64,000 bases of DNA from a virus. Taxonomy: Duplodnaviria; Caudoviricetes. The stretch is from IMG/VR virus record IMGVR_UViG_3300035182_002389, positions 128,001 through 192,000 of that record; one strand, given 5' to 3'. Both the position numbers and the translations under genes were made by a program. The notes beneath the pieces were generated by a model, which did not search any database, was not told the origin of the DNA, and saw only the letters and a list, made by a program, of their open reading frames with translations. How positions within the stretch are numbered: position 1 is the stretch's first letter; each line of letters opens with the position of its first letter. This document shows positions 1-64,000 of this stretch, in pieces.

Positions 1-37
1 GCCTCATGCGGACCATTTCTACCACGAAGGGGCCTCT

Positions 38-52
38 GACTTCTGGCAAGCC
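38..52. promoter_or_regulatory. Palindromic motif GACTT-CTGGC-AAGCC
   Basis: Matches recurring G[AG]CTT-N5-AAG[CT][CT]; upstream of the membrane protein/capsid operon. Confidence 0.65.
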
Positions 53-60
53 ACCGAGGC

Positions 61-75
61 GGCTTTGCACAAGTA
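61..75. promoter_or_regulatory. Palindromic motif variant GGCTT-TGCAC-AAGTA
   Basis: One mismatch to consensus, 23 bp after the previous copy. Confidence 0.5.
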
Positions 76-205
76 CCGGCTTTTTCTCAGCAGAAAAACG
101 CGATGTCGATTTTGGTTTCGAGCTTGTTGACGAACGAATCGTCGTGCGTCTCAATGGACTCCTGACCGGACACGTTCGTCCGAAACCATCAGGGAGTTCC
201 TCTTC

Positions 206-721
206 ATGGCCTTCGACCTGAGCTTCGGCTCTCTCGGCTCGGCTCGCGACAAGCTGGCGAGCTGGCACGACGAAAACAAGCTCGCCATCAGCCGCGCGAC
301 CGCCACCGCCGAGATCGGCGCTTCCGCCTTCGGCTTCGGCTGGCTCCACGGCCGCTACCCGAAGATGGACGTGTTCGGCGTCGACCTCTCGCTGCTCGCC
401 GGCGTCGGTCTCATCGGGCTCTCCTTCCTCGACAAGAAGGAAGAGGGGGAAGGCGGCGCGTACGGCCACCACCTCGCTTCGCTCGGCCAGGGCGCCCTCG
501 CGGTGTACCTCGCCAAGCTCGGCGCGGATTGGGGCGACAGCATGAACCCCGACTCGCCGCACTACTGCGGGATGTACACGCCGAGCGCCACGGCGCCCGC
601 GCAGTTCCAGCCCAAGGTCCCGCCGCCCGCCGCGGTCAAGGGCTACGACTACGCCCACACGGGCTTCAACGTCTCGACGGCCGACATCGGCCAGATGGCC
701 CAGCGCCGTAACTGGGGCTGA
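206..721 (+). CDS. Multi-pass membrane protein, candidate major virion membrane protein
   Basis: SD GGGAG; Gly-rich hydrophobic segments (IGASAFGFGWL, LSLLAGVGLIGLSFL, LGQGALAVYLAKLG); directly upstream of the capsid candidate. Confidence 0.65.
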   Translation: MAFDLSFGSLGSARDKLASWHDENKLAISRATATAEIGASAFGFGWLHGRYPKMDVFGVDLSLLAGVGLIGLSFLDKKEEGEGGAYGHHLASLGQGALAVYLAKLGADWGDSMNPDSPHYCGMYTPSATAPAQFQPKVPPPAAVKGYDYAHTGFNVSTADIGQMAQRRNWG

Positions 722-821
722 GACCGCTTCGAGGTCGCTCTCGGGCGACCAGTGATCGATGGGACGTCGGTGGTGGTGGGGAAGCTCGCCTCGTCCAAGG
801 CAACGTGACAGGAGAATCCAA

Positions 822-1385
822 ATGAACGGTCTCATCCAGAAGTTCGGCGCGCAGAAGGCTTCGGCGGCGACGGGCGCGCCCGGCGAAGGCTGCAACGTCC
901 CCGCGCAGATGCAGCAGGCGAATGCCGCCGCGATGTACCAGCTCCGCGTCAACGGGCTGACCTCGCCGGGCCTCGCCCCCAACACGACGGGCTGCTGCCC
1001 GCCCCCGGTCGTCCTCGACGCTTCGAGCCGCGACAGCAGCGGCGCGCAGCTCACGGTCGGCGCGAACGACGTGTTCAGCGTCACCGTGCAGCTCCAGGAG
1101 CCCTTCAAGGGCAACGACTTCGTCGTGGCTGCGCAGATCGCGCAGTACTTCGAGATCATGTCGATCAAGGTCGGCCGCGACGAGCAGCTCATCTCGGAAG
1201 CCGCGATCCCCGCCGAGGTCTTCTCGTCGGCCTCGCAGCGCCAGGTCGGCCTCGACATGCTCCCCTGCCCGACGTCGAAGCAAATCTTCGTCCAGGTGCG
1301 CAACGTCGACACGCAGGCCCGCTACTTCAAGGCCGCGTTCTTCGGCTCGTGCTTCGACTGCAACACGCCGCAGATCGGCGGCTGA
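822..1385 (+). CDS. Candidate single vertical jelly-roll major capsid protein
   Basis: GGAG SD before ATG 822; about eight alternating beta segments (FSVTVQL, FKGNDFVV, FEIMSIKVG, IPAEVFS, QIFVQVRN, YFKAAFFG) in the pattern of jelly-roll capsid domains. Confidence 0.6.
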   Translation: MNGLIQKFGAQKASAATGAPGEGCNVPAQMQQANAAAMYQLRVNGLTSPGLAPNTTGCCPPPVVLDASSRDSSGAQLTVGANDVFSVTVQLQEPFKGNDFVVAAQIAQYFEIMSIKVGRDEQLISEAAIPAEVFSSASQRQVGLDMLPCPTSKQIFVQVRNVDTQARYFKAAFFGSCFDCNTPQIGG

Positions 1386-1535
1386 GCAACCGCCTCGTGC
1401 GTGAGTGGGTCGCAAGGCCCGCTCCGCTGAGATGATGCGTAGACCCTGGTTGCGCTCGACGCTCGCGAGAGTTCGAGCGTACCCGGGGCCTTCGTGTATT
1501 TGCTGCGCGCATCGACCTTTTCGCAGGAGACTTCC

Positions 1536-2462
1536 ATGACCGAAGGCTACAATCCTTTCCCCGGCTTCTTCGTCGCCGACACGATCTGCTCGCTCCAGAA
1601 CGCCGACACGAGCGGCCTCGAAGACGGCTGCCTCGCGTACGTTCGCGCGAACCAGTCCTACTACGCGTACGGCGCGTCCTTCGCGCACGCGCCCGCACCG
1701 AACGGCACGACCGTGCTCTCGACCTTCAACGGCCCGGCGGCCGTTCAGGCCGATGGCAGCCCGTGCACCGGCGAGCAGTCGCACGCACACACGGCCGGCG
1801 GCCCCGGCCGCTGGATCCTGACGACCCTCGGATACGGCGGGTTCCAGGCGCCCTTCAAGGCACGCGCCGTGCAGTCCCTCGCCGTCGCCCACCTCAACGC
1901 CGCGAGCACGAGCGCCGATGGCGTAACGCTCCTCGAAGGTGACGTCGTCCTGCTCACCGCCCAGACCCCCGGGACCGATAACGGCCCCTACGTGGTCGGT
2001 CCGGTCGTCGGCCCCGCCGCTCCGCTCACCCGCCCGTTCTGGTGGAGCCCCGACACGGTCATCCCGTCCGGGACCGTCATCGAAGTCGGCGGCGAAGGCA
2101 CGCTCTTCAAGAACAGCTCGTGGAAGGTCACGGGCGCCTCGTTCGTCGTCGAGACGGGCGGCCCCGGCCTGTTCCCGCAGAACCAGCGCTACACGGGCGC
2201 TCTCGGAGCCGGCGATCTGTTCCTCGACGGAAGCGGAGCCTCGGGCCACCACGACATCGGCCTCTACATGACCGCGGACGCCTCCGTCCAGGTCACGCGC
2301 AGGGCGTTCTCGGGCGCTCTGCTGACGGTCGAGTACGAGGTCCTCGTTCAGATGCCGGGTCAGCGCGGCGCCGCGGCGCTCCGCATCCAGGCCCAGCAGG
2401 CGGACGGGTCGCTCAGCAACTACGACGTCAGCACCCTCTCCGTCCTCGTCAACAACTGGTGA
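1536..2462 (+). CDS. EGYNPFPG-family paralog 1; N-terminal module plus fibre/spike-like C-terminal domains
   Basis: MTEGYNPFPG...GCLAYV...STFNGP...GRWIL, then a DGVTLLEGDVVLLTAQT..NGPYVV segment of the type common in phage fibres. Confidence 0.65.
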   Translation: MTEGYNPFPGFFVADTICSLQNADTSGLEDGCLAYVRANQSYYAYGASFAHAPAPNGTTVLSTFNGPAAVQADGSPCTGEQSHAHTAGGPGRWILTTLGYGGFQAPFKARAVQSLAVAHLNAASTSADGVTLLEGDVVLLTAQTPGTDNGPYVVGPVVGPAAPLTRPFWWSPDTVIPSGTVIEVGGEGTLFKNSSWKVTGASFVVETGGPGLFPQNQRYTGALGAGDLFLDGSGASGHHDIGLYMTADASVQVTRRAFSGALLTVEYEVLVQMPGQRGAAALRIQAQQADGSLSNYDVSTLSVLVNNW

Positions 2463-2544
2463 TCGACGGAGGCGATTGCCGAAGGTGATCGCCTACGCGG
2501 CGGAGAACAAGGGTTCGTGTTCGGACCCTCGTTTTCCCCGCTGC

Positions 2545-2559
2545 GACTTGTCGCAAGCC
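2545..2559. promoter_or_regulatory. Palindromic motif GACTT-GTCGC-AAGCC
   Basis: Intergenic; TAGAAT -10-like hexamer at about 2587. Confidence 0.7.
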
Positions 2560-2635
2560 GTGCTTCTTCATTTGCCCCAAGCGGAGTAGAATCTGCTCTA
2601 CTGAGGGCGCAACCCTTTCGACGGAGATCAGCACC

Positions 2636-2983
2636 ATGCCCAACGAAGGCTTCAATCCGTTTCCCGGCTTCGTGCACGCAGACAGCACCTGCGCGCTCCA
2701 GAACGTCAACACCGACGGCCTCGACATCGGCTGCCTCGCGAAGACGCCCCAGATCCAGCAGCGCGCTCCCGGCACGCTGGACGGCTGCACCTACTGGCGC
2801 CTCGACGAGACAGACCCGCCGCTCAGCGTCGACGGCAACGACGTGCTCGCGACCTACAACAGCGGCATGCCGCTCGACGGCGCGGCCCACCCGTGCACCG
2901 TCGTCGAGCCGAGCGCGCACAGCCTCCGCGGCACGCAGCGCTGGATTCGCCTCAACATCTACGACGTCGCGTCCGACCTCTAG
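2636..2983 (+). CDS. EGYNPFPG-family paralog 2 (stand-alone module)
   Basis: MPNEGFNPFPG..TCALQN..DGLDIGCLA..ATYNSG..H..RWIRL. Confidence 0.75.
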   Translation: MPNEGFNPFPGFVHADSTCALQNVNTDGLDIGCLAKTPQIQQRAPGTLDGCTYWRLDETDPPLSVDGNDVLATYNSGMPLDGAAHPCTVVEPSAHSLRGTQRWIRLNIYDVASDL

Positions 2984-3075
2984 TCCACATCCGTCAGCGC
3001 CGACGGACCCGTCGCGTCGGCGCTGGCGGACACGCTCTGCAACATCTTCATCCGGTCTTCCTCTCGGAGCGCGCC

Positions 3076-3441
3076 ATGAACGAAGGTTACAATCCGTTTC
3101 CGGGGCTCGTGTACGCGCCGGACGTTTGCACGCTCCAGAACTTCAACACCGACGGGATGATCAGCGGCTGCCTCGCGTCCACCCCCGATCCCCGAAAGAG
3201 GCTCGGGCCTTTCGGGCCGACCCTCCACAGTTGGTTCTACCGCTTCTGGTACCCGACGACCGAAGATGCGTTCATCATGCCCGAGGTAAACGGGTGGAAC
3301 GTTTTTTCGACGTACAACGGACCGGAAGGCCAGAACGACGGCGACCCGTGCCCGGTGCTGCCGAAAGGCATCAACGCGCACACGGCCTCGGGACCTGCGC
3401 GGTTCATCCGACTCAACATCTGGGACGTCTTCGGCTACTGA
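3076..3441 (+). CDS. EGYNPFPG-family paralog 3
   Basis: MNEGYNPFPG..CTLQN..GCLA..STYNGP..HTASGPARFIRL; GGAG SD. Confidence 0.75.
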   Translation: MNEGYNPFPGLVYAPDVCTLQNFNTDGMISGCLASTPDPRKRLGPFGPTLHSWFYRFWYPTTEDAFIMPEVNGWNVFSTYNGPEGQNDGDPCPVLPKGINAHTASGPARFIRLNIWDVFGY

Positions 3442-3474
3442 TCGTTCAGAGCCTGCGCAGCCGAAGAAAGCACC

Positions 3475-4254
3475 ATGAGCGAAGGATACAACCCGAATCC
3501 CGGCTTCTTGTCCGTCGACACGACGTGCGAGTTGCAGGCAAAAAGCATCGACGGGCTCGATGAGGGCAGCGTCGCGTTTGTGCGCGAAGACGTCTTCGTC
3601 CCTTGGATCGACGCAAGCCCTGACAGCGGCCCCTACCACTACTACCGCCTCGCGTTCTTCACGTTCCCCGAGTTCCCGTTCTTCAAGGTCGGGCCCATCC
3701 CAAGGTCGTTCAGTCCGAAGGCGGCCGGCGCGAAGACGGCCGGCGCGAAGACCGCTCCTGCGGCTCCTTTCGTTCGGTATTCCGACTACCAGCGAGCCAT
3801 GGAGAAGGCAGCCTTCGACGTCTACAGCGCCGCTGTCGACGCCTTCGAGAAGGTCAACCCGGAAGCCGCAACCAAGATCCGTGCAAAGATGACGGCCAGC
3901 GCTGCTCTCGCTGCGACCAAGCCTTCCGCGAAGACTCCGAAGAACCCGCTGACCGCAAAGCGCGCCGCGGCCCAAGCGCCTGTCACCCCGCCCCTCGGCG
4001 CGACGGGTCCGAAGCAGCTTCTCACCAACCCCAAGCAGAGTCTCATCGATCCGCCTGCGGACCCGAGCCTCTGGACCTATGCGCCGTGGCCGGACGGATC
4101 CAGCATCCTCGCAACCTGTGCGAGCGGGCCCGCGCTTCAGCAAGACGGCGAAACCCTCTGCGGAAACGGCGTCGGCGAAGCTTCGCTGCAACGCTACGCC
4201 GGCACGAGTCGCTGGCTTCTGATCAGCGTCCAAGACGCCATCCTGTTCGACTAG
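3475..4254 (+). CDS. EGYNPFPG-family paralog 4 with an internal Ala/Lys/Pro-rich insertion
   Basis: MSEGYNPNPG..TCELQ N-half and ILATCASGP..SRWLLI C-half, separated by more than 100 low-complexity residues. Confidence 0.7.
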   Translation: MSEGYNPNPGFLSVDTTCELQAKSIDGLDEGSVAFVREDVFVPWIDASPDSGPYHYYRLAFFTFPEFPFFKVGPIPRSFSPKAAGAKTAGAKTAPAAPFVRYSDYQRAMEKAAFDVYSAAVDAFEKVNPEAATKIRAKMTASAALAATKPSAKTPKNPLTAKRAAAQAPVTPPLGATGPKQLLTNPKQSLIDPPADPSLWTYAPWPDGSSILATCASGPALQQDGETLCGNGVGEASLQRYAGTSRWLLISVQDAILFD

Positions 4255-4309
4255 GACCGCGTCGTTCGACGACGCTCACGATTCACGTTCAACCATCGGA
4301 GAAGAGAAC

Positions 4310-4705
4310 ATGCCGAACGAAGGCTTCAACCCGTTTCCCGGGTTCATCAACGCTGAGACGACCTGCGACCTCCAGGCGGCCAACACCGACGGTCTGCAAG
4401 AGGGCTGCCTCGCCTTCGTGCGCACGCCGATCATCTTCGAGAACGACCCGAACCTCGGACCGTTCCACTACTACCGCTACACCACCATCGACACCGTGCT
4501 GACCCCCGCGCTGCCCGTCGACGGCGTGCTCGTGCTCGCGGCCTACAACAGTCAGCCGGCTCGCCAGCAGCCCTCGCTGAGCCCCTACGTCCCGGGCAGC
4601 GTCGGCGCTCTCTGCGCCCCCATCCCCGATCAGGTCGACGCGCACCAGCCCGGCCCGGCCCGCTGGATCCTGGTCGACATCAGCGACTTCACCGTCGCGC
4701 CCTGA
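4310..4705 (+). CDS. EGYNPFPG-family paralog 5
   Basis: MPNEGFNPFPG..TCDLQ..GCLAFV..AAYNS..HQPGPARWIL. Confidence 0.75.
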   Translation: MPNEGFNPFPGFINAETTCDLQAANTDGLQEGCLAFVRTPIIFENDPNLGPFHYYRYTTIDTVLTPALPVDGVLVLAAYNSQPARQQPSLSPYVPGSVGALCAPIPDQVDAHQPGPARWILVDISDFTVAP

Positions 4706-4758
4706 TCGCCTTCGGCGACCCGCCCCTTCCACGACTCACCCGTCACGGAGAAGAAGAC

Positions 4759-5109
4759 ATGACCGAAGGCTACAATCCGTTTCCCGGCATCATCGTCGTG
4801 GAAACCACCTGCGAGCTTCAGAACACCGACACGAGCGGTCTCGATGACGGCTGCCTCGCGTACGTGAAGACCAAGGGCGCCGGCCTCGCCGTCGACTTCC
4901 ACTACTTCCGCCTCTACGACTACCGCGTCGGCGCACCGCCCCCGAACGGCACGACGATCCTGTCGACCTACAACGGTCCGCCGTCCGTTCAGCAGGGGAT
5001 CAACTGGAACACCGCCGGCGCCGTCTGCGCGCAGCAGGGCGACGCGCACCACGCGGGCGGCACGGTCCGCTGGATCCTGACCGACATCATCGACAACGCC
5101 AACGCCTGA
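4759..5109 (+). CDS. EGYNPFPG-family paralog 6
   Basis: MTEGYNPFPG..TCELQN..GCLAYV..STYNGP..HHAGGTVRWIL. Confidence 0.75.
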   Translation: MTEGYNPFPGIIVVETTCELQNTDTSGLDDGCLAYVKTKGAGLAVDFHYFRLYDYRVGAPPPNGTTILSTYNGPPSVQQGINWNTAGAVCAQQGDAHHAGGTVRWILTDIIDNANA

Positions 5110-5160
5110 CGTTCGGCAACGCGCTGCCTGCTTGATACCGACGCGCCTTCGGAGAAGAAC

Positions 5161-5514
5161 ATGAGCGAAGGGTACAATCCGTTTCCCGGTATCATCCAGG
5201 CAGCGAGCCGTTGCGAGCTTCAGAACACGGTCACCGACGGACTCGACGAAGGATGCCTCGCGCGCATCACGCCTGACGACGACGATCGGAACGGCTGGTT
5301 CTACTACCGCTACTACGCCCTTCGGGACGGAGAGGCTTCTCCGCAAATCGACGGGTATTTCGTGCTGTCGACGTACAACGGGCCCGAAGCCAAGTTCCGA
5401 GAGAACGGCGATTTCGCCTGGCGCACCGTTTCGTGCCCCGACCAAGGCCCCGCACACAGCGACCTCGGGCCGGGCCGCTGGATCCTGACGAACATTCAGG
5501 ATTTGGACTGGTGA
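5161..5514 (+). CDS. EGYNPFPG-family paralog 7
   Basis: MSEGYNPFPG..RCELQN..GCLA..STYNGP..HSDLGPGRWIL. Confidence 0.75.
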   Translation: MSEGYNPFPGIIQAASRCELQNTVTDGLDEGCLARITPDDDDRNGWFYYRYYALRDGEASPQIDGYFVLSTYNGPEAKFRENGDFAWRTVSCPDQGPAHSDLGPGRWILTNIQDLDW

Positions 5515-5733
5515 ACGCGGGCGGTCTCGGGCCGCCCGTCCACTGACGAGGGATTCTTCAAGGGGCGTCCGAGGGGTGTTTCTCCCGTCCACCCCCATCA
5601 CCCGAGACGCTCCGCGTTCGGGCAAATCGGCGGGCCTTCCGGTCCCCCGCTCTCTTGCCCGCGCGCGAAACCTCGGCCGTCCCTTGAAGGACCCCTCGCC
5701 GATCTTCCACCGCATCCGCAGGACCCCCACTCG

Positions 5734-6144
5734 ATGTTCTTCCCGCGCGTGATCCTGACGCTCTTCAACGGCGAGTACGATCGGGACCTCGGCGAGCGCG
5801 CCGTCTTGCACCTGCTCGACGCGCTCGTCGCCATCGACGAGGACTACCTCCGTCGCCACCCCGAGATCCCGAAGCTATACGCCTCGGGCGTGCGCTACGA
5901 ACGGCAGAAAGGCGACCAGGAAGACTGGCACGACATCCCGACCACCATCTCCATCGGCAAGAGCGACTGCAAGGTCCTCGCCGCGTGGAGGTGCGCCGAG
6001 CTGCGTCTGCAAGGCATCGCCGCCGTGCCGACGCTCTTGCGTCAGCCGACCAAGACCGGCCTGTACCTCTACCACATCCAGGTCCGCTACCCGAACGGGT
6101 ACATCGAAGACCCGAGCGTCATCCTCGGCATGGCGCCTCCCTGA
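5734..6144 (+). CDS. Transglutaminase-like cysteine protease (candidate maturation protease)
   Basis: Cys-His-Asp order: SDCKVLAAWRCAEL ... YHIQV ... IEDPS. Confidence 0.65.
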   Translation: MFFPRVILTLFNGEYDRDLGERAVLHLLDALVAIDEDYLRRHPEIPKLYASGVRYERQKGDQEDWHDIPTTISIGKSDCKVLAAWRCAELRLQGIAAVPTLLRQPTKTGLYLYHIQVRYPNGYIEDPSVILGMAPP

Positions 6145-6161
6145 ACTCCCACACCGGCGCC

Positions 6162-6176
6162 GACTTACGGTAAGCT
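6162..6176. promoter_or_regulatory. Palindromic motif GACTT-ACGGT-AAGCT
   Basis: Intergenic, about 10 bp before ATG 6187. Confidence 0.75.
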
Positions 6177-6186
6177 GAGGACCGCC

Positions 6187-7848
6187 ATGAATCCCCTCCT
6201 GCTCCTGCTCGTCGCCGGTGGTGCTGCCGCGGTCTACGCCTTCACGAAGAAGAAGGCCACGCCCACGAGTCTGCCCGTCGACACGACGCCCATCGATCTC
6301 ACGTTGGGCAAGCAGGGTACGGCTCTCACGATCGATTCCCACCGGCCACCTCCGCCTCCGCCTCCGCCTCCGCCTCCGCCTCCGCCTCCGCCTCCGCCTC
6401 CGCCTCCGCCTCCGCCTCCGCCGGCCATCCTCGCGCCGCAGGCGCTCGACGACGCGCAGAAGCAGAGCCTCTTCAAGCGTCTGCCGGACATGGTCATGGT
6501 CACCGACCCTGCGAGCGGACCGCTGGCGCACAGGGTCAGCCTGCGCGACAACGCCAACAAGAGCCGAATGGGTGGCGAGCTGTTTCCGGCCGTCTTCAGT
6601 GACACGCTCGCGACCATCGTCACGCGCACGGACGATCCCGGCGGCATGGAGGTCGAGTTCGTCGATATGCCGACCGCGGCCGTGCTTGTCGCGCCCGGCA
6701 GCCGATGGTTCCTCTTCCTCAAGCCGGGCGAGGCCAAGACGCTGACCGCGCTGCCGGGCATGCCTTCGCTCGCGAAGCCTCCGACCCCGGAAGAGATCGC
6801 AGCCGCCAAAGCAGCGGCCGACAAGGAGGCCTCGGACAAGGCCGCGGCCGACAAGATCCTTGCGGACAAGGCTGCCGAGGACGCCGCTCAAGCCGCTCTG
6901 CTCGCTGCCGAGGCCGACAAGATGGCCGCCGAGAAGGCCGCCGCCGACGCCGCTGCTGCCGCCAAGGACGCCGCTGGCAAAGCAGCCGCTGCCGAGGCCG
7001 CCAAGCGCGCGTCCATGAGCTACGCGGACGCGACGCAGGACCTTCACATCAGCTCCTTCATCGTCGATGGGCTGCCCGCCGTGCCGTGGAGCGATTGGAC
7101 GAAACAGATCGCCGATCAGCTCCAGGCCGCCGGCTACACGACGGCCGCCAACGTGCTGTACGCAAAGTCTCCCGAGGCGGCTCAGAAAATCGCAGACGAG
7201 ATTGCCGCGAAAGCTGCCATGGGCGTCGGCGAAGCGGGCGACGCGCTCGGCTACCCCATCACCATCATCTTCGATCTGCTCTCCGGCAAGGACCCGGCGC
7301 AAGCCCTCGAAATCTCCAACAAGATGCGGGATGCAGGCTACACGGCCGCGGCCGACACGCTGTACGCGACGACGCCCGAATACGCCACGGCGCAGCGCGC
7401 CAAGATGTACATCATCGACGTGGGCGCCAACGAATATGCGGTCTTCCGAGGCACGAACATCGGCGCCATGCTCGCTCTCGCCGATCAGCTCGCGACCAAG
7501 GGATACGTCGAAGCTTCGGAGCAGCTTTTCGCACGGGCCGACAGTCTCGGATGGTTCCCGAAGAGCAACGACCATCCCCTGCGCATGACGGTCGACGACA
7601 TGACGGGCCGGAGCGCGCCGGCAGGACTCTTCGACGGGTCCTACGCGAGCAAGCAGCTCTCGATTGCAGGCGTCAACCTGCTCAGCCTCATCGACATCGT
7701 TGGCGCCCTGCGCAACCATCAGGACGCGGCCATCTCTTCCGGGAACAAGTACGCCGGGATGTTCGAGAACGCTGGGTATCACGTCGCGGCAAGGCAGCTT
7801 CTCGACCTGACCGCATCGCTCGTGCATCTGTTCGCTGCCGGCGCGTAG
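6187..7848 (+). CDS. N-terminally anchored virion membrane protein with poly-Pro, PGSRWFLFL module, AK-rich stalk and four GY.AA helical repeats
   Basis: MNPLLLLLVAGGAAAVYAFTKKK anchor; paralogous segments shared with 7885 and 9245. Confidence 0.75.
   Translation: MNPLLLLLVAGGAAAVYAFTKKKATPTSLPVDTTPIDLTLGKQGTALTIDSHRPPPPPPPPPPPPPPPPPPPPPPPPPPAILAPQALDDAQKQSLFKRLPDMVMVTDPASGPLAHRVSLRDNANKSRMGGELFPAVFSDTLATIVTRTDDPGGMEVEFVDMPTAAVLVAPGSRWFLFLKPGEAKTLTALPGMPSLAKPPTPEEIAAAKAAADKEASDKAAADKILADKAAEDAAQAALLAAEADKMAAEKAAADAAAAAKDAAGKAAAAEAAKRASMSYADATQDLHISSFIVDGLPAVPWSDWTKQIADQLQAAGYTTAANVLYAKSPEAAQKIADEIAAKAAMGVGEAGDALGYPITIIFDLLSGKDPAQALEISNKMRDAGYTAAADTLYATTPEYATAQRAKMYIIDVGANEYAVFRGTNIGAMLALADQLATKGYVEASEQLFARADSLGWFPKSNDHPLRMTVDDMTGRSAPAGLFDGSYASKQLSIAGVNLLSLIDIVGALRNHQDAAISSGNKYAGMFENAGYHVAARQLLDLTASLVHLFAAGA
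6349..6420 (+). repeat. (CCTCCG)12 microsatellite encoding part of a ~26-residue poly-proline tract
   Basis: Read directly from the sequence. Confidence 0.95.
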
Positions 7849-7884
7849 CCATCTGCGCCAGCCTTACGGTACACTGGAGACACC

Positions 7885-9042
7885 ATGAACCCCCTGCTCC
7901 TCGTTCTGATCGCTGGCGGCGCTGCTGCGGCCTACTTCCTCACGAAGAAGTCGACGCCCGTCGCCGACACGACCGGGCAGCCGGCGCAGCCCGATCAGCC
8001 TGTCACGCCCCCGGGGCCTGCTGTCAAGCCGAAGCCGGTCGCCGTGCTTCCGCAGGCGCTCGACGCGGGGCAGCGCAGCGCGCTCTACAAGTCCCTTCCG
8101 ACGATGGATCTCGTGGACGGTCCGACCAAGACGCCGTCGAACGCGTCCGGGACCATCGCCGTCTCGAAGATCAGCCTCAAGAAGAACGCCATCTCCAGCG
8201 AGGTGCGCACCGACGCGTTCCCCATCATCGCTTCGGCGAACCTCGGCGGCCCCGACGGCAAGGCGCACAAGACGACCATCCTCGCGACCATGACCAACGA
8301 ACCTGGCGGGATGGAGATCGCCGCAGTCGACGGCGCCGACCTCGCGCGCTCGATGCTGCTGCCGGGCAGCCGCTGGTTCCTCTTCATGGAACCGGGGCAG
8401 GCCACGACGCTCTCGAAGGAAGCGGGCGCGCCTGCCATCCCCGCGAACCTTCCGCCCATCGTCATGCCCGACACCGGCGCCCCGAAGCAGGCGCTCACAA
8501 ATCCGCTCACGAGCAGCAGTCACATCTCGAAGGACAACATCGTCTTCAAACCGATCTTCCTCATCCACGGACTGATCGGCGACAAGGCCAACACTCCGCT
8601 CGCTGACATCCCGGGCCCCACGGGCATCAACGCGCGCGCTGCCGCGACCCGCTCCGACTCGGCCTCGATGGTCACGTGGGCCGACCAGCTCATCTCCGAG
8701 GGCTACACCAAGGCCGCCCAGGCGCTCTTCGATCAAGCCTACGCGATCGGATGGCGGGCATCGCCGACCGATCACAAGGAGCGAATGATTCTCGGCGACA
8801 TGCTCGACGCGAGTGCGCCGAACTACGACGCGGCCTACATCGCAGACGGCGTCGTCTTCAGCAATGCGGGCGACGGATCGTTCAACCTCGACGATCTTCG
8901 CGCGCTCGTCTACGCGGCGAAGACCGTGCCTCTGCCGACGCAGGTCGGCCCGCTCAACGACGCTGCGGCGAGCTTCCTCGCTGCTGGCTACACGGGCCTC
9001 GCGGGCGAGCTGAGCAACCTCGCCAAGAGCATCGTGGGCTGA
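7885..9042 (+). CDS. N-anchored membrane protein, paralog of 6187
   Basis: MNPLLLVLIAGGAAAAYFLTKK; PQALD; PGGMEI..PGSRWFLFMEPG; two GY.AA repeats. Confidence 0.75.
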   Translation: MNPLLLVLIAGGAAAAYFLTKKSTPVADTTGQPAQPDQPVTPPGPAVKPKPVAVLPQALDAGQRSALYKSLPTMDLVDGPTKTPSNASGTIAVSKISLKKNAISSEVRTDAFPIIASANLGGPDGKAHKTTILATMTNEPGGMEIAAVDGADLARSMLLPGSRWFLFMEPGQATTLSKEAGAPAIPANLPPIVMPDTGAPKQALTNPLTSSSHISKDNIVFKPIFLIHGLIGDKANTPLADIPGPTGINARAAATRSDSASMVTWADQLISEGYTKAAQALFDQAYAIGWRASPTDHKERMILGDMLDASAPNYDAAYIADGVVFSNAGDGSFNLDDLRALVYAAKTVPLPTQVGPLNDAAASFLAAGYTGLAGELSNLAKSIVG

Positions 9043-9134
9043 TTCCAACCTCTTCTGCTTGTTGGCCGCGACCGTGCTTCATAGCGCGCCGCGGCCGACT
9101 TGCATTTCGGACCGCGAGCTGGCGGATCAAGACC

Positions 9135-9149
9135 GACTTACGCTAAGCT
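9135..9149. promoter_or_regulatory. Palindromic motif GACTT-ACGCT-AAGCT
   Basis: Intergenic; identical to the copy at 24230. Confidence 0.75.
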
Positions 9150-9244
9150 CGAACCCATGGAACCGCTTCTGCTCTCGGCCGCGGACGACTGATCGTTTCG
9201 AGTCCACGATCCAAAACGATCAACCATCGAGGCGCGCCCGCACC

Positions 9245-10168
9245 ATGCCCCCCATCCTCATCGTCCTGATCGCCGGCGGCATCTTCGCCTACCTCATGTC
9301 GCGCGCTCCCAAAGGCGCGACGCCCATGGCGGGATCTACGCAAGGCTCCGCGCTCAGACGGTCCCCCGACACCGTTCGCATCGCTCCGGTGACGTACAGC
9401 GCGGCGTTCCCGCAGACGCTCACGAAGTCCGAGCAGATCCAGTTCCTCAAAGCCCTGCTCACCTACCGCATCATCGATCAGATGGGCGAGGTCACTCCCG
9501 CGCTGCCAATGGGCGTCACGGTCCCGAAGGATGGCGGGTCCGACGCTGCAACACTCTTGCCAGCAGCCTCTTCCGATGGCGTTGCGGCGCTGCCTATCGT
9601 CGCTGCCGCCAACCGCCTCGGTCACATCATCCTCGCGACCACGCCGCTCGACGGCGGCAAACGCGGACTCATCTCGCTCGGGCCGAAGGTCGACTACAAG
9701 CCCTTCGTGGCGCCCGGCTCGAACTGGTTTCTCTTCCTTCTACCAGGCGCCATCGAGCGCCTCGCAGACGAAGCCAAGATCACGCTGCCCGCGCCTTTTG
9801 GCCGCGGCGAAATCCTCGACGCATCCTTCGTTCAAGAGGCTCCGTCCTACGTCGCTCCCACCAGCACGCCCGCGTACGCGATGATGAAGGTCGAGCCTGC
9901 ACCGGCTCCGAAGACCGAAGACGACGTCGCGCAGATCGAGATCAAGGCGACCACGGCCGCCGACGATCTATCCGGGGCCGAGTTCAAGAACGAAGCCCAG
10001 GTTTGGGCTCGCGCGAAGGGGGCCTCCACCGATGAGGAGAAGGCCGCAGTCATCCCCGATCTCGTAGCCGACTCCGCGGTGCTCAAAGCCAAGGGATACG
10101 ATCTCGCGTCGAGCCAGTTCCTCACCCAAGCGACGACCTACGGGTACGTCACAACGCCGAAGGCCTGA
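9245..10168 (+). CDS. N-anchored membrane protein, paralog of 6187/7885
   Basis: MPPILIVLIAGGIFAYLMSR anchor; PGSNWFLFLLPG; KGYDLASSQF. Confidence 0.7.
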   Translation: MPPILIVLIAGGIFAYLMSRAPKGATPMAGSTQGSALRRSPDTVRIAPVTYSAAFPQTLTKSEQIQFLKALLTYRIIDQMGEVTPALPMGVTVPKDGGSDAATLLPAASSDGVAALPIVAAANRLGHIILATTPLDGGKRGLISLGPKVDYKPFVAPGSNWFLFLLPGAIERLADEAKITLPAPFGRGEILDASFVQEAPSYVAPTSTPAYAMMKVEPAPAPKTEDDVAQIEIKATTAADDLSGAEFKNEAQVWARAKGASTDEEKAAVIPDLVADSAVLKAKGYDLASSQFLTQATTYGYVTTPKA

Positions 10169-10170
10169 CC

Positions 10171-10674
10171 ATGAAGGCTCTACACCTCGTCGCTGCGGGA
10201 GGCGCTGCTCTCCTTCTTTTCGGCCTCCTGAAGAAAAAGGCTTCTGCCGCTGCCGGCACGACGCTCAACCAGCCCGTCCAGACCTTCGCCACGAAGAACC
10301 AAGTCGGCTGCCTCCAGTACACGCTCAACCAACGCTACGGGCTCAAGCTCCCCGAGACCGGCATCTACGACGAGGCGACCAGGGTCGCCGTCCAGCAAGC
10401 CCAGAGCGAACTTGGCCTGCCCACGACCGGAGAGATCGATCTTCCGTTGCTCACGAAAATCGGCGGATGCGGATCGATGGAGACCTTCTACCGCTGCGTA
10501 CAGAAGGCCTTGAATGCAACCAAGCGCCCCGACGGCACAACCTACGAAAAGGTCGACGAAGACGGCCTGCTCTCTTCGCCCCTCGTGCGCGCTTTGCGTC
10601 AGTTCCAGGCGGATTACAACCTGCCCGTGACCGGCCGACTCGATCTTTTGACGCTCAACGCGGTACAATGCTGA
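10171..10674 (+). CDS. N-anchored protein with two peptidoglycan-binding (PG_binding_1-like) domains
   Basis: LQYTLN..TGIYDEATRVAVQQAQSELGLPTTGEID; DG..VRALRQFQADYNLPVTGRLD. Confidence 0.85.
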   Translation: MKALHLVAAGGAALLLFGLLKKKASAAAGTTLNQPVQTFATKNQVGCLQYTLNQRYGLKLPETGIYDEATRVAVQQAQSELGLPTTGEIDLPLLTKIGGCGSMETFYRCVQKALNATKRPDGTTYEKVDEDGLLSSPLVRALRQFQADYNLPVTGRLDLLTLNAVQC

Positions 10675-10720
10675 GCGCTGCGGCGACGAGCCGAAACGCA
10701 CCCTGATCTGGAGCTACACC

Positions 10721-11710
10721 ATGGGCCCTCTTCCTATCATTCTCGGCGGCGGCGCTGTGCTCCTTGCGCTCGCGTTCGGCAAGAAGTCCTCGGTTGCGTC
10801 GCTGACCAGCAACCCTCAGCCGACCCCCTACACGCCGCCGAACATCCTCCCGCCGGGGCCCACGCCGCCGAAGCCAGTCCCTCCCCAGGATTTGCCCATG
10901 GGCACTTCCGGCGGCGCGAGCAAGGCCGAGATCACCTGCTTGCAGACGCAGCTCAGCATGCTCCGGTCGCCCGACGGCGCCGGATACAACACGGGCGGCA
11001 TCGACGGCGTCTGGACGAGCGGAACGTCCTCCGCGCTCGCGAAGTTCCAGAAAGATGCCGGCCTGCCGGTCACCGGAAGCATCGACGCGGCGACCCGATC
11101 GGCCGAAGCCTTCGCCATGTGCTTCTCGGCCAGCGCGCCGCAGCCTTCGAGCGGCCCCGACATGACCGGCGGCGCCACCGCGTACCAAATCCGCTGCCTC
11201 CAAAGCGCTCTGAACAACCGCTACAACGATCAGAACGTCAAGGAAGACGGTCTCTGGTCAAGCGCGCTCGGCACCGTCGTCTCTCGCGCGCAAACCGACG
11301 CGGGGCAGGCCGTCACCGGCCGCATCACCCCCGAGCTGCTCGCGCAAGCCGGATGCTCTGCTGCCGCGCCGACCGTGTATCCGTCGACCTTCGGCGACAC
11401 CATCGCGTGCGACGTCAACGGCAACATGCCTGACGCGAAGAAGACGGCGGACCTCAAGGCCGCCATCAACGCGTCGACCAGCGAAGCCGACCTCAACGAG
11501 TTCGCGAACTTCTGCCTCTCGCTCGACAAGCCCTGCACGGGTCTGCACGACTACGCGCTCGCCCGCATCGTCGGGATGCGCGAGAACAAGACCACCGAGC
11601 AAGTCCTGCAAGAGCAGCACGACGCCGCCGTCGCTGCCGCGCAACAAGCGGGAGGCGTCGTCAAGGACGCTGCTGGCAACGTCATCGACACCTTCAAGAA
11701 CATGTTCTGA
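10721..11710 (+). CDS. N-anchored protein with two PG-binding domains and a helical C-terminus
   Basis: IDGVWTSGTSSALAKFQKDAGLPVTGSIDAAT; EDGLWSSALGTVVSRAQ..VTGRIT. Confidence 0.85.
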   Translation: MGPLPIILGGGAVLLALAFGKKSSVASLTSNPQPTPYTPPNILPPGPTPPKPVPPQDLPMGTSGGASKAEITCLQTQLSMLRSPDGAGYNTGGIDGVWTSGTSSALAKFQKDAGLPVTGSIDAATRSAEAFAMCFSASAPQPSSGPDMTGGATAYQIRCLQSALNNRYNDQNVKEDGLWSSALGTVVSRAQTDAGQAVTGRITPELLAQAGCSAAAPTVYPSTFGDTIACDVNGNMPDAKKTADLKAAINASTSEADLNEFANFCLSLDKPCTGLHDYALARIVGMRENKTTEQVLQEQHDAAVAAAQQAGGVVKDAAGNVIDTFKNMF

Positions 11711-11723
11711 TCGGGAGAGTGAA

Positions 11724-11951
11724 ATGCGAGTCTCGATCGGAAATCGTGTCGCCCTCGACGTGCAGACCGGCAAGGAGGGCGAGACCCTCCTGCTCCTGCT
11801 CACGGTTCAAACCCCGTGGGGCCCCATCTCCAACGCGACGAGCGTGAGCGCGCAGACGCTTCGCGCCATGCTTGTGTGGCTCCGCTCGAACTACGGCACG
11901 CTCGCGTACGATTTCGTTGCCGCGCGCAGCGGCCTGCTCCGTCGCCGCTGA
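11724..11951 (+). CDS. Small hypothetical protein
   Basis: GGGAG SD; fills the gap in the operon. Confidence 0.55.
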   Translation: MRVSIGNRVALDVQTGKEGETLLLLLTVQTPWGPISNATSVSAQTLRAMLVWLRSNYGTLAYDFVAARSGLLRRR

Positions 11952-11963
11952 ACCAACATTCCC

Positions 11964-11978
11964 GGCTTACCGCAAGCC
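11964..11978. promoter_or_regulatory. Palindromic motif GGCTT-ACCGC-AAGCC
   Basis: Intergenic, about 22 bp before ATG 12000. Confidence 0.75.
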
Positions 11979-11999
11979 TTCATCCAAGAAAGCACGATC

Positions 12000-12644
12000 A
12001 TGTCGCACACCCGTGAAGAAGTTCTGACCCGCGCGATGGACGTCAACGCGCAGATGCAGGAAGTCGGCAAACTCGCCTTCTCGCTCTGCTTCGACCTTCA
12101 AGGGGCGGTCGCTACGGGCATGGCAGCCATCGCCAACATGAGCCCGACGCTCACCGAGGTCGCCGCCGTTCAGGCCTCGTTGCTCGGCGACATGATCCCG
12201 CAAATCGCCGTCAGCGTTCGGCGATGCAAGTCGCTGAACACGGTTCAGGCCGGCGGCGACGCCGCTTTCGTCTCGAAGTTCACGTCGCTGCTCGCGCGCT
12301 GGAAGCTCTTCACCCGCCGCATCCAGGTGTTCAACCTCTTCGGCCAAGGTCCCGACAGCGCGTGGGACACCGTCGGCGTCTACGAGAACATCCTCGCGAA
12401 GTATCGCCAGGAAGTGCAGCTCCTCGCGCCGACGACCGTGGCCAACATCGTCGAGCAGGAGGCGACGCCTCCGAACGTCCTGCCCGAGCCCGTCGACGCG
12501 AGCGCGGCTCCTTCGACCCAGATCGTCGCAGGCGCCGCAGGCGCAAGTGTGCCGGTCGCCGGCACGCCGTGGGCTCTCATCGGCGGCGCGGCCATCGGCG
12601 GCGCAGCGCTCACCTATCTGCTGACGAAGCGTTCGTCCCGATAG
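12000..12644 (+). CDS. C-terminally anchored helical protein, paralog A of a tandem trio
   Basis: HTREEV..; RWKLFTRRIQVFNLFGQGPDSAW; C-terminal TM plus KR. Confidence 0.75.
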   Translation: MSHTREEVLTRAMDVNAQMQEVGKLAFSLCFDLQGAVATGMAAIANMSPTLTEVAAVQASLLGDMIPQIAVSVRRCKSLNTVQAGGDAAFVSKFTSLLARWKLFTRRIQVFNLFGQGPDSAWDTVGVYENILAKYRQEVQLLAPTTVANIVEQEATPPNVLPEPVDASAAPSTQIVAGAAGASVPVAGTPWALIGGAAIGGAALTYLLTKRSSR

Positions 12645-12684
12645 GCGACCGAAACCTCGACCCTTCACGCGAAAGAACAAGACC

Positions 12685-13401
12685 ATGCCTTTGCTCGACA
12701 CCCACTCGCGTGAAGAGGTCCGCGCCAAAGCGGCGAACGTCGACGCCTCGATGAAGGAGTTCGAGAAGATCGTCCTCTCGCGGATGGCCTTCGACCCGAG
12801 CGCCATCGGTTCGGCGGTCAATGCCGCGCTCGCTCCCGACGCTCCCAACGCCGGCGAGTCCGCCAGCATCCTCGCTGCCAACCTCTCCGATACGGCGCCG
12901 TACATCGGCCCCTCCGTTCAACGCCGCGCCACCATCAGCGCTGCCCAGGCGACCAAGGAGACCGACTTCGCCACGAAGTTCATGGCCTTCTACGCGCGAT
13001 GGAGCCTCTTCTACAAGCGCATCCAAGGGTTCGATCTCTTCGGGCCGTCCCCCGACGCCGCGTGGAAGATCGTGACCGACTACGAGACGAACCTCGGCAC
13101 CTACAAGCAGGAAGCCGCGCAGATCATGGCCGCGTCGGCCGCTACGCCCGGCCCTGTGTTCGGGCCGCCCATCAACCCGACTCCGGTCGTTCCCGGCCAA
13201 CCTGCACTGCCGGGGCAGCCTGCGACGCCCGCGCTCCCCGGGGCAGGGCCCGCCCTGTCCTCGGGCATCCCGTCGTGGCTCCTCATCGGCGGCGTGGCTG
13301 TCGGCGGCGTCCTGCTCGCCCACTACCTGACCAAGTCGAAGGGGCCGACCAGCGGCCAGTCCCTGCCTTCCGCGAGCTTCGCGAGCTACCGAGGCCGGTA
13401 G
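12685..13401 (+). CDS. C-terminally anchored helical protein, paralog B
   Basis: HSREEV..; RWSLFYKRIQGFDLFGPSPDAAW; C-terminal TM. Confidence 0.75.
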   Translation: MPLLDTHSREEVRAKAANVDASMKEFEKIVLSRMAFDPSAIGSAVNAALAPDAPNAGESASILAANLSDTAPYIGPSVQRRATISAAQATKETDFATKFMAFYARWSLFYKRIQGFDLFGPSPDAAWKIVTDYETNLGTYKQEAAQIMAASAATPGPVFGPPINPTPVVPGQPALPGQPATPALPGAGPALSSGIPSWLLIGGVAVGGVLLAHYLTKSKGPTSGQSLPSASFASYRGR

Positions 13402-13445
13402 CCCGAACTTCGCCACCGAACCTTTCGAGCCCTTCGAGGAGACCC

Positions 13446-14180
13446 ATGGCCGACTATCAGAACGCGCTCTTCAACACCCACGAACGCGGAGAGGTGAGGG
13501 CGCGAGCGTCGACCGTCGATGCGGCGATCTCGACCTACAATCGAGACCTGCTCGCGCAGATCGCGTTCGATGCGGCCGACGTCGGAACGAACCTCTCAAA
13601 GTACCTCACGAACGATCTCGGCGCGTCCGACGGCGAAGCTTCGCTCATCGTGGAAGAGAGCGTCGCCGTCGCCGCTCCCTTCCTCGTGCACGCAGGACAG
13701 CGCGTCGCCATCGTCCCGGTCGACACCGCACAGAGCGAGAAGACCTTCTACCAGGGATGGTCGAAGTTCTACGGCAAGTGGAAGCTCTTCTTCACGCGCA
13801 TCCAAAGCTTCAGCCTGCTCGGCCCGTCCCCCGACGACGCCTGGAACATGCTCATGCAGTTCGAGACCGATTTTGCCGCGTGGAAGAAGCAGGGCGAGAC
13901 CCTGCTCCACGTCAAATCGACGGCCCCCGACGTTCCCGCTCTCCCGCAGCCGGATCCGGGCGCCGTCGAGAAGTTCGGCTCCTCCGTCGAGTCGGTCGCG
14001 AAGACGGTCCTGCTCTACGGCGCGCTCGCGGGCGGCGGGTTCCTTCTCTACAAGTACCTCTCCTCGCGTGTCGAGGAGCGCAACATCGGCCTTGGCGAAC
14101 GACGCGCTGGCGGCTCCATGGGCGGCTCGATGATCGGGTCTGCCGAGCCCTACGGCTACCTTCCTTCAGGCCGGCGCTGA
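13446..14180 (+). CDS. C-terminally anchored helical protein, paralog C
   Basis: HERGEV..; KWKLFFTRIQSFSLLGPSPDDAW; C-terminal TM; GGAG SD before ATG 13446. Confidence 0.75.
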   Translation: MADYQNALFNTHERGEVRARASTVDAAISTYNRDLLAQIAFDAADVGTNLSKYLTNDLGASDGEASLIVEESVAVAAPFLVHAGQRVAIVPVDTAQSEKTFYQGWSKFYGKWKLFFTRIQSFSLLGPSPDDAWNMLMQFETDFAAWKKQGETLLHVKSTAPDVPALPQPDPGAVEKFGSSVESVAKTVLLYGALAGGGFLLYKYLSSRVEERNIGLGERRAGGSMGGSMIGSAEPYGYLPSGRR

Positions 14181-14214
14181 GGCAAGACGAGATCGGGAAC
14201 GCGCCTTCGGCGCT

Positions 14215-14250
14215 GGGAACGGGAACGGGAACGGGAACGGGAACGGGAAC
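14215..14250 (+). repeat. (GGGAAC)6 intergenic tandem repeat
   Basis: Six perfect copies, plus an upstream GGGAAC and a GCGCC-TTC-GGCGC hairpin (14195-14213); ends 7 bp before ATG 14258. Confidence 0.95.
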
Positions 14251-14257
14251 GGACAAG

Positions 14258-15079
14258 ATGCTGCCAATCCTTGCCGCTGTTGGAGCTTGGGAAGGGGCCT
14301 GGTGGCTCCGTCGCCGCAACGCGCGCACGTCGATGTACGCGGAGGCCGCTGCCAAAGCGCGCCAGCTCGGCAAACCGTTGCTCGTCATCGGCGCGCCCGA
14401 CGGGGGCGTCACGGCGGGCTACGGATGCGGAGACGTCACCATCGACCTGCAAGAGTCCTCGTGCCCCGTCAGCATCAAGGCCGACATCACGAAGACGCTC
14501 CCGTTCGACGACAACTCCGCGGTCGTGTTCGTGTCCTGCGTCCTCGAATACGTGAACGACGCCGAAGCGGCCATGCGCGAGCTTCGCCGTGTCGCAGGGC
14601 CGAACCTCTACATGGTTCGTGTCGAGCCGTGGACGCTCACGGCCTACCTCTACCCAGGCGCTCAGCGCACCTTCCCACGAAACGTCACCCCCGAGTCTGA
14701 GGCCGCCGTGCTCAAGCTCCGACCTTCCGGCCACGCTCTTCTCCGCCGCCACAACGAAACACTCGCGCCCTCGCGCGAAGGCCCGACTGCCATCGTGCGC
14801 ACGGGCGCCGTCGCCGACCCTTCCGCGCCCGCCCCCGGGTTCAACTGGATGCTCGCGCTCGGCGCCCTCGGAGCCATCGGCGTCGCGCTCTACATCGTGA
14901 AGAAGAGCGGCGAGAAGGTCGAGGTCACGCACCGCCAGGCTTCGTACGAAGACCTTTGGAGCGATGCGACGCGTGCGACGCGCGACCCGCAGCGCGCCAA
15001 GAAACAGAAATCTCGCCTCGAAGCGTGGGAAGCGCGCAAGGCGATGAGCGCCATCGCGCGCCGAGAGAACGAGTGGTGA
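14258..15079 (+). CDS. SAM-dependent methyltransferase-like protein (Methyltransf_11-like) with hydrophobic N-terminus and C-terminal TM
   Basis: ADITKTLPFDDNSAVVFVSCVLEYVNDAEAAMRELRRV; motif I is atypical (VIGAPDG). Confidence 0.6.
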   Translation: MLPILAAVGAWEGAWWLRRRNARTSMYAEAAAKARQLGKPLLVIGAPDGGVTAGYGCGDVTIDLQESSCPVSIKADITKTLPFDDNSAVVFVSCVLEYVNDAEAAMRELRRVAGPNLYMVRVEPWTLTAYLYPGAQRTFPRNVTPESEAAVLKLRPSGHALLRRHNETLAPSREGPTAIVRTGAVADPSAPAPGFNWMLALGALGAIGVALYIVKKSGEKVEVTHRQASYEDLWSDATRATRDPQRAKKQKSRLEAWEARKAMSAIARRENEW

Positions 15080-15294
15080 TGTACGCTCGGCCCATCCTCG
15101 CGCGACGGAAGACGTCTGCCGCTGTTGGCGCCGCCGCCGACGACGGCGACAAGCTGTCGACGAACACGATCGCGGTTCTCGCCGTCGTATGTCCTCTCGC
15201 GGGCTACCTTGCCTATCGGGCCTTCGGCGAGCCGCCTACAGAATCCGCGCGATCCACATCCACGCCCGCCCACCGATTGAGCTGGAACTCATGA
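15079..15294 (+). CDS. Small single-TM protein with RPxL...VG leader
   Basis: MYARPILARRKTSAAVGA..TM; start could be GTG 15076. Confidence 0.65.
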   Translation: MYARPILARRKTSAAVGAAADDGDKLSTNTIAVLAVVCPLAGYLAYRAFGEPPTESARSTSTPAHRLSWNS

Positions 15295-15533
15295 GCTTTC
15301 TTCGACCCTGCGGACGTTCTCTGTTGAGCGCGCCTACGTGGCCCACCGCACAAGCCCAGGTCGGCGGCACCGCCGAAACCGTCGCCGCCACCGCAACAGG
15401 TCTGCTCGTCGCAGGGTTCACCATCGCCCTTGGCGCCATGGCCGTCTACGATCGGGGTTTCACCAAGGGCTGCAACGACTGCCGAAACCAAGACCGAAAG
15501 TGGGCCCTCGAAGGCAAGTCGAAGTTCATCTGA
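15291..15533 (+). CDS. Small single-TM protein with VG leader
   Basis: MSFLRPCGRSLL..AQVGG..TM; ATGA-type overlap with the previous gene. Confidence 0.65.
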   Translation: MSFLRPCGRSLLSAPTWPTAQAQVGGTAETVAATATGLLVAGFTIALGAMAVYDRGFTKGCNDCRNQDRKWALEGKSKFI

Positions 15534-15565
15534 CAAGACACATAACGAGCTGCTACTATCTTCCC

Positions 15566-15766
15566 ATGCCCCGACCGAACATCGTCCTCGAACCCGGCCA
15601 CGTTTTTCTCTACAAAGCCCTCGGCAAGACGAACGAGACCATCAAGGTCTCCGCCGAAGACGCGAAGAAGGCGAACTTCATCAAGCTCTTCGACGTGCAC
15701 GGGCGAACCTTCGCCGCGTTCTCCATCAAAGGGACGCTCTACGCGCAGCCCTACCGGCACGGATAG
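15566..15766 (+). CDS. Small hypothetical beta-rich protein
   Basis: Preceded by TACTAT -10-like box; 66 aa. Confidence 0.55.
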   Translation: MPRPNIVLEPGHVFLYKALGKTNETIKVSAEDAKKANFIKLFDVHGRTFAAFSIKGTLYAQPYRHG

Positions 15767-15774
15767 GAGACGTC

Positions 15775-16617
15775 GTGGCCGAAACCCTCGCCGACACGCT
15801 TCGCCAGCTCGGCGCCCGCATGCTTCGGATTCTCACCGAAGAGAAGCATCGAAACCGATCGCCGCTCGAAGTCATTCGCGAAGAGCTGGCTCGGCAGGGG
15901 ATCGACCCGAGCGGGGAGAAGCAGAACGCGATCACGCTCTTGTTCGCTGCTTTCTGGGCGATGAGCGGGTTCGCCTACGTCGCGGTCGGCCACACGCTCT
16001 CGGCCTCGCTCATGGCCACCGATCCGCCCGAGGACGTCGAAGACCTCGACGTCCCATGGCCCGCGTTCATCGTCGGCGTGCCCAACGGCCTCATCCCGGG
16101 CGATCCTGCCGAGTTCATCGGCATCGCTCGAAGATCCGATTCCAGCGACGCCATGGTTCTGATCGGATGGCGCGCCGGCAACCGCTACTCCGCATGGTTC
16201 GGAAGCATTCGCGAACTCTCAGAGAACGCCAGGCACGCGGGCGCCGACGTCATCCTGCTCTACCGTTTGCTCATCGGCGTCATTCTGGAGCTGGACGCCC
16301 CCAAGGCCTCGGGGACCTTGCAGTCGCCACCGAAGCAGCCGAAGACTCGTCGGCAAGGGGAGCTGCCTCGCGTGTGGGTCTACCGCCTCGTGCGCGACGT
16401 CAAGGTCGACTGCCGCCCGTGGGTGCAGGCGTTCGTGCAGAGCGGAGGCAAGTCGCCGTCCGTGCAGCGCCTCACGCGAGGGCACCAACGACGCGTCGCA
16501 GTCGGACCTGGGCGCGCAGGACGGCGTTGGCAGCGCATCGAGCCCTATTGGAAGGGAAGCGTCGACGCTCCGATTGCGACGAGTCGACACGTCCTTGCGA
16601 CCAAGCGGCGTCCGTGA
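15775..16617 (+). CDS. Hypothetical phage-type protein with C-terminal RGH..R...GPGR...W..IEPYWKG motif
   Basis: GGAG SD before GTG 15775; Arg-rich C-terminal motif I recall from uncharacterised phage proteins. Confidence 0.6.
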   Translation: MAETLADTLRQLGARMLRILTEEKHRNRSPLEVIREELARQGIDPSGEKQNAITLLFAAFWAMSGFAYVAVGHTLSASLMATDPPEDVEDLDVPWPAFIVGVPNGLIPGDPAEFIGIARRSDSSDAMVLIGWRAGNRYSAWFGSIRELSENARHAGADVILLYRLLIGVILELDAPKASGTLQSPPKQPKTRRQGELPRVWVYRLVRDVKVDCRPWVQAFVQSGGKSPSVQRLTRGHQRRVAVGPGRAGRRWQRIEPYWKGSVDAPIATSRHVLATKRRP

Positions 16618-16630
16618 CTTGTCGAAAGTC
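16616..16630. promoter_or_regulatory. Palindromic motif GACTT-GTCGA-AAGTC
   Basis: Followed by TAGGAT (16637); ATG at 16652. Confidence 0.75.
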
Positions 16631-16651
16631 CAAGCGTAGGATGGTGGCACC

Positions 16652-17239
16652 ATGAGTTCCAAGCTCCCGTACATCCTCGGCGGCGCCGCGGTCCTCGGCA
16701 TCGGCTACTTCCTCTACAAGAAGAGCCAGACGCCTACCGCAACCGGAGCAAAGAGCACCGCGGGAACGCCGCAGGGATCTGCTGGCACGCCGCAGGGAGC
16801 CGCCGGAACACCGCAAGGGCCTGCCGCTCCAGAGCCGACAAGACCGATTCTCGTGAGGAGCCCGGGGCCGCTCAACACGAACGCCATTCGTCTTCGCCCG
16901 GAACTCTTCGCGACGCAGCCCGAGCCGGCGCCTCAGCCGGAGCCCCAGCCCAAGCCAGAGCCGGAGCCACAGCCCAAGCCAGAGCCGGAGCCTCAGCCCC
17001 AAGAGCCGGTCGACACCGCCGATCTGGACGCGTGCTCTCAGGCCGTGGAAGACATCTCCAACAGCACCCTGCGGATGGCGGTCAAAGCCGGAATTTCTCA
17101 GGCTGCCAAACTTGGCGGTCCCAAGGGAGCTTCGGAGCTTCAGACGGCGATCTCCGCGCTTCGGATGGCCGCGTTCCTCGACGACTCCATGACCGACATC
17201 GCAGACTGCTTGCAAGCGGCGGCCGACAAGATGAAGTAA
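16652..17239 (+). CDS. N-anchored membrane protein with AGTPQG and QPEP(K) repeats and a helical C-terminus
   Basis: LPYILGGAAVLGIGYFLYKK anchor; low-complexity stalk. Confidence 0.75.
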   Translation: MSSKLPYILGGAAVLGIGYFLYKKSQTPTATGAKSTAGTPQGSAGTPQGAAGTPQGPAAPEPTRPILVRSPGPLNTNAIRLRPELFATQPEPAPQPEPQPKPEPEPQPKPEPEPQPQEPVDTADLDACSQAVEDISNSTLRMAVKAGISQAAKLGGPKGASELQTAISALRMAAFLDDSMTDIADCLQAAADKMK

Positions 17240-17311
17240 GACGTCCGAACGAATGTTTCAGGCTCACGTCCACGGACCATTCGGACGCTTTTTCACCCGA
17301 GGCGCAAAAGC

Positions 17312-17833
17312 ATGAGCGCAAAAGTCCAGCTTCTTCAGCTCGGCGTGCCAGAGCGACTCGTCGAGAAGACGGGGGCGCTCATCGGCAAGGGCACCGAAGG
17401 CGTCATCTACGCGCTCTCGGAGCACCGCATCCTCAAGGTCAACCTCACCGCTCCGCGCACGCAATCCATCGCCGCCGTCGCCAAACGTGCGAACAAGAGC
17501 AAGTGGTCCGCGCACATCTACGAGTACGGCCGGTGCGAACCACGAGGGTTCTGGTACACGAGCGAGCGACTCTACAAGGTGCCTGAGAGAGCGCGCGTGC
17601 TGCTCAACGTCATCGGCCTGTCCTACGTCGCGTGGAAGCGCGGGCGGATGACCAAAGCGGAGCACGACGAGCGCGTGAAGGGGGCCATCGAACGGATGCC
17701 TCCGCAGCTTCAGAGCATCGTGAAGAGCGCTCGCAAGGCGGGGTACGTCGACGTGCACGGCGCGAACGTCATGATCACAAAAGACGGCATCTACAAGTTC
17801 ATCGACCCGGAATCGATCTCACGCGTCGTCTGA
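17312..17833 (+). CDS. Minimal protein-kinase-like fold protein
   Basis: IGKGTEG Gly loop, ILK Lys, DVHGAN catalytic loop, FIDP Mg-binding Asp, all in 173 aa. Confidence 0.7.
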   Translation: MSAKVQLLQLGVPERLVEKTGALIGKGTEGVIYALSEHRILKVNLTAPRTQSIAAVAKRANKSKWSAHIYEYGRCEPRGFWYTSERLYKVPERARVLLNVIGLSYVAWKRGRMTKAEHDERVKGAIERMPPQLQSIVKSARKAGYVDVHGANVMITKDGIYKFIDPESISRVV

Positions 17834-17949
17834 CCGACCTTCAAACCGCACAATCGGTTCCTGCTGGGACGTAGCCAAGTTGGTAAGGCAGGGGATTTTG
17901 ATTCCCCCACCGCGGGTTCAAGTCCCGCCGTCTCTACTGCCGCCGAGGC

Positions 17950-17964
17950 GGCTTTCCACAAGCC
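17950..17964. promoter_or_regulatory. Palindromic motif GGCTT-TCCAC-AAGCC
   Basis: Intergenic, about 24 bp before ATG 17988. Confidence 0.7.
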
Positions 17965-17987
17965 AACGAGAAGGGTACTCTTCCACC

Positions 17988-18245
17988 ATGTCGCCCCGCC
18001 CCATCCTTTCTCGCCGCGCCATCACCGGCGCCGTCACCACCGACGTCGCGGCTGCCGCCGCCGCAGCCGCGCCGCCCGTCGCGCCCGCGCCCATCGTCAC
18101 CACCGAGCCGTCCACCGGGCAGAAGATCGTCGGCACCGCAGGCGCGGCCGTCGGCCTCGCGGGCATCGGCGCCATGCTGCTCATCCCCGTCGCCGTGCTC
18201 GCGCTCATCGGCACCGGCGCCTACTACCTCTACAAGAAGGCCTGA
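17988..18245 (+). CDS. Small TM protein with RPxL...TG leader
   Basis: MSPRPILSRRAITGA..C-terminal TM..YKKA. Confidence 0.7.
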   Translation: MSPRPILSRRAITGAVTTDVAAAAAAAAPPVAPAPIVTTEPSTGQKIVGTAGAAVGLAGIGAMLLIPVAVLALIGTGAYYLYKKA

Positions 18246-18248
18246 ACC

Positions 18249-18449
18249 GTGATCGGGCGAGCGCTGCTTTCAAGGCGCGCTACGGTCGGCGCTGAATCTG
18301 CCACGCCCGCCACGCCGCAGGCTGCGAGCAGCGCGGTCTTGTGGACGTCGGCCATTACGCCCATCGCCGTTCTCGCGATCGCGGGCGGCATCGCCTACTA
18401 CATCGTCAAGAGCGAGCCGGATCGTCGCGCGGGACACACGCTCTTCTAG
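18249..18449 (+). CDS. Small TM protein with VG leader
   Basis: (M)IGRALLSRRATVGA..TM; GTG start. Confidence 0.65.
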   Translation: MIGRALLSRRATVGAESATPATPQAASSAVLWTSAITPIAVLAIAGGIAYYIVKSEPDRRAGHTLF

Positions 18450-18461
18450 TCGAGGCCCGTC

Positions 18462-19616
18462 ATGAATCTCGACCAAAAGCTTCGCGTCCTCGTTGCTGGG
18501 GATTCCATCGTCGCGGGCTATCCGACGACCTCCGGGTTTCGCAAGAAGCTGCGCGAGTCGCTGCCGGAGAGCGTCGTCGAGTTCGTGGGGCCGAACGTCG
18601 ACGCGGCCGGGCTCAGGCACGGCGGCTATCATGGGCACCCATCAAAGAGCCTCGTCAAAAAGCTCCCAGAGCTGCTCGCTGATCGCCCCGACATCGCCAT
18701 CATCATGGTGGGGGGCAACGGCATCCCCGATACGACCCCCGAGGACGTGGGCCAAGAGGTTTCAGCCCTCGCCAAAGGTCTCGTCGACGGAGGCGTGCGC
18801 GTCGTCTACGTCTCGAAGATTGCCGACGTCTCCCTCTTCAGCGAGCACGTGCGCGCCTACAACGAGCAGATCGCGCTTCAGTGCCTGCTGCCGAACGTGC
18901 ACGTCATCGACATTGGCGGCGCAGTCGGTCCTGCCGATCGTGGATCGCCGTACTACGCTGACGACTGCCATCCGAACGAACTCGGATACGATCGCATGGC
19001 CGACGTTCCGCTCGCTCAGGTTTTCGGGCAAACCCCGCAGCCCATCACACGCGTTGGCGCGAGCGGTGAAAGCCCGACCTCACTCCTTCAGAGAGCCGAC
19101 CAAGAACTGAAGTCTGCGTACCCCGAGATGACCTCGGAGATGCGCGCCGTCTTCATCAAGTCGTGCCACGAAATCACAGGCCTCGGCCAGTCGGGCGATT
19201 GGGCTCCGTTCGGTGTCGCGTCCAACAACGTCGGCGCCATCGTCTATCGCCCAGGCCACGACGCGACCTACTTCATGGGCCGCGACGGCGTGAAGTACGC
19301 GAAATACCCGACGCTCAAGGAAGGCCTTATCGCCGCTGTCGAAGCTTACGAGCACATCATCTCGCCCGACGTGCCCGAGCGACCGTCCTTTCGCCGTCCG
19401 GTGCTCACGCGCCCCTACCCGGAAGCGACGGCGAACTTCAACCTGCACGGCGGCAAGCCCATCCTCCGCATCAGCGTTCGAGGTTCCTCGGACGCAGAGC
19501 CCACCGGCAACCCCTTCTCCTACGCCAACCTCGGCGTTCTCGTCATCGCAGGCGCCCTGTTCGCGGGCACGCTCGCGCTTCGACCCGGGCACAACGCGCC
19601 TCCGAGCCACCGATGA
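18462..19616 (+). CDS. SGNH/GDSL esterase fused to a lysozyme-like (GH73-like) segment and C-terminal TM
   Basis: VAGDS Ser, GGN, DDCHPN Asp/His; then HEITGLG..SNNVGAI..YAKYPTLKEG; C-terminal hydrophobic helix. Confidence 0.7.
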   Translation: MNLDQKLRVLVAGDSIVAGYPTTSGFRKKLRESLPESVVEFVGPNVDAAGLRHGGYHGHPSKSLVKKLPELLADRPDIAIIMVGGNGIPDTTPEDVGQEVSALAKGLVDGGVRVVYVSKIADVSLFSEHVRAYNEQIALQCLLPNVHVIDIGGAVGPADRGSPYYADDCHPNELGYDRMADVPLAQVFGQTPQPITRVGASGESPTSLLQRADQELKSAYPEMTSEMRAVFIKSCHEITGLGQSGDWAPFGVASNNVGAIVYRPGHDATYFMGRDGVKYAKYPTLKEGLIAAVEAYEHIISPDVPERPSFRRPVLTRPYPEATANFNLHGGKPILRISVRGSSDAEPTGNPFSYANLGVLVIAGALFAGTLALRPGHNAPPSHR

Positions 19617-19933
19617 GCACTGAGAGCTTGCGCGAGGTCTTCGCACGCGTGAAGCGCGAGAAAGCCGAACGCGAAGCGATCGTTCAAGCGTTCATCGCTC
19701 AGATCGGCGAGAGGCCCTTCTCCGTCGTCGTTCCTGCCCACGGCATATTTACGGACGACGTCACCTTCTACGTTCACCGGGACACACACGAGAAGTATCT
19801 CGGGCAGTGGCGCGTCACTCGCTTCATCAACGGCGAGCCTTGGGGCCACTACACCCACGCATCCTACGCCGACGTGCTCCGTCAGGTTGTCGGCGAGTAT
19901 CACGCCGATCTGCACAAAGCCAAACTGCGCTGA
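19613..19933 (+). CDS. Hypothetical protein
   Basis: ATGA overlap with the upstream gene; 106 aa. Confidence 0.6.
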   Translation: MSTESLREVFARVKREKAEREAIVQAFIAQIGERPFSVVVPAHGIFTDDVTFYVHRDTHEKYLGQWRVTRFINGEPWGHYTHASYADVLRQVVGEYHADLHKAKLR

Positions 19934-20019
19934 CATCTCCAACGAGCATGGAGATTTGACGGAGGCGTCTCTACGATGACCTCCGCCACGAGATTTCAAC
20001 CAAGAACGAGAGAAACACC

Positions 20020-20799
20020 ATGCACGACCCGAAGTCCCTTCTGCACGACCCGAGCCTCCTCCGACTCGGCAAGAAGGCCGTCCGCCACGACGACCGCACC
20101 CTGCAACTCGTCAAGTATCTCGGCGCGGCCCTTCCGCCGGCTCCCGCGAGCCTCGTCTGGTCGACGAAGACCGACAACAAGTGGCCGATGTTCCTCAACG
20201 ACTCGCTCGGCGACTGCACGTGCGCCGCGGCCGGCCACATGGAGCAGCTCTGGAGCGCCGCCGGGATCAAGAACGAGATCACTGTCGCCGACGCCGACGT
20301 GCTCGCGATGTACGAAGGCGCTGCCGGGTACAACCCGAAGGATCCGTCGACCGATCAGGGAGCCGTCGAGCTGGACGTCCTGAAGTTCTGGCAGAAGACC
20401 GGCCTCGCGGGGCGCAAGATCGGCCCGTACGCCTCGGTTTCGGTGCAGAGCAAGACCATCACGAAGGACGGCATCTACCTCTTCGGCGGCATCTACACCG
20501 GGTTCGCGCTGCCCGTCAGCGCGCAGTCGCAGGCCGTGTGGGACGTTCCCGCCCGCGGCGCCGTCGGACGCGGCGCGCCCGGGAGCTGGGGCGGCCACGC
20601 CGTGCCCGTCATCGACTACGACACGCGCGGCCTCACGTGCGTGACCTGGGGTACGCTGAAGCGCATGACCTGGGCCTTCTACCAGACCTACTGCGACGAG
20701 GCGTACGCCATCCTCAGCCCGGACTTCCTGTCCGCCGGCAAGTCCCCCGCCGGGTTCGACGCGGCGACGCTCGCGGCCGACCTCGCGAAGCTTCACTGA
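20020..20799 (+). CDS. Papain-like (C1-type) cysteine peptidase-like protein
   Basis: LGDCT Cys; WGGHAV His; VTWG where papain has NSWG. Confidence 0.7.
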   Translation: MHDPKSLLHDPSLLRLGKKAVRHDDRTLQLVKYLGAALPPAPASLVWSTKTDNKWPMFLNDSLGDCTCAAAGHMEQLWSAAGIKNEITVADADVLAMYEGAAGYNPKDPSTDQGAVELDVLKFWQKTGLAGRKIGPYASVSVQSKTITKDGIYLFGGIYTGFALPVSAQSQAVWDVPARGAVGRGAPGSWGGHAVPVIDYDTRGLTCVTWGTLKRMTWAFYQTYCDEAYAILSPDFLSAGKSPAGFDAATLAADLAKLH

Positions 20800-20827
20800 T
20801 CTCGCGAAGCTCCAACGATTCCTAGAG

Positions 20828-20860
20828 CGGAGGGACTCGCTATCCCTCCGTTCGCCTTTT
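20828..20860 (+). terminator. Probable rho-independent terminator
   Basis: CGGAGGGA/TCCCTCCG stem followed by TTCGCCTTTT. Confidence 0.6.
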
Positions 20861-20868
20861 GTGCTCTT

Positions 20869-20883
20869 GGCTTTTCACAAGCC
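20869..20883. promoter_or_regulatory. Palindromic motif GGCTT-TTCAC-AAGCC
   Basis: Just after a terminator; TACGAT at 20895; ATG at 20907. Confidence 0.75.
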
Positions 20884-20906
20884 AGTGTCCGGGGTACGAT
20901 CTCTTC

Positions 20907-21419
20907 ATGGCCCGACGCAAGATGACGATCGAAGAGTTCTCCACCGAAGAGCGTCGCCGGCGCGACGCGAAGATCATGAGCCTTCGCGCGCAGCACGAAG
21001 CCCACGAGCGCGCGCACGAGAGCGTCCTCGGATCGCCTCGCTACCAGAAGCTTCGCGCGAAGGGCGGGAGCATCTCTGCCGAAGAGAGCGCGCGCATCTC
21101 CTCGATCGCACCCATGAGCAACGAGCAGCGCGGGGAGCTGGAGCTGGAGGAGATCCTCCGCGATCTGCCGAGCATGTTCGTCGCCTATGCAAAGGTCCAC
21201 GGGCCGTCCAAGCACGAGTCGCGGCCCCAATCGGTCACGCTGACCACCTGGCCGGGTCAGGTCATCGCCGAAGGCGTCGCTGGGAGCATCTACAAGTCGC
21301 CGGGGTTCGGCGGTCCCATCCGCCGACGTCAGGTCGTGGCCAAGATCCGCGGCGTCACCTACGTCGGCATCTGGTCGTTCGACAGCGCCGACGCGGTGCG
21401 GATGCGGCGGAGGGGCTGA
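20907..21419 (+). CDS. Hypothetical basic protein
   Basis: Codon pattern typical of the region; follows the promoter motif. Confidence 0.65.
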   Translation: MARRKMTIEEFSTEERRRRDAKIMSLRAQHEAHERAHESVLGSPRYQKLRAKGGSISAEESARISSIAPMSNEQRGELELEEILRDLPSMFVAYAKVHGPSKHESRPQSVTLTTWPGQVIAEGVAGSIYKSPGFGGPIRRRQVVAKIRGVTYVGIWSFDSADAVRMRRRG

Positions 21420-21742
21420 TGGTCGGCATCCTCGCGCTCTTGCCCGCGAGCAAGCGGTACTACAGGGCTGGCGCGAGCCCCGGGTTCGCGCAGTCTTCTG
21501 CAACCACAGGGTTCTGCGCGCCGTGCATGCTCGCGCTCATTGCGGGCACCGACGCCGCCGTGCCTGCCGCGCCCGCTCCATCTGCGCCCGCGTCAGGGCC
21601 AAGCGCGCTCACCATCGTCGGCATCGCTGGCGCCGTCGGCCTCGTCGGGTTTCTTGCCTACGGCGCGCTCAACCCGCCGAGGAGCAACGAGTTCGATCGG
21701 CCGGGCCACGTTCGCGCCATGCGCAACTCCTTCGATCGCTAA
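21419..21742 (+). CDS. Small C-terminal TM protein with Gly-ending leader
   Basis: ..SSATTGF..APAPSAP..IVGIAGAVGLVGFLAYG. Confidence 0.6.
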   Translation: MVGILALLPASKRYYRAGASPGFAQSSATTGFCAPCMLALIAGTDAAVPAAPAPSAPASGPSALTIVGIAGAVGLVGFLAYGALNPPRSNEFDRPGHVRAMRNSFDR

Positions 21743-21753
21743 CACGAGGACCC

Positions 21754-22092
21754 ATGCCCCACGACGACGACTTCATTCCTTCTTGGGCCGGCCGCACGAG
21801 CTACCGAGACATCGGCAACGCGGAACGGCAATCAGCCAGGCTTCACGAGACGACGGACGCTCTCGTGAGACTCGATCCGTCGCTGACGCCGCGCATGGCC
21901 TACGTTCTATGCAGGGCCTACGCGGGCAGCATCAGCGGTGAAGATGCCGCAGACGATGCAAAGAGCGTCCTTGGCGCCGCGCGACGGAACAAGGCTCGCA
22001 CCGAGAAGCTCCTCGACCAAGTCCGGCGCGAACCCATGTCCCTCGGTGGGCGGACGCCGAAGTCCAGCGTCGTTCGCCGCAAGAAGGCCTGA
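21754..22092 (+). CDS. Hypothetical protein
   Basis: GAGG SD before ATG 21754. Confidence 0.6.
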   Translation: MPHDDDFIPSWAGRTSYRDIGNAERQSARLHETTDALVRLDPSLTPRMAYVLCRAYAGSISGEDAADDAKSVLGAARRNKARTEKLLDQVRREPMSLGGRTPKSSVVRRKKA

Positions 22093-22094
22093 CC

Positions 22095-22283
22095 ATGCTC
22101 ACCGTGCAGGGGCTCCTCGACGAGACCAAGCGCTATCGTGCAACCACGGCCACGGGCGCGACCATCGAAGAGGAGACCGCCAAGACGGCCATCTCCTCCG
22201 CTCTGCCGCTCATCGCTCTCGGAGGCCTGCTGCTCGTCGGTCTCTACGCGGCCAGCGCGCCGTCTGCGACCCGCCCACGCTGA
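22095..22283 (+). CDS. Small TM protein with TG leader
   Basis: ..RYRATTATGA..LPLIALGGLLLVGLY. Confidence 0.6.
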   Translation: MLTVQGLLDETKRYRATTATGATIEEETAKTAISSALPLIALGGLLLVGLYAASAPSATRPR

Positions 22284-22286
22284 TCG

Positions 22287-22865
22287 TCAAGGCGCATTGC
22301 GACGCGCCTCGAACGTAATCAGGAGCTTGTCGAGCAGATCCTTCATGCGCTTGCGAAGGGCCCCTTCCTTGACGCCGAAGATGACCGCGATCTCCTTGTA
22401 TTCGAGGCCATCGTCGAGACGTAGGGTCAAGAGGTTGCGAGCGTCGTCGCTCAGCTCGCTCGCGATCTCACGGAGAAGCGCCACGTCGCGATGATGTTGA
22501 AGTCCCGTCCCCGGGCCTGCGAGGCTTCCGATCCAACGCTCGCTCGCGACGCCGGAGGTCGGCAAGGTGCGCCGACGCGCTCTCTTCGCCGACTCCGCCG
22601 AGTCGAGCGCCTTGTGACGAGCGATGCCGCACAGCCACGAGTGCATCGTGCTCTGCCCCGCAAAACCGCCGATCTTTTCGGACGCCGCCGCGAACGTCAC
22701 TTGCGCCACATCTCGGGCGCGCTGGTCGTCGCGCACGTAGCGCATCGCGAAGCGGACGATGCTCTTGTAGTAATGGCGGGCGGCAAGGTTCAACGCGCGA
22801 TGTCGATCGCCCGCCTGAAGCGCCTGCCGAATCTGAGCCTCGACGGCCGCGATGTCTTCCGCCAT
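22287..22865 (-). CDS. ECF-type sigma-70 family RNA polymerase sigma factor
   Basis: Region 2 (ARDVAQVTF..F.GQST..SWLCGIARHKALD) and region 4 HTH (LSDDARNLLTLR..GLEYKEIAVIFG..EGALRKR). Confidence 0.85.
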   Translation of the reverse strand: MAEDIAAVEAQIRQALQAGDRHRALNLAARHYYKSIVRFAMRYVRDDQRARDVAQVTFAAASEKIGGFAGQSTMHSWLCGIARHKALDSAESAKRARRRTLPTSGVASERWIGSLAGPGTGLQHHRDVALLREIASELSDDARNLLTLRLDDGLEYKEIAVIFGVKEGALRKRMKDLLDKLLITFEARRNAP

Positions 22866-22927
22866 GGCGTCAGCCTACTCCATCGACGATTGCGGAAGAA
22901 GAGAGAGGGCGTGCTACGATTGCCGCC

Positions 22928-23179
22928 ATGGCCTACCAGCGCCCCGCGCTCGCCGCTGCGTCTCGACACGTCGCCCCGCGCGCAGCCGTAGGAGGCATCG
23001 CCGATGCGGCGCCGCTCGGCGTTCCCGTTCCCATGTGGCTCATCGTCGCTGGCGGCGCCATCGGCGCCATCGGTGCAATCGAGCCTACCGCTGCGCCCTA
23101 TCGAACGCCCGTTCTTCTCGCCGGTCTGCTCACTGCGTGCGCCGGCGCTGGCCTGACCGTCCTCAAGGGGTTCCAATGA
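22928..23179 (+). CDS. Small TM protein with RPxL...VG leader
   Basis: MAYQRPALAA..AAVGG; two hydrophobic segments. Confidence 0.7.
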   Translation: MAYQRPALAAASRHVAPRAAVGGIADAAPLGVPVPMWLIVAGGAIGAIGAIEPTAAPYRTPVLLAGLLTACAGAGLTVLKGFQ

Positions 23180-23403
23180 ACTGCCGGCGTCCCGTGCTTG
23201 CCCGCATTTCTGGCGCTCCCGTCGTTCACACGGGCGGAACCTCGTCCGGCGTTCCTGCTACGGGACTCGCCGTCGCGGCAATGTTCGGAGGCATCAGCGT
23301 CCTCAGCGCTGCCAGCCTTCACGATCGGGCTACCGCCAACAGCCTCCTCTACCCGGTCGGCGGCGTTCTCGCTGTGGTCGGGGCCTTGAACCTGCTCTTC
23401 TGA
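23176..23403 (+). CDS. Small TM protein with RPxL...TG leader
   Basis: MNCRRPVLARI..VHTGG; two hydrophobic segments. Confidence 0.65.
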   Translation: MNCRRPVLARISGAPVVHTGGTSSGVPATGLAVAAMFGGISVLSAASLHDRATANSLLYPVGGVLAVVGALNLLF

Positions 23404-23412
23404 GAGGCTTCC

Positions 23413-23652
23413 ATGAGCTACCAGCGACCCTCCCTCTGTTCTTCGCCTTCTCGGCCCGCCCTTGCGAGCGTTGGAGGTTCGGACACCTCTTCCGGCGCAA
23501 GCGAATGGATCCTCCCCGTACTGCTCGTCGGAGGGGGCGCTGCACTCTACATGGAGATGCGTCGAGAACGCGCAAAGGAAGAGGCGTCTGTTGTCCAGGG
23601 CAGGGCCTTCTACGCGAGTCGCCACCCTGAGAGGTCGCGCGCCGCGCGATAG
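23413..23652 (+). CDS. Small TM protein with RPxL...VG leader; paralog of 23656
   Basis: MSYQRPSLCS..ASVGG..WILPVLLVGGGAALYMEMRRERAKEE. Confidence 0.75.
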   Translation: MSYQRPSLCSSPSRPALASVGGSDTSSGASEWILPVLLVGGGAALYMEMRRERAKEEASVVQGRAFYASRHPERSRAAR

Positions 23653-23655
23653 ATC

Positions 23656-24204
23656 ATGGACTACCGTCGCCCCGCCCTCTGCTCTCGGCCCGATCTCGGG
23701 CCTGCGGCTACGCATGTCGGCGCAGACGTTCCTGCGACCTCAAGCCCGACGGGGTGGATACTGCCGGTCTTGATTCTTGGCGGAGGCGCCGCGCTCTACT
23801 TCGAGATGAAGAAGGAGCGCGCGAAAGAGGATTCGCAGACGGCGCAAGGGCGCGCCTTCTACGAGAAGCGTCGCTCTGAGAAAGAGCGCGAACGCGCCCT
23901 CCGAGAAGAGCGTTTTGGCCCCACCACTCCAAGGACCGGAGCTGCCTTTCACGGACCGAAGGCGCCATCCATCGCCGATCGTCCGATGACAACTGAGGAG
24001 GCCGCCAGGGTTCAGCGCGTGCTCCACCCTGTTCCGCCGCTTCGCCCGGACGCCTTGCCCGAGGTTCAACACGTACCCCGTGAGGCTCGGGAACGGGCCG
24101 GGTTCAAACCCCTGCACATCGAGAAGATGCGCAAAGAGCTGGAGGCCCTCCGGCGCGAGTTCGGCCCTTCCACGGAAGGTCCGAAAACCGAGCGCAGGCC
24201 GTGA
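23656..24204 (+). CDS. TM protein with RPxL...VG leader; paralog of 23413
   Basis: MDYRRPALCS..THVGA..WILPVLILGGGAALYFEMKKERAKED. Confidence 0.75.
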   Translation: MDYRRPALCSRPDLGPAATHVGADVPATSSPTGWILPVLILGGGAALYFEMKKERAKEDSQTAQGRAFYEKRRSEKERERALREERFGPTTPRTGAAFHGPKAPSIADRPMTTEEAARVQRVLHPVPPLRPDALPEVQHVPREARERAGFKPLHIEKMRKELEALRREFGPSTEGPKTERRP

Positions 24205-24229
24205 TTGTTTGCGCGTAGGAGCAGGGCCC

Positions 24230-24244
24230 GACTTACGCTAAGCT
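24230..24244. promoter_or_regulatory. Palindromic motif GACTT-ACGCT-AAGCT
   Basis: Intergenic, 7 bp before ATG 24252. Confidence 0.75.
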
Positions 24245-24251
24245 GACTCGC

Positions 24252-24833
24252 ATGGCGTCTGTCCGCGGCCTGCTCGCACACAAGCCCCAAGCCCACGTTC
24301 CGCCGGCCAACGTCGGCGCACCTCTCCCGGCCGGACCTGCCCCCGCATCGAGCGGACCGAACCTGACGACTCTCCTCGTCATCGGCGTCGTCGGCGCAGG
24401 CGCGTACGTCTACTGGAAGAAAAAGAAGGAAGGCGAGAAGGCGGAAGCTAGCTATCGCAACCGCCAACCCGTCCAATACGACGCCTCCGTCGTTCGGACT
24501 CCGCACAGGCAGATGTCCGCCGTCGCCGGAACGAGCAAGAGCCCGGTTGGGTTCTTGGCACCGCCCTCGTCTGTCTCCGGGTCGACAGAGAGGGCCTCTC
24601 CGCGCCATACGGAGGGAGGCGTCATCTCTCGCGAGGCGTACTCCTACCCCGACGTGCCGCGTTTCCCCGACGCCCAAGCTTCGTCGTTCCGTTGGCGCCC
24701 ACCCGTCGACCAGCCGCCCTCTACGGTTCCGGGAACTGAGCGAGACATGCCGCCCTTCACCGTCGTCTCGGGGGACGCTCCCTTCGCACCCGAGTCCATG
24801 AGCGAGTCTCTCTCCAACCGCCGCAGCTTCTGA
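24252..24833 (+). CDS. TM protein with VG leader and Pro/Ser-rich tail
   Basis: ..PANVGA..LLVIGVVGAGAYVYWKKKK. Confidence 0.7.
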   Translation: MASVRGLLAHKPQAHVPPANVGAPLPAGPAPASSGPNLTTLLVIGVVGAGAYVYWKKKKEGEKAEASYRNRQPVQYDASVVRTPHRQMSAVAGTSKSPVGFLAPPSSVSGSTERASPRHTEGGVISREAYSYPDVPRFPDAQASSFRWRPPVDQPPSTVPGTERDMPPFTVVSGDAPFAPESMSESLSNRRSF

Positions 24834-24850
24834 GAGAACGGGGCTCGACG

Positions 24851-25573
24851 ATGGCGCAGAAGCAGTGGATCAATCTGCCGACCGGGCAGGTGCTCGTCGA
24901 CGGCGTCGCCGTCACGCCCACCGATCCGCTACGCATCAAGCAGATTCAAAACGACGTCATCGAAAAGTGGGGCGTCGTATTCGCAAAGGCGGCAATCAAG
25001 ACTGGCGTGCCGTGGTGCTGGCTCATCGGGTTCTGCGCGTCGGAGAGCTATCCTGTCGGCGATCCGAACAGCCTCTCTGGCATGGGCGCCATCGGGCTCA
25101 TGCAGCTTTTGCCGAGCAACTTTGCAAAATTCATGGGGCGCCCCGTGAGCCGCGCGGAGATGTTCAGCCCCGAGATCAACGCGTTCGTCGGCGCCTCCTT
25201 CATCGCGGACCTTCGCAAGCACAACGGCAACGATCTGGTCGCGACCGCCTCGATGTACAACGCGTGGATCGATCACAGCGACAAGTCGGGCCTCTACTAC
25301 CCGAAGACGTGTGCCAACCATCCGTGTTCAGACACGAGCTGGGGCCCCACGCCGAACGAGGCGATGTACGCGGAAGACAGCTACATCGAGAAGGTCGTGA
25401 CCGCGACCAACTTCGCCTACCCGCAGACGGCGCGGTTCATCGCCCAAGCTCAGACCGAAATCCAAACGTCCTCCACGGGACGCACACTCGCCATCGGCGC
25501 AGGATCGCTCCTGATCTGCGCCGGCGGCTATTTCGCCTACAAGCAATACGCCGCGAGGAAGAAGAACGCATGA
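24851..25573 (+). CDS. Lytic transglycosylase (SLT domain) with C-terminal TM anchor
   Basis: SES catalytic Glu, GAIGLMQL, N...G..F, YNA motifs. Confidence 0.85.
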   Translation: MAQKQWINLPTGQVLVDGVAVTPTDPLRIKQIQNDVIEKWGVVFAKAAIKTGVPWCWLIGFCASESYPVGDPNSLSGMGAIGLMQLLPSNFAKFMGRPVSRAEMFSPEINAFVGASFIADLRKHNGNDLVATASMYNAWIDHSDKSGLYYPKTCANHPCSDTSWGPTPNEAMYAEDSYIEKVVTATNFAYPQTARFIAQAQTEIQTSSTGRTLAIGAGSLLICAGGYFAYKQYAARKKNA

Positions 25574-25980
25574 ACCTCCTCATCCTCGACGACGAGCCTG
25601 CACGCCACACATTCTACGAGACGCGTTACGGCAGGATGCACCACATCCGCCACGCAACTCGCTACCTCGATTTCGCAAAAGCGCTCGGGGAGCGCCGCTG
25701 GGACTACATCTTCCTCGACCGCGATCTCGACAACCCCGAGTTCGCCCCGCGCCCCGATCGGTATCGCGGGCTTGACGGCGAAGTGCGCACGTACAACGGC
25801 GTCGACGCGGCCGTGCTCGTCGGCAAGCTGCCACGCCGTCTTCGCCCGCGCGGCGTGGTCGTCCAGTCCATCAACGAGGTCGGCTCGCACGACATCGCCG
25901 CCGTGCTCCAATCCTTCGGCGTTCGCTTCATTCGCGAGCCGTTCAACGAACTCGTCGAGCGCGTCGCCAAGACAGGGTGA
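25570..25980 (+). CDS. Receiver-like domain protein (cyclic-phosphate-processing receiver type)
   Basis: LLILDDEP..R; IFLDRDL; GVD; VVQSIN.VG. Confidence 0.6.
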   Translation: MNLLILDDEPARHTFYETRYGRMHHIRHATRYLDFAKALGERRWDYIFLDRDLDNPEFAPRPDRYRGLDGEVRTYNGVDAAVLVGKLPRRLRPRGVVVQSINEVGSHDIAAVLQSFGVRFIREPFNELVERVAKTG

Positions 25981-25985
25981 AGATC

Positions 25986-26597
25986 ATGAACAAGGAACTC
26001 CTGCTCGGAATCGGCGTCGGGAGCCTCATTGCTCTCTGCATCGTCGCAAAACGAAGCAGCGCAGCATCCTCGCTCACGCCTTTCAGCCCGCTCGCGAAGG
26101 GCTCCAAGATCCTCCTCGTCGGCGACTCGCTCGCTGTCGGTCTTCAGACTCGCCTCGGCGTCAACGCCAAGGACAACGGATACGCATTCGCTGCGGACGC
26201 CGTCGGTGGAACCAAGGCCGACCAATGGGCCCAGCGCATCGGCAGCGTTCTCGCGCGCGAGAGGCCTCAGCTCGTACTCGTCTCGCTCGGAACCAACGAC
26301 GCGCTCAACGCTCCGGTCGAGAAGGAGGCGCCCGACGTCGCAAGCCTCGTCAAGCAGATCCGTGATGCGGGCGCCGTCCCCGTCTGGATCTTCCCCATCA
26401 CGATGCCCTCGAACTTCACGAACGGCCTCACCACGTTCCGGTCTCTCGTACGCTCCCAAGGCGTCGAGGCCCTCGACTCCTCCGTCGTGCTCATTCCGAG
26501 GCCAGCCGCCGATCCCATCCATCCTGGAGGCGGCGGCTACGCCACCTGGGCCGACTGGATTTGGGGTACGCTGCAATCGCGCAACATCGTCTACTAG
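25986..26597 (+). CDS. SGNH/GDSL esterase with N-terminal anchor
   Basis: LVGDSL, GTND, DPIHPGGGGY. Confidence 0.85.
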   Translation: MNKELLLGIGVGSLIALCIVAKRSSAASSLTPFSPLAKGSKILLVGDSLAVGLQTRLGVNAKDNGYAFAADAVGGTKADQWAQRIGSVLARERPQLVLVSLGTNDALNAPVEKEAPDVASLVKQIRDAGAVPVWIFPITMPSNFTNGLTTFRSLVRSQGVEALDSSVVLIPRPAADPIHPGGGGYATWADWIWGTLQSRNIVY

Positions 26598-26615
26598 ACC
26601 CGCGGGAGTTCGCTC

Positions 26616-27224
26616 ATGTCGCACAGCCCCGTCCGCAACCAAATCTCCGCTGCCGATCCTGCTGCCCTCACCGCGTACGTGGGCAAGTTCCAAGCAGGCG
26701 ATACGGCCTATGTCGCGTCTCCGTCCGCCGAGTTCATCTTCAGCGCTACCAACCCATACCCTGCCGGCGCTCTCAACCTCGCCTACGTCCTCGCCAGCGG
26801 CGGCGGCTTCTGGCTCCGAAACATGCCGAACGCTGCCACGTTCCTGTGCGACGCGATCTTGCCAGCGTCTCTCGCCGTGCCGGCATTGACGTACCTGACG
26901 CCCGGATATGGAGCGACCACGGTCGATCCGCTTCCGTCTTCTGTTTCCCTCTTCGGCGTGATGCAGGCAACCAAGAGGACCGTCACGTCTCTCAGGGTTA
27001 GTCACGACTCCACCGCGGCAGAAGTCCCCACTATCCAGTACACCATCACGCTCAATGGCGCTCCCATCGTCACAACGGCGCTGTCTCTCGACGCCGGGAT
27101 GGATGCTGGCGAAATCTACTTCGGACCGCTTCCCGTCGTTCCTGGCGACGTCATCGGCGTTACGGCGCTTCCGACCGGCGTCGTCGTCAACACTCCGAGG
27201 TCCATCGTTGCCACGGTGAACTGA
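26616..27224 (+). CDS. MSHSPV-type spike-module protein with C-terminal beta domain
   Basis: N-terminus similar to 43188 (MSHSPV..AAL..G.F..GD..YV.S..GG.W). Confidence 0.65.
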   Translation: MSHSPVRNQISAADPAALTAYVGKFQAGDTAYVASPSAEFIFSATNPYPAGALNLAYVLASGGGFWLRNMPNAATFLCDAILPASLAVPALTYLTPGYGATTVDPLPSSVSLFGVMQATKRTVTSLRVSHDSTAAEVPTIQYTITLNGAPIVTTALSLDAGMDAGEIYFGPLPVVPGDVIGVTALPTGVVVNTPRSIVATVN

Positions 27225-27226
27225 AC

Positions 27227-27625
27227 ATGCACTGCAAAACCGCCGACGCTCAGCGCCTGTACATGCAGATCGCCATGACGCAAGCGGACGTGCGCGTGCT
27301 TAGTCGCATCGCGTACGAGACCAACGGCGAAGCGGGCCCCGTCGAGGCCTTCGCGCAGAAGCTCGTCGCCACGCGGTACGCCGGACTCCTTGCCCAGCGT
27401 GGAGAAGACGTCGCGCTCGATTTCTACGTCACGCCTTCGGAGCGCCAGGCGGTCGCGAAAGATGTCCGGGACATGGCCATCCAGAGCTACAAGGACGCCA
27501 CGGGACTCAGTTCCATCGCTCGCGAGAGCGTGCGGAGCGGGCAAGAGCGCCTCGCCCGAGAGAAGCTCCGCCAGAACCCGCCCAAGCTGTCGCTGATCCT
27601 CGGCGGGAAGCCGAAAACGCGATAG
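27227..27625 (+). CDS. Hypothetical protein
   Basis: Compact ORF in operon order. Confidence 0.6.
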   Translation: MHCKTADAQRLYMQIAMTQADVRVLSRIAYETNGEAGPVEAFAQKLVATRYAGLLAQRGEDVALDFYVTPSERQAVAKDVRDMAIQSYKDATGLSSIARESVRSGQERLAREKLRQNPPKLSLILGGKPKTR

Positions 27626-27640
27626 GCTTCTGCTTGCACC

Positions 27641-27655
27641 GGCTTGTCGCAAGCC
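27641..27655. promoter_or_regulatory. Palindromic motif GGCTT-GTCGC-AAGCC
   Basis: Intergenic, about 22 bp before ATG 27678. Confidence 0.75.
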
Positions 27656-27677
27656 AACCAGTAAAGGAAACCACACC

Positions 27678-28148
27678 ATGAACAAGGCTCTCCCGCTCCT
27701 CGTTGGCGGCGGCATCATCCTCGCCGCCGTCCTGTTGTCCTCGAAGAAGGCCAGCGCCGCCACGACTGCGGGCGGTGGCGGCGGAGGGGGCGGCGCGCCT
27801 CCGCCCCCGAACAACGGCGGAGGCGGGGCCACGCCCTACAACGTCCCGCCGCAGCCCCAGCCGCAGCCGCAGCCTGCTCCGACGCCCGCCCCGAGGCCTA
27901 CCAACGTGGCCAACACCCCGGGCAGCGCCAGCGGCATGTACTCCGCGACGCAGATCAAGTGCGTTCAGGCCTACCTGCTCGCCAACGGGTTCTACGCCGG
28001 CAAGACCATCGACGACACGAACACCATCGTCGACGCTGCGGTTGGTCCGCAGACGGAAGCTGCCATCAAGGCCTTCCAGCTCGCGAACGGTCTCACGCCG
28101 ACCGGCTTCATCAACGCCGACGTCATGAGCGCCACGGGCTGCCCGTAG
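27678..28148 (+). CDS. N-anchored protein with Gly/Pro stalk and one PG-binding domain
   Basis: VDAAVGPQTEAAIKAFQLANGLTPTGFINAD. Confidence 0.85.
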   Translation: MNKALPLLVGGGIILAAVLLSSKKASAATTAGGGGGGGGAPPPPNNGGGGATPYNVPPQPQPQPQPAPTPAPRPTNVANTPGSASGMYSATQIKCVQAYLLANGFYAGKTIDDTNTIVDAAVGPQTEAAIKAFQLANGLTPTGFINADVMSATGCP

Positions 28149-28403
28149 TCTCCGATGGGGTCAGGGCCAAAAGACGATCGTGAGGAGGTGCCGGATACTT
28201 TGCCGGCACCGCCGCCCGATCGCGCCCATGGTCCGGCCCCAAAGCCTTCTCGCGGAGCCAATACGAGGCCGTCCAGCCCCCACGCGATTCGCATCTCCGA
28301 CCTCTTGCGCGAAGCTCGCCAAGAGGCCGGCCTTGCGGACCTGCCGCACGAGCCGCCCCGAGCGCCCGGCGGCCCTGAACGCGACATCAGGAGGCGCCTG
28401 CAT

Positions 28404-29153
28404 ATGCCCTACATCCTCCCCACCATCGTGAAGGACAACATTCGAGGCGTCGACGTCTCGAAGTGGAACGGGCGCATCGACTGGAAGCGCCTCTATCAAG
28501 AGGCGGGGCCTTCCACCGAATCGCGCATCTGCATGGTGTCCATCCGGTGCGGAGAAGCGGCGTGGGGCACGCCCGATGACGAATGGGAGAACAACTGGAA
28601 GGGCGCGCATGACGCGGGCTTCCAGTTCATCGACGCCTACCACGCGTTTCATCCGAGCGCGGACCCCATCGTCCAGGCCGATCTCTTCGCAGAGCGCCTC
28701 GATAAAATGGGAGGCGTCACGCAGTTCGACTCCATCTCGAACGACTTCGAGGTCTTCGACATCCCTCGCCAGCAACATGCGCCTGCCGACGTCCACGACC
28801 GCGCGTGCCGATTCGCCGATCGCGTCGAAGCGAACACGAAGCGCGTCTGCAAGACGTACACGGGGACCTACTTCTGGATCGACGTCGGAAATCCCGACGA
28901 TGCCTCCCCGCTCGCTCGACGCCCGCTGTGGCTCGCGGCCTATCCCAACGCTGCAACGCAAGCCGCGGCCGACGCTGTGCAAGCCCCCATCGTGCCTCGC
29001 GCGTGGCTCGCACAAGGATGGATGTTCTGGCAGTGCATCGGCACCGACGCTGGCACACTTCCCGGGATTCCCGGCAAGGACGTCGACCGCGACGTCTTTC
29101 GGTCTTCTTCCATGACCGAGCTGGTCGACTGCTTCGCGTCCGCGAAGCTCTAG
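28404..29153 (+). CDS. GH25 family lysozyme/muramidase (endolysin)
   Basis: GVDVSKWNGRIDW, AYH, DFE, LWLAAY, WQ, VDRD; AGGAGG SD favours ATG 28404 (the ORF is open from 28155). Confidence 0.85.
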   Translation: MPYILPTIVKDNIRGVDVSKWNGRIDWKRLYQEAGPSTESRICMVSIRCGEAAWGTPDDEWENNWKGAHDAGFQFIDAYHAFHPSADPIVQADLFAERLDKMGGVTQFDSISNDFEVFDIPRQQHAPADVHDRACRFADRVEANTKRVCKTYTGTYFWIDVGNPDDASPLARRPLWLAAYPNAATQAAADAVQAPIVPRAWLAQGWMFWQCIGTDAGTLPGIPGKDVDRDVFRSSSMTELVDCFASAKL

Positions 29154-29160
29154 GAGCTGC

Positions 29161-29529
29161 ATGCCCTCGTCGAGCCCGTGGATGAAGGTCTTTCTCAGGC
29201 GCCTTGCCGATCGCGACGCAAGAGCCTCGTCCATCCACAGCGTCACCGGCGCGGACATGCACCGATGGTCCTTCGCTTCGTCGACCAAACGAGCCGACTT
29301 GCGGCAAGCCTGGGCCACGTCCGAAGGCCGCGCTTTCATCCGAGAAGTCGAAGGTCCGCTGCGCGAGTACCTTGCGTGGCGCTATGAGAGACGCCGGTTG
29401 CGGCCCACGCAGGGAGACGTCAAGAGGCTCGTTGAAGACGTTCTGCTCGAACAGCTCGACGCGTTCAAGGACCCCACACTCAACTTCCATCGCCTCGCCC
29501 GACTCATCGTCGACATCTACGGAGAATGA
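29161..29529 (+). CDS. Hypothetical helical protein (start uncertain)
   Basis: GGAG SD; contains a palindrome copy internally. Confidence 0.5.
   Translation: MPSSSPWMKVFLRRLADRDARASSIHSVTGADMHRWSFASSTKRADLRQAWATSEGRAFIREVEGPLREYLAWRYERRRLRPTQGDVKRLVEDVLLEQLDAFKDPTLNFHRLARLIVDIYGE
29296..29310. promoter_or_regulatory. Palindromic motif GACTT-GCGGC-AAGCC
   Basis: Perfect core palindrome, but inside ORF 29161. Confidence 0.5.
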
Positions 29530-29774
29530 TCATGCGCGGCCCGTTCAAGATGTTCATGAAGCCGAAAGAGACCGCCGACGATCTCAAGGTCGGGCAGGTT
29601 CGCATCGTCACCGACGGCGCCCACTACGGCATGCCGTTCGTGATCAAAATGATCCGATCGGGCAGCAACGGAAAAAAGCAAGCGCTCATGAAGTCGTACT
29701 TCGACGGCGGCCCCACGGGATTCGTCGATCTCGAAGAGGTGCTTCGCTCCACGCGTCCGAGACACGATCACTGA
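29526..29774 (+). CDS. Small SH3/KOW-like beta protein
   Basis: LKVGQVRIVTDGAHYG pattern; ATGA-type overlap. Confidence 0.5.
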   Translation: MIMRGPFKMFMKPKETADDLKVGQVRIVTDGAHYGMPFVIKMIRSGSNGKKQALMKSYFDGGPTGFVDLEEVLRSTRPRHDH

Positions 29775-29860
29775 TTTGGCACAAGAGAGTGAAGACTCTT
29801 TCATTTTCCACGTTCTGACCGCACCATGAAGAAGGGGCAGAAAGGTCTGCGGAATCGCCC

Positions 29861-30349
29861 ATGAACATCCTCGCCTTTGCTGCCGATGGGGCTCCGTCCG
29901 TTGAAGCGGCGGCTGCCGAGCTGATCAAAACAGGCGTGCTTGGAGCCGTCCTCGTTCTCGTCGGCGCGTACGCGTTCTGGGTCACTCGACAGTCGAACCA
30001 AGCGCAGGCCGACCGAGTCGCCGATCAGCAGAAGGTCACCGACACGCTCCTCAAGTTCTCCACGTCCATGGGAGACGTCATGCGCGACCTCAAGGGCGCC
30101 ATCGACAGCCTCAAGAACGCCACAGACGAAGAGCGCAAGGCCATCGGGATCATCGACGCGGGCCTCACCGAGATCGGCCGAAACGTCGACAAGGCCGTCG
30201 ATACTGCGGGCAAGGTCGCCGATCAGGTCAAGAACCTCGTCGACGATACGAAGAGGGCTCACGACGTGCATGCGGATGATAGTCGCCGCGCACACTCACA
30301 AATCCAAACCACCGTCGACGATGTCCTTCGACGGCTGCCAAAAAGCTGA
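29861..30349 (+). CDS. TM plus coiled-coil protein, holin/lysis-accessory-like
   Basis: GVLGAVLVLVGAYAFWV TM followed by heptads; close to GH25. Confidence 0.55.
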   Translation: MNILAFAADGAPSVEAAAAELIKTGVLGAVLVLVGAYAFWVTRQSNQAQADRVADQQKVTDTLLKFSTSMGDVMRDLKGAIDSLKNATDEERKAIGIIDAGLTEIGRNVDKAVDTAGKVADQVKNLVDDTKRAHDVHADDSRRAHSQIQTTVDDVLRRLPKS

Positions 30350-30370
30350 TCTCGCGCGAGGGAGGCCATC

Positions 30371-30721
30371 ATGCGCTGGTTGCGTCTCATCCCTCTGCAT
30401 CGACAGCAGCAGTCTGCTGACGATCTCGACGCTGCTCTCAAGAGCGTCGACTCCACGCAAGAGGTTTTCAACGAGCTGCGAGCCAAGCTCCAAGAAATCC
30501 AGCGAGATGTGCACGACGCTGCGCAGAGGGCGACGCCCACGCCAGAACCCTCCAAGGTTTCTGTTGCTCTCAAGACTCCCGCCCCGACCTACGTGAAGCC
30601 GACGATTCCAGGAGAGAAGACCGATGAGCGTGCCCAACGACCCGATGTCGCTCAAAATCGAGGAGACCCCGGCCGAGGAACGCCCGTCCCAGACCTCCGC
30701 CGAAAGGCAGGAGCGGCATAA
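30371..30721 (+). CDS. Coiled-coil hypothetical protein
   Basis: GGAGG SD; 3' end overlaps the next ORF by about 100 bp. Confidence 0.55.
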   Translation: MRWLRLIPLHRQQQSADDLDAALKSVDSTQEVFNELRAKLQEIQRDVHDAAQRATPTPEPSKVSVALKTPAPTYVKPTIPGEKTDERAQRPDVAQNRGDPGRGTPVPDLRRKAGAA

Positions 30722-31169
30722 AGACCTCGTCGACAGCTTCGACAGGCTCGTCAAGCCGCTCGATCAGATCCTCGCACTCATGCAGGGGCACGCGACGGCC
30801 CAACGAAGGCTTTTTGCCATCACCGCGAGCATCGCTCTGCTCGTCATCGTTGCGGCCGTCTATCAATTTCGCACCGCCCTGCGCATCAGCGCTCTCGAAC
30901 AGCAGCTCGCCTCGCTCAGCAAAACCGGCGAAGAGACCAAGACTAAGGTCGCCGAAACCGAAAAAAAGCTCGACGAGGACAAACTGCGGGCCTTGCTCGC
31001 TCCCGAAGTCCGCGTTCGCCCGGGGTCCAACGGATCTCCGAACCAAGCCGTTCTCATCGTCAAGTCGGCCCCGAGCGCTCAGGCGTCCGCACAACCATCG
31101 TCTTCCTGGACGCCCGCCTCGCACGTCCCGCACGAATACGCCTTCGAGATCGGACAAGTCGAGCCCTGA
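30624..31169 (+). CDS. Central-TM coiled-coil protein (spanin-like architecture)
   Basis: FAITASIALLVIVAAVY TM flanked by heptads; GGAG SD. Confidence 0.6.
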   Translation: MSVPNDPMSLKIEETPAEERPSQTSAERQERHKDLVDSFDRLVKPLDQILALMQGHATAQRRLFAITASIALLVIVAAVYQFRTALRISALEQQLASLSKTGEETKTKVAETEKKLDEDKLRALLAPEVRVRPGSNGSPNQAVLIVKSAPSAQASAQPSSSWTPASHVPHEYAFEIGQVEP

Positions 31170-31179
31170 CCGTTCGACC

Positions 31180-31194
31180 GGCTTTTCATAAGCC
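31180..31194. promoter_or_regulatory. Palindromic motif GGCTT-TTCAT-AAGCC
   Basis: Intergenic; TAGGAT at about 31231. Confidence 0.75.
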
Positions 31195-31284
31195 GGCGCC
31201 GCTTTGATCGCCTCGAAGGTCGGAAGCGGGTAGGATGGTCGCCATCCCGCTCTTCGCGGACAACCCAAAGCAGGAAACTTCACC

Positions 31285-31854
31285 ATGAAGAACTCGACCC
31301 TCCTTCTGCTCGGCGGTACGGCCGCGATCGGCGGCTACCTCCTCTACACCAAGGTGTACAAGGCGACTCCGCCGGCAGCCGGTGCGCTCCCCGCAGGCGG
31401 CGCTCCCGTTTCCCTGGTCACCACCCCGCCCGCAAAGCCGCTGATGGCAACGGATCAGGCCGCGAAGTCGCGCACGATCTCGGGCGACGAGAAGACCGCG
31501 TGGTACGCCGCGCTCAACAAGTATTATGCGATCTCGGGCGCCGACCTGGAGAAGCAGGCTGGCACCGTGAACGGTCCGATGACGGCCGTCAGCAACGTGG
31601 ACCAGTCGCCCGCCGTCCTCATGACTGCGCCCGACGCGATCCCGGACAACATGACCCAGAACGTCGCCGGCAACGCCCTGAAGGCGCTCGTTCGCCAGGG
31701 CTTCACCGTCATGGTTCCCCTGGAGACGCAGGCCAAGTTCCTCGCCGGCACCTCCCTCAACGGCGCGCCCCTCTGGGTCGGCCGCAACAGCGGCATCTCC
31801 AACGGCATCAACGCCGGCATGGCGATCCTTCTCACGCCGGAGCTGGACGCGTGA
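31285..31854 (+). CDS. N-anchored membrane protein (distant member of the 6187/33515/61488 family)
   Basis: LLLLGGTAAIGGYLLYTK; ends AGMAILLTP. Confidence 0.7.
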   Translation: MKNSTLLLLGGTAAIGGYLLYTKVYKATPPAAGALPAGGAPVSLVTTPPAKPLMATDQAAKSRTISGDEKTAWYAALNKYYAISGADLEKQAGTVNGPMTAVSNVDQSPAVLMTAPDAIPDNMTQNVAGNALKALVRQGFTVMVPLETQAKFLAGTSLNGAPLWVGRNSGISNGINAGMAILLTPELDA

Positions 31855-32369
31855 ACCCCGTCCTCCTGCTCGCCCTCGGGATCGCGACCGCCGCGGCCGT
31901 CGTCGGCCTTGCAGGGGGAAAGAAGGCGAACTCTCAACCCGTCCCCGCGCCGCCGCCTCCCGCGCCCCCGACCGGCCCTCGAACCCTCACGGATTCGACA
32001 GGGCTTGCCGGCATGACCAAGGAAGCGGCGGCGCAGCTCTACACGTGGTTGCAGAACGACTACTCGATGGGCATGGGCACGCCCCTGCGTCTGGGAGGCT
32101 ACGGACCGCTCGTTGCGAGCACGGTTAGCCACCAAGCCGGTCCAAAGGACCCGGCTCTCATGGGATCGACCAACGGGACTTGGTTTGTCGATCCGCAGTC
32201 GGGCTACTACACGTTCGTGCCGCCCGAGGTCGCTGCGGCCACGTCCAGCGCAGCGCTTCCGAGCCAGTTCTCCTACGTGAACGTGAAGCCCGAGTCGATC
32301 GCCGCGTTCCGTACGTCCAACCCCACGTGGGTGCTCGCGTTCTCGCCAGACACCACCGTCACGATCTGA
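31851..32369 (+). CDS. N-anchored membrane protein
   Basis: (M)NPVLLLALGIATAAAVVGLAGGKK; GTGA overlap; ends WVLAFSP. Confidence 0.7.
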   Translation: MNPVLLLALGIATAAAVVGLAGGKKANSQPVPAPPPPAPPTGPRTLTDSTGLAGMTKEAAAQLYTWLQNDYSMGMGTPLRLGGYGPLVASTVSHQAGPKDPALMGSTNGTWFVDPQSGYYTFVPPEVAAATSSAALPSQFSYVNVKPESIAAFRTSNPTWVLAFSPDTTVTI

Positions 32370-32376
32370 GGAGACG

Positions 32377-33492
32377 ATGCGCTGGAGCGATTTTGTCGCG
32401 CAGATGCGGGCTGGCAACGTTCGAGGACAAGCTCTCGACGATGCCGGCCTCGCCGCCATGCTCGCTGGGAACGTTCCCGAATGGATGGCCGCTGCCCCGC
32501 GCATCCCGTGCCAAGTATCGGCGTCCATCGACGGGCTCACGTACTACTGCGTCTACTACGTCAAGCAGAACTACCTCACCATCGGCGAAGATGACGATTG
32601 GGGCACCTTCCCGCTTTCGGAAGTGAACCTGCAAGCGTGGTGCGACAAGACCGGATGCTTCATCCCCCCGAAGAAGATCATCCGCGACACGTGGGACCGC
32701 ACCGACTGCAAGATCGCGCCGCAGAACATCTATCGGCCACCGGCGGGGTATCCGGGACCACTCGACGCAGGCATCGAGCCCATTGCCGCCGAACAGCAGA
32801 TGATCAACGAGGCGATGCAGCAAAAAGGCTGCTCCGTCAACTCGTTCTCGCGCGCGAAGAAGGCGTACATCACCGCGCCGAACATGGACGGCGGCAACCT
32901 CCACTTCACCGGCTGGTACTCGGACGGCATCACAGGCTACAAGGCCGCCGACCCCGGCCTCGCCAACAGCAAGGGCGTCGTGCAGCCTCCGCGCACGCCG
33001 TACGGGCGCGCATGGCAGGACGGCGATGACGCCTCTCATCCGGCTCGCTACGCCGACTACTCGCACGGCTGCGACGTCGTGGGCCCGACCGTCAGCATCA
33101 ACGATCAGGAGTACAGCTTCGCGGATGTGTGCGCGCATCCGAAGCTCCACGTGCTCGTCTCGGACCAAGGACCCTTCGTCCCTCGCTTTCCCAACGCGAA
33201 CTTGAAGCCGCCGTCGCCTCCCGCGCCCATGCCCAACGCGCCCGAGACGCTCGCGAGCTTTGCAGGGCCCATCTACAAGACCAACAGCGCGGGAATCGCC
33301 GTTCTCTCCAAGGCAGGGCAGCCTCTTGTCCGCTACAGCGTGCCCAACGCTCCCGCGACCACGAACTCTTCAACCTCGCCCGCCTCTTCACCACGCGGTC
33401 TCTTGACCATTCTCGGTCTTGGAGCTGTCGCGATCGGGGCGTATTGGTACTGGAAAGAAAGCGTTCGGCGCCCTCGCCTGGTTCGCGCATAG
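32377..33492 (+). CDS. Uncharacterised enzyme-like protein with C-terminal TM
   Basis: YLTIG.D.D, KK, FTGWY, QP, H..Y.DYSHG motif pattern. Confidence 0.7.
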   Translation: MRWSDFVAQMRAGNVRGQALDDAGLAAMLAGNVPEWMAAAPRIPCQVSASIDGLTYYCVYYVKQNYLTIGEDDDWGTFPLSEVNLQAWCDKTGCFIPPKKIIRDTWDRTDCKIAPQNIYRPPAGYPGPLDAGIEPIAAEQQMINEAMQQKGCSVNSFSRAKKAYITAPNMDGGNLHFTGWYSDGITGYKAADPGLANSKGVVQPPRTPYGRAWQDGDDASHPARYADYSHGCDVVGPTVSINDQEYSFADVCAHPKLHVLVSDQGPFVPRFPNANLKPPSPPAPMPNAPETLASFAGPIYKTNSAGIAVLSKAGQPLVRYSVPNAPATTNSSTSPASSPRGLLTILGLGAVAIGAYWYWKESVRRPRLVRA

Positions 33493-33514
33493 ACCTCACC
33501 CCAAGGGAAACCTC

Positions 33515-34156
33515 ATGAAGACCTCGCACATGGTTCTGCTCGGACTCGGCGCTGCCGGCGTCGCGTACCTCGTCTACACGAAGACCAAGACCCCCGCTCC
33601 TACCACGGGCGCAACGCCGGGCACGCCGCCCGCACCAGGCACCACGCAGCTCACGACGGGCCCCGGCGTGCCCGCACCGACCCACGTCGTGTACAAGCCG
33701 ACGCCCGTCGTTGCGACGCCGGGAAGCGTCCCTCTGACGCCCACGCCCGCGACGCCTGCCGCGCCGCGCACTGCCCCGACGCCCGACCAGGCCATGAACG
33801 ATGCGGACTCCGCCGCGTTCCTCTCGAAGATGGCCTCATACTACGTCCCCAGCAGCGCCGACGACTTCACCTCGATGTCGGGGGCCTTCACCGCGGCGGC
33901 CGTCGACGGCACCACGGACACGTCCAAGATCGGCGCAAACCTCGCGGCCGGCCTTCCGTACGTGTACGCGAGCGGGGTCATCGACGACGCCAAGAACGCC
34001 GGCAAGGCGCTCTACGTGTCGAAGAGCGATGCTCTGGCGATGGGCCCGAGCGTCGCTTTCCAGTTCGGCGACACCGGCGACATCGGAACCTTCCTGATCG
34101 ACAACGCCGGCATGGCAATCGTCTACCCGAAGATCGCCATCGCTCCACAAGCCTGA
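33515..34156 (+). CDS. N-anchored membrane protein with Pro/Thr stalk
   Basis: VLLGLGAAGVAYLVYTK; ends NAGMAIVYP; similar to 31285. Confidence 0.7.
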   Translation: MKTSHMVLLGLGAAGVAYLVYTKTKTPAPTTGATPGTPPAPGTTQLTTGPGVPAPTHVVYKPTPVVATPGSVPLTPTPATPAAPRTAPTPDQAMNDADSAAFLSKMASYYVPSSADDFTSMSGAFTAAAVDGTTDTSKIGANLAAGLPYVYASGVIDDAKNAGKALYVSKSDALAMGPSVAFQFGDTGDIGTFLIDNAGMAIVYPKIAIAPQA

Positions 34157-34177
34157 TCAGAAGTACCGTTCTTCGAG

Positions 34178-34212
34178 GGGCGCGCTTCTTCGGAGGCGCG
34201 CCCTTTCGTTTT
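34178..34212 (+). terminator. Rho-independent terminator
   Basis: GGGCGCGCTTC-TTCG-GAGGCGCGCCC (11-bp stem, UUCG loop) followed by TTTCGTTTT. Confidence 0.85.
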
Positions 34213-34328
34213 ATCCATCAGATTCATCCATCAGCCAGACCCACAAAAAGTAGTGGGTTGCTCGTGGAGAACACTTGTCATGGAGTTCACTGCGAAGGAG
34301 ACTCGACGACGGGGAAGGAACGGGAAAC

Positions 34329-34688
34329 ATGAAAGAGTTGACCAACACCGAGAGACTTTGCGCAACGCTGCTCTACTACTTCACGAGCGGCATGGAAGCG
34401 CAGCAGGTCATCGCCTCCGATCCGAAAGCGAAGAGCATCGGGGTCGAAGCGCCGACCGACCAGAACCTCGAAGAGATCCGACACAAGACTCCCATCGCCG
34501 TATGGGAAGCTGTGATGCCTGCCGCCGAAGACGTTGTCCGACGCATCGTCGAGACGGAGCCGCGCGACGCCGGCGTCGTCGCACGAGAAGCGCTCGGCGC
34601 CGTGCGCAAGATCCAGAAGAACGTCGAGTCCTTTCTCGGCTCGCGCTCCGTTCGCCCCATGAGCGAAACGACTCGTCGTAAGTCCTAG
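34329..34688 (+). CDS. Hypothetical protein
   Basis: First gene after the terminator. Confidence 0.6.
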   Translation: MKELTNTERLCATLLYYFTSGMEAQQVIASDPKAKSIGVEAPTDQNLEEIRHKTPIAVWEAVMPAAEDVVRRIVETEPRDAGVVAREALGAVRKIQKNVESFLGSRSVRPMSETTRRKS

Positions 34689-34793
34689 CCGCCACTCTCG
34701 CGCAAGATGCGTGCGCGATCGATTGAGGTGGTTATGGTCTTGACTCGGTCCGAGGCATGTGCGCCTCGATGACTGTATGAAGAGATTTGTCCC

Positions 34794-35288
34794 ATGGCCG
34801 TCAAGAAGATCGCGAAAGCCTCGGAGACTCTGACCATCCAGCTCCGCCGCCACCTCGAAATCGTGAACCGGATCACCCACGAGCACACCGCTTCGGTGAT
34901 TCAGACCCTTCGAGACGAAAACGACTCTCTGCGCAGGCAGATCAAGGACGATCGAAGCGAGCAGAGCGAACGGCTGCGAAATAGGGATCGGGCCATGGAG
35001 AGCATGCTCCAGTCGCTTCTCCCCATGCTCCCCATCGTCATCTCGCGCTTCTCTGGACCCTCGAACGAGTCCGGCGTCCCGCACACGGTCGCTCAGCAGG
35101 CCGTCTTCGACGTCGCCATCTTCAAGAGCTTCCTCGGCACCATCAACGAGGAGGAGTTCAACGTGCTCATCAACACCTTCGGCGGACGCCTCGCGGGCAT
35201 CATGGATCTCGCGGCTCGATACAAGCGCGAATACGAAGAAGCCCAGGGCTTCAAGAGCGACGCAAAGAAAGACCCGACCTCTCACTGA
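34794..35288 (+). CDS. Coiled-coil protein paralogous to the C-terminal half of 35343
   Basis: QSLLPMLPIVISRF..FKSFLGTINEEEF..TFGGRLAGIMDLAARYKREYEE. Confidence 0.7.
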   Translation: MAVKKIAKASETLTIQLRRHLEIVNRITHEHTASVIQTLRDENDSLRRQIKDDRSEQSERLRNRDRAMESMLQSLLPMLPIVISRFSGPSNESGVPHTVAQQAVFDVAIFKSFLGTINEEEFNVLINTFGGRLAGIMDLAARYKREYEEAQGFKSDAKKDPTSH

Positions 35289-35342
35289 CTTGGCAGACGG
35301 GGCTGGGCGAGATTTCAACGCGAAACATCAGGAGGACGGGGC

Positions 35343-36251
35343 ATGGTCAACAAGGCGGATCTCATCAAGTGGGTGCGCAAGGCAGTCGAGGTCGGCCGCA
35401 ACGGAGTCGTCGCCAACGCCTTCAAGATCATCCACGCATCGGTCGGCAACTCCGGCACCGAGGTCGAGGAGTGGAGCAGGCCGTTCGGCGAGATCGGCGA
35501 TCTTGCCCAGCAGATGATCGACACGATCAACCGTGACTCCGAAGGCATGGAGGAGCACACGGTCACGTACCACATCCTCCCCTTCTTCGGAGAGTCGACC
35601 AAGCCGCTCGGCCGCTACCCGGTCAAGATCGACAACATCAACTACAACGACCCGGAGACCAGCTCCCTTCTCCCCCAAGAAGGAGCGCACCCGAAGGGGC
35701 TGCTCGCCCAGAACCAGCGCCACCTCGAAGGGCTCTGGAAGCTCACGGCAGGCAGCATTCACGAGGCCATGCGTCGCCTCTCCGAAGAGAACGCGTCCTT
35801 GCGCGAGCAGGTCAAGAGCATGGGCGACATGCACCTCCAAATGGTGCAGATGCGAGAGGATCTCCTCGATCGCAAGCAGGAGCGCCAGATCAAGGCCGAG
35901 AGAGCTGCGTCTGCCGAGCACATGAAGACCATGCTCATCCAGCAGCTCCTGCCGTTCCTGCCCATCGTCGTGAACAAAATCCAAGGCAAACGAGTTCTGC
36001 CCGAAGCCATCCATCCCGACGTCGAGCAGTTCAAGGTCTTCCTCAGCGGAATCAAGGAGGACGAGCTGGGCGTCCTCGTTCAGACCTTCGGCCCGCGTCT
36101 CGCTCCGCTCATGGATCTCGCCATCAAGTACAAGAAGGAATACGAAGACAAGGCCAAGGCCCACTCCGATCGCGCAAGCGAGCTGATGCCTTCCATGCCC
36201 GGACCGGGACCTCTTCCTGGCTTCCCTGCGCCTCGGGGCCTCGGGAGCTGA
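35343..36251 (+). CDS. Coiled-coil protein with amphipathic helix
   Basis: QQLLPFLPIVVNKI..FKVFLSGIKEDEL..TFGPRLAPLMDLAIKYKKEYED. Confidence 0.7.
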   Translation: MVNKADLIKWVRKAVEVGRNGVVANAFKIIHASVGNSGTEVEEWSRPFGEIGDLAQQMIDTINRDSEGMEEHTVTYHILPFFGESTKPLGRYPVKIDNINYNDPETSSLLPQEGAHPKGLLAQNQRHLEGLWKLTAGSIHEAMRRLSEENASLREQVKSMGDMHLQMVQMREDLLDRKQERQIKAERAASAEHMKTMLIQQLLPFLPIVVNKIQGKRVLPEAIHPDVEQFKVFLSGIKEDELGVLVQTFGPRLAPLMDLAIKYKKEYEDKAKAHSDRASELMPSMPGPGPLPGFPAPRGLGS

Positions 36252-36275
36252 CAGATCGGCTACCATGAGGAGGCC

Positions 36276-36479
36276 ATGTCCAAGGTCACCTCGTACTACG
36301 CGCAGCGTCCCGCCCTCACCCACCTCGTGAGGACCGGGGCGCTCGCCGATTTGGGCGATCAGGACCCTCTTGGGATTCCTCGCAGGTCCAACGGCGACGC
36401 GGTCGGACTGCTCGTCCTCACCACGGCGACCTCCATCGCGGGAGCTTTGCTCCTCTACCAGCTCACCCGCCACGACTGA
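36276..36479 (+). CDS. Small TM protein with RPxL...TG leader
   Basis: YAQRPALTHLVRTGA..C-terminal TM; GAGGAGG SD. Confidence 0.65.
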   Translation: MSKVTSYYAQRPALTHLVRTGALADLGDQDPLGIPRRSNGDAVGLLVLTTATSIAGALLLYQLTRHD

Positions 36480-36486
36480 AATGTCC

Positions 36487-36536
36487 CGAATACAGCAGGT
36501 ATTGCCCCGAATACCTCAGAACAGCGCCTCGAATAC
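36487..36536 (+). repeat. Three phased CGAATAC direct repeats (36487, 36508, 36530)
   Basis: Spacing of 21 and 22 bp; inverted AGGTATT/AATACCT at 36497-36516. Confidence 0.6.
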
Positions 36537-36549
36537 CTTCCGACGCCCC

Positions 36550-36564
36550 GACTTTCGACAAGCC
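36550..36564. promoter_or_regulatory. Palindromic motif GACTT-TCGAC-AAGCC
   Basis: Intergenic, upstream of the histone-like genes; TTGACA at 36584. Confidence 0.75.
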
Positions 36565-36677
36565 GACGCCTTAGACGTTGTGCTTGACAGCCGAAAATCA
36601 TGTATCGTGGTCCTCGTGCTGAGGCCAAAGGCCTCGCCTCCTTCCAAACCCGGAAGGCAAAGAAGGGACGGCCTCTC

Positions 36678-37220
36678 ATGGCGTGGACACTCGAAGGCAC
36701 CAAGAAGGCAATCGCGACGATCACCAAGCAGCTCAAGACGGGCAAGAACAAGGCGGGCAAGAAGCTCACCGCGTCCGGCCGCATGATGCTGGAGTGCGCC
36801 CTCGTCACGCAGCAGAACAACTTCGCGAAGCTCACGGGCCACCCGAAGGCCGCCCTCGCCGTCGGCGCCGGTAAGAAGTCGGCCAAGAAGAAGACCACGA
36901 AGAAGGCCGCGAAGAAGAAGGCCGCGAAGAAGAAGGCCGCGAAGAAGAAGGCCGCGAAGACCGTCGCCGGATCCTTCTCGGTCCCGAAGAAGACCGCGAA
37001 GAAGGCCGCGAAGAAGCGCCCGGCGAAGAAGACCGCGAAGAAGACCGCCAAGAAACGTCCGGCGAAGAAGACCGCGAAGAAGACCGCCAAGAAGCGTCCG
37101 GCGAAGAAGACCGCCAAGAAGCGTCCGGCGAAGAAGGCCGCCAAGAAACGCCCGGCGAAGAAGGCCAAGAAGAGCGCGAAGAAGACCAAGAAGAGCGCGA
37201 AGAAGTCGGCCAAGAAGTAG
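36678..37220 (+). CDS. Histone H1-like Lys/Ala-rich DNA-binding protein 1
   Basis: Tandem KKAAKK / AKKRPAKKT repeats after a short globular N-terminus. Confidence 0.8.
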   Translation: MAWTLEGTKKAIATITKQLKTGKNKAGKKLTASGRMMLECALVTQQNNFAKLTGHPKAALAVGAGKKSAKKKTTKKAAKKKAAKKKAAKKKAAKTVAGSFSVPKKTAKKAAKKRPAKKTAKKTAKKRPAKKTAKKTAKKRPAKKTAKKRPAKKAAKKRPAKKAKKSAKKTKKSAKKSAKK

Positions 37221-37264
37221 TCCAGGCCCCGCGCGTTCCACCCTCCCACGAAAGAGAGATCACG

Positions 37265-37501
37265 ATGGCGGCGAAGAAGAAGACGACGAAGAAGAGCGCG
37301 AAGAAGAGCCCCAAGCGCGCCAAGAGCGCCAAGGCGCCGCACGCTGCGAAGAAGGCCGCTGCGGCGAAGGTTCTGGAGAAGAACGGCGCGTCCAAGAAGA
37401 CGATGGCCTATCTCCAGAAGATGATCGGCAAGCTCCCGGCTGCGCACTCGGTCATCATCATCGAGTCCTGGCGGCGCCCCGCGAAGAAGCGCGCGAAGTA
37501 G
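37265..37501 (+). CDS. Histone H1-like basic protein 2
   Basis: MAAKKKTTKKSAKKSPKRAK. Confidence 0.75.
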   Translation: MAAKKKTTKKSAKKSPKRAKSAKAPHAAKKAAAAKVLEKNGASKKTMAYLQKMIGKLPAAHSVIIIESWRRPAKKRAK

Positions 37502-37553
37502 CTCGCGCCCCGAAACCCTCAGAGTCTGCCCTTACCGGCGCAAGGAGACGTTC

Positions 37554-38546
37554 ATGGCTGCGAAGAAGAGTGCGAAGAAGGCGAAGAAGGCGAAGAAGCC
37601 CGCCAAGGCCCGCAAGCCCGCCAAGGCCCGCAAGCCCGTCAAGGCTCACAAGACGGCGAAGAAGACCGCGAAGGCTCGGAAGCCTGCGAAGAAGACCGCG
37701 AAGCGCTCGAAGGCCACCATGAGCAAGCGCGACGCGCAGCTCAAGCGTCTGCTCGGCCTGCGCGCCTTCCACAAGCGTCAGGGCCACGACACGTCCGACA
37801 TGGACGCGAAGCTCGCCAAGATGATGCCGGGCAAGTGGGACGAGGCGGTCACCATCGCGAAGGTCGGCAAGCCGGCGAAGGCTCGCAAGCCGAAGTCGCG
37901 CAAGCCGAAGAAGGCCGCGAAGAAGTCGGCGAAAAAGTCCCCCAAGAAGTCGGCCAAGAAGAAGGCGCACCTCGGCTACACGCCGACCGGACGCCCGAAG
38001 CAGAAGCTCGACAAGAAGAGCCGTCGCTACAAGGCGGCCGTCATCAACGTCGCGAAGGCTCGCCTCTTCCGTCACACGAAGAAGCTCGTCGACGCCGGCG
38101 TCCTCACCCCCGACGAGGGGCGCAAGCTCGCGGGCGACATCGAGCTGGACTTCAGCAAGCTCGGCGCCGACCACCCGCTCGCCAAGGAAGCGGCGGCCAA
38201 GCTCGCGGCCCAGGAAGAGGCTCGCCTCAACTCCATCGCCGCCGAAGCGAAGCGTCGTGAAGGCATCCGCACCGGCCGAGCCGCACACGGTTCCGGCCGC
38301 ATGGCGACCGGCGGCAAGCGTGCTCTTCCGGCACGCCCCACGCGCCACCGCGGACCGAACGTCTCGGCGTCCTTCGGGCGCAGCGCGTCGACGGGCGTTC
38401 CGAACGTCTCCGCCGCGGCTCCCCACGGCCGTCTCATGACGAAGGCCGAGTTCGAGATCATGGACCGCAAACGTCGGGAGGCCGAGCGCCTGCCGCACTT
38501 CAAGATGGAAGGTGAGGAAAGCGAGCCCGTCACCATCCGCCGCTGA
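37554..38546 (+). CDS. Histone H1-like basic protein 3 with internal helical domains
   Basis: AKKAKKPAKARKP repeats; KKSPKK motif; GGAG SD. Confidence 0.75.
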   Translation: MAAKKSAKKAKKAKKPAKARKPAKARKPVKAHKTAKKTAKARKPAKKTAKRSKATMSKRDAQLKRLLGLRAFHKRQGHDTSDMDAKLAKMMPGKWDEAVTIAKVGKPAKARKPKSRKPKKAAKKSAKKSPKKSAKKKAHLGYTPTGRPKQKLDKKSRRYKAAVINVAKARLFRHTKKLVDAGVLTPDEGRKLAGDIELDFSKLGADHPLAKEAAAKLAAQEEARLNSIAAEAKRREGIRTGRAAHGSGRMATGGKRALPARPTRHRGPNVSASFGRSASTGVPNVSAAAPHGRLMTKAEFEIMDRKRREAERLPHFKMEGEESEPVTIRR

Positions 38547-38616
38547 TCCAATCGGATCTCACAACGCGCCCTGCTCTTCTTCTTGGAGGGCGGGGCGCAG
38601 TGCTATCATCTGACGC

Positions 38617-38805
38617 ATGGACGCAGCCGATCGGCCCATCCTTGCGCGGCTCATGGATGGAACTCGTATGACCCCGAACGGCTTCTTTCTTGGCGCCGTG
38701 TCTGGCAGCGTCCTCGCCGTCCTCGGACTGCTCCTCCAACGCAAGCGCATCCTCGAACGCGAGCGAGACGTCGAAGCCTCCATCGAGGCCTCCGTTCCGC
38801 GGTGA
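38617..38805 (+). CDS. Small TM protein with RPIL leader
   Basis: MDAADRPILARLMDG..TM..RKR; TATCAT -10-like box upstream. Confidence 0.6.
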   Translation: MDAADRPILARLMDGTRMTPNGFFLGAVSGSVLAVLGLLLQRKRILERERDVEASIEASVPR

Positions 38806-38836
38806 CGTTCGATAAAGAGGTGATTAGGATGGCGAG

Positions 38837-39964
38837 ATGACCATCTTCCGCTGCGTCGCGTGCGAGGCGCTCACGCAGGTGTCGTTCCCTCACTGCCGCA
38901 CGTGTGGCACGACCAACGGCTACCACAAAGCGCCGAAGGGGACACGGATGCCCAGACCCAAGCCCGAAGGCGCCGGCGGAGCGCCCGGCATGGGAGGATT
39001 CGGCGATTTTGGCGGAGGGTTTGGCGGCGTCGATGACGCGCCCCTTGACCTCGATCCGGTGGGCGGCGCTCCTGGGTTCGATCCGCCCGGACTTGGCGGA
39101 CCGCCCGGCCCAACCGGCAAGAAGATCCGAAACACAGCAGGCTACGAAGAGCCCGACAAGAAGCCGCGCGCCGTATCCATCGGCCGCGTCGCCGTGCAAA
39201 AGCGAAGGCGCCTCGCGACCGGAATCAAGCAGCTCGATCGCGTTCTCGGAGGCAGCGAGCAGAAAGGGTTCGGCATCGTCACCGGGTCCTCTGTCATGGT
39301 CGATGGAAGCCCCGGCATCGGTAAATCCACGCTGCTCCTTCAAGCGGCTGCGAAGCTTGCGCTGCAAGGACCCGTCCTCGTCGCAACCGGCGAGGAGGCC
39401 ATCGACGACATCAAAGAGCGCGCGCTGCGTCTGAAGATCCTCAAGGATCCGACGGTCCGAAAGAACCTGCTCCTCGTCGAGATGACCGACACTGACGATC
39501 TCATCGAGATCATCGAGAAGCGAAAGCCCATCGCCGTCATCATGGACTCGGTGCAGATGTTCATCTCAGAGAATGCCGTCGGTCAAGCCGGCTCCGAACC
39601 TCAGTGCAAGTACATCCTGAATGAGCTGATCAAGAAGACGACAAAGCCCATGGGCATCGCTCTCTTCATCGTCTCGCAGGTGACCAAGGACGGCGATGCG
39701 CGAGGTCCCAACACCATCGCGCACATGGTCGACGCACACCTCAAGTTCGACCGCGAGAACCCCAAGGATCTCTCCGACGTGAAGCGCCGCCTCTGGCAAA
39801 AGAAGAACCGCAACGGCAACATCGCCATCACGGGCCGCTTCTGGATGACCGACAAGGGGCTGCGAGGTCTCAAGCACAAAGACGTTGTCGACTTCACAGC
39901 TCCGCGCAAGGAGCCGAAGATCAAAAAATCCGCGCGCGATCACGGACACAGCAAGGCGGCTTGA
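38837..39964 (+). CDS. radA: RadA/Sms-like recombination ATPase lacking the C-terminal Lon-like domain
   Basis: N-terminal CxxC..CxxC zinc ribbon, ATGIKQLDRVLGG, Walker A GSPGIGKST, Walker B IMDSVQ, GP..IAHMVD, KNRNG (canonical KNRFG). Confidence 0.85.
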   Translation: MTIFRCVACEALTQVSFPHCRTCGTTNGYHKAPKGTRMPRPKPEGAGGAPGMGGFGDFGGGFGGVDDAPLDLDPVGGAPGFDPPGLGGPPGPTGKKIRNTAGYEEPDKKPRAVSIGRVAVQKRRRLATGIKQLDRVLGGSEQKGFGIVTGSSVMVDGSPGIGKSTLLLQAAAKLALQGPVLVATGEEAIDDIKERALRLKILKDPTVRKNLLLVEMTDTDDLIEIIEKRKPIAVIMDSVQMFISENAVGQAGSEPQCKYILNELIKKTTKPMGIALFIVSQVTKDGDARGPNTIAHMVDAHLKFDRENPKDLSDVKRRLWQKKNRNGNIAITGRFWMTDKGLRGLKHKDVVDFTAPRKEPKIKKSARDHGHSKAA

Positions 39965-39972
39965 GACAAGCC
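39958..39972. promoter_or_regulatory. Palindromic motif GGCTT-GAGAC-AAGCC
   Basis: Overlaps the radA stop; TAGGAT at about 40037; upstream of the fibre operon. Confidence 0.7.
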
Positions 39973-40067
39973 AGCGCGATCTGACCGAGCCGATCAGGCC
40001 CAACCATCGCTGCTAGGAAGCTCTGACGAACAGCGGTAGGATACGCTTCTAGGAGAGAAGCCGCCCG

Positions 40068-40835
40068 ATGTCCGTCACCATCGTCAAGCCGAACGTCACG
40101 GACGACCCGCTCCCCAGCGTCGTGCCGCCGCCTGGCTACCGCCTCTTTCCCGTCGCCAACTTCTCGCCAAGCGGAAACGTTGCAGGGCAGATCGTCATCG
40201 AGGGACAGATTCTCAACGCGGCAGGTCGACCTGTCGCAAGCGGATCCACCTACGACGCAGAGCTTTTTCTCTTCGTTCAGGGACAGTGGATGCTTGCCGG
40301 TCGCCCGGTCATCAGCGCATCGGGAGGGGACGGCCCCTCCGCGCCTTTCGGGTCGGGCGGCGGGCACAAGTCTGCTCGCTACATCAGCTTCCTGTTCGGG
40401 GGACTCATCGACGTCGTTGCGCAAGGATTTCTTCGCATCACCAACGTGCAGTCGCCCACCGAACTGGCCGGCAGCATGGTCTTCAACATCCACGCGGCCG
40501 AGCCGACGGCGACCAATCCGCGAAGCTTGTCGGGCACGCCGGAGGCTTCTCTCACGGCCCCAAGCAACTGGAGAACGCTTCCGACGTTCTCCAACACCAC
40601 CGCCATCGATCCGCTCGTCACTGTTCCTACGCCCGTCGAACAGTACGTCCTTCTTCAGACCGACCCGCTGAGCCCGAGGCCTGCCTTCATTTGCAGCGCC
40701 GCGACACCTGCCGGCGACGGATACCTGCTTCTTCAGGGTGAAGAAATCCAGTGGCCCACGCGCGATGCGAGCGAAATCTACATTCGCTCCAACGGCATTC
40801 CGACCAACGTCATCGTCCGGGCCACCAAGTTCTAG
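40068..40835 (+). CDS. Beta-rich two-domain structural protein (penton/vertex-like), paralog A
   Basis: Aligns over its full length with 40864; C-domain VLLQTD..G..L..GEEIQW..IYI. Confidence 0.65.
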   Translation: MSVTIVKPNVTDDPLPSVVPPPGYRLFPVANFSPSGNVAGQIVIEGQILNAAGRPVASGSTYDAELFLFVQGQWMLAGRPVISASGGDGPSAPFGSGGGHKSARYISFLFGGLIDVVAQGFLRITNVQSPTELAGSMVFNIHAAEPTATNPRSLSGTPEASLTAPSNWRTLPTFSNTTAIDPLVTVPTPVEQYVLLQTDPLSPRPAFICSAATPAGDGYLLLQGEEIQWPTRDASEIYIRSNGIPTNVIVRATKF

Positions 40836-40863
40836 TTCGCAGGCGACACGGGAGAAACACGAG

Positions 40864-41628
40864 ATGATCACGCCCATCGTCAAGCCCGACGTTCTGCCCG
40901 ATCCGGTTCCGGGTCTTGCGCCCTCCGTTCCAGGGTATCGGCGCTTCCCTGCCTCGAACTTCGTTCCCCGAGGGGGATTCGCAAACCAGATCACCGTCGA
41001 AGGACAGATTCTCGACGCCAACAAGCAGCCCGTCGCAGGCTCCTCCTACGACGCCATCCTGTACCTGCTCATCGACGGCATTTGGCGACAGGCAGGAAAG
41101 CCCGTCACAAACATCGCGGGCGGAAGCGGGCCGCAGCCCGCGCTTGGATCGGGCAGGGGATACACGTCCGCGCGCGTCGTCAGCTTTCTTTACGGGGGCA
41201 TCGTCGATGTTGCCGCCGAGGGCTACATTCAGGTCGTCAACATCGTCCCGCTCACCGGCGTCTCGATGCTCTTCAAGGTGCAGAGCCCCGAACCTTCTGC
41301 CACCGTTTCTCGAAGCCTCTCTGGCGCACCGGAGGTATCCCTCGCTCCGCCTGCGACCTGGAAGACGCTGCCCACGTTCGTGAATGCTGGCGCTCTCGGT
41401 CCTCTCGTCCCCGTTCCTACGCCGGTCGAGCAGTACGTTCTCCTTCAAGCGGACGCTGGCAACCCGGGCCAAACCGTCATCGTTAGCCAGGGCATCGGCA
41501 GCCTCAGCCAAGGCTTCGAGCTTGCTGCTGGCAAATCTATCCAGTGGCCGACGCGCGACGCCGGCAACATCTACATCCTCACCGACCAAGCGGCGGGCGC
41601 CATCACCATCCGCGTGACGAGGTTCTAA
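40864..41628 (+). CDS. Beta-rich two-domain structural protein, paralog B
   Basis: IVKP.V..DP.P..PGYR.FP..NF.P.G..A.QI..EGQIL shared with 40068. Confidence 0.65.
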   Translation: MITPIVKPDVLPDPVPGLAPSVPGYRRFPASNFVPRGGFANQITVEGQILDANKQPVAGSSYDAILYLLIDGIWRQAGKPVTNIAGGSGPQPALGSGRGYTSARVVSFLYGGIVDVAAEGYIQVVNIVPLTGVSMLFKVQSPEPSATVSRSLSGAPEVSLAPPATWKTLPTFVNAGALGPLVPVPTPVEQYVLLQADAGNPGQTVIVSQGIGSLSQGFELAAGKSIQWPTRDAGNIYILTDQAAGAITIRVTRF

Positions 41629-41630
41629 AC

Positions 41631-43121
41631 ATGCCCGTTTCCCGATCGGCCAAACTTCCCGTCGTCGAAGCCAAAAACAAGAAGGCTCCCACGGCCTCCA
41701 ATCCCGCGCTCGAACCTGCGCGAACGATTCCCCTCGCCATTGGGGGACCTCCCGTTCGCGGACCTGTCGGCGAAAAAGGTCTGGTCGGCGAGCGAGGGGC
41801 AAAAGGTCTCCTTGGCGACAAAGGACCCAAGGGCGACGCGGGGCCTCTTGGCTCTCCCGGACCCAAGGGCACGATCGGCGACAAGGGGCCGAAAGGTCCG
41901 CTTGGCGATCCTGGGCCGATCGGTCGGCAGGGGCCTGAAGGCGTGCAAGGCCCGAAGGGCGTTCAAGGACCCGTCGGCTCTCCAGGACCTATCGGGCCCG
42001 CGGGCAAAGAAGGGCCTACCGGACCGAAGGGCGAGATAGGCGCTCGCGGAGACAAGGGGCCGATGGGCGACGTCGGTCCCCAAGGTCCCCTCGGCTCGCC
42101 AGGACCCAAGGGCGACAAGGGGCCGGCCGGCGACAGGGGGGCGGTCGGGGACAAAGGGCTGATCGGCGACAAGGGGCCGATCGGTGACAAGGGGCCGGTC
42201 GGTGACAGGGGGGCGGTCGGGGACAAAGGGCCGATCGGCGACAAGGGGCCGATCGGTGACAAGGGGCCGGTCGGTGACAAGGGGCCGGTCGGCGAGCAAG
42301 GTCCGCAAGGTCCGCAAGGTCTCCGAGGCGAGCAGGGCCCTCTCGGCGACGGGGGGCCGATCGGGGACAGGGGGCCGATCGGGGACAAGGGCGCCACCGG
42401 CGACCAAGGCTCCACCATCCTGTTTCCCGCGACGCGACGAGCCTTCCAGGGCGCTTCGCACGTCTACTACCTCGACGAGTCTGCGCTGCCGCTCAAGAAC
42501 GCCGCAGGGCCCGACGGCATTCTCACCTCCGACGAGCCGAAGGGGCTCATCTTCCGCGACACGTCCCTCTTCAACCGAGGGACGCCGGCGCTGCGCATCC
42601 AAGGGCGCACCCCTTCACAGGGTGTCTACTCGACCGACGTCAACGCAGACGTGAGCCGTGGCGCCACACTCGAAGTCGTCTTCGAGCCGAGCGAGATGAC
42701 CCCCGACGTTCGGTGGATCGCCGAGCTGATCGGCGTCATCCCCCAGGGCGGCAAGCTCAACGCGTTGTCCATCGCGTTTTTCCCGAACACCCTGCGAGCC
42801 CAAGTCATCCTCGGAGGCGTCAGCGGCGAACACGCGCAGTTCACCGCCAGCGTCCCCTGGACCAACGGACGACGCACGGTGTTTGCGCTCAGGTTCGACC
42901 CCGCTCGCGGTACGCTCGACGCCATCCTCAACGGATTCGTCGAGTCCTCTGTCGCGACCCGTGGAATCATCGAGGTCCCGCTCTCTCAAATCGCCATCGG
43001 GCGCGCCATCAACAAGAGCGCGGCCTCGTGGAAGGGCACCATTTCCGAGGTCCGCTTGACCCCGTTTGCACAACCTGACGAATACTTCGTCGAAGGAGTG
43101 CGCGCGATGGGCTTGCTGTAG
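41631..43121 (+). CDS. Collagen-like fibre with C-terminal LamG/ConA-like domain
   Basis: About 72 uninterrupted Gly-X-Y triplets, then a beta domain ending IAIG..WKGTISEVRL. Confidence 0.85.
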   Translation: MPVSRSAKLPVVEAKNKKAPTASNPALEPARTIPLAIGGPPVRGPVGEKGLVGERGAKGLLGDKGPKGDAGPLGSPGPKGTIGDKGPKGPLGDPGPIGRQGPEGVQGPKGVQGPVGSPGPIGPAGKEGPTGPKGEIGARGDKGPMGDVGPQGPLGSPGPKGDKGPAGDRGAVGDKGLIGDKGPIGDKGPVGDRGAVGDKGPIGDKGPIGDKGPVGDKGPVGEQGPQGPQGLRGEQGPLGDGGPIGDRGPIGDKGATGDQGSTILFPATRRAFQGASHVYYLDESALPLKNAAGPDGILTSDEPKGLIFRDTSLFNRGTPALRIQGRTPSQGVYSTDVNADVSRGATLEVVFEPSEMTPDVRWIAELIGVIPQGGKLNALSIAFFPNTLRAQVILGGVSGEHAQFTASVPWTNGRRTVFALRFDPARGTLDAILNGFVESSVATRGIIEVPLSQIAIGRAINKSAASWKGTISEVRLTPFAQPDEYFVEGVRAMGLL

Positions 43122-43135
43122 TGCGACAAGGGTCC

Positions 43136-43150
43136 GGCTTATGATAAGCC
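43136..43150. promoter_or_regulatory. Palindromic motif GGCTT-ATGAT-AAGCC
   Basis: Perfect palindrome apart from the central base; intergenic. Confidence 0.8.
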
Positions 43151-43187
43151 TGCCATCCACAGACCTTCGACCACACGCAGGTACGTG

Positions 43188-43772
43188 ATGTCGCACTCGC
43201 CCGTTCTCTACTGTGTGTCCTTCCCCAACGCAGCGGCGTTGTCGACGGCGCACGGGCGCTTCAACGACGGCGACTTCGGGTACGTGAAGTCGACGGCGAT
43301 CTACTACACCTACTTCGAGATTCCGCCGGGAGTGCCACCCCCCGGCACCATCTTCAGCGTCGAAGGCGGCGCCTGGGTTCCGTTCTCGGGAGGCGGACCT
43401 CCGCCTCCTGCGACCACCGCCTACGTCGAAGAGTCCTTCACCTGCGACCCATCTGTCCTCGTTCGAGACGTCGTCTTCATCAGCCCGCTCGGCATCGTGG
43501 ATCGAGCCAGCGCCGCGACTCTCGGAACGACCGCCGCCGTCGGCGTGGTGTCTGCAAAACCTGCGGGCAACATCGCCACCGTGCGTTACACCGGCGCGCT
43601 TTCAGGATTCGCAGGGCTAAACCCTGGACAGGTGTACTATCTTGGCGTCAGTCCAGGCGCATTGCTCTCGACCCCAACGGATGCGCCGGGGTACGTTGTT
43701 CAGAAGATCGGCGTCGCTCTCGACGCGATCACCCTCATGATCAGTGTCGGGCCGAACACCACCGTTCTCTGA
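43188..43772 (+). CDS. MSHSPV-module protein with DUF2190-like C-terminal domain
   Basis: N-terminus like 26616; C-terminus PGQVYYLG..PG.L..PGYVVQKIG. Confidence 0.65.
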   Translation: MSHSPVLYCVSFPNAAALSTAHGRFNDGDFGYVKSTAIYYTYFEIPPGVPPPGTIFSVEGGAWVPFSGGGPPPPATTAYVEESFTCDPSVLVRDVVFISPLGIVDRASAATLGTTAAVGVVSAKPAGNIATVRYTGALSGFAGLNPGQVYYLGVSPGALLSTPTDAPGYVVQKIGVALDAITLMISVGPNTTVL

Positions 43773-43787
43773 TCCCACGGAGTTCTC

Positions 43788-44012
43788 ATGGCGCGATTCA
43801 AGTACCTTGGACCGAACCCGCCGCCCAAAGGCGTCGTTTGGGGACCGCTCACCAAGATCGGCCTCATCACCAAGATGCAGGGCGTGGTGAGCTACCTTCC
43901 CGTCCCTCCGAACACCGAGTTCGTGATCGGCGAAGACATCGGGTACGACATCACCGACCAGTTCTCCCTTCAAGCGCTCGACGCCGACCCTCGCTACCAG
44001 CGGATCGTCTGA
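43788..44012 (+). CDS. Small hypothetical structural protein
   Basis: GGAG SD; 74 aa. Confidence 0.65.
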   Translation: MARFKYLGPNPPPKGVVWGPLTKIGLITKMQGVVSYLPVPPNTEFVIGEDIGYDITDQFSLQALDADPRYQRIV

Positions 44013-44040
44013 TTCCGCAGCCGTCTGAAAGGAATCGATC

Positions 44041-46221
44041 ATGTCCGCACAGCTCAAAGCACTCACGATTCAAAGCGGCGTCACCCAGCGCATTGGGTCG
44101 ACGTCCAGCCTCGAAGTCGGCAACGGCATCAACTCGACGTCGGGCAACAACCTCGCCATCACGGGCGGCGCCGCCGCCGACAGCATCAGCATCGGTTCGA
44201 CGACGACCAGCGGATCGATCAGCATCGGCGGAACAGTCACCACCGGCACGATCAACATCGGTGACGCGTCGGTCGCCGGTCTGAACATCAACATCGGCAC
44301 CAACATGGGGGCGCCGGGAACGATCACGATCGGCACCGCAGGCCAAGGCACCGTTCAGTTTCCCGGCGTCGTGAACTTCACGTCGGCGACCGCCTCCCCG
44401 GACGTCTCGTTCACCGGCAACGTGCAGATCGGCAGCAACCCGTACGACGGCGACCAGCTCTCGATCTACTCGCACGTCACGACCAGCATCACGTTCGATG
44501 GTGCGGGCGCGCACAGCGTCCTCCAGTTCGCGAGCGCGACCGGCCAGAACCTCACCTTCGCAGGCGGTCAGGGCACCGCCGGTGCTGGCGGGCAAGCAAT
44601 CTTCGTCGGCGGCGCAGGTACGACCACAGGCGGTCTTGCCTCGGTCACCGGCGGCGCAGGTGCAGGCGGTCTCGGCGGTGGAGCGTCCCTCATCGGCGGC
44701 CTCGGCTCGACCACCGGCGGCGCAGTCACCGTCACCGGCGGCGCCGGCACGGCGACTGCGGGCGGCGCGGTCAACATCACGAGCGGCAACGGCGCCACGG
44801 CAGCCGGCGACGTCACGCTCGGAGTCGGCACCGGCGGCACCGGCACGATCACCATCGGCGGAACCAACCCGACCACGACCACGATCGGTCTGTCGAGCGT
44901 GTCGAGCCTCCTCGACCTGCTCTCGATCATCATCACGCCGACCGTCCACTTCCTCAAGGAAGTCAACCACACGCTCCTCGTCGACCCGTCGACCACGGGC
45001 GGCGCTGCTGGCGGCAACTTCACCTCGCAGGCGGGTGCGGCCGAAGCTGCCGGCGCCGGCACGGGCGGCGTCATCCGCCAAACGGCTGGCGCGGGCGGGG
45101 ATACTGGCATCGGCGGCGCGGCGTTCGTCACTGGCGGCGCCGGCGGCGCAACCAGCGGGGCGGGCGGAGCGGTCACCTTCACAGGCGGCGCTGCCACCAG
45201 CGGCGCGGGCGGGGCTTCGTCCCTCGTCGGCGGCGCAGGCGGCACGGCTGGAGCTGGCGGCGCGACCTTCGTAACTGGAGGTGTCGCAGGCGTCACGGGC
45301 ATCGGCGGCGCAACCAACATCGCCGGCGGACTCGGCGGCGCAACCAGCGGCAACGGCGGCGCGGTCAACCTGACCGGCGGCGCAGCGGCAACGGAAGGCG
45401 TCGGCGGCTTCGTCACCATCGCAGGCGGCGCGGCAGCGACTGCTACCTCGCAGAACGGAGGCAACGTCGCCATCAACGGCGGCGCGCTCGCCGGCGGCGG
45501 CACCAACGGTCTGGTCCTCATCGGCCAGGCGAACACCTCCGCGATCAACCTGTACGCGAACACCACCGCACAGGCAGGCGTCGCTATCGGGGCTACGGGC
45601 ACCGGCTACATCAACCTGCCGAACAACACAGCGCCCAGCACGGTGTTCTTCAGGATTGGTGGGACCGCCGTCGGAACTGGCGCCGCAGGCGCAAATATCA
45701 CGGCTGCGAACTTCGACGTCCTATTCGCGGGCCCGACCTCGGACGCCTCGAACCTCCACACCCACACGAGCCTCTCGGCCGCAGTGACCATCCCGGTCAA
45801 GGCCGGTGAAGCCATCGTTGCCGTCGGCTCGCCGATCTTCACGAAGTTCTCGACGACATCGCGAGGCTTCAACATCGACGAAACCAACAATGTGGGAGCC
45901 CGCGGCGCTGCCGCAGGCAACGCCATTGGTCTCGCAGCGACACTGCCGGCACCGAACGCGGCAGGCAACAACTTCAACGTGCAGGTCGCCGGAGAGCTGA
46001 CCGTTGCCGACGCCGTCTTCGTAACCGCTCCGGTCGCGGCCACGGACACGGGCAACGTCATCTGGGGCGCCAAGACCAGCGGCAAGCTCACCATGGACGT
46101 CTCGGCCTTCGTTGCCGGCGACGTCGTGCAGAAGATGGGCATCCTCGGCGCCAGCCAGGGGCCCGGCACCCCGAACGCCAACGTCGTGGTCGTGCAGATC
46201 GGCGACGTCGTCCTGCTCTGA
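44041..46221 (+). CDS. Gly/Ala/Thr-rich fibre/spike protein with DUF2190-like C-terminus
   Basis: Many GGAGG..GGAV.I.GG repeats; ends GDVVQKMG. Confidence 0.8.
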   Translation: MSAQLKALTIQSGVTQRIGSTSSLEVGNGINSTSGNNLAITGGAAADSISIGSTTTSGSISIGGTVTTGTINIGDASVAGLNINIGTNMGAPGTITIGTAGQGTVQFPGVVNFTSATASPDVSFTGNVQIGSNPYDGDQLSIYSHVTTSITFDGAGAHSVLQFASATGQNLTFAGGQGTAGAGGQAIFVGGAGTTTGGLASVTGGAGAGGLGGGASLIGGLGSTTGGAVTVTGGAGTATAGGAVNITSGNGATAAGDVTLGVGTGGTGTITIGGTNPTTTTIGLSSVSSLLDLLSIIITPTVHFLKEVNHTLLVDPSTTGGAAGGNFTSQAGAAEAAGAGTGGVIRQTAGAGGDTGIGGAAFVTGGAGGATSGAGGAVTFTGGAATSGAGGASSLVGGAGGTAGAGGATFVTGGVAGVTGIGGATNIAGGLGGATSGNGGAVNLTGGAAATEGVGGFVTIAGGAAATATSQNGGNVAINGGALAGGGTNGLVLIGQANTSAINLYANTTAQAGVAIGATGTGYINLPNNTAPSTVFFRIGGTAVGTGAAGANITAANFDVLFAGPTSDASNLHTHTSLSAAVTIPVKAGEAIVAVGSPIFTKFSTTSRGFNIDETNNVGARGAAAGNAIGLAATLPAPNAAGNNFNVQVAGELTVADAVFVTAPVAATDTGNVIWGAKTSGKLTMDVSAFVAGDVVQKMGILGASQGPGTPNANVVVVQIGDVVLL

Positions 46222-46336
46222 TCCGTAGTTCTGACCTGTAGCGGCGATGGGAAATCGGGTATCCTCGCCACGCCCCGCTGTCGAGCCGGGCGTGATGGGG
46301 AACTCGACGAACCATTCGCCGATACAGGAGAACACC

Positions 46337-46702
46337 ATGGCCAAGAAGCCGAAGGCGACCAAGTCGCCCGTGAAGGTCTCGAACGTTCGAGCCTTTCCAT
46401 CGCCGCCCGCAGCCTTCAAGGGCAAGGCGGCGAACGCTACAGTGCCCGCGGAGCTGAAGCTCTCGGACGAGCAGATGAACGAGCTTCGCGCGATGGATCA
46501 GAACATCGCCAAGCTCAAGAACGAACTCGGCCACACGACCATGCAGTCTCGGATCAACGAGGCTCGCCTGATCAACGCTCTCATCGAGGCTCAGAAGAGC
46601 ATCGAGGAGAAGGCTAAGGCGCACGGCGCTTCGCTCGGCATCGATCTGGACAAGGAGCGCTGGAGCCTCGATTTCCAGACGGGCCTCTTCACCAAGTCGT
46701 AG
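46337..46702 (+). CDS. Coiled-coil protein, candidate fibre assembly chaperone
   Basis: Heptads then WSLDFQTGLF; directly after the long fibre; AGGAG SD. Confidence 0.55.
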   Translation: MAKKPKATKSPVKVSNVRAFPSPPAAFKGKAANATVPAELKLSDEQMNELRAMDQNIAKLKNELGHTTMQSRINEARLINALIEAQKSIEEKAKAHGASLGIDLDKERWSLDFQTGLFTKS

Positions 46703-46785
46703 TCGGCGACACCCGGTGGTAGCATGAGGGCGGCGCTCCAGAAGCTTGGGGTGGCCGCCCTCGAAGTTGTTGGGAGCCTTCATCC

Positions 46786-47247
46786 ATGACCACCCGCAAA
46801 GTCCTCGTCGAAGTCAGCGGACTCACGCGAGAGATCGCGGACGCGGACAGCGCAGGCGTCGGCGCAGGGCTCGTGTTCACGAACACGGCCGCACACATCG
46901 ACGCGGCCGGCGGAACGATCAGCTTCACCGACACCAACGGAACCAAGAACCTGAGCGCGATGCCCGTCATGGGCACGATCATCCTCGACTTCGGCGCCTT
47001 CCCAGGATCTTCCAACGCATCCGTCGCCGTTGCGGACGCCGGCATCAAAGCCGGTTCTGTGACAACCGCCCAGATCGAGCCAATCGCAACCGCCGATCAC
47101 TCGGCCGACGAGCACATCGCCGATCCGCCGGCTGTCTACGCAGACAGCGTTGTTGCTGGCGTAGGGTTCACTGTTCGAGGCAGCTACACGCAGCAAGATG
47201 GCGCACGGACTTACGGTAAGTGGACGGTCGCCTGGTCGCGGACGTAG
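46786..47247 (+). CDS. Beta-rich fibre-associated protein
   Basis: ILDFG..GVGFTVRG..GKWTVAW. Confidence 0.65.
   Translation: MTTRKVLVEVSGLTREIADADSAGVGAGLVFTNTAAHIDAAGGTISFTDTNGTKNLSAMPVMGTIILDFGAFPGSSNASVAVADAGIKAGSVTTAQIEPIATADHSADEHIADPPAVYADSVVAGVGFTVRGSYTQQDGARTYGKWTVAWSRT
47208..47222. promoter_or_regulatory. Palindromic motif variant GACTT-ACGGT-AAGTG
   Basis: In the 3' end of 46786, 76 bp before ATG 47299. Confidence 0.55.
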
Positions 47248-47298
47248 CCTTCTTTCCAACGATTTTTCGCCGATCTACGCACGCAAGAGGAAACGAAC

Positions 47299-48798
47299 AT
47301 GGGCCTGCAAATCATCGGAACCTCGGGCATTGGCTACATCGCCGACGTCAACATCGATCAGCAGTTGCAAGTCAACACGCCCATCACCATCACGGGCCTC
47401 GCTGTTGGACGCGGTCCCGGATTTCTTGCGCTGGTATCCGAAAACGATCCGGGCACCATCACGGGCGAGCGCTACCTGCTGCCGCCGGAGACGGATGACG
47501 ACTACCGTCTGCGCGTCGGCGTCGACTCGCTCAAGTTCTTCGAGCCGTGGGCGCAGTCGACCATCAACTCGGGCACGTGGTCGCTCGTGTCGACGACGCT
47601 CCTCACCACCGTGACCGGCGGATACTGCAAGCTCAACAGCTCGGGACTCACGACGGCCAACGGCGTCGCGCGCATCATGACGCTGCGCACGTTTCCGTCC
47701 TACTCGACCTACCCGATCTACGTCACCTTCCAGTTGCAGGTGAACGCTTCGGCCCTCGGCATCCCAAACACGCAATGGGAGGCCGGGCTCTGCCTCAACG
47801 GCACGACTGCAAACACCGCAACACCAACCGACGGCATCTACCTGCGCATGTCGAGCTTGAGCGTGCTTACGCTCGTCTCGAACTTCGCCGGTGCAGAAAC
47901 GACATCGGCACCCATCAACTACGCCGGACTCGCGGTCAACACCAACTACGAAGTCCTCATCACCGTCACCCCGGGCAGCTTGGAGCTGTGGATCAACAAC
48001 GTCCTCTACGCAGAGGTCGCTACACCAACCGCGCTCCCCGACTTCACGCAGTCACTCGCGCTGCCGTTCAACGCTCGTATCTACAACACAGCGACACCGC
48101 CCGCTTCTGCAACGACCCTCGCCATCGGCGCCATCGAGGTCTCTTACGGTGGCATGAACAACGCTGCGAGCTTCCCCGATCGCGTCGCGATGAGTGAGCA
48201 GGGTGGCTATCAGACGCAGTCGGGAACCATTGCTCCTGCACAAACTGCGCAGTGGGCCAACAACGCTGCTCCTGCCACCATCACCCTCGCTTTTCCCGGC
48301 TCCAACACAGCCGCGGCGTACACCACCTTCGGAGGCGCATTCATCGTGGCCGCGCCCGCAGGATCGGAAAACGACGCGCTCCTGTTCGGATTTCAGGTTC
48401 CCGCCAACGCTGCGGGAGCCATGAATCGAAATCTACTCATTCGAGGCGTGCGCATCCGAACCGTCAACATCGGAGCTGCGGTCGCGACGACCGCAACCGT
48501 CTTGCAGTGGGGCATTGCCGTCGGTTCCTCCGTGGTATCTCTCGCCGCCACAAGCGATACGACCACGACGTCCTCGGCAGTCAAAAGCCCGCGTCGCAAA
48601 GCGCTCGGCATGCAGGGCTTCATCGTCGGCGCTGCCATTGGCACCGAAGCTCAGCTCATCGACTGCTACTTCGGCGATTCGCCCCTCTTCGCAGAACCGG
48701 GAAGCTTCGTGCAGATCATGATGCGCATCCCTGTCGGCACTGCGACGGCATCGCAGCTTCTGCGCGGCATCGTCGACATCGACGCGCAGTACGAGTGA
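47299..48798 (+). CDS. Lectin-like beta-sandwich spike protein, paralog A
   Basis: Aligns over its full length with 48829 (GRGPGF..ETDDDYRLR.GVDSL.FFEP..TINSGTWSL..MSEQGGYQTQSG..VDIDAQYE). Confidence 0.75.
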   Translation: MGLQIIGTSGIGYIADVNIDQQLQVNTPITITGLAVGRGPGFLALVSENDPGTITGERYLLPPETDDDYRLRVGVDSLKFFEPWAQSTINSGTWSLVSTTLLTTVTGGYCKLNSSGLTTANGVARIMTLRTFPSYSTYPIYVTFQLQVNASALGIPNTQWEAGLCLNGTTANTATPTDGIYLRMSSLSVLTLVSNFAGAETTSAPINYAGLAVNTNYEVLITVTPGSLELWINNVLYAEVATPTALPDFTQSLALPFNARIYNTATPPASATTLAIGAIEVSYGGMNNAASFPDRVAMSEQGGYQTQSGTIAPAQTAQWANNAAPATITLAFPGSNTAAAYTTFGGAFIVAAPAGSENDALLFGFQVPANAAGAMNRNLLIRGVRIRTVNIGAAVATTATVLQWGIAVGSSVVSLAATSDTTTTSSAVKSPRRKALGMQGFIVGAAIGTEAQLIDCYFGDSPLFAEPGSFVQIMMRIPVGTATASQLLRGIVDIDAQYE

Positions 48799-48828
48799 GG
48801 CGTCGCGGACGACCCGAGGGCTTCATTC

Positions 48829-50337
48829 ATGGCACTAAAAATCACCGGAACGTCGGGATATACTGCCGACATTGATGCAGACGGCCGACTCCTAATCAAC
48901 GGCCCCATTGTTGATTTTGGAGGACCAAGTCCGCTCCTTCCCGGACGTGGTCCGGGATTCTTCGCTATCGCCGCCGAAACCGATCCGGGAGCGTACACCG
49001 CGTCTCGCTTGATACTTGGTTCCGAAACGGACGATGACTACCGCCTGCGAACTGGCGTCGATTCTCTTCAGTTCTTCGAGCCGTTCGCGCTCATCACGAT
49101 CAACAGCGGCACGTGGTCGCTCACGACCTCGAACATGACCGTGGTCGTGGGAAGAGGATCGGCGACGCTCAACAGCAACGCAATCCTCACTTCCGGTTCC
49201 TACGCAGTCCTCAACACCCTGCGAAGCTTCGCGCTCTACAGCTCGTTCGAGACGCGAGTTGTCTTCCAGATGATGATCCAAACGGGCGCCGCCGCAGGAT
49301 CGGCGGCGCCACTCTTCATCGCAAATACCGTCTGGGAGGTCGGACTCTACATCGCCTCGGGCGTCAGTGCCCCGACCGACGGCGTCTTCGTCCGCATGAA
49401 TGATGTGGGACAGATGTCTCTCATCGCGAGCTTCAACGGCACAGAGACTAGCGCAGTCGTTACGACCACGGACATGCTCCCGTTCACCAGCTATCAGTAC
49501 GAAGTCAACATCCTGCCAGAGCACATCGAGTTGTGGATCGATAACGTTCTTCGCGCATCCATTCGCGTGAACGTTCCAGCTCCTTTCACCGTACCGGGCC
49601 CAACCATCTCGCCCGCTCTGCCGTTCACAGCCCGCGTCTACAACAGCGGCGTCGCAACGCAGTTCACAAGGCTCGCTATCGGCCCCATCGAAATCAGCAC
49701 AGGAGCGATGCAAAACTCGACACGATTTTACGATCGTGTCGCGATGAGCGAGCAGGGCGGCTACCAAACGCAGTCTGGCAACACCACGCCCGCGCAAACT
49801 GCGAACTGGACCAACAGCCTCGTTCCGGGCACCGCGGCGCTCGCCAACGCAACAGCCAGCTACACGACCATGGGCGGCGCGTTTCTCTTTGCCGCTATTG
49901 CAGGCGCGGAAACCGACTACTGCCTCTTCGGGTTTCAGGTTCCCGCCGACTCTGTCGGCGGCATGAACCGGGATCTCGTCATCCGAGCCGTGCGCATTCG
50001 GACGGAAGCAACCGGCGGAAACGTCGCCGCAGCCGGGGCTGTTTTTCAGTGGGGCATCGCCGTCGGGTCAAACGCCGTCTCGCTCGCAACCGTGGAGACC
50101 ACCACTACTGCATCCGCCGTCAAAGGGCCGCGCCGCAAGGCGCTCGGGATGCAGGGCTTCCCCGGCTCCTCCGTCATCGGCACCCGAGCACAAATGATCA
50201 ACTCCTTCTTCGGCGATTCGCCGTTGTACTGCGAGTCGGGAGCGTTCGTGCAGATCATTCTCCGCGTCATCGTTGGGACAGTCGGAGGCGGATCGTTGTT
50301 TCGCGGCACCGTCGACATCGACGCGCAGTACGAGTGA
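48829..50337 (+). CDS. Lectin-like beta-sandwich spike protein, paralog B
   Basis: Tandem duplicate of 47299. Confidence 0.75.
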   Translation: MALKITGTSGYTADIDADGRLLINGPIVDFGGPSPLLPGRGPGFFAIAAETDPGAYTASRLILGSETDDDYRLRTGVDSLQFFEPFALITINSGTWSLTTSNMTVVVGRGSATLNSNAILTSGSYAVLNTLRSFALYSSFETRVVFQMMIQTGAAAGSAAPLFIANTVWEVGLYIASGVSAPTDGVFVRMNDVGQMSLIASFNGTETSAVVTTTDMLPFTSYQYEVNILPEHIELWIDNVLRASIRVNVPAPFTVPGPTISPALPFTARVYNSGVATQFTRLAIGPIEISTGAMQNSTRFYDRVAMSEQGGYQTQSGNTTPAQTANWTNSLVPGTAALANATASYTTMGGAFLFAAIAGAETDYCLFGFQVPADSVGGMNRDLVIRAVRIRTEATGGNVAAAGAVFQWGIAVGSNAVSLATVETTTTASAVKGPRRKALGMQGFPGSSVIGTRAQMINSFFGDSPLYCESGAFVQIILRVIVGTVGGGSLFRGTVDIDAQYE

Positions 50338-50393
50338 TCTAAACAGGCATTGCGACCGCGAAACGTTGCGCCCGAACATCGAGGACCAGACCC

Positions 50394-51230
50394 ATGAGCA
50401 AGCAGATCGTCTCGTTCAACGCCAACGTCACCGTCGAGTGCCGCTGGGCCGACTTCAAAGCCACGATCGCGGCCAAGAGCCTGTTCCACCAGTTCGCAGA
50501 GGATGCGGACACGTACACGATCTTCGCCATCGACGGGCAGGTCGCCTACAAGACGATCCTGATCAAGAGCCCGGAGGCGAACGTCTACCCGTTCACGCCC
50601 GACTACGACCAGGCGGCCAACGACGCCGACCTCGCGGACTTCGAGACCAACTTCAAGCCAAGTGCGAACCACGTCCTCGATCCTCGGGCCGCTGACGGGC
50701 GCCTCACCGTGCGCCAGTCAACGGCCAACCGCATGGCGAACTTCAAGCTTCGCGCCGTCTCCTTCACCACGGCAAAGGCCGGCAGCGTCCACAACGTCAG
50801 CCCCATCACCAACAGCGCCTACGGAGATGTGACGCTGACGCTCTACGACGCCGCGGGAAACGCCACCGCCGTCGAAGCGGAGGCGGTCAAGACCGTCGTC
50901 GACTTCGAGCCGACATACGACTACGAAATCATCGGAGGGTTCATCGACCTTCCTTCGGTCTTGAGGGACGGCACGACGAACCAGTGGTTCATCTCCGCGG
51001 TCGGCGTCCCGGACTATCCGCCCGTCTTCTTCGGGCAGGTCGACTTCGTGTCCGAAGTGAACCTCGAAGCCGTCACGAACCAGCGCGTCATCTCGGACGG
51101 TCGAGCGGTCTCCTTCATGCCGTACAACTACGGCGGCAACCCGCACACCAACAGGATGCGCTTCACGATCAAGCATCCGGCCGGCGCGCAGCAGCGCTTC
51201 CAGTGCTACCTCGAACACTTCACGAAGTAA
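50394..51230 (+). CDS. Beta-rich putative virion protein
   Basis: Operon context; KTVVDFEPTYDYEIIGG. Confidence 0.65.
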   Translation: MSKQIVSFNANVTVECRWADFKATIAAKSLFHQFAEDADTYTIFAIDGQVAYKTILIKSPEANVYPFTPDYDQAANDADLADFETNFKPSANHVLDPRAADGRLTVRQSTANRMANFKLRAVSFTTAKAGSVHNVSPITNSAYGDVTLTLYDAAGNATAVEAEAVKTVVDFEPTYDYEIIGGFIDLPSVLRDGTTNQWFISAVGVPDYPPVFFGQVDFVSEVNLEAVTNQRVISDGRAVSFMPYNYGGNPHTNRMRFTIKHPAGAQQRFQCYLEHFTK

Positions 51231-51236
51231 GCTTCC

Positions 51237-51656
51237 ATGGCCCACTTGAACCAGGCCTCGATGCCGCAGGCCGCGTGCGTGCTCGTCTTCGAGCCCACGA
51301 CCCATCGCATCCTTGCGGTCTCTCGCCGGAACGACCCGACCGCCTTCGGGCTGCCTGGCGGAAAGGTCGACCCCGGCGAAACGCCCATTCACGCCGCAAG
51401 GCGCGAGATGCTCGAAGAGACGGGCTTCATCGTCAGGCTCGACCAACACGTCCTGACCGCGGTTTGCTTCGGAGAAGTCCCCCACCTCACGACCACCTAC
51501 CTCGCCACCATCACTGGATGGAACGGGCCATCGAACGAGAGCGGTCGCGTTGCGTGGGTCACGTGGGGCGATCTCTTTCAAGGGCCTTTCCGCGACTACA
51601 ACCGGCAGCTCTACGAGATCGTTCGCAGACTTTTTCCGAACCTTCGGCAAGCGTGA
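51237..51656 (+). CDS. Nudix hydrolase
   Basis: Nudix box GGKVDPGETPIHAARREMLEETG. Confidence 0.9.
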   Translation: MAHLNQASMPQAACVLVFEPTTHRILAVSRRNDPTAFGLPGGKVDPGETPIHAARREMLEETGFIVRLDQHVLTAVCFGEVPHLTTTYLATITGWNGPSNESGRVAWVTWGDLFQGPFRDYNRQLYEIVRRLFPNLRQA

Positions 51657-51663
51657 GGATCGT

Positions 51664-51966
51664 ATGACCTGGCTCTACGGCAAGACGGGCACGTCCTTCT
51701 TCGACGTCTGGTCGATCGTCCACTTCTGCTTTTGGGTATTCGCAGGCTCCGTCGCTTGGGGTGCGAAGGTGCAGAAGTGGTGGGCGCTCGCTGCGGGCGT
51801 CCTCTTCGCGCTCGCGTGGGAGTGCTTCGAGCGATACGCGGAAAAGCGCTGGCCGCAATATTGGCTCCACCCCGAGAGCTGGTGGAACTCGTGGATCAGC
51901 GACATCCTCATGTGCGTCCTCGGCGTCCTCTTCATCTGGGCGCTCCTAGACAGGTACGCGCGGTGA
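51664..51966 (+). CDS. Small multi-pass membrane protein (D.WS..H / WE..E / NS..D motif)
   Basis: Three hydrophobic helices with conserved-looking polar residues. Confidence 0.65.
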   Translation: MTWLYGKTGTSFFDVWSIVHFCFWVFAGSVAWGAKVQKWWALAAGVLFALAWECFERYAEKRWPQYWLHPESWWNSWISDILMCVLGVLFIWALLDRYAR

Positions 51967-52571
51967 CCGTCGAGGCGTGGGCGGACATTGCGGGAAAACC
52001 GAACGACGCCGTCTACGTCGGCTTTTCCACAGTCCCAAGCAACCCTATCTCCAGGATCGTTCGGGCCGTCACTGGATCGGACGCGAGCCACGTCTGGCTC
52101 GTGGTAAGCCTCTTCGGCGTCAGGTGCGTCGTTGAAGCCGGAGATTTCGGATTCTTTCCCTCGATGACCTTCGATCGTTTCAGGAAAAAGAATCAGGTCG
52201 TCGACTTTTTCCCAATCCGGCACGACCTCCGCGCCGGCCTTCATTGGGCGGCAAACCACTTCGGAGAGAAGTACGACTACGGCGGCCTAATCGGCATGGC
52301 GCCCGTCATGCTCGGACGCTTCTTTCACCGACGATGGCGCAACCCGTTCGGCTCGCGTAATGCCCTGTTCTGCTCCGAAGCCATCTCAGAAATCTTCAAG
52401 CGATCCAGGGTGCCCGGCTTCCAGAAGTTTGTTCCAGAGGAAACCACCCCAGAACAGATTCGGACCGTGCTCCGCAACGCCGAGTTTCAGAGGCTCAGCG
52501 AAAGCGTTCGCCAGACTCGCGACAAGTCGAAGGTTTTGGTAGCATCACGAGCTAAGGAGGACCGCACATGA
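51963..52571 (+). CDS. Permuted papain-like amidase/peptidase (YiiX/C92-like)
   Basis: His before Cys: SHVWL ... YDY ... LFCSE; GTG start overlapping the upstream TGA. Confidence 0.75.
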   Translation: MTVEAWADIAGKPNDAVYVGFSTVPSNPISRIVRAVTGSDASHVWLVVSLFGVRCVVEAGDFGFFPSMTFDRFRKKNQVVDFFPIRHDLRAGLHWAANHFGEKYDYGGLIGMAPVMLGRFFHRRWRNPFGSRNALFCSEAISEIFKRSRVPGFQKFVPEETTPEQIRTVLRNAEFQRLSESVRQTRDKSKVLVASRAKEDRT

Positions 52572-52629
52572 TCGGGAAAATGCTCGAATGGCGTTCGGGG
52601 TTGCTGCGTCGCTGCGGCAACGGGTGCAG

Positions 52630-53010
52630 ATGATGGCCGTCGGAGGGGTCCTTGCCGCTTTGCTCCCGTGGGCGCTCGCCGTCTTCGGGCTGACCGTGAT
52701 CATTGCGATCTCGCGCGTCATGCGGCCCCTCCGGCGGCTCTTTCGCCCCGTCGCGCCCGACGGCGTCACCGAGCTGCCCGTTGGCCGCGTCCGCGCGTTC
52801 TTCGGCCATCTCATCCACTGCTGCATGTGCGTTGGAACCTGGGTTGGGTTCGTCTACGCCCTCCTGGGCTTCCAGATCATCCCGGAGCTTCCTCGCCTTG
52901 GCGTCATCCACATTCCCGGGCTCCACTACGCGCTCAACGCGTTCGCCGCAACGGGTGTATGCTGGTGCCTGCACGTGATCCTCACCAGGCTCGGCGCCGA
53001 CAAGCTCTAG
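52630..53010 (+). CDS. DUF1360-like membrane protein
   Basis: TM segments around LIHCCMCVGTWVG; start uncertain (52588 or 52630). Confidence 0.6.
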   Translation: MMAVGGVLAALLPWALAVFGLTVIIAISRVMRPLRRLFRPVAPDGVTELPVGRVRAFFGHLIHCCMCVGTWVGFVYALLGFQIIPELPRLGVIHIPGLHYALNAFAATGVCWCLHVILTRLGADKL

Positions 53011-53065
53011 CCGGTCGTCTGCTCCTCGATCGCGACCGCGGTCGCCCGCCACAAGGAACTCCGCC

Positions 53066-54703
53066 ATGACCGAAGGCTACAATCCGTTCACAGGCTTCTT
53101 CCTGTCGCCGAACCTCTGCTCCTTGTCCAACGAGGACACGAGCGGCCTTCAGAACGGCTGCCTCGCGTACGTGGAGGATGTCAACCGCTACTACCGCTAC
53201 GCGGCCAACGGGACCGACGCGCCGCTCGACGGCGTCTACGTGGTCTCGACGTGGACGGGCCCCATCAACCCGGGCTGCGACCCGCTGCCGCCCGGCCTCA
53301 ACGCGCACGGTACCGACAAGCCGCGATGGGTCCTCACCAACCTCGCCGACGCGATCGGGACCACGGCCAACTCGACCAAGTGGTTCATCGACGCCGTCTT
53401 CGGCAACGACAACAACATCGGCACCGTCCCGAGCAAACCGCTCCAGACGTTCCGCGAGCTGGGTCGGCGCTGGAGGAACGGCGCGACCTACAACACCGAC
53501 TACATCTTCGTCACGATCCTCTCGGATCACTTGCTCGACGACGACGTCATCGACATCTGCCGACCGCTCGGCGACCCCAACCAGAGCCAAAACTTCCCCA
53601 TCATCATCCAGGGAAAGCGTCAGGATCCTGTCAGTTCCGGCGTCATCGGACCAGTCTCGGTCGGCGTCTACCACGCCGCTCCCGTGTCTCCTGGCATCGC
53701 AGCCGGAGGCCACGGCGTTCTGCTCGACATCGGCGCTCTCGGCGCGGCGTATCCGAACAGCTTCCTGCAAATCACCCGCCCCGGCGTTCTCCTCAATGCG
53801 TGGATGTGCTTGGTCGGAGTCTACAACTCCGGCACACCCCCGCTCGACTACTCGACTCCCATCGTTCTGCAAGCGGTCGCTCCGTCGCCTGCCATCCCAC
53901 CGGACCCCGCCCTCAACCAAGACTCTCCCGTTCCAGGCGACACCTTCAACGTTCTCGGGGACGGATGCAGCATCCCCGACACCATCGTGCTCGACATTCC
54001 GTCGTTCGCCGAGGTCTGGTTCTACGACGTCGAGCTGCGGCAGGGGACGCCCACCACGCCGACCGCCGTGCAGAACCTTCAGTCTGGCGCGATGCGCTTC
54101 TACCGTTCTTCGGGATCCTCGGCGAATCCTGCACGGCTCTACACCGGGCCGAACTCCCAGGTGTCCCTCTACTTCATGGGGAGCACCACCAAGGACATCC
54201 AGGTCCTCATGCGAAACCCGGCCACCTCGGCCGGACAAAGCAGCTACTCGATCAGCGGCGGGCTTCGCCTGGACGCTTCCCTCTACGACAACAATCAGGG
54301 CATCGACGCCAACGCCGTCGACTTCTGGAACGATTCCGTCTTCGCGCCAGGCGCCTACGTCACCCTCCAAAGCGGGCGCATCCTCACGGTCGTCGACCTG
54401 TGGATCCAGTACAACGTCGCAACGAGCATCCGCAGCTCTGGCGGCGTCATCTTCTTCAACAACGCGCTCTACGGCAGCGGCAACCTTGCCGACATCATGC
54501 AACTCGGCGAGTACACCAAGGGCGTGTACAGCAGCGCTGCGCAACTCACCGTCGCTGCCAACCTTGGCGCCGCTCAATCGGGCGGCATCAACTACCTCAA
54601 CGGCGTCTCGAAGACGTTCGTTCCCGCCGACCTGCCGTTCGTCTCCATCGCCACAGGTGCCGACTCGCAATCCGGCATGATCAAGCGAGGCGGCGGCATC
54701 TAA
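53066..54703 (+). CDS. EGYNPFPG-family paralog 8 with long beta-helix-like spike C-terminus
   Basis: MTEGYNPFTG..CSLSN..GCLAYV..STWTGP..H..PRWVL, then WFIDAVFGNDNN.G..KPLQTF (start-of-tailspike-type motif). Confidence 0.75.
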   Translation: MTEGYNPFTGFFLSPNLCSLSNEDTSGLQNGCLAYVEDVNRYYRYAANGTDAPLDGVYVVSTWTGPINPGCDPLPPGLNAHGTDKPRWVLTNLADAIGTTANSTKWFIDAVFGNDNNIGTVPSKPLQTFRELGRRWRNGATYNTDYIFVTILSDHLLDDDVIDICRPLGDPNQSQNFPIIIQGKRQDPVSSGVIGPVSVGVYHAAPVSPGIAAGGHGVLLDIGALGAAYPNSFLQITRPGVLLNAWMCLVGVYNSGTPPLDYSTPIVLQAVAPSPAIPPDPALNQDSPVPGDTFNVLGDGCSIPDTIVLDIPSFAEVWFYDVELRQGTPTTPTAVQNLQSGAMRFYRSSGSSANPARLYTGPNSQVSLYFMGSTTKDIQVLMRNPATSAGQSSYSISGGLRLDASLYDNNQGIDANAVDFWNDSVFAPGAYVTLQSGRILTVVDLWIQYNVATSIRSSGGVIFFNNALYGSGNLADIMQLGEYTKGVYSSAAQLTVAANLGAAQSGGINYLNGVSKTFVPADLPFVSIATGADSQSGMIKRGGGI

Positions 54704-54720
54704 CCAGCCTCCAGGGCAAA

Positions 54721-54765
54721 CGAAAGGAGGGAAGGGCGTTCGCCCGACCCTCCTTCGTTGTTTTG
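54721..54765. terminator. Probable bidirectional rho-independent terminator
   Basis: AGGAGGG..GGGC-GTTC-GCCC..CCCTCCT stem followed by TTGTTTT; between convergent genes. Confidence 0.7.
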
Positions 54766-54824
54766 ATGGCCGACTTCTACCGCCCTCGCCGCCACCATTT
54801 CACCTTCTGATCATCCGTTCGCCG

Positions 54825-55148
54825 TCAGCCAATCACCTCGACGCCTTCGTTCTGTGCGCGGACGCGGAAGAACCACGTCTCGTTCCGGCGGGACGCGACG
54901 TACTCCTTGCCCTTGAAGATGAACGGGCCGTTCTTCTTGAGGCGGTCGACGAGACCCTTCACGTGCACGCTCATCTGCTCGCGAACGGTCTTGATCCGAA
55001 CCTCCAGCGTCTCGATTTCGGCGGACATTTTCTCGTAGGAAACGAAGAGCGCCTCCTTCTCCACCGCCGTCAAGGGCGGCAGCTCCGGGACGTCCGTCTT
55101 CTCTTCCGCCGTCTTCTTCTCGTCCGTTTTCTCGGCCGTATCGTTCAT
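54825..55148 (-). CDS. Small coiled-coil plus beta protein
   Basis: AAGGAG SD before the ATG at 55148 on the minus strand. Confidence 0.65.
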   Translation of the reverse strand: MNDTAEKTDEKKTAEEKTDVPELPPLTAVEKEALFVSYEKMSAEIETLEVRIKTVREQMSVHVKGLVDRLKKNGPFIFKGKEYVASRRNETWFFRVRAQNEGVEVIG

Positions 55149-55199
55149 GGTGCTCTCCTTTGGGCCGTCCACGACCCATGCCTGTGATAGCATTTTCTC

Positions 55200-55463
55200 A
55201 TGGGCGACTGGCAAGAAGATGCGAGAAAACCGATCAAGCAAGGCAAGTGCGTCTGGTGCAATGGCTCTCGACTAAGCATAACTCTTTCCCAAGAACGCCA
55301 GACCATCCTGGCGAAGCAATGGGATCAGAAAATCCTCTCGATGCCTCCCTCCGCTACGCGCGCCGAAGCGTCCAGGCTCCGAGAAATGCGCAAGAGGGTC
55401 GACCAGGCCAAGGCCGGCAAGTTGTGCGAGACGTGCGTCGGCTGGCTCGAAAAGGGCGCGTAG
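55200..55463 (+). CDS. Small protein with two CxxC motifs
   Basis: CVWC..CETC; TAGCAT -10-like box upstream. Confidence 0.55.
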   Translation: MGDWQEDARKPIKQGKCVWCNGSRLSITLSQERQTILAKQWDQKILSMPPSATRAEASRLREMRKRVDQAKAGKLCETCVGWLEKGA

Positions 55464-55540
55464 TCGAAGCGTCGGCGGTGCTTCGCGCGAGGAAGCGTAG
55501 ACCTCCCACCGAATACGCGTGGTAGTCTCAGCCCAGGCTC

Positions 55541-56035
55541 ATGCTCCTCCGCAAGTGTCAGGCGCCAGGCTGCGAGCACACGTTCATCGTGGGCGCACGC
55601 AACGCGCATCAGAAGTACCACTGCCGAAGTTGCGGAGAGGCCGACCGGAAACGGTGGATGCGCCCCGAGCGGCAGCAATACATGCGCGGATACATGCGCG
55701 ACTACCTTGTCGGCTACGTTCGTCCTGAAGACCGGGCCAACGACGGCGAGGAGATGCCCAGCGCCATGGTTGCCGGCGCGGAGCCCGTCAGCGAACAAAA
55801 GGCAACGCCCAATCAGGAGATCCTGATCGAGTCGCCCATCCTGACAACGCACCATCTAACAATCGCGCCTTCGACCAAGCCCGACCTCAGCCTCTCGTTT
55901 CTCAAGACTTCGAGCGCACGAGAAAAAGATTCAGAGCCCGCCACGGAGGCCGATTCTGCGCCCAAGACCTACGATGACGAAGCGTCGGGGCACGTCCTGC
56001 TCTCGCGCAAGAAGCGGCTTGTCAAAAGTCGCTGA
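55541..56035 (+). CDS. Zinc-finger protein, possible DNA-binding regulator
   Basis: CQAPGC.HTF..QKYHC.SC, then a basic helix. Confidence 0.6.
   Translation: MLLRKCQAPGCEHTFIVGARNAHQKYHCRSCGEADRKRWMRPERQQYMRGYMRDYLVGYVRPEDRANDGEEMPSAMVAGAEPVSEQKATPNQEILIESPILTTHHLTIAPSTKPDLSLSFLKTSSAREKDSEPATEADSAPKTYDDEASGHVLLSRKKRLVKSR
56016..56030. promoter_or_regulatory. Palindromic motif GGCTT-GTCAA-AAGTC
   Basis: 14 bp before ATG 56045. Confidence 0.7.
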
Positions 56036-56044
56036 AAGACGCCC

Positions 56045-58627
56045 ATGCTCATTCGCGTTCGCCACATCCCCATCACGCCGTACGCCATGCTTCCCGCAGG
56101 AGCTGCCGTCGGGGTTTACATCCCCGGCGTCAGCGAAATCGGTCACGCGCTGGAGAAGGGGTACAACGCTGCAAAAAGCGCACTCAATAAAATCGGCGAC
56201 GCATTCGAGAGCGCCGGCAAATGGATCGGGGAGAACGTTGGGGCCGGAGGCAAGTGGCTCTGGGAACACGACCCGATCATGCAGCTCGGGTACAAGATCG
56301 CGAAGGGCGAAAACGTCTGGCAAGCGCTCAAGGAGGTCGGCGCCATCATCGGCGAAGACATCCGCATCTTCGGGCCCTACCTCGCCTACATCCCCGGCGT
56401 CGGAACGGCGGCGGCGATGGCCATCGCGGCAGGCCTTGCGCTCGCCAACGGCAAGAGCCTCACCGAGATCGCCATCGAGACCATGCGCGGAGCCATTCCG
56501 CCAGGGCCGTTCCAGACCGCATTCGATACCGCCAACGCGCTCCTCCACGGCAAGAGCATCACGGACGCCGCACTCGAAGCGCTCCACAAGGAGTATCCGG
56601 CGGCCTACGACGTCGCAAAAGCGGCCATCGACGTCGCCAAGGGCGGCAGCATCACCGAAGCTGCGCTCTCGGCCCTCCGCGACCAGTTGCCGCCCGAAGC
56701 GCAAGGGGCCCTGGACGCAGGCATCGCCATCGCGAAGGGCAAGCGCGTCCAAGACGCTCTGCTCGACGGCATCCGCACGGCCCTGCCGCCCGACTATCAG
56801 GAAGCCTTCGACGTTGCCCGCGACGTCGCCAACGGCAAGAACATCGTCGACGTCGCGATCGCCGAAGCCAAGAGGCAACTGCCTCCCGAAGCGCAGGCGT
56901 ACGCGGACGTCGCCATCGCGCTGATCAAGGGCGCGAAGGTTTCCGACGTTCTCATTCAGGCCGCGCGCGCCGCCATTCCCGCCGAATACCTCAAGTATTT
57001 CGACATGGCGATGAATCTCAAGAGCGTCGACGCATCCGCCGTCATCGCCGCTGTCAAGGCGCAAGTTCCTGCGAACACGCCCATCGATCAGGTCTACGCC
57101 ATCGCGAAGAACTTGCAGACGACGGGCGCTGCAACCGGAGGCGTGCGCGCGGTTGTTCGCGGAAACTCCATCGCGTTCGAGGCCAGACCACACATCGCGC
57201 TCGGAGGCCTCTTTCCGACCCGTCCGCCGCAGTACCGACAAGTGTCCGTCGGCGCAGGGGCCATCGTCAACGCTGCCCTCAACGTCGCGATCGAAGAGCT
57301 GCGCCAACGGCTCCCCAGCGAACCTGCCGCGCAGGCTGCGTTCCAAGCCGCCGTCGATCTCGTCAAGGGAAAGAGCCTCGAAGACGTCGCCATCGAGGTC
57401 TCCAAGAGCTTCGTCCCGCAAGAATACCAAGACGCATACGGCAAGGCTGCAAAGGTCGCCGACGACGTCATTCACGGTGCCAACCTCGGCGACGTTGGCA
57501 TGGACGCAATCCGCGCCAACCTCCCCGATGGAGCTGCCGGATACGCCGATCTCGCACTTCGCTTCGTTCAAGGCGAAAAATCAACCGATGCGGCGCTGGC
57601 TGCCGCTCGCCTGCTCCTCCCCGCAAACGCGCAAGGCGCATTCGATCTCGCCATGAGCCTCGCCAGCCAGAGCGCGAGCTTCCGGCAAGCGGCCATCGAC
57701 GCCGTCAAGGCTGCCATGACCCCAGGCCAAGACCTCAACACGGCCTTCGACCAGGCCGTCTCGCTCGCGAAGGACCAGATCCCACAAAGCTTCATCGACG
57801 ATCTCAAAACGAAGGCGGCCATCGGAGACGAACTCAAGGCCGCTTTCGATCAGGTCATCGAACTTGCCAAGGGAAAGGCCATTCAGAGCATCGCGACCGA
57901 GATCGTGAAGGGATACATCCCCGACGATTTCAAGGCCTCATACCAAAAGGTCGCGGATTTTGCGAACCAAGCGCCCACGAGCGACGCTGCGCTCAACGTC
58001 TTTCGACAGAAAGTGTCTCCAGCCGGACAACACGTCGTCGACAGCGCCACCGCTTTGTTCAAGGGAGCGGCGCCAGAGAACATCGCCAACGACGCCGTGG
58101 TCCAGGATGTCGTTGCACGGGTCGTCGCCTACCAGAAGAGCGCCGCTGCCTACCAAAAGGTCGCCGCACCCAGAACGGCCGTTCCTGCCCCGATCCTCGC
58201 CCGCGTGACAAGGCTTCGGTCCAACATGCTCGCCTCCGTCAACGGAACGTCTGATCCGGCGTCCGACCCTCTGCGGTCCCCAGACTTGATCGTCGTCGTT
58301 GCACCCGGCGAAGAAGACTGGACCGCATACAACCAGGCTCTCGAAGACATTGCTCGACGACGGGCCGCGCTCGGCCAGTCCAACCCGTACCTCGGATCGC
58401 CCATCGATCCAGATTTTCAGAAAGCGATCGACGCCAAAACTGCGCAATACCAGGCGGAGATGGCTCCCAAGATCAACGCGCGCCGTTTTCTTCGTCTCGA
58501 AGGCGCAGTCGAAGAATCGGCCGAGGGCGCAACTAAGGGCAAGAGCACGATCAAAACCGTCGCCCTCGTCGCCGGCGGAGGAGCCCTCGCCTACTATTTG
58601 ATCAGGCGCCGCAGGCACGCTCCCTAG
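56045..58627 (+). CDS. 860-aa helical-repeat protein with C-terminal TM (about 32-aa repeats)
   Basis: Repeated G[KA]x[ILV].[DE].A...[LA]R..LP......D.A..[ILV].K; ends VALVAGGGALAYYLIRRRR. Confidence 0.8.
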   Translation: MLIRVRHIPITPYAMLPAGAAVGVYIPGVSEIGHALEKGYNAAKSALNKIGDAFESAGKWIGENVGAGGKWLWEHDPIMQLGYKIAKGENVWQALKEVGAIIGEDIRIFGPYLAYIPGVGTAAAMAIAAGLALANGKSLTEIAIETMRGAIPPGPFQTAFDTANALLHGKSITDAALEALHKEYPAAYDVAKAAIDVAKGGSITEAALSALRDQLPPEAQGALDAGIAIAKGKRVQDALLDGIRTALPPDYQEAFDVARDVANGKNIVDVAIAEAKRQLPPEAQAYADVAIALIKGAKVSDVLIQAARAAIPAEYLKYFDMAMNLKSVDASAVIAAVKAQVPANTPIDQVYAIAKNLQTTGAATGGVRAVVRGNSIAFEARPHIALGGLFPTRPPQYRQVSVGAGAIVNAALNVAIEELRQRLPSEPAAQAAFQAAVDLVKGKSLEDVAIEVSKSFVPQEYQDAYGKAAKVADDVIHGANLGDVGMDAIRANLPDGAAGYADLALRFVQGEKSTDAALAAARLLLPANAQGAFDLAMSLASQSASFRQAAIDAVKAAMTPGQDLNTAFDQAVSLAKDQIPQSFIDDLKTKAAIGDELKAAFDQVIELAKGKAIQSIATEIVKGYIPDDFKASYQKVADFANQAPTSDAALNVFRQKVSPAGQHVVDSATALFKGAAPENIANDAVVQDVVARVVAYQKSAAAYQKVAAPRTAVPAPILARVTRLRSNMLASVNGTSDPASDPLRSPDLIVVVAPGEEDWTAYNQALEDIARRRAALGQSNPYLGSPIDPDFQKAIDAKTAQYQAEMAPKINARRFLRLEGAVEESAEGATKGKSTIKTVALVAGGGALAYYLIRRRRHAP

Positions 58628-58676
58628 ACCGCTCGTCCAACGAAGAAAAGACGTGTACGCTACTGCTCGTCAGCGC

Positions 58677-58691
58677 GACTTTCCGTAAGCC
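58677..58691. promoter_or_regulatory. Palindromic motif GACTT-TCCGT-AAGCC
   Basis: Intergenic, 18 bp before ATG 58710. Confidence 0.75.
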
Positions 58692-58709
58692 ACCGTCGGG
58701 AGACACCGC

Positions 58710-59066
58710 ATGCCCCCGCGCACCAGCCCAAGCATCGATCCGAAGAGCATCCCCTACGACGTCTACGCTCTCGCGTATGCGCTGGCCGACGCTCTGATCC
58801 CCAAGTTCACGTGGGTGCTCACGACCATCGACCAGAACCAGCAGATCACCGTGAGCACGGAGCTGCTCGACGACGTCAACCTGTTCGTCGAATGCGGATC
58901 GGCCGGCATCGTCGAGTTTCAGCTCGAAAAGGACGGGGGCGCCAAGTACACCCAACAAAGCGTCGTTGCGGGGCAGAGAATCTTCGGGAGGTTCAAGAGA
59001 ATCGGCCCGAACACCAACGTCTACCCGCTCATCGGCTACGGCAACTCGTCGCAGCGGTCGCGCTGA
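58710..59066 (+). CDS. Small beta protein resembling vertex spike-base proteins (RcGTA Rcc01079-like)
   Basis: LFVECGSAG.V....DG......V.AG..I.G.FKRI..T pattern. Confidence 0.5.
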   Translation: MPPRTSPSIDPKSIPYDVYALAYALADALIPKFTWVLTTIDQNQQITVSTELLDDVNLFVECGSAGIVEFQLEKDGGAKYTQQSVVAGQRIFGRFKRIGPNTNVYPLIGYGNSSQRSR

Positions 59067-59076
59067 AGGATTTCGC

Positions 59077-59274
59077 ATGAGCCCTCGAAACCACATCCTC
59101 CCCGTTCTTCCGCTTGCCCTGTCGGTTCTCACCGCCGGAGGCGTTCTCAGCTCCTACGTCGGGTGTTCCGGGGCCAACGGCGGCAAGGATGCGCGGGCCG
59201 AAAGCGCCACGGCACAACCGTCCGCTCCGACTTCCAAGATCCTCACGGCGCCGAGCGCGTCGACCTCCAAGTAG
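59077..59274 (+). CDS. Small putative lipoprotein
   Basis: Hydrophobic N-region ending YVG-C, then a low-complexity tail. Confidence 0.45.
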   Translation: MSPRNHILPVLPLALSVLTAGGVLSSYVGCSGANGGKDARAESATAQPSAPTSKILTAPSASTSK

Positions 59275-59325
59275 TTCGCGAGCCTCGGCCCGCCCCAACG
59301 CCCCCACATCCACGAGGAGATCCAC

Positions 59326-60774
59326 ATGCACCGTCATTCCTGCGGCCGAGGCTTCTGCTCCGGCGAATGCAACACGCAAGACCCGCGCGAGCGCGACCGG
59401 AAGAGCCCCGCGTTCCCCAGCCGTTTCGACGGCATGGTTCCGATGCCTCCGCAGATGGCTCCCCCGCCCGCTGCTCCGCCGGCCGACATCAACGCGAACC
59501 CGCTGAACCAGCCGCCCTCGGACGTTCCCCCGTACATCCCCGGAGGGTTCACGTCCGACACCAACATGCCGTTCACGCCCGACCAGGGCGGCGGCAACAC
59601 GGACATGACCTTCAACCCCGACCAGGGCGGCGGCGACGCCAACATGCCGTTCACGCCCGACCAGGGCGGCGGCGACGCCAACATGCCGTTCACGCCCGAC
59701 CAGGGCGGCGGCGACGCCAACATGCCGTTCACGCCCGACCAGGGCGGCGGCCAAGTCATGACCCCGCAGCAGCCCGACATGCCGGCCTACAACCCCGCGC
59801 CCGACACCTCGAACGTCATGCGCCCCGTCGATCAGGGGGGTCAAGACGGTCAAGGAACCGTCGTTCAACCGCAGGGCCAAGGCGACCAGGGCGGTTTCAC
59901 GACCAACATCATGATGCCCGATCAGAACACGTCGACGTCGGTCAACGAACCCATCGCGACCGAGCCTGCGCCCCCGCAGTACACGATCTCGAACCCGGGC
60001 ATGATCAACGTCGCCTACACGCCTCCGGCTCCAGTTCTCGACGAGAAGGACCTCTGGGAGAAGCGACAGCGCGAAGCTGCCGCAGCCGCCCCGGCCCCGC
60101 AGGAGTTCTTCGGCATGATGCGTCTCCCGCCTCCCACCTCCACGATCCAAGGAACGGCGTCGACGGGCGCGTGCCCCGGATGCGGCCGTTCGTACACGGG
60201 GGCTTCTGCGCGCAGCGGCACCGTCGCGCGCTGCCCGTACTGCGGCACGGCCATGTCCGCCTCTCTCGGCGGCATCACCCGCCCGTCGAGCCGTGTCGAG
60301 CGCACGCCCGCGGACAAGCTCGTCGAACGCCTCGTGAAGAACATCCAGGGCACCGCCCACACCTCCGGCGTCGGGCAGACCTACCTGCCGGGAGGCCCGC
60401 GCGTCTCCTCGACCCCCGCCGAGGACCTCATCGCGCGAGGCCTCAAGAACTCGCAGCTCAACTGGCGCGGCGGCCAGTCGGCCGGCGTTCACGGCGCCAT
60501 GCACGCGGACATGCGCGGCGCGACGAAAACGCACGCCGACCACCTCGTCGAGCGTCAAATCGCGATGGCCCACATCCGGCGCAACCCTGCGGCCGTGCAC
60601 GCCCACGTCTCCGGGATCGTCAACCATCCCGCGTCGACGGCCGGCGTCTCCATCGCCGATCCGGCCCTCGTCGAGTACCGCAGCGGCGGCATCTCGTACG
60701 GCGCCATGTACCAGAGCCTCCGGGGCCGCGGGTACACCGACGCGCAGATCGCTGTCGCGCTGAGGATGCGATGA
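59326..60774 (+). CDS. Pro/Gln/Gly-rich protein with tandem repeats, zinc ribbon and basic C-terminus
   Basis: GAGGAG SD; five DANMPFTPDQGGG-type units; CPGC..CPYC. Confidence 0.75.
   Translation: MHRHSCGRGFCSGECNTQDPRERDRKSPAFPSRFDGMVPMPPQMAPPPAAPPADINANPLNQPPSDVPPYIPGGFTSDTNMPFTPDQGGGNTDMTFNPDQGGGDANMPFTPDQGGGDANMPFTPDQGGGDANMPFTPDQGGGQVMTPQQPDMPAYNPAPDTSNVMRPVDQGGQDGQGTVVQPQGQGDQGGFTTNIMMPDQNTSTSVNEPIATEPAPPQYTISNPGMINVAYTPPAPVLDEKDLWEKRQREAAAAAPAPQEFFGMMRLPPPTSTIQGTASTGACPGCGRSYTGASARSGTVARCPYCGTAMSASLGGITRPSSRVERTPADKLVERLVKNIQGTAHTSGVGQTYLPGGPRVSSTPAEDLIARGLKNSQLNWRGGQSAGVHGAMHADMRGATKTHADHLVERQIAMAHIRRNPAAVHAHVSGIVNHPASTAGVSIADPALVEYRSGGISYGAMYQSLRGRGYTDAQIAVALRMR
59557..59751 (+). 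repeat. Five 39-bp tandem repeats (13 aa)
   Basis: GACGCCAACATGCCGTTCACGCCCGACCAGGGCGGCGGC; units 3-5 are identical. Confidence 0.95.
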
Positions 60775-61061
60775 TCTGCGGCGGTTGCGGGCGCGAGTAC
60801 CGAGGCGTGTCGAGCCGTAGCGGCACGCCGCGGTGCCCGTACTGCGACAAGCCGTACGGACAAGCGGCAACCGGCGCGACGAGGGTCGCCCCCGTCATCA
60901 CCGCAGATCAGCGCGTCGTATTCCTGCCGAACCCGCTGAAGGACCGCCCGTTCTACCTCAAGCGCATCTACGACGCACCCACCAGCGACTCACCGATGGG
61001 TCCGATCGATCAGCAGACCACCGCGCAGATTCGCGCGAGGATCATCGGACAGAAAGGGTAG
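60771..61061 (+). CDS. Small zinc-ribbon protein duplicating a segment of 59326
   Basis: CGGCGREYRGVSSRSGTPRCPYC; ATGA overlap. Confidence 0.7.
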   Translation: MICGGCGREYRGVSSRSGTPRCPYCDKPYGQAATGATRVAPVITADQRVVFLPNPLKDRPFYLKRIYDAPTSDSPMGPIDQQTTAQIRARIIGQKG

Positions 61062-61063
61062 CC

Positions 61064-61411
61064 GTGTCGCCCTACGCCATGTCTCCGTACGCCTACGTCA
61101 TCGAATACGGGCTCGCGCTCGGCACCATCACGCCCAGCGAAGTCCGCGACATCGGGCTCGACCCGAGAGACTTCTGGCCCGACTTCTCGCAAGTCGTTCC
61201 GAAGCCCGGCGTTCGGCAGACCAGCTACAAGGGCTCCAAGGTCACGACTCCGATGAAGCCGCCCTACCCCGCGAACGATCCCGTCCTGCAAGCCGTCGCG
61301 TACGGCTTGCAGAACGGAATCATCGCGATCAAGCAGGTCGACTGGCTCGGGCTTCACCCTGCCTACTTGGTTCCGTCGAACGTTCACTTCCCGAAGCTGC
61401 GGACCGAGTAG
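61064..61411 (+). CDS. Small protein with an internal duplicated YGL..G.I...V..LG..P motif
   Basis: Two copies of the motif; start is GTG 61064 or ATG 61079. Confidence 0.65.
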   Translation: MSPYAMSPYAYVIEYGLALGTITPSEVRDIGLDPRDFWPDFSQVVPKPGVRQTSYKGSKVTTPMKPPYPANDPVLQAVAYGLQNGIIAIKQVDWLGLHPAYLVPSNVHFPKLRTE

Positions 61412-61487
61412 GCCCGTCAGTCCTCCGCGCTCGTCGCTCTTGTGCGGCGACGACCAGAAGAAGATCATCGCCTTCACAGGAGACATC

Positions 61488-62537
61488 ATGGACTCGAAGA
61501 CTCCCTACATCATCGGCGGCCTGGCCGTGCTCGGCGTCGGCGCCTACTTCCTGCTCCGCAAGACCCCGGTCACCGCTGCGGCGACTCCGGGAACTACCGC
61601 GCTGCCCGCCGGTGGAACTCCCGTCGCCGGAACGCCCGCCACGACCGTCCCGCAGGCCATGCCTGCCGGGTGGCCGACCAGCATTCCGTGGCCGCCGCCC
61701 GGCCTGCCCGCCGGCACGGCGCTGCCGACCGCCAAGCCTGCATGGTGGCCCGCCGGCATCACCTACCCGCCGACCGTTCCGACGAACGTCTCGAACGTCC
61801 CGAGCAGCCTGCCCGGCACCACGACGTCTCCCCAGCCGCCGGCCGAAGCCAAGTTCAACCGCCTCGGCGCGACCCCCGATCAGGAGGCGCAGGCCAAGCA
61901 GAACATGTGGCACGTGCTTCAGATGGTCGCGCTTGCCGACGCAACCGCGAATCCTGCCACGCTCGACGCGACGCACACCGTCGGCCTCGGTTCGAGCGAC
62001 CCGAGCGGCACCTCCGCAGCGCAGAGCATCGCAATGCTCAACGACGCTCTCAACGGCGGCGGACAGTACGTCCTCATCAGCGTTCCCCCGACCGACGGAT
62101 CGGGCAACGCCATGCCTCCGACCTTCCTGTTCACGAACCTCGAAGGCGCCATGTCTTCCGGTCTCGGCGCGGGCGTCGGCGGCCCGTGGACGCTCTTCCT
62201 CACCCCGAACGAGTGGCGCACCGTCGAAGCCGCCGTCGTCGCACAGGGAGCGCCTCCCGCCGTTCCGACTCTTCCGCAGAGCGCTCCGACGGGGTGGCCG
62301 GCGGGCGTCGCATGGCCCCCGACCGGATGGACCCCGGGGCAGCCCGTTCCCTCGACGGCTCCCTCGGGCTGGCCGGCCAGCATCCCCTGGCCTCCGACCT
62401 CCGCGAGCATCCCGGGATTCACCCCGCCCGCCGGAACGCCCCAGATCCCGCCCAGCATCCCGACCGATCCGACGCAGTACGCCGCCTACATCGCCCAGCT
62501 CAAGGCCATGGGCCTCCCGGTCCCTCCCGGCGCCTGA
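61488..62537 (+). CDS. N-anchored Pro-rich membrane protein with repeated P.GWP..[IV].WPP motifs
   Basis: YIIGGLAVLGVGAYFLLRK; WTLFLTPNEW; AGGAG SD. Confidence 0.75.
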   Translation: MDSKTPYIIGGLAVLGVGAYFLLRKTPVTAAATPGTTALPAGGTPVAGTPATTVPQAMPAGWPTSIPWPPPGLPAGTALPTAKPAWWPAGITYPPTVPTNVSNVPSSLPGTTTSPQPPAEAKFNRLGATPDQEAQAKQNMWHVLQMVALADATANPATLDATHTVGLGSSDPSGTSAAQSIAMLNDALNGGGQYVLISVPPTDGSGNAMPPTFLFTNLEGAMSSGLGAGVGGPWTLFLTPNEWRTVEAAVVAQGAPPAVPTLPQSAPTGWPAGVAWPPTGWTPGQPVPSTAPSGWPASIPWPPTSASIPGFTPPAGTPQIPPSIPTDPTQYAAYIAQLKAMGLPVPPGA

Positions 62538-62633
62538 TTCGACCACGCGTTTTCGGTGGAGCCCTCGACGTCGCGCTTTGCGGCGTCGCAGGGCTCCATG
62601 ATGCTGCGGGGTTCGCCCGCCAAGAGAAACCTC

Positions 62634-63245
62634 ATGGCCGACAGCTTCGAGTCCATCCCAGCATCCGCCCGCAAGGAAGCGTCGAACACGCTGCTCTACG
62701 TTTTGCTCGGCGGCGCCGCTCTTGCCGGCGTCGCTTGGTTTCTCACGAAGAAAGAACCGCCGCTCGTTGCTGGGCCGGACAACCAAACCAGACCGCTGCC
62801 GCCGCCTTCCGTGCCAGCGCCGCCAAGCGTTCCCGAGATGACCAACGCCGAGAAGGTGTTGCTCTGGCGGCAGCTCGCCTCTGCGCAGCTCGAAAACGGA
62901 TCTGCTCCGAACACGACCAACATCATCGGGCGAACGCCCGCGTCCAACGAAGCGACCACCTCCGCGCTTCGCGACATCGTCTACCGAAATCGATCCGTCG
63001 CCGAAACTACGGCGGATGCGCAAACCGTCACGATGTCGGCGCCGAACCTTGCGCCTGCTGCGGCCCAGCCTGGCAAATACGTTCTTGTCTCCTTGAACGG
63101 ACTCGTCTTGTGGTTCGCCACCCTCGACGAAATCAAGAACGAAGTGCTCACGGCATCGAAGAACTACCGGATCTTTCTCAAGCCTGACGAATGGAGCACT
63201 GTTCAGGCTCTCGCTGGCGCCCCGTACGCGGCGGTCCTCCCATGA
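62634..63245 (+). CDS. N-anchored membrane protein related to 61488
   Basis: LLYVLLGGAALAGVAWFLTKK; YRIFLKPDEW. Confidence 0.7.
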   Translation: MADSFESIPASARKEASNTLLYVLLGGAALAGVAWFLTKKEPPLVAGPDNQTRPLPPPSVPAPPSVPEMTNAEKVLLWRQLASAQLENGSAPNTTNIIGRTPASNEATTSALRDIVYRNRSVAETTADAQTVTMSAPNLAPAAAQPGKYVLVSLNGLVLWFATLDEIKNEVLTASKNYRIFLKPDEWSTVQALAGAPYAAVLP

Positions 63246-63421
63246 AAGCCCCCTCGCTCACTCGCCGAGTCGGAACCGAAAGCACGGCCCACACGGGCGC
63301 GTGGACCATGGGCTGCGAAGAAACCGTCTCCACGCCAGTCATGCTCATTCACGTGGGCGCAGCTCTCGTTCTTTACGCAATCGCCTATGAGCGCGGCGCG
63401 GCTTCTGAGAAAAAGACCTGA
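63242..63421 (+). CDS. Small TM protein with PSL..RRVG leader
   Basis: MKAPSLTRRVGT..AHTGA..TM; ATGA overlap. Confidence 0.55.
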   Translation: MKAPSLTRRVGTESTAHTGAWTMGCEETVSTPVMLIHVGAALVLYAIAYERGAASEKKT

Positions 63422-63468
63422 CCAAACTTCGGCGCACTTCCAACGCCCACGACTGACGGAGTTTTACG

Positions 63469-63894
63469 ATGCCCTGCCCCAACCCGAGCTGCCCGTACGC
63501 AAACGACCCAAGCCACTTCTGCCCATGCTCCTCGGCTGCTGTCGGTAGGGGCGGCGGGGGAGGGGGCGGAGGACATGGAGGCGGCGGAGGAGGCCATGGA
63601 GGCGGCGGAGGCGGCGGAGGCCACGGCGGCGGAGGGCATGGCGGAGGTGGAGGCCGCGGGTGGGGCGGCGGAGGGTGGGGAAACTACGGGCTGAGGCCCA
63701 GGCCGCACGGGTACTACGGCTGGTACGCAAACGGATACTGGTGGCCGGGCTGGTGGGACTACCCGAACGAGCTGAACGATACGAGCAGCCTCCTCGCACT
63801 CGCCAGAGCCTTGCAGAACGGCGCCATCACAGGCGCGCAGGTGCGAGCCATGGGGATCAGCCCCAACGCCCTCATCGCCATCCTCAGCCCGTAG
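63469..63894 (+). CDS. Cys-rich leader, Gly/His-rich and Trp/Tyr-rich small protein
   Basis: CPNPSC..CPCSSAAVG, then poly-Gly, then ALQNGAITGAQV..GISP. Confidence 0.7.
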   Translation: MPCPNPSCPYANDPSHFCPCSSAAVGRGGGGGGGGHGGGGGGHGGGGGGGGHGGGGHGGGGGRGWGGGGWGNYGLRPRPHGYYGWYANGYWWPGWWDYPNELNDTSSLLALARALQNGAITGAQVRAMGISPNALIAILSP

Positions 63895-63903
63895 CGGCTC
63901 GCC

Positions 63904-63918
63904 GACTTACCGCAAGCC
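63904..63918. promoter_or_regulatory. Palindromic motif GACTT-ACCGC-AAGCC
   Basis: Intergenic, 18 bp before ATG 63937. Confidence 0.75.
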
Positions 63919-63936
63919 CGCCAGAGTCCAAAGAGC

Positions 63937-64000
63937 ATGATCCTCTTCTCATACGGCTCCAATCACCCGGCCCAGCTCGCTGAAAGGCTTGGCCGCGCCA
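63937..64000 (+). CDS. 5' fragment of a gamma-glutamylcyclotransferase-family protein (runs off the window)
   Basis: MILFSYGSNHPAQLAERLG matches the GGCT N-terminal F.YGSN motif. Confidence 0.55.
   Translation, partial: MILFSYGSNHPAQLAERLGRA

Follow-up and report, generated by a model that had tools for sequence, protein, structure and literature searches.

The 202.5-kb genome record of a high-GC virus carries many copies of a 15–17-bp palindrome, consensus cGRCTT(G)YSR(C)AAGYCg, which probably serves as a promoter-linked operator for a dimeric, mainly repressing regulator. We analysed the palindrome in a window of 64,000 nt (positions 128001–192000 of the record) and over the whole genome. 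In the window, GRCTT-N5-AAGYY occurs at 19 sites (35 strand matches) compared with 0.59 ± 1.1 expected by chance (100 dinucleotide shuffles, maximum 6), in good agreement with an earlier hand estimate of fewer than one chance copy. Genome-wide, 64–65 strict sites were counted versus 1–4 in controls, and palindromic sites number 54 per strand versus 1 for a reversed-pattern control. The genome-wide scan with controls that had been proposed as a check thus gave a strong excess: 79 PWM sites score at least 11, and at a score of at least 10 there are 82 in the genome versus 4 in reversed sequence. Informative positions are confined to the 17 bp of the palindrome, with none outside, and the copies show no orientation bias (A/C 18 versus G/T 17). 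The palindromes are evenly spaced, at about one per 3 kb, and their density per kb is 0.29 in the left, replication-type arm, 0.38 in the middle and 0.32 in the right arm. Since the sites are spread through the whole genome, they do not mark a late/structural regulon only, as the initial annotation had supposed.

The 18 strict copies listed in that annotation were all recovered where it placed them, but a further strict copy within gene 61064–61411 (61181–61195) had been overlooked. The copy at 38–52 (GACTTCTGGCAAGCC) lies in a divergent gap and is accompanied by a second copy at 61–75, 23 bp away centre to centre. Downstream boxes accompany the palindromes at 2545–2559 (TAGAAT at 2587, then a leader and a gene at 2636), 16616–16630 (TAGGAT at 16637, ATG at 16652), 17950–17964, directly 3' of tRNA-Gln (17865–17937; TACTCT at 17976, leaderless ATG at 17988, site centre at −31), 20869–20883 (TACGAT at 20895, leaderless ATG at 20907, site centre also at −31) and 31180–31194 (TAGGAT at 31231, gene at 31285). 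At three sites the right half itself reads TAAGCT: 6162–6176, where it forms a −10-like box (6171–6176) with an ATG 10 nt on, at 6187; 9135–9149 (TAAGCT at 9144–9149); and 24230–24244, where it forms a −10 box (24239) ahead of a leaderless ATG at 24252, with the centre at −15. The palindrome at 11964–11978 has an ATG 21 nt downstream (12000) and no TAnnnT box downstream, that at 27641–27655 has an SD-led ATG 22 nt downstream (27678) and a TAGGCT box 12 nt upstream, and those at 58677–58691 and 43136–43150 are followed by an ATG after 18 nt (58710) and a start after 34 nt (43185), respectively. A promoter-like pair, TTGACA ... TATCGT, and a gene at 36600 follow the copy at 36550–36564. The copies at 29296–29310, where a −10 box is not recognisable, and 63904–63918 are intergenic; that at 39958–39972 straddles the end of gene 38837–39964, and that at 56016–56030 occupies the last codons of gene 55541–56035, with an 860-aa gene (56045) 14 nt downstream.

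Weaker copies were also detected. One at 52514–52528 (GACTCGCGACAAGTC, PWM 13.4) precedes a TGgTAGCAT box (52540) and a DUF1360-type gene (52624), and a copy is found at the equivalent place in two relatives (L060 and L059). Others lie at the ends of genes 46786–47247 (47208–47222, GACTTACGGTAAGTG, PWM 12.8) and 34329–34688 (34670–34684, GACTCGTCGTAAGTC, PWM 12.4), 35 nt inside the gene starting at 206 (241–255, GGCTCGCGACAAGCT, PWM 12.3) and within a gene at 52096–52110 (GGCTCGTGGTAAGCC, PWM 12.5). The near copies reported earlier at 61 and 47208 are thus present, each with one mismatch, whereas the 'degenerate copy' reported at 7861 amounts at most to one half-site beside a TACACT box.

Gene starts and promoters are predictions throughout, the gene calls coming from a crude caller made for this analysis; a search of RNA runs found none containing this virus. 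Although 89% of the genome is coding, 42/64 strict sites are intergenic and 4/64 straddle a gene end; those inside genes (about 15) are mostly in the left 80 kb, fall in differing reading frames and encode unrelated peptides. A site is found in 15/21 divergent gaps and 36/293 tandem gaps but in 0/22 convergent gaps. The description of the window sites as mostly intergenic or at gene ends, often 7–25 bp before an ATG, holds: 15/19 are intergenic and 2/19 straddle a gene end, together 17/19, and nine lie 7–25 nt ahead of a start codon; of the other two, one is 5 nt ahead of a stop codon and one (61181) is in-gene. TAnnnT boxes are enriched solely downstream of the palindrome, where 18/67 begin 12–23 nt from its centre, the background being 0.5 per 6-nt bin. 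The TANNAT-like hexamers noted earlier at 16637 and 20895 are present, but a TAnnnT box can be recognised within 50 nt downstream of only about half of the window sites. The arrangement TAnnnT-N6/7-ATG occurs 62 times, compared with 1–12 (mostly 5–9) for other spacings, and many palindromes lie upstream of such predicted −10-only leaderless promoters: among 52 leaderless-type starts, 23 have a palindrome whose centre lies between −15 and −63, in most cases between −27 and −36. The promoters of this virus lack a −35 consensus; palindrome-free promoters share the −10 and TG features and likewise have no −35 element. The preference for divergent over convergent gaps and the −10 boxes just downstream support, at the level of sequence, a link between the palindrome and predicted promoters at the heads of gene blocks, in keeping with the original proposal of an operator at promoters.

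The proposal that the operator serves a dimeric regulator also fits, given the lack of orientation bias and the behaviour of the two half-sites. Bases at mirror positions 2/14, 6/10 and 7/9 change independently of each other, their counts matching the products of half-site frequencies; mirror pairs are A.C 21 times and A-T just 6. The flanks pair at 2.29 of 8 positions (2.19 at random), and a T-run lies near only 1/65 sites. Since the halves are independent, the flanks do not pair and a T-run is lacking, the palindrome has the character of a protein site, not a hairpin. Its self-complementarity could nevertheless suit an RNA-level element such as a terminator, processing site or 5'-UTR hairpin, and in one relative (L016) 3/5 copies form the tips of longer inverted repeats with T-rich tracts after them, and two are 15–16 nt 3' of a −10 box. 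Against this stand the missing covariation, the common A.C mismatches, the unextended stem, a mean fold energy of just −4.6 kcal/mol for the 19-mer, and the occupancy of divergent gaps, where upstream transcripts never end, while convergent gaps are empty. As a set, the sites do not show the features of intrinsic terminators (compensatory stem, T-run, convergent gaps), and for this genome the RNA interpretation, to which we give next to no credence, is largely refuted. A DNA site working outside transcription, whether to organise or condense the genome, in replication or in recombination between repeats, would account for the even spacing and the in-gene copies. It has a precedent in the 17-bp palindrome of Cluster O mycobacteriophages (34 copies), which was judged unlikely to be transcriptional and between copies of which recombination was seen (PMC4351075). 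The marked preference of the sites for gene starts and divergent gaps, together with their directional link to −10 boxes, makes such a role most improbable here.

We propose that one symmetric dimeric protein docks on the palindrome, each subunit contacting one GRCTT half-site; with 10 bp between the half-site centres, the subunits would sit in consecutive major grooves. The sites would lie on or beside the core of host-type promoters that have only a −10 box, are often leaderless and head gene blocks genome-wide; most sites would overlap the −35/spacer region and some the −10 box, while in a relative some would fall just 3' of the start site. Since operators appear to head gene blocks over the 202-kb genome, a single factor could jointly switch some 50–70 transcription units. 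Because the site slides freely relative to the −10 box, its position would be best explained by repression through occlusion or a roadblock. A tyrosine integrase was searched for and not found in the record, which is estimated to be 94% complete, so there is no obvious need for a lysogeny repressor. More speculatively, with about 70 operators per genome copy, the sites could form a sink that titrates a repressor during replication, which would time late expression.

Alternatively, a dimeric factor might bring host RNA polymerase to the −10-only promoters, the palindrome being an activator site or a substitute for a −35 element. Site centres most often lie at the usual place of a −35 element, the predicted promoters of this virus have no −35 consensus, the half-site contains TTG, and the helix-turn-helix of a 569-aa viral chimera resembles primary-sigma region 4.2. 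We nonetheless hold this to be unlikely, if worth weighing. The implied distance from TTG to the −10 box spans 8–25 bp without helical periodicity, whereas to our knowledge activators of the −35-surrogate type require a fixed position. Palindrome-free promoters equally lack a −35 element, so the palindrome does not stand in for a missing one; two region-4 domains on TTG triplets 3 bp apart would be expected to clash, and the conserved G-R-C beyond TTG is left unaccounted for. The promoter-proximal activator site suggested in the initial annotation is likewise unlikely at a fixed position, since the sites lie at a continuous range of distances from the −10 box. The palindrome was also considered as a sigma-70-type −35 element proper and rejected, as this needs a fixed 16–18 bp spacer and the implied spacers are 8–25 bp. 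Finally, the site might be read by the high-GC host, through a global regulator or nucleoid protein that the virus uses or tolerates. The viral binders discussed below are candidates only, and the motif core is constant in relatives down to 54% protein identity. However, about 1.6 Mb of sequence from more distant relatives lacks the motif, scanning IMG/VR for the exact consensus returned single matches only, at about the estimated chance rate, and no bacterial regulator with such a consensus is known to us; a host reader is, in our judgement, distinctly unlikely.

Conservation in related contigs had been suggested as a check. The relative L016 (77% aa identity) has 5 palindromes in 14 kb, all 5 in non-coding gaps, and copies are kept in L061, L060 and L059 (75–54% identity), so that the motif persists at 54–77% protein identity; in the more distant relatives it is not enriched. 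As far as the sequences tell, the palindrome is specific to this virus clade, and for this reason its binder is most likely virus-encoded.

As the best candidate for the binder, we tentatively put forward a 177-aa winged-helix protein of the MarR family encoded outside the window (genome positions 12550–13083). Against Pfam MarR_2 (cut-off 27) the protein sequence scores 26.5 bits and the genome search 28.9 bits; the protein exceeds the cut-off for HTH_27 and contains the wing motif DGRKKRLRLT. HMMER gave 285 matches, the best 150 of which are mostly about 140–200 aa long and span most of the MarR fold (query residues ~5–140); every PDB sequence match is a MarR-family regulator. A homodimer model scored 0.53, compared with 0.00 for the best of three controls, a mark attained by 21/30 solved homodimers and 0/23 monomers, although the model may draw on memory of solved MarR dimers. 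Its predicted interface (residues 3–19 and 112–142) would consist of the N- and C-terminal helices, as in MarR proteins. The palindrome has the layout of a MarR-type operator, with inverted half-sites one helical turn apart that overlap a predicted promoter. No palindrome was found in the promoter region of the MarR gene itself; the nearest copy lies 6 nt 3' of its stop codon and is kept in 98%-identical relatives. The one non-trivial homologue of the protein (41%) comes from contigs of 74% GC that are probably bacterial and carry a different palindrome.

This candidate appears a better fit than the two regulators named in the initial annotation: the zinc finger at 55541 has a sub-threshold Pfam match only, and the ECF-type sigma (22287) lacks a site in its divergent promoter gap. 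Other candidates are a protein with two HTH_3 domains and the 569-aa chimera (genome positions 51439–53148), which combines a sigma-70 region 4.2 helix-turn-helix with a long coiled coil, zinc-binding modules and a C-terminal domain similar to that of the RNA polymerase alpha subunit, and which has a palindrome 78 nt upstream of its start. That the palindrome is a landing pad from which a coiled-coil dimer of the chimera bridges host polymerase to −10-only promoters seems to us very unlikely; if true, the chimera would be a virus-made substitute for the −35 contact. Since about 85% of the tested proteins have no Pfam or PHROG match, some unrecognised regulator is quite possible.

The site is repeated far above chance and concentrated at predicted promoters, and the system would be in general kind a dispersed operator regulon of a phage-encoded regulator. 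The C1 operators of phage P1 and the inverted repeats of the Streptomyces phage phiC31 each serve one repressor at ~17–20 operators scattered at many promoters; P1 operators are asymmetric, and both systems are temperate. Copy number in the present genome is three to four times higher. Cluster A stoperators, bound by L5 gp71, are similarly dispersed, more than 20 sites for one phage repressor lying in promoters and short intergenic gaps and silencing the genome (PMC9283540). They are, however, asymmetric 13-mers bound by a monomer and act in one orientation relative to transcription, whereas the palindrome is a symmetric dyad without orientation bias, and an L5-type stoperator was rejected on these grounds; L5 is also temperate, and neither a tyrosine integrase nor another sign of lysogeny was found here. 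The Cluster O repeat, TGTTCGG-N3-CCGAACA, resembles the palindrome in being a clade-specific perfect dyad (17 bp, >30 copies) that is partly intergenic and partly in-gene, without orientation bias, in high-GC phages with SigA-type, partly leaderless promoters; the suggested binder is a dimeric regulator (PMC4351075). It differs in sequence and geometry (7-3-7 versus 5-5-5) and lies mostly away from predicted promoters, whereas the palindrome is strongly linked to gene starts and −10 boxes. The same 5-N5-5 layout is found in the operator of MexR, a MarR-family protein, where GTTGA pentamers 5 bp apart (GTTGA-N5-TCAAC) overlap promoters (PMC9892617). In MarR-family pairs, one homodimer covers two consecutive major grooves, as we propose for the palindrome, and operators overlap core promoters and occlude them, much as the palindrome overlaps predicted promoters; the virus also encodes a MarR-fold protein with a predicted homodimer. 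Unlike those systems, with one or two sites, this genome has 65–80, the site sequence differs and the candidate's own promoter has no site.

The circuit type is thus already familiar from phages, but the virus itself is not, being almost wholly uncharacterised. One operator on some 50–70 promoters would rank among the largest known single-factor regulons of bacterial viruses. The palindrome together with the TAnnnT-N6/7-ATG signature provides a first, predicted map of the viral transcription units and suggests a host that uses −10-only leaderless promoters. The palindrome also offers a simple experimental handle, with one probe and few candidate proteins. Relatives of the virus are common in sediment and microbial-mat metagenomes.

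The palindrome is real and strongly non-random. In the window, GRCTT-N5-AAGYY was found at 19 sites (35 strand matches), compared with a chance level of 0.59 +/- 1.1 and a maximum of 6 in 100 dinucleotide-preserving shuffles, which agrees with the estimate of fewer than one chance copy per window made in the initial annotation. All 18 coordinates that it listed were recovered by pattern search, together with an overlooked site at window 61181; the near copies at 61 and 47208 carry one mismatch each, and the copy reported as degenerate at 7861 amounts to at most one half-site. The motif extends across the whole virus record, which is linear, 202,518 bp long and 65% G+C, with an estimated completeness of 94%. 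The stricter form GRCTT-N5-AAGYC occurs 54 times per strand genome-wide, as against once for the same pattern read backwards, and 64-65 sites are obtained once A at position 1 or T at position 15 is permitted. A symmetric weight matrix made from these 64-65 sites located 79 sites at a score of at least 11 and 82 at a score of at least 10, the latter compared with 4 in the reversed sequence.

Pooling both halves, the half-site reads c-G-R-C-T-T-(G>A>T)-Y about a central S, and the complete site is a 17-bp dyad, cGRCTT(G)YSR(C)AAGYCg. When sites were oriented by the downstream gene, no information was detected at any position outside these 17 bp, and the two mixed forms occur in equal proportion (18 and 17), indicating that the site has no polarity. 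The possibility that the dyad acts as a terminator, or as another RNA or DNA hairpin, was considered, since such a structure would also be palindromic, and was rejected for this genome for lack of covariation, additional flank pairing, T-runs and a stable fold. Combinations at mirror positions 2 and 14 (G.C 22, G.T 16, A.C 21, A.T 6) follow the product of the half-site frequencies, the rarest being the Watson-Crick A-T pair, and positions 6/10 and 7/9 likewise vary independently. Flanks are complementary at 2.29 of 8 positions compared with 2.19 in random sequence, a TTTT run lies within 15 nt of only 1 of the 65 sites, and the mean fold energy of the 19-mer is -4.6 kcal/mol. A repeat conserved at the peptide level was also rejected: intragenic copies lie in various frames and encode unrelated peptides, which places their conservation at the DNA level. 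Taken together, the properties of the site are those of a target for a protein dimer with two-fold symmetry, not those of an RNA or DNA hairpin.

To relate the sites to genes, 337 genes covering 89% of the sequence were called with a codon-usage model trained on the virus's own genome; this gene calling is rough, and errors among the starts are certain. Of the 64 strict sites, 42 are intergenic and a further 4 straddle a gene end, where about 7 would be expected by chance. Sites occupy 15 of 21 divergent gaps, none of 22 convergent gaps and 36 of 293 tandem gaps. Since no gene ends in a divergent gap, and terminators would be expected in convergent ones, the site tracks transcription starts and not ends, and the positional enrichment near gene starts proposed in the initial annotation is borne out. 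The approximately 15 strict sites that are intragenic could act as roadblocks, form part of promoters that escaped recognition, or serve some other purpose.

The starts themselves carry a distinct signature. Across the whole genome, TAnnnT is followed by ATG at a distance of 6 or 7 nt in 33 + 29 = 62 cases, compared with 1-12 (mostly 5-9) at other spacings, and TG is frequently found one base 5' of the box (TGn-TAnnnT); examples lie at window 17976-17990, 20895-20909 and 24239-24254. No -35 consensus was found at these elements, which by their sequence are putative -10-only, often extended -10, promoters of leaderless mRNAs. Such a signature suggests leaderless mRNAs and a host whose promoters are of the -10-only kind, as known from Actinobacteria or Deinococcota. 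Starts of this type were assigned to 52 genes, 23 of which have a palindrome centred at -15 to -63, mostly at -27 to -36. Conversely, sense-strand TAnnnT boxes are enriched only downstream of the palindrome, with 18 of 67 beginning 12-23 nt from its centre over a background of ~0.5 per 6-nt bin. The TANNAT-like hexamers noticed downstream of several palindromes fit this enrichment, although about half of the window sites have no box within 50 nt downstream. In several cases (for example genome 45100, 94960 and 115560) one site is shared by two divergent leaderless promoters, and TAAGCT, the right half of the sites at window 6162, 9135 and 24230, is itself a -10-like box. Other elements were seen beside individual sites. 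A tRNA-Gln gene (anticodon UUG, window 17865-17937) is directly followed by the palindrome at 17950 and a leaderless promoter, and TTGACA and a TATCGT box ~13 bp apart lie 3' of the palindrome at 36550 (window 36565-36610). Longer G+C-rich hairpin elements are present at genome 3974-4040 and 11256-11400, the former directly adjoining a palindrome.

Given this location, the palindrome could supply a -35 element, mark promoters read by a specific sigma factor, or bind an activator or a repressor. With TTG taken as the -35, the spacers to the -10 box are 8, 10, 12, 13, 13, 14, 17, 17, 17, 19, 19, 20, 20, 22, 22 and 25 bp, with no 10-11 bp periodicity. A -35 role was ruled out because spacers of 8-25 bp are far too variable for sigma region 4, and the sigma-specific promoter reading was likewise rejected. 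The mean best -35 score is 2.97 for promoters without and 3.13 for promoters with a palindrome, compared with 2.59 for random sequence. Palindrome-free promoters have the same -10 and TG features and likewise no -35 consensus, which argues that the palindrome is an added control element and does not replace a missing promoter part. Repressors that work by occlusion typically allow any placement under the footprint of the polymerase, while activators of the CRP/FNR class II, Mu C or P2 Ogr type require one fixed position; judging only from position, we therefore favour repression over activation. The alternative reading of the initial annotation, a promoter-proximal activator site, is made unlikely by the variable, non-periodic spacing, which speaks for a repressor instead.

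The reach of the motif was assessed from its distribution. Site density is 0.29 per kb at 0-80 kb, 0.38 at 80-128 kb and 0.32 at 128-202 kb. Genes of the left arm are of the replication and nucleotide-metabolism type (RtcB, RlaP, a UvrD-type helicase, SSB, ThyX, a dNMP kinase and a D12 methylase), and those of the window are of the lysis and fibre type (collagen-like fibre, GH25, SLT and peptidoglycan-binding domains). Since density is even from the replication-type left arm through the window, the motif is not confined to a late or structural regulon. The suggested operator of a dimeric regulator marking such a regulon therefore survives in part: the symmetric dyad, its independent halves and the link to gene starts uphold the operator, and the late/structural restriction falls away. 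On the best reading, the palindrome is most likely the operator of one dimeric regulator that serves most of the virus's promoters and is likely repressive.

Candidate binders were sought by Pfam searches of nearly all predicted proteins, with single families also searched against the six-frame genome. No regulator was found by Pfam or PHROG among ~60 hand-picked proteins, including neighbours of the sites, and single-family searches indicated that HTH_17, GerE and RHH_1 are absent from the genome. An RHH_4 protein was detected on the minus strand at genome 101736-101939, within 101706-102199. It may form a toxin-antitoxin pair with a Gp49/HigB-like match from the same Pfam batch; the region around it, 100-126 kb, also contains three genes for GNAT acetyltransferases. 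P0001, a 385-aa minus-strand protein (genome 199203-200360; 7203-8360 of L012, a piece of the virus's own genome), contains two unlike HTH_3 domains and, having two different recognition helices, is a poor fit to a symmetric site. Its stretch has a lower coding score and was skipped by the gene caller, and a palindrome stands at the head of its minus-strand block (genome 202236). Two sigma-like proteins were also noted, an ECF-type sigma on the minus strand (window 22287-22865) and a plus-strand 569-aa chimera with a primary-sigma-like region 4.2 (genome 51439-53148; 11439-13148 of a second genome piece, L007). In the chimera, two Cys-rich modules are combined with an HTH whose pattern is nearly that of primary-sigma region 4.2 (…RSRERVRQME…KLRH), a charged coiled coil of ~130 aa and a C-terminal domain. 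Its start is preceded by a palindrome at a distance of 78 nt, and a word-based search returned no homologue other than the chimera itself.

A 177-aa MarR_2/HTH_27 protein (genome 12550-13083) is the sole candidate found from a family acting as symmetric homodimers on inverted repeats. HMMER returned 285 matches, the best 150 of which are mostly ~140-200 aa long and align over most of the MarR fold (query residues ~5-140); its PDB sequence matches are all MarR regulators (PcaV, HosA, SlyA and MepR), and it contains the wing motif DGRKKRLRLT. A homodimer model, with an interface formed by the N- and C-terminal helices, scored 0.53 compared with 0.00 for the best control, passing a mark that 21 of 30 solved homodimers and none of 23 monomers attained, although this pass could reflect memory of solved MarR dimers. 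The promoter-overlapping sites bound by MexR, a member of the MarR family, consist of inverted GTTGA pentamers with 5 bp between them (PMC9892617), the same 5-N5-5 geometry as the palindrome. No palindrome was found upstream of the MarR-like gene; one lies 6 nt 3' of its stop codon and is kept in 98%-identical strains although the flanks differ. A word search with the protein gave only the 98% twin, and the nearest other homologue (41%) comes from contigs of 74% GC, where another palindrome lies upstream. We regard the MarR-like protein as the best candidate found for the binder, but a tentative and rather doubtful one.

Circuits of this type are already known and the mechanism is ordinary, further analogues being the P1 C1 operators and the phiC31 conserved inverted repeats; what stands out is how large the proposed regulon is and how novel the 202-kb virus. 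L5-type stoperators are similarly dispersed over the phage genome, but they are asymmetric 13-mers bound by a monomer in an orientation-dependent manner (PMC9283540), and this defining asymmetry is not seen here. The closest published look-alike is the Cluster O mycobacteriophage palindrome TGTTCGG-N3-CCGAACA, present in 34 copies, for which its authors judged a transcriptional role unlikely (PMC4351075); the palindrome described here has another sequence and another geometry, and is clearly linked to promoters.

Conservation was then examined in related contigs. L016, a 14-kb contig of 77% identity, has five sites that read GRCTTC-N3-GAAGYC, with C in place of G at position 6. All five fall between called genes, and one of these gaps holds an overlapping ORF on the reverse strand as well. 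At three of the copies (L016:3470-3560, 5527-5610 and 9300-9400) the palindrome caps a longer G+C-rich inverted repeat that is followed by a T-rich tract, with a TAnnnT-like box 15-24 nt upstream, and two copies lie 15-16 nt 3' of a -10 box. The site can thus fall in the transcribed leader in L016, where the palindrome may do double duty as leader hairpin and operator. One site was found in L061 (75%), and the 54-56% relatives L060 and L059 contain GACTTACCAGAAGTC and a copy with one mismatch, in both cases with a TAnnnT box after a further 11 nt. The L059 site is just upstream of a DUF1360 gene and the L060 site is at the syntenic position, which in the window is matched by a weaker copy at 52514. 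No enrichment was detected in relatives of at most 48% identity, either from the genome collection (0.5 Mb) or from IMG/VR (1.1 Mb), so that conservation holds for the four closer contigs but not for these 1.6 Mb. The motif thus appears specific to a narrow clade, which favours a binder encoded by the virus itself or a host particular to this clade. An exact-consensus scan of IMG/VR gave 75 single matches, about our chance estimate, and none with more than two degenerate copies; a DNA search of the phage collection gave no match, a single-protein search of IMG/VR gave no relatives of a 726-aa protein, and the virus was not found in the RNA-seq runs searched.

For a 499-aa protein (window 47299-48798), at least 384 homologues were found in metagenomes, and a tandem paralogue, 51% identical, lies at window 48829-50337. 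The AlphaFold model of the 499-aa protein (pLDDT 81.5) consists of two beta-sandwich domains, with best PDB matches to lectin/GH16-type folds and the TM4 gp23 phage receptor-binding domain, a predicted fold that neither supports nor excludes a capsid role and so lends no support to a tailless membrane virus. Relatives of this protein in the genome collection (loci L020-L058) are filed in MAGs from widely separated phyla (Rickettsiales, Myxococcales, Hyphomicrobiaceae, CPR and Gemmatimonadota), some on contigs of 120-460 kb; these entries are probably mis-binned virus contigs or prophages, and the virus group looks widespread.

Follow-up and report, generated by a model that had tools for sequence, protein, structure and literature searches.

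A rare family of paralogous N-terminal modules, with and without spike-like bodies, in a 202,518-bp virus genome

Why would one virus genome carry the same protein module both at the head of long spike-like proteins and as a run of short stand-alone genes? The question arises from a 64,000-nt stretch of DNA of an uncultured bacterial virus (hereafter the window; positions 128,001 to 192,000 of IMG/VR record IMGVR_UViG_3300035182_002389), in which seven tandem genes and a distant eighth share their N-terminal part. When all 202,518 bp of the record were translated in six frames and searched with an HMM of the module, ten matches were obtained, with E-values from 4.7e-20 to 3.8e-46. The best match outside the family had an E-value of 0.78, so the similarity is far above chance. 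Eight copies lie inside the window, all where the preliminary description of this DNA had placed them, and two outside it. Of the ten, four bear a spike or fibre body and five are bare, and the remaining one holds a large insert. The module measures about 105–130 aa, and the profile similarity spans its full ~110 aa; thus, the paralogy does not stop at the first ten residues.

All the window copies are on the plus strand. The array opens with a long member of 308 aa (1536..2462; hereafter g1536), in which the module occupies residues 1 to ~105. Bare copies follow at 2636..2983 (115 aa; HMM E-value 6e-44) and at 3076..3441 (121 aa; very divergent, with the longest branch of the tree), then the insert-bearing copy at 3475..4254 (259 aa), and finally three more bare copies at 4310..4705 (131 aa, with the longest loops), 4759..5109 (116 aa) and 5161..5514 (117 aa), the last of which closes the array. 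The large insert reported in one copy, which like the bare copies has no distal body, is real: in the gene at 3475 the HMM match is split into two stretches (positions 1–55 and 59–111) flanking ~150 aa, which are Ala/Pro/Lys-rich, lie inside the variable loop region and are unique in the genome. The eighth window copy (53066..54703) is a long member of 545 aa, where the module is followed by a beta-helix-like spike body. The two copies outside the window are also long (376 aa, genome 84564->83437; 529 aa, genome 86220->84634; both on the minus strand), so the two long members of the preliminary description are correct for the window and become four for the genome. Each gene of the array has its own GGAG-type ribosome-binding site, 6–10 nt 5' of the ATG. 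A 15-bp palindrome (GRCTT-N5-AAGYY), present genome-wide and counted 35 times in the window against 0.59 expected, lies at 2545..2559, 77 nt ahead of the bare gene at 2636; by its presumed function, it may mark the bare array as a separate transcription unit.

The module family is very rare. Among 1.84 billion representative proteins, only 19 family matches were found, roughly half of them being this genome's own copies. The module had no match in Pfam (E ≤ 1) and none in PHROG, and the best result of the PDB profile search had an E-value of only 0.024 over 41 aa. Even within the genome, the paralogs are just 36–57% identical to one another.

This divergence is unevenly distributed along the module. 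Among the nine own modules compared, mean pairwise identity is 62% at residues 1–36, 25% at residues 37–96 and 48% at residues 97–110, in agreement with the central variability noted before. The shared N-terminal peptide, MxEG(Y/F)NPFPG, is strongly conserved: 6 of the 17 residues invariant in the nine own copies fall within residues 3–10. In 22 modules, drawn from this genome and its relatives, G10, C18, L20, G31, G64, C90 and R104 are invariant and C32 nearly so (it is Ser in the gene at 3475). The simple conserved Cys pair proposed earlier is therefore not what the alignment contains: three cysteines are conserved. Bare and long copies also differ from each other. Loop 1 is 13–19 aa long in the bare copies and 7 aa in 4/4 long members, and the RW motif is found at positions 102–118 in the former versus 87–92 in the latter. 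On sequence grounds, the bare copies are a subfamily with expanded loops and not a spike module merely cut short.

The distal parts of the four long members are unrelated to each other, and each is unique within the genome. They look like spikes or fibres, one being beta-helix-like and three fibre-like, on the basis of one beta-helix-like model, one phrog_2647 domain and one phrog_20787 C-terminal tip. More specifically, residues 113–206 of g1536 match phrog_2647 (E = 9e-11), a domain common to phage PHROGs annotated as "head decoration", virion or tail fibre; the head-decoration match is confined to this body and is absent from the module itself and from all bare copies. The full-length model of the protein at 53066, which is poor (pLDDT 58.9), matched beta-helix glycosidases and the K1 lyase tailspike, with E-values from 1.5e-4 to 7.6e-4 and TM-scores of 0.12–0.19.

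The predicted fold of the module leads to the same class of proteins. An AF2 model of one bare copy (4759; pLDDT 65.7, moderate) was aligned exhaustively to 48,161 PDB chains with VIA-align, and just 42 chains reached Z ≥ 2. Ranks 1–14 were all tailspikes or tailspike-like enzymes (Z 4.2–7.0), and each of them aligned to the module at the small domain preceding the beta-helix. The top match was Fri1 gp49, from an Acinetobacter phage (residues 204–272, Z 7.0), followed among others by Kp7 gp52, from a Klebsiella phage (residues 14–82, Z 6.0), K1 lyase (7w1c, residues 10–66, Z 5.9, rmsd 1.5 Å), CBA120 TSP2 (residues 253–329) and Depo32 (residues 202–268). For these five proteins, Z ranges from 5.1 to 7.0 over 57–69 aligned residues, with rmsd of 1.5–4.8 Å. 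In BFVD, where about half of the rows are nameless, the best named matches were nearly all phage tailspikes, tail fibres and related beta-helix proteins, and the Atlas structure rows include Phage_tail_beta proteins; with Foldseek, no match of the model reached an E-value of 0.001. Since a Z below 8 can reflect merely a common arrangement, and the model itself has a pLDDT of 65.7, the likeness stands at the fold level only: the module is predicted to have the same small alpha/beta fold as the tailspike pre-beta-helix domain.

The pre-beta-helix domain of tailspikes is trimeric, and the module is predicted to form a homotrimer too. Three copies of the bare protein at 4759 gave ipSAE values of 0.91/0.91/0.89 (best control 0.00; pLDDT 88), on a scale whose mark, calibrated on two copies with the tool's own alignments, is passed by 20/30 solved homo-pairs and 1/23 single chains. 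The predicted interface is formed by conserved stretches (residues 9–13, 29–37, 43–51, 65–67 and 106–116). The N-terminal peptide is unstructured in the monomer model, with pLDDT below 50 at residues 1–6. In Kp7 gp52, K1 lyase and AS12 gp42 the domain is at the extreme N-terminus of the spike, and likewise the module precedes a beta-helix-like spike. The differences are also clear: sequence similarity to the tailspike domain was undetectable in Pfam, PHROG and PDB profile searches, the module has three conserved cysteines, its bare subfamily has long variable loops, and it occurs as stand-alone genes in tandem, an arrangement seen in none of the matched tailspike entries.

Among more distant relatives, those found carry the module at the front of spikes 377–519 aa long, and a long member of the 53066 type is conserved in every relative found. 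The bare tandem array is known from this lineage and two close relatives (L028 and L034), where it is intact and open. The copy at 2636 has an ortholog in L034 and probably in L028, and the copy at 4310 in both (P0011 in L028). Copy number differs among relatives, a comparison suggested in the preliminary description: window positions 3050–4235, with the copies at 3076 and 3475, are cleanly missing in L034. Compared with their L034 orthologs, the proteins at 4310 and 4759 are 90% and 86% identical, with dN/dS of 0.48 and 0.90, respectively; the third bare pair has 0.76, all three values deriving from few substitutions, and the modules on long spikes have ortholog dN/dS of 0.28–0.30. GC3 is 0.83, 0.80 and 0.77 in the copies at 3076, 3475 and 5161, versus 0.91–0.94 in the others. 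In the tree, the bare copies cluster with g1536, and the bare/long label is clustered (0/500 shuffles gave a value as low).

The module is also exchanged between bodies. Indeed, in the relative L035 a P0002-type module sits on a P0001-type body. In another lineage, to which both proteins are assigned, P0014 and P0015 have different spike bodies and a common N-module variant (support 93/87). On this evidence, each lineage has its own form of the N-terminus, which varies in concert among the receptor-binding proteins (RBPs) of that lineage.

Taken together, the self-contained N-terminal unit, the four spike-like bodies, the fold, the predicted trimer and the swap in a relative fit an interchangeable attachment module. 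To this extent, the early proposal of interchangeable plugs or adaptors, some bare and some receptor-binding, is supported; the bare copies are not plain short modules. The explanation to which we give an even chance is that the module is the homotrimerising N-terminal attachment domain of a multi-spike set, with the bare copies as diversified minimal stub spikes. Structurally, the module would correspond to the small domain that immediately precedes the beta-helix of tailspikes, and the ten proteins would expose two common elements, the N-terminal peptide and the conserved trimer core. Because both are common to all ten, we infer that these proteins could plug into one type of socket on the virion, much as multi-spike phages do with their anchor, or "conserved peptide", and that the particle could owe several receptor specificities to the four distal bodies. 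The bare members in tandem would have originated inside the array itself, with a g1536-like gene as the probable source, stopping exactly at the domain boundary and gaining longer, fast-evolving loops. On the virion, they would form small trimeric knobs in the same sockets, with the variable loops exposed and possibly binding ligands.

A close described parallel is given by the anchor-branch multi-RBP systems of the Klebsiella KP32-, KP34-, Menlow- and PhiK64-1-group phages, K1-5/SP6 and CBA120, as presented by Latka et al. 2019 (PMC6872550) and in PMC13352976. There, as here, the RBPs of one genome have a lineage-specific common N-terminus and differing distal parts, truncated members with the N-terminus only exist, and modules are exchanged between bodies. 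According to these sources, an N-terminal docking peptide is common to the RBPs of Klebsiella phages, and occasional truncated RBPs keep that peptide alone; in Klebsiella phage KpV767, the second RBP is truncated to 69 aa. On the other hand, the common part here comprises a complete folded domain of ~105 aa and a peptide, versus 7–50 aa there, neither a T4gp10-like branching protein nor an anchor was recognised among the best 25 PHROG and Pfam families of each scan, and the truncated members are numerous, kept across relatives and diversified in their loops, unlike those of anchor-branch systems. These systems are tail-borne, and this virus has no recognisable tail genes.

The truncated RBPs (PMC6872550) raise the alternative that the bare copies are decaying spike leftovers, which lost their distal bodies and persist functionless for a while, like the 69-aa protein of KpV767. 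Relaxed constraint would likewise account for the higher dN/dS of the bare pairs and for the GC3 values, which are lower in three of the copies, and the two copies missing in L034 agree with decay. How truncation can begin is illustrated by a co-occurring, 99.6% identical strain, where a natural 19-nt deletion frameshifts and truncates the g1536 body. However, all five bare copies are intact, have their own ribosome-binding sites and stop at one domain boundary; all retain the conserved interface residues and the three cysteines; their arrays remain open in two diverged relatives; and their loops are systematically longer, not eroded. Furthermore, paralogs only 36–57% identical indicate that they were maintained across long divergence. 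We regard decay as improbable. A similarly low probability is given to a role in the infected cell, in which the bare trimers are not permanent virion parts and act as competitors setting the number of long spikes, as socket assembly helpers, or as decoys for host defences triggered by the conserved spike N-domain. Having the N-terminal peptide and interface in common with the long spikes, the bare copies could indeed compete with them for a partner; the palindrome at 2545, as part of a putative regulon, suggests control separate from g1536, and fast evolution with copy-number change is typical of conflict genes. Against this, the array sits among genes read as structural, which themselves have no family match. 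Of the sequencing runs listed, none is registered as RNA.

A third alternative concerns the side of attachment. Instead of a tail or baseplate, the module could bind the capsid shell, at vertices or facets, and the family would then decorate the capsid or form the vertex fibres of a virus that has no tail. The array directly follows a 187-aa beta-rich, jelly-roll-like protein (the 822 protein), and one PHROG matched by the body of g1536 carries the label head decoration. In Pfam/PHROG scans of the 155 proteins that are 140 aa or longer, with the best 25 families listed for each scan, and in direct family searches, capsid, portal, terminase, tube and sheath families were not found; nor did the scans list any tail, baseplate or adaptor family. 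In the trimeric fibres of adenovirus (N-terminal tail) and PRD1 (P5), a short conserved N-terminal peptide docks on the particle, and the aromatic-N-P-aromatic-P motif of the module presumably recalls the adenovirus fibre tail. Yet missing HMM matches in so divergent a genome do not show that a tail is absent, and the families expected of such a capsid are equally missing: no penton-base, double or single jelly-roll capsid family or FtsK-type packaging ATPase appears in the listed Pfam/PHROG results, and PF01580 had no match. The 187-aa protein had no Pfam or PHROG match, and its Atlas look-alikes are nameless ~190-aa proteins of viruses labelled Uroviricota. Moreover, the structural matches of the module are all tail-borne spikes and not adenovirus or PRD1 fibres. 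Capsid docking is given the same low probability as the two preceding alternatives, and no docking partner or branching adaptor for the module was identified in the genome.

A broader proposal, speculative and slightly less doubtful than these alternatives, is that a lineage of ~200-kb bacterial viruses, found in microbial mats and sediments, with no recognisable Caudoviricetes hallmark and maybe tailless, uses a tailspike-type trimer as a universal plug, together with an expandable array of stub-trimer cassettes whose hypervariable loops would serve adhesion or evasion. If true, its particle surface would be combinatorial and fast-changing, a virion-surface diversification system with no described equivalent. 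As a minor observation, the long member at 53066 is preceded by a gene for a DUF1360 membrane protein, and the same is seen in the relatives.

The record is linear, 202,518 bp long and 94% complete (CheckV); the G+C content of the window is 60-69%, and its plus strand holds most of the window genes that we read. The eight related genes named in the preliminary description were all found at their positions (g1536, 2636, 3076, 3475, 4310, 4759 and 5161, which form the array, and 53066, each designated by its start in the window), and their kinship extends past the first 10 residues, as the alignment spans a whole module of ~105-130 amino acids. A hidden Markov model (HMM) built from seven of these modules and run on the six-frame ORFs of the whole record gave ten matches, with E-values from 4.7e-20 to 3.8e-46, the next match being at E 0.78. 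The two additional members are encoded on the minus strand beyond the window and adjoin each other: P0001 (genome 84564->83437, 376 aa) and P0002 (genome 86220->84634, 529 aa). Both are long, i.e., the module is followed by a spike- or fibre-like body. Overall, four members of the family are long (308, 376, 529, and 545 aa), five are bare and consist of the module alone (115-131 aa), and in one 259-aa member, 3475, an Ala/Pro/Lys-rich insert of ~150 aa splits the module. Every array gene has its own ribosome-binding site of the GGAG type, and neither the four distal bodies nor the 3475 insert was found a second time elsewhere in the genome.

Then, we evaluated how conservation is distributed along the module. 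Among nine of the ten modules of this genome, the mean pairwise identity is 62% at residues 1-36, 25% at residues 37-96, and 48% at residues 97-110, and 17 positions are invariant, six of which fall within residues 3-10 (E3, G4, N6, P7, F8, and G10). Extending the comparison to 22 modules from this genome and its relatives, G10, C18, L20, G31, G64, C90, and R104 are invariant, and P7, C32, L33, A34, R51, V67, and W105 nearly so. All the bare copies end a few residues past the conserved strand RW(I/V)(L/R)xx(I/L)xD, and the distal body of the long members starts where the bare copies stop. Judging from the sequences, the bare copies are nevertheless more than shortened spikes, because their first variable loop is longer (13-19 aa, against 7 aa in 4/4 long members) and their C-terminal RW motif lies further along (residue 102-118, against 87-92). 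Within the array, GC3 is lower in 3076, 3475, and 5161 (0.77-0.83) than in the neighbouring members (0.91-0.94). A diversity-generating retroelement was considered as the origin of the loop variation and set aside: no reverse-transcriptase family is present among the listed matches, and the paralogs differ along their full length.

The module proved to be very rare. Searching its profile with HMMER against 1.84 billion representative proteins, we found 19 proteins at E<=0.001, about half of them from this genome. The foreign ones comprise one bare protein (P0011), one truncated (P0018), one frameshifted copy of g1536 (P0005), and seven long proteins (377-551 aa); of these long ones, six are orthologs of the 53066 spike, and the seventh (P0015) has a P0001-like body. 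In Pfam no family member had a match, and a PHROG scan of all eight window proteins left the module unmatched. The PHROG matches within the family are confined to distal parts: residues 113-206 of g1536 match phrog_2647 "head decoration" (E 9e-11) in addition to families of virion and tail-fibre proteins, and in P0001 the 47 C-terminal residues match phrog_20787 "virion structural protein". Against 50,697 cultured phage records, tblastn with one bare copy gave no match, and blastn with window positions 1-8000 gave just four short matches (~130-190 bp, ~70% identity). A pattern scan of IMG/VR retrieved no relative, the Atlas feature search gave no usable match, and a profile of the 53066-type spike had a single weak match among PDB sequences, CBA120 TSP1 (E 0.024). 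At the sequence level, the module is a new and very narrow family.

The AlphaFold2 model of the bare copy 4759 (9-row alignment, pLDDT 65.7, pTM 0.64), in which residues 1-6 are below pLDDT 50, retrieved nothing from the PDB at E<=0.001 with Foldseek, but tailspikes or tailspike-like enzymes filled all 15 of the top rows. VIA-align, which is independent of Foldseek, was used to compare the same model with 48,161 representative chains one by one, and just 42 of them reached Z>=2. Every entry in ranks 1-14 is a phage tailspike, a depolymerase, or the tailspike-like enzyme WceF, and 14/14 align at the small domain directly N-terminal to the beta-helix. They include Fri1 gp49 (residues 204-272; Z 7.0, 67 residues, 3.0 A), Kp7 gp52 (14-82; Z 6.0), K1 lyase (10-66; Z 5.9, 1.5 A), CBA120 TSP2 (253-329), Depo32 (202-268), CBA120 TSP4 (499-563), and AS12 gp42 (16-84), and the next in the ranking are the trimerisation domains of collagen XV and XVIII (Z 4.0); Z values under 8 may reflect just a common arrangement. 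In BFVD, the best named matches of the module model were nearly all tailspikes or tail fibres (E 0.012-1), about half of the rows being nameless, and the Atlas's own model of 4759 matches proteins with a Phage_tail_beta domain. We accept a resemblance between the modelled module and the tailspike pre-beta-helix domain because the match list is specific to tailspikes, rather than because of the score, and we intend it at the level of fold, not as homology. The full-length model of the 545-aa 53066 protein (pLDDT 58.9) retrieved beta-helix enzymes, the K1 lyase tailspike among them, with E-values of 1.5e-4 to 7.6e-4 and low TM, which would fit, though weakly, a spike made of a small N-terminal domain plus a beta-helix.

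Folding three copies of the bare module with a 22-row alignment and three controls gave ipSAE values of 0.91/0.91/0.89, against 0.00 for the best control, with pLDDT 88. The ipSAE mark had been calibrated with two copies and other alignments, and it was reached by 20/30 solved homo-pairs and 1/23 solved single chains. The confident interface residues (9-13, 29-37, 43-51, 65-67, 83-84, and 106-116) largely coincide with the stretches that the family conserves. The prediction thus supports trimerisation of the bare module.

A 1-kb contig of the NCBI metagenome assembly GCA_041643055.1 carries three tandem bare copies. Contig L034 (Ga0315287) contains, in order, the end of a 2636-like copy, a 4310-like copy, and a 4759-like copy; its blastn matches cover window 2783-3049 and then 4236-5093, and because of this jump from 3049 to 4236 it lacks exactly 3076 and 3475, which are two of the three lower-GC3 array members. 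Copy number therefore varies among relatives. In contig L044 (JGI metagenome 3300035661), 99.6% identical to this genome, a 19-nt deletion at 3121-3221 (window about 2100), directly after "...TVIPS", frameshifts the distal body of g1536, leaving a 252-aa product and a 64-aa ORF. The array sequence is unchanged in contigs of four microbial-mat/sediment runs, with no structural variant; two of these four may be the origin of this DNA, and none of the listed runs is recorded as RNA.

The long members show exchange of modules between bodies. In contig L035 (4243-7287), the orthologs of P0002 and P0001 are adjacent, downstream of a Gly-rich fibre gene, and the contig lacks the two genes (genome 86271-89013) that separate this fibre gene from P0002 in the genome studied here. 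The body of the P0001 type in L035 bears an N-terminal module of the P0002 type, nearly identical to that of the adjacent P0002-type spike, a pattern that we read as either swapping of the module or gene conversion. P0014, with a body of the 53066 type, and P0015, whose body is of the P0001 type, come from a more distant lineage; they have a common module variant, MSxVxP(Y/F)PGFL..., and their modules group in the tree (support 93/87). Both contigs have a neighbouring DUF1360 gene; here too, a DUF1360 membrane-protein gene (window 52588-53010) directly adjoins a module-bearing spike gene, and this gene pair is conserved in two more distant lineages. In the module tree, a weak split (66/41) separates the nine bare modules together with g1536 from the remaining long members, and the bare/long label is clustered on the tree (two changes needed, 0/500 shuffles as low). 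Pairwise Nei-Gojobori dN/dS was 0.90, 0.48, and 0.76 for three bare copies compared with L034 (68-130 codons, few substitutions), and the P0002 and P0001 modules compared with L035 gave 0.30 and 0.28; this contrast is only suggestive because dS is very different between the compared pairs.

In the best-supported reading, the module would be a shared N-terminal attachment domain, predicted to be trimeric, of the spike/fibre set of this virus, through which several receptor-binding proteins would be mounted on one site. We favour a docking element, one that would have to suit a common partner, because the N-terminal peptide is strongly conserved yet predicted to be unstructured, because the module co-varies by lineage among different bodies, and because of the module swap in L035. 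The module would act like the anchors or "conserved peptides" with which multi-spike phages attach several receptor-binding proteins at a single site (PMC6872550; PMC13352976). This retains from the preliminary description the modular attachment domain, bare in some copies and joined to spike bodies in others, for which the fold, the predicted trimer, and the module swap all speak. The bare copies would then be minimal stub spikes occupying the same sockets as the long ones, with adhesion, occupancy control, or a decoy function as candidate roles.

Alternatively, the bare copies could be decay products. Truncated single receptor-binding proteins that retain the docking peptide alone have already been described (PMC6872550), and the g1536 frameshift leaves a shortened product; here, in contrast to those truncated proteins, five bare copies are intact and a further one contains a large insert, and they have been maintained over a long divergence and in at least two relatives. 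The bare copies could also have a role outside the virion. A third explanation, true capsid decoration, was the placement originally proposed for the family; the "head decoration" match of g1536 is in its favour, and it lies in the distal part rather than in the module.

The particle type bears on the same question. PHROG was scanned with 155 proteins (140 aa or longer) and Pfam with 84 of these proteins of the second half of the genome, and among the best 25 families listed for each scan there was no capsid, portal, terminase, tube, sheath, or baseplate. Direct searches of the whole record for Phage_capsid (PF05065), Phage_portal (PF04860), Terminase_6N (PF03237), Terminase_6C (PF17289), and FtsK_SpoIIIE (PF01580) gave no match. 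The PHROG matches labelled "tail protein" or "tail fiber" (phrog_819, phrog_6320) were discarded as tail evidence: all those traced correspond to a 525-aa collagen-repeat protein (window 41544-43118; Pfam Collagen E 1e-32), and they vanish from the list once it is omitted. The particle may be tailless and membrane-containing; these negatives come from the best 25 families per scan of a very divergent genome, in which weak matches may stay hidden. As for the remaining content, genes for replication and nucleotide metabolism lie in the first half of the genome (PHROG scan), and the second half has lysins, PG-binding domains, GDSL lipases, a PLD, a lectin, the collagen-repeat protein, and a DnaB-like helicase; the record also encodes many proteins without a name.

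Phages with several receptor-binding proteins on a shared N-terminal docking element are current models for the building and engineering of host range, and this locus would extend the same logic to a very divergent, uncultured 202-kb virus. Two aspects appear to be new. The docking element is, by prediction, an entire folded domain that forms trimers and belongs to a new sequence family, and this domain also occurs by itself, as separate genes in a tandem array of variable copy number, with enlarged and fast-evolving loops. Should the stubs be mounted on the virion, no smaller ligands of the spike type would be known, and loops could be displayed on them as on a natural scaffold. In addition, the family offers a handle on the virion of a lineage without a recognisable structural hallmark, as whatever binds the module would be part of the attachment apparatus of the particle.

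Upstream of the array are genes for a 171-aa protein and a 187-aa beta-rich protein. The latter, a putative capsid protein in the preliminary description, had no Pfam or PHROG match, and its Atlas look-alikes are ~100 clusters of nameless proteins of ~190 aa, mostly from viruses labelled Uroviricota. In L044, an antisense gene of 130 aa that matches DUF2604 (PF10790) lies at 857-1249, directly before these two genes and just upstream of the point corresponding to the window start. The 15-bp palindrome GRCTT-N5-AAGYY has 35 matches in the window (38-63918, both strands), against 0.59 expected from shuffles, and looks like a genome-wide regulatory site; one copy (2545-2559) lies between g1536 and the first bare gene and another (6162-6176) past the end of the array. 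Elsewhere in the genome, an 800-aa protein (8853-11255) matches phrog_2426 (E 8e-152) and 503 phage records, with ~32% identity over 94% of its length to a "vWA-containing protein" of Ackermannviridae and other phages.

Follow-up and report, generated by a model that had tools for sequence, protein, structure and literature searches.

Lysine/alanine-rich proteins encoded side by side in a 202-kb virus of bacteria: candidates for DNA coating or compaction

Three adjacent genes for polycationic proteins

The window analysed here is a stretch of 64,000 nt (positions 128,001 to 192,000 of IMG/VR record IMGVR_UViG_3300035182_002389) from the 202-kb genome of an uncultured virus with a bacterial host. 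It contains three adjacent genes on the + strand, here called A, B and C, which an earlier note made from the sequence alone had described as three tandem histone H1-like genes at 36678-38546. These coordinates match the genes exactly, beginning with the start codon of A and ending with the stop codon of C. The genes are listed with the surrounding features in Table 1.

Table 1. Features at and around the A-B-C locus (window coordinates)
Feature	Position	Strand	Description
Conserved 302-aa protein	35343..36251	+	Upstream synteny anchor; orthologues 47-54% identical in L011 and L014
Promoter-like block	36550..36608	+	Operator GACTTTCGACAAGCC, then CTTGACAGC, 11 nt, TG, TATCGT
Hairpin GAGGCC-AAA-GGCCTC	36621..36635	+	Perfect 6-bp stem; presumed 5' leader of gene A
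Gene A	36678..37220	+	180 aa; 64-aa helical-hairpin N-domain and 116-aa Lys/Ala/Pro tail (KKAAKK, AKKRPAKKT repeats)
Gene B	37265..37501	+	78 aa; MAAKK... N-tail, short non-repetitive core, RRPAKKRAK end
Gene C	37554..38546	+	330 aa; two Lys/Arg tracts (1-55, 103-140) flanking helical domains
Single-pass membrane protein	38617..38805	+	62 aa; between C and the ATPase; strain substitutions 4/4 synonymous
RadA/Sms-like RecA-fold ATPase	38837..39964	+	Downstream synteny anchor; zinc ribbon, Lon domain absent

All three proteins are strongly basic, with pI values of 11.3-11.9. Protein A is 36% lysine and 22% alanine (pI 11.9, net charge +69), protein B is 27% lysine (net +23), and protein C is 19% lysine and 10% arginine (net +68). 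Lysine thus accounts for 19-36% of these proteins, against a background of 5.1% across the gene set of the genome. The motifs said to characterize them are present, with three copies of KKAAKK and five of AKKRPAKK in A, and AKARKP repeats in C. The SPK[KR] motif also occurs, in a single copy each in B (SPKR) and C (SPKK) only. No paralogy was detected among A, B and C outside the basic tracts.

Since the tracts are encoded by simple AAG-rich DNA, the three reading frames might be chance open frames across a repeat. The DNA is indeed repetitive, with periods of 12-66 nt, and assemblies break or misjoin within the repeat. Against this reading, GC3 is 0.90 in A, 0.94 in B and 0.89 in C, and is so high in the coding frame only; the tracts run in frame into non-repetitive domains under purifying selection; and equivalent genes are found in relatives. 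In the N-domain of A, comparison with two relatives gives 11 synonymous and three non-synonymous changes, and 12 of the 13 listed strain substitutions in gene C are synonymous (10 of 10 in the folded part). The GC3 and substitution data refute the chance-frame reading in practice, and its probability is negligible. A, B and C are genuine genes, and the N-domain of A and gene C are under purifying selection.

Shine-Dalgarno-like sites lie upstream of B and C, and 97% of the lysine codons are AAG, compared with 88% genome-wide. The AAG bias and the long conserved leader are compatible with high expression. Upstream of gene A, the core formed by CTTGACAGC and TA(G/T)(A/C)(C/G)T is unique to the promoter-like block within the 202-kb genome. 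The operator word GACTTTCGACAAGCC, on the other hand, has about 40 copies genome-wide, and as a genome-wide motif it does not mark the A-B-C unit as "late". In the related contigs L010, L011 and L014 the small basic gene is preceded by the same promoter-like layout, which is also found in L001 (88% identical); it is kept across relatives although the basic proteins cannot be aligned. The stem of the leader hairpin is retained in L001, where the loop alone differs. A promoter and terminator scan found no canonical sigma-70 promoter and no terminator on the + strand, and no RNA data carrying the genome were found among public runs. Sediment and microbial-mat samples do contain the genome.

A slot for basic proteins in related viruses

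Strongly basic proteins occupy the same place in four sequenced relatives and, going by gene lengths alone, in two more. The slot was seen in L010, L011 (also L012 and L013), L014 and, partially, L015, and in the two contigs assessed by gene lengths. It is bordered upstream by an orthologous protein of 302-310 aa, whose copy in the present virus gave no Pfam or PHROG match, and downstream by a transmembrane protein and a Lon-less RadA-like ATPase. The transmembrane protein is 60 aa long at the equivalent place in L011, L012 and L014. The ATPase matches the KaiC-type ATPase (E 4e-11) and AAA_25 in Pfam and falls within a clade of seven Lon-less homologues (51-68% identity). After the ATPase come two beta-rich paralogues and then fibre genes, in the five contigs with a full gene table. 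The slot lies within a co-directional block leading into fibre and vertex genes. The conservation of a basic-protein slot across relatives is a new observation.

A full pair of basic proteins is present in three relatives and consists of a small protein of 80-120 aa and a large one of 200-221 aa. The complete proteins carry net charges of +28 to +45, with +33 to +45 for the small one. Gene B occupies the slot of the small basic protein and gene C that of the large one; neither B against the small proteins nor C against the large ones gave a significant match (HMMER, hhalign; probability 0.2). An alignment by eye of B and C to the modules of the relatives was unsupported by either program and was set aside. 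Gene A has no counterpart in L011 or L014. Only the B/C slot is conserved; gene A was added locally and is confined to this virus and those most closely related to it.

The basic proteins of the relatives share a 35-aa module, (S/T)W.RF.K.H..KG.T.K....YR..GHGKKK. In a profile search this module did not match A, B or C, and in the present genome the profile found only a different protein, at genome positions 192954-193637 (E 2.6e-4). The best full-length PDB match of the module was HMGB2 box B, which is non-significant at E 0.18.

To speak of three tandem genes understates what the genome encodes. At least four further K/A-tract proteins lie at genome positions 126658, 65556, 192954 and 59425, which brings the number of such proteins to at least seven. 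Outside the trio, a K/A-tract protein is encoded directly upstream of the jelly-roll gene. K/A tracts are borne by several otherwise unrelated proteins of this genome.

Orphan folded domains and likeness to known DNA-binding proteins

Two of the proteins had been thought to contain folded segments, and AF2 models made from single sequences give confident helices for both A and C. Residues 5-53 of A are predicted to form a helical hairpin (helices 5-21 and 32-53, pLDDT >90), and C is predicted to contain helices at 56-90 and 154-245 (pLDDT ~90) and also at 297-312. B has a non-repetitive core too, at about residues 35-70.

Searches for homologues of these domains returned little. Neither A, B nor C had a match in Pfam (up to E 10), PHROGs or NCBIfam, Foldseek with the AF2 models of A and C gave nothing at E <1, and a sequence search of the PDB returned low-complexity noise only. 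An Atlas search yielded nothing usable; in its feature search the neighbourhood of A included a cluster with HC2 in 32% of its members (score 0.80), which is a sub-threshold lead only. A word search with residues 140-330 of C found no match, and the sole match of residues 56-330 among 1.84 billion representative proteins was an identical 81-aa fragment. Single-protein scans of viral contigs for relatives were unsuccessful, an alignment scan found only an unrelated AT-rich phage, and no relatives were found among genome contigs and GenBank phages.

The N-domain of A matched only two near-identical fragments, with 98% and 96% protein identity. Compared with L001, it has 95.8% nucleotide identity, with seven synonymous changes to one non-synonymous, and the neighbouring gene is 79% identical. 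In L001 and L003 the N-domain appears fused to ribosomal protein L11 or to a bacterial chromosome; both fusions were read as assembly chimeras because both breaks fall within the AAGAAG tract. The domain boundary of A reads AVGAG. A reading of this sequence as a glycine-ended leader was set aside; one relative has AVGG and another, L003, has AVGP.

The C-terminal domain of the linker histones H1 and H5 compacts DNA, which it binds irrespective of sequence. It resembles A, B and C in being a long disordered Lys/Ala/Pro tract with KKAAKK/PAKK-type repeats and very high positive charge. Unlike these proteins, H1 and H5 have a GH1 winged-helix globular domain, where AF2 shows only helical hairpins and bundles in A and C. 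A search for the GH1 domain (PF00538) across the whole 202-kb genome, at E up to 10, was negative. The description "H1-like" therefore holds for composition and fails for family membership: A, B and C resemble H1 in composition alone, and their folded parts are orphan helical domains. A further difference is the scarcity of SPKK, whose one copy in C reads SAKK in contigs from other runs, at a site in a run of lysines to which contigs from other organisms align as well. KKAAKK/PAKK-type motifs have been described as characteristic of H1/H5, and PAKK/KAAK-type tracts as the DNA-binding element of HupB and H1/H5 (PMC5676037). The claim that such tails bind DNA is thus sound, and A, B and C are polycations of this PAKK/KAAK type (PMC5676037).

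In the actinobacterial proteins HupB/MDP1, Ku and TopA, a low-complexity Lys/Ala/Pro tail is needed for stable DNA binding and compaction (PMC5676037; PMC5974015, PMC10810275). There the tail is joined to a known fold (HU, Ku or topoisomerase), whereas the viral proteins lack an HU domain; HupB-type tails also belong to proteins of the bacterial world, and A, B and C are a virus-encoded, multi-gene set. There is also a likeness in layout to chlamydial Hc1 and Hc2, small proteins that condense a whole genome and, like the trio, combine a short helical domain with a Lys/Ala-rich tail. However, searches of the genome with the Hc1 (PF07432) and Hc2 (PF07382) profiles gave no match at E up to 10. 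The same was true of HU (PF00216, E up to 10), and the HMG box (PF00505) also had no match in the genome. No known DNA-binding fold was detected in the trio, and this weighs against a role in coating DNA.

Proposed DNA coating and its alternatives

Because a pair of such proteins is retained at this position in relatives, A, B and C most likely coat or compact DNA. We tentatively favour a reading in which they are virus-encoded polycations that act on DNA as one unit expressed from a conserved promoter, with a link to packaging. DNA binding is inferred from the composition of the proteins and from analogues already known, while a place in the virion and the packaging link are speculative. Mechanistically, A, B and C would be transcribed as a single unit from their dedicated promoter, and their long, mostly disordered Lys/Ala/Pro tracts would bind the phosphate backbone without sequence preference, as do the H1 C-terminal domain and the PAKK/KAAK tail of mycobacterial HupB. 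The small helical domains may contribute self-association or docking, and the trio, probably with the four other K/A-tract proteins, would neutralize and compact the 202-kb DNA. The position of the same-slot basic proteins beside the fibre/vertex block fits a role in genome handling. Since this block includes a membrane protein, a RadA-like ring ATPase and fibre/vertex genes, the likeliest action would be in genome packaging or in a virion core.

The same chemistry could also serve inside the infected cell, where unpackaged A, B and C could compact and silence the host nucleoid, or organize a condensate or replication factory around viral DNA. Chlamydial Hc1 compacts the nucleoid when made in E. 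coli, a precedent for host shut-off. The trio's operator-controlled promoter is of a type that also precedes many non-structural genes, the folded domains diverge fast between relatives, as expected at a host interface, and the genome encodes a small SET lysine methyltransferase near another K-rich protein, which recalls chromatin-directed enzymes. However, the slot sits in a block running to fibre and vertex genes rather than among replication genes, and seven such proteins seem beyond the needs of host shut-off; we consider an intracellular role unlikely, though a serious alternative. Phosphorylation of A, B and C had also been proposed, by a gene called kinase 17312; its best match is Kinase-PolyVal at E 0.18, and there is no significant kinase match, so the proposal rests on little and is a weak idea.

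It is also conceivable that the tracts bind a polyanion other than DNA, such as inner-membrane lipids (as a tether between the membrane and DNA or capsid), RNA or ribosomes, polyphosphate, or envelope polymers at entry or lysis. Lys/Ala-rich tails have also been described on lipid-droplet, polyphosphate or heparan-sulphate binders; the genome has many membrane proteins, small transmembrane genes flank the trio, and K/A tracts are carried by several unrelated proteins. The lack of a membrane anchor, signal peptide or enzyme domain in A, B and C argues against this, as does the immediate conserved neighbour, a DNA-dependent RecA-fold ATPase, and we regard such targets as distinctly unlikely. As a special case of virion packaging, the proteins could be co-injected and screen the entering DNA against restriction enzymes, CRISPR or other sensors. 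Rapid sequence turnover with position and charge kept would fit such an arms race, but selection within the species is strongly purifying and no match to an anti-defence family was found (PADLOC lay outside the search). Of the functional alternatives this shield is the least probable.

A more specific version of the favoured DNA-coating reading is that the basic proteins, the 60-aa membrane protein and the Lon-less RadA-like ATPase together package and condense the genome in a new lineage of bacterial viruses that are very large, tailless and membrane-containing. The RecA-fold ATPase would then replace the FtsK/HerA motor, and the DNA, on entry or at rest, would be a protein-condensed, chromatin-like core, possibly SET-modified. 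We consider this combination improbable. If it were true, a virus of bacteria would have a core of the kind known from adenoviruses or chloroviruses. A terminase, FtsK and an A32-type packaging ATPase were all undetectable in the genome, so the packaging machinery is unconventional in any case. For the FtsK/HerA (A32-type) motor, conservation across all of Varidnaviria has been claimed (PMC13552765).

Comparison with other viruses is instructive here. Adenoviruses and giant viruses of eukaryotes are known to have cores condensed by protein. In adenoviruses, several basic viral proteins (VII, V and mu) condense the genome within a jelly-roll capsid; they are Arg-rich, cleaved by the viral protease and proven virion components. 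The trio likewise comprises several different virus-encoded basic proteins. In contrast, it is Lys-rich, and A, B and C had no Pfam match to the adenovirus core families. PBCV-1 is also large, with an internal membrane, and several basic virion proteins (A437L, A278L, A282L and others), present in hundreds to thousands of copies, neutralize its DNA (PMC3281028). Its host, however, is eukaryotic and its proteins are unrelated (MC1-like, kinase fusions), whereas the virus described here has a bacterial host. For prokaryotic membrane-containing viruses, the literature we found reports only host DNA-binding proteins in particles, with uncertain status (NO16, PMC13552765; STIV, PMC10551542). If the DNA-coating reading is true, a lineage with a polycation operon beside its structural genes and genomes reaching 200 kb would provide the first candidate case of "chromatin" encoded by a bacterial virus, and would bear on how so large a genome is fitted into a membrane vesicle.

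The quantities involved can be estimated from charge. Full neutralization by the trio alone would require a protein mass equal to the DNA mass, which counts against DNA coating. In phages in general, small cations and polyamines are considered to neutralize the packaged DNA, and evidence for a large contribution from basic proteins is lacking (PMC3281028); this phage-wide pattern also weighs against the coating reading. For partial neutralization, approximately 630-1,270 copies each of A, B and C would correspond to 25-50% of the genome charge. These copy numbers are plausible; in PBCV-1, small basic proteins are packaged at approximately 2,000-2,700 copies (PMC3281028).

The lysine-rich genes and their proteins

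The earlier note placed three tandem histone H1-like genes at window 36678-38546, and three ORFs, A, B and C, lie exactly there. The window covers bases 128001-192000 of a single 202,518-bp contig (65% GC), classed as a virus record whose completeness is estimated at 94%. Protein A is 36% Lys and 22% Ala, with a pI of 11.9 and a net charge of +69; B is 27% Lys (net +23), and C is 19% Lys and 10% Arg (net +68), the genome background being 5.1% Lys in the GC3-filtered gene set. The motifs quoted for these proteins (KKAAKK, AKKRPAKKT, AKARKP and SPK(K/R)) are present, the last a single time in each of B and C. In the underlying DNA, the tracts consist of tandem repeats that are imperfect and have periods of 12 to 66 nt. 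A, B and C are real genes, and the suggestion that the ORFs are an artefact is in practice already excluded: GC3 in the reading frame is 0.90, 0.94 and 0.89, respectively, AGAGAG and AAGGAGA sites lie a few bases 5' of the ATG of B and C, and AAG makes up 97% of the Lys codons of the trio versus 88% across the genome.

Selection within the species is clearly purifying. Two short metagenome contigs carry the N-domain of A. One, L001, is 88% identical to the window over the shared 560 nt, and the match of the other, L003, is confined to the N-domain segment (93%). Over codons 1-63 of A, L001 has seven synonymous differences and one non-synonymous, and L003 four and two; in L001 the N-domain is 95.8% identical versus only 79% for the upstream gene. 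When gene C was compared with a strain about 97% identical, represented by contigs from other sequencing runs, 12 of the 13 listed substitutions were synonymous, as were all 10 in its non-repetitive part. The sole non-synonymous change converts the only SPKK of C to SAKK, a call that is tentative because the lysine tract there also recruits contigs of other organisms. Contig depth over the Lys/Ala tracts (36870-37220, 37550-37700 and 37870-37960) is 10- to 100-fold above that of the flanks in four sediment/mat metagenomes, indicating that coding repeats of the AAGAAGGCC type are commonly carried by many other members of these communities. L001 (1-774) links the N-domain of A to the C-terminal domain of ribosomal protein L11, and L003 (1-7251) links it to part of a bacterial chromosome (sdhC-like, GT39, TetR, RND pump); because the break lies within the AAGAAG tract in each case, these contigs are probably assembly chimeras.

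Single-sequence AF2 models give protein A a helix-turn-helix hairpin (residues 5-21 and 32-53, pLDDT >90) with a low-confidence, partly helical tail, and protein C confident helices at 56-90, 154-245 and 297-312 with disordered basic tracts between them. The models of A and C matched no solved structure, and Pfam, PHROG and NCBIfam gave no family for any of the three proteins, even at E = 10. Linker histone, Hc1, HC2, HMG box and HU profiles had no match anywhere in the 202-kb genome, so the description "histone H1-like" fits the composition of the tails but not the family. Among 1.84 billion representative proteins, C had no relative except one identical fragment. The N-domain of A matched two near-identical fragments and nothing else.

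Features of the lysine-rich genes and their surroundings (genome, coordinates of the whole contig; L010, L011 and L014, contigs of related viruses)
Feature	Position	Strand	Description
Gene A	window 36678-37220	+	ORF, 180 aa
Gene B	window 37265-37501	+	ORF, 78 aa
Gene C	window 37554-38546	+	ORF, 330 aa
RadA/Sms-like RecA-fold ATPase	window 38837-39964		downstream of C; zinc ribbon, Lon domain absent
Promoter-like layout	window 36550-36608; L010 128-190; L011 ~8480-8545; L014 ~8455-8520		upstream of basic-protein genes
~35-aa module in relatives	L010 668-1270; L011 8608-9716; L014 8566-9576		
K-rich protein	genome 126658-127758		366 aa, +73, long AKKPAK tract
K-rich protein	genome 65556-66506		316 aa, +63
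K-rich protein	genome 192954-193637 (window 64954-65637, just beyond window end)		227 aa, +65; 0.8 kb from SET-domain gene
K-rich protein	genome 59425-60126		Lys tract is C-terminal tail only
SET-domain protein	genome 194458-194811 (window 66458-66811, beyond window end)		117 aa; PF00856, E 1.6e-14

A conserved slot beside a RadA-like ATPase

The best seven homologues of the ATPase are 51-68% identical, form one clade without the Lon domain, and sit on contigs of up to 160,779 nt. DNA from four of these relatives (L010; L011 with L012 and L013; L014; L015) and two gene tables were compared. The recurring order is an orthologue of a 302-aa protein (35343-36251), a small basic protein (80-120 aa, Lys 25-30%, net +33 to +45), a large basic protein (200-221 aa, net +28 to +37), a 60-aa membrane protein, the ATPase, two beta-rich paralogues (29-35% identity to gene 40068 of this virus) and fibre genes. 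Given this order, B and C fill a conserved slot. The full basic pair is present in L010, L011 and L014; L015 and one of the gene tables begin inside or just 5' of the large basic gene. In L011 and L014, whose sequence extends far enough upstream, the orthologues of the 302-aa protein are 47-54% identical, and a counterpart at the position of A is absent. The ~60-aa membrane protein always precedes the Lon-less ATPase (38617-39964; L010-L015), which in L010 carries ~110 additional, Lys-rich residues at its N terminus.

The small and large basic proteins of the relatives have in common a ~35-aa module, (S/T)W.RF.K.H..KG.T.K....YR..GHGKKK, for which the top hit over its full length in solved structures was HMGB2 box B, a non-significant match (two gaps, E 0.18). 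In this genome the module profile finds the K-rich protein at 192954-193637 (E 2.6e-4) and matches neither B nor C, and neither HMMER nor hhalign linked C to the large basic protein of the relatives. Position, size class, charge, a MAAKK-type N-terminus and the promoter are thus kept in the slot while sequence is not, which means that the proteins diverged very quickly or that analogues replaced them.

A six-frame scan for further long Lys tracts brought the K-rich proteins of the genome to seven, including A, B and C. The gene at 126658-127758 stops 242 nt short of the window, and immediately downstream of it is the jelly-roll gene (window 206-721). For the SET protein, the obvious substrate candidates are the lysine-rich proteins that the virus itself encodes. 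The earlier note also proposed testing phosphorylation by a kinase, "17312"; in this ORF (17312-17833), IGKGTEG resembles a glycine loop and a DVHGAN motif is present, but there is no significant kinase or other Pfam match (best Kinase-PolyVal, E 0.18). With the SPKK site apparently not conserved either, phosphoregulation is conceivable but unsupported.

Proposed DNA compaction and its alternatives

Condensation of DNA by Lys/Ala-rich polycations is familiar from H1, HupB/MDP1, Hc1/Hc2, adenovirus cores and chlorovirus virions, with which the trio would share this principle. Three aspects are new. The principle is met here in a lineage of bacterial viruses of very large size; the genes are organised around a conserved slot that has a dedicated promoter and adjoins a RadA-like ATPase lacking Lon, in a genome that encodes seven proteins of this type; and the folded domains are orphans. 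The literature searched contained no account of phages encoding sets of H1-like proteins; what is reported from particles of NO16 (PMC13552765) and STIV (PMC10551542) is limited to DNA-binding proteins of the host, whose status is uncertain.

Judged by their composition, the three proteins would be expected to bind any polyanion, DNA being the obvious one. PAKK/KAAK-type tails, typical of H1/H5, give HupB stable DNA binding in vivo (PMC5676037). DNA as the target would also suit the conserved neighbour, a predicted DNA-dependent ATPase, and a block that continues into structural genes; binding to a different polyanion, for example RNA, polyphosphate or the inner membrane, is unlikely. Our favoured reading, held tentatively, is that the trio neutralises and compacts DNA in connection with packaging. 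It is favoured in part because no terminase, FtsK or A32-type (Pox_A32) ATPase is detectable in the genome, though the jelly-roll realm is considered to have a conserved packaging ATPase (PMC13552765); for the same reason the RadA-like ATPase is a candidate DNA-handling protein of virion assembly. That the trio may be present in the virion is suggested only by gene position. Between 630 and 1,270 copies each of A, B and C would neutralise 25-50% of the genome charge, which falls within the copy numbers reported for the basic proteins that chlorovirus PBCV-1 packages (PMC3281028). Compaction of host or viral DNA within the cell by unpackaged proteins, the host side of which the earlier note had raised as chromatin shut-down, is possible though rather doubtful, and a role as a co-injected shield against host defence is quite improbable.

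A promoter-like region and a recurrent operator

Upstream of the basic-protein genes, this virus and distant relatives have a common layout of an operator-like palindrome, ~20 nt, CTTGACAGC, 11 nt, and TG followed by TA(G/T)(A/C)(C/G)T. The CTTGACAGC...TAnnnT part occurs once in the 202-kb genome. Its TTGACA-to-hexamer spacing of only 13 nt is at odds with a standard sigma-70 promoter. The operator word has ~40 copies genome-wide (for example, at window 16630, 27655, 36550, 52514 and 56030). It is a 15-bp palindrome, GACTTG-CGA-CAAGTC, with variants, located just 5' of -10-like hexamers and gene starts on both strands, and looks like a putative binding site of a virus-wide regulator.
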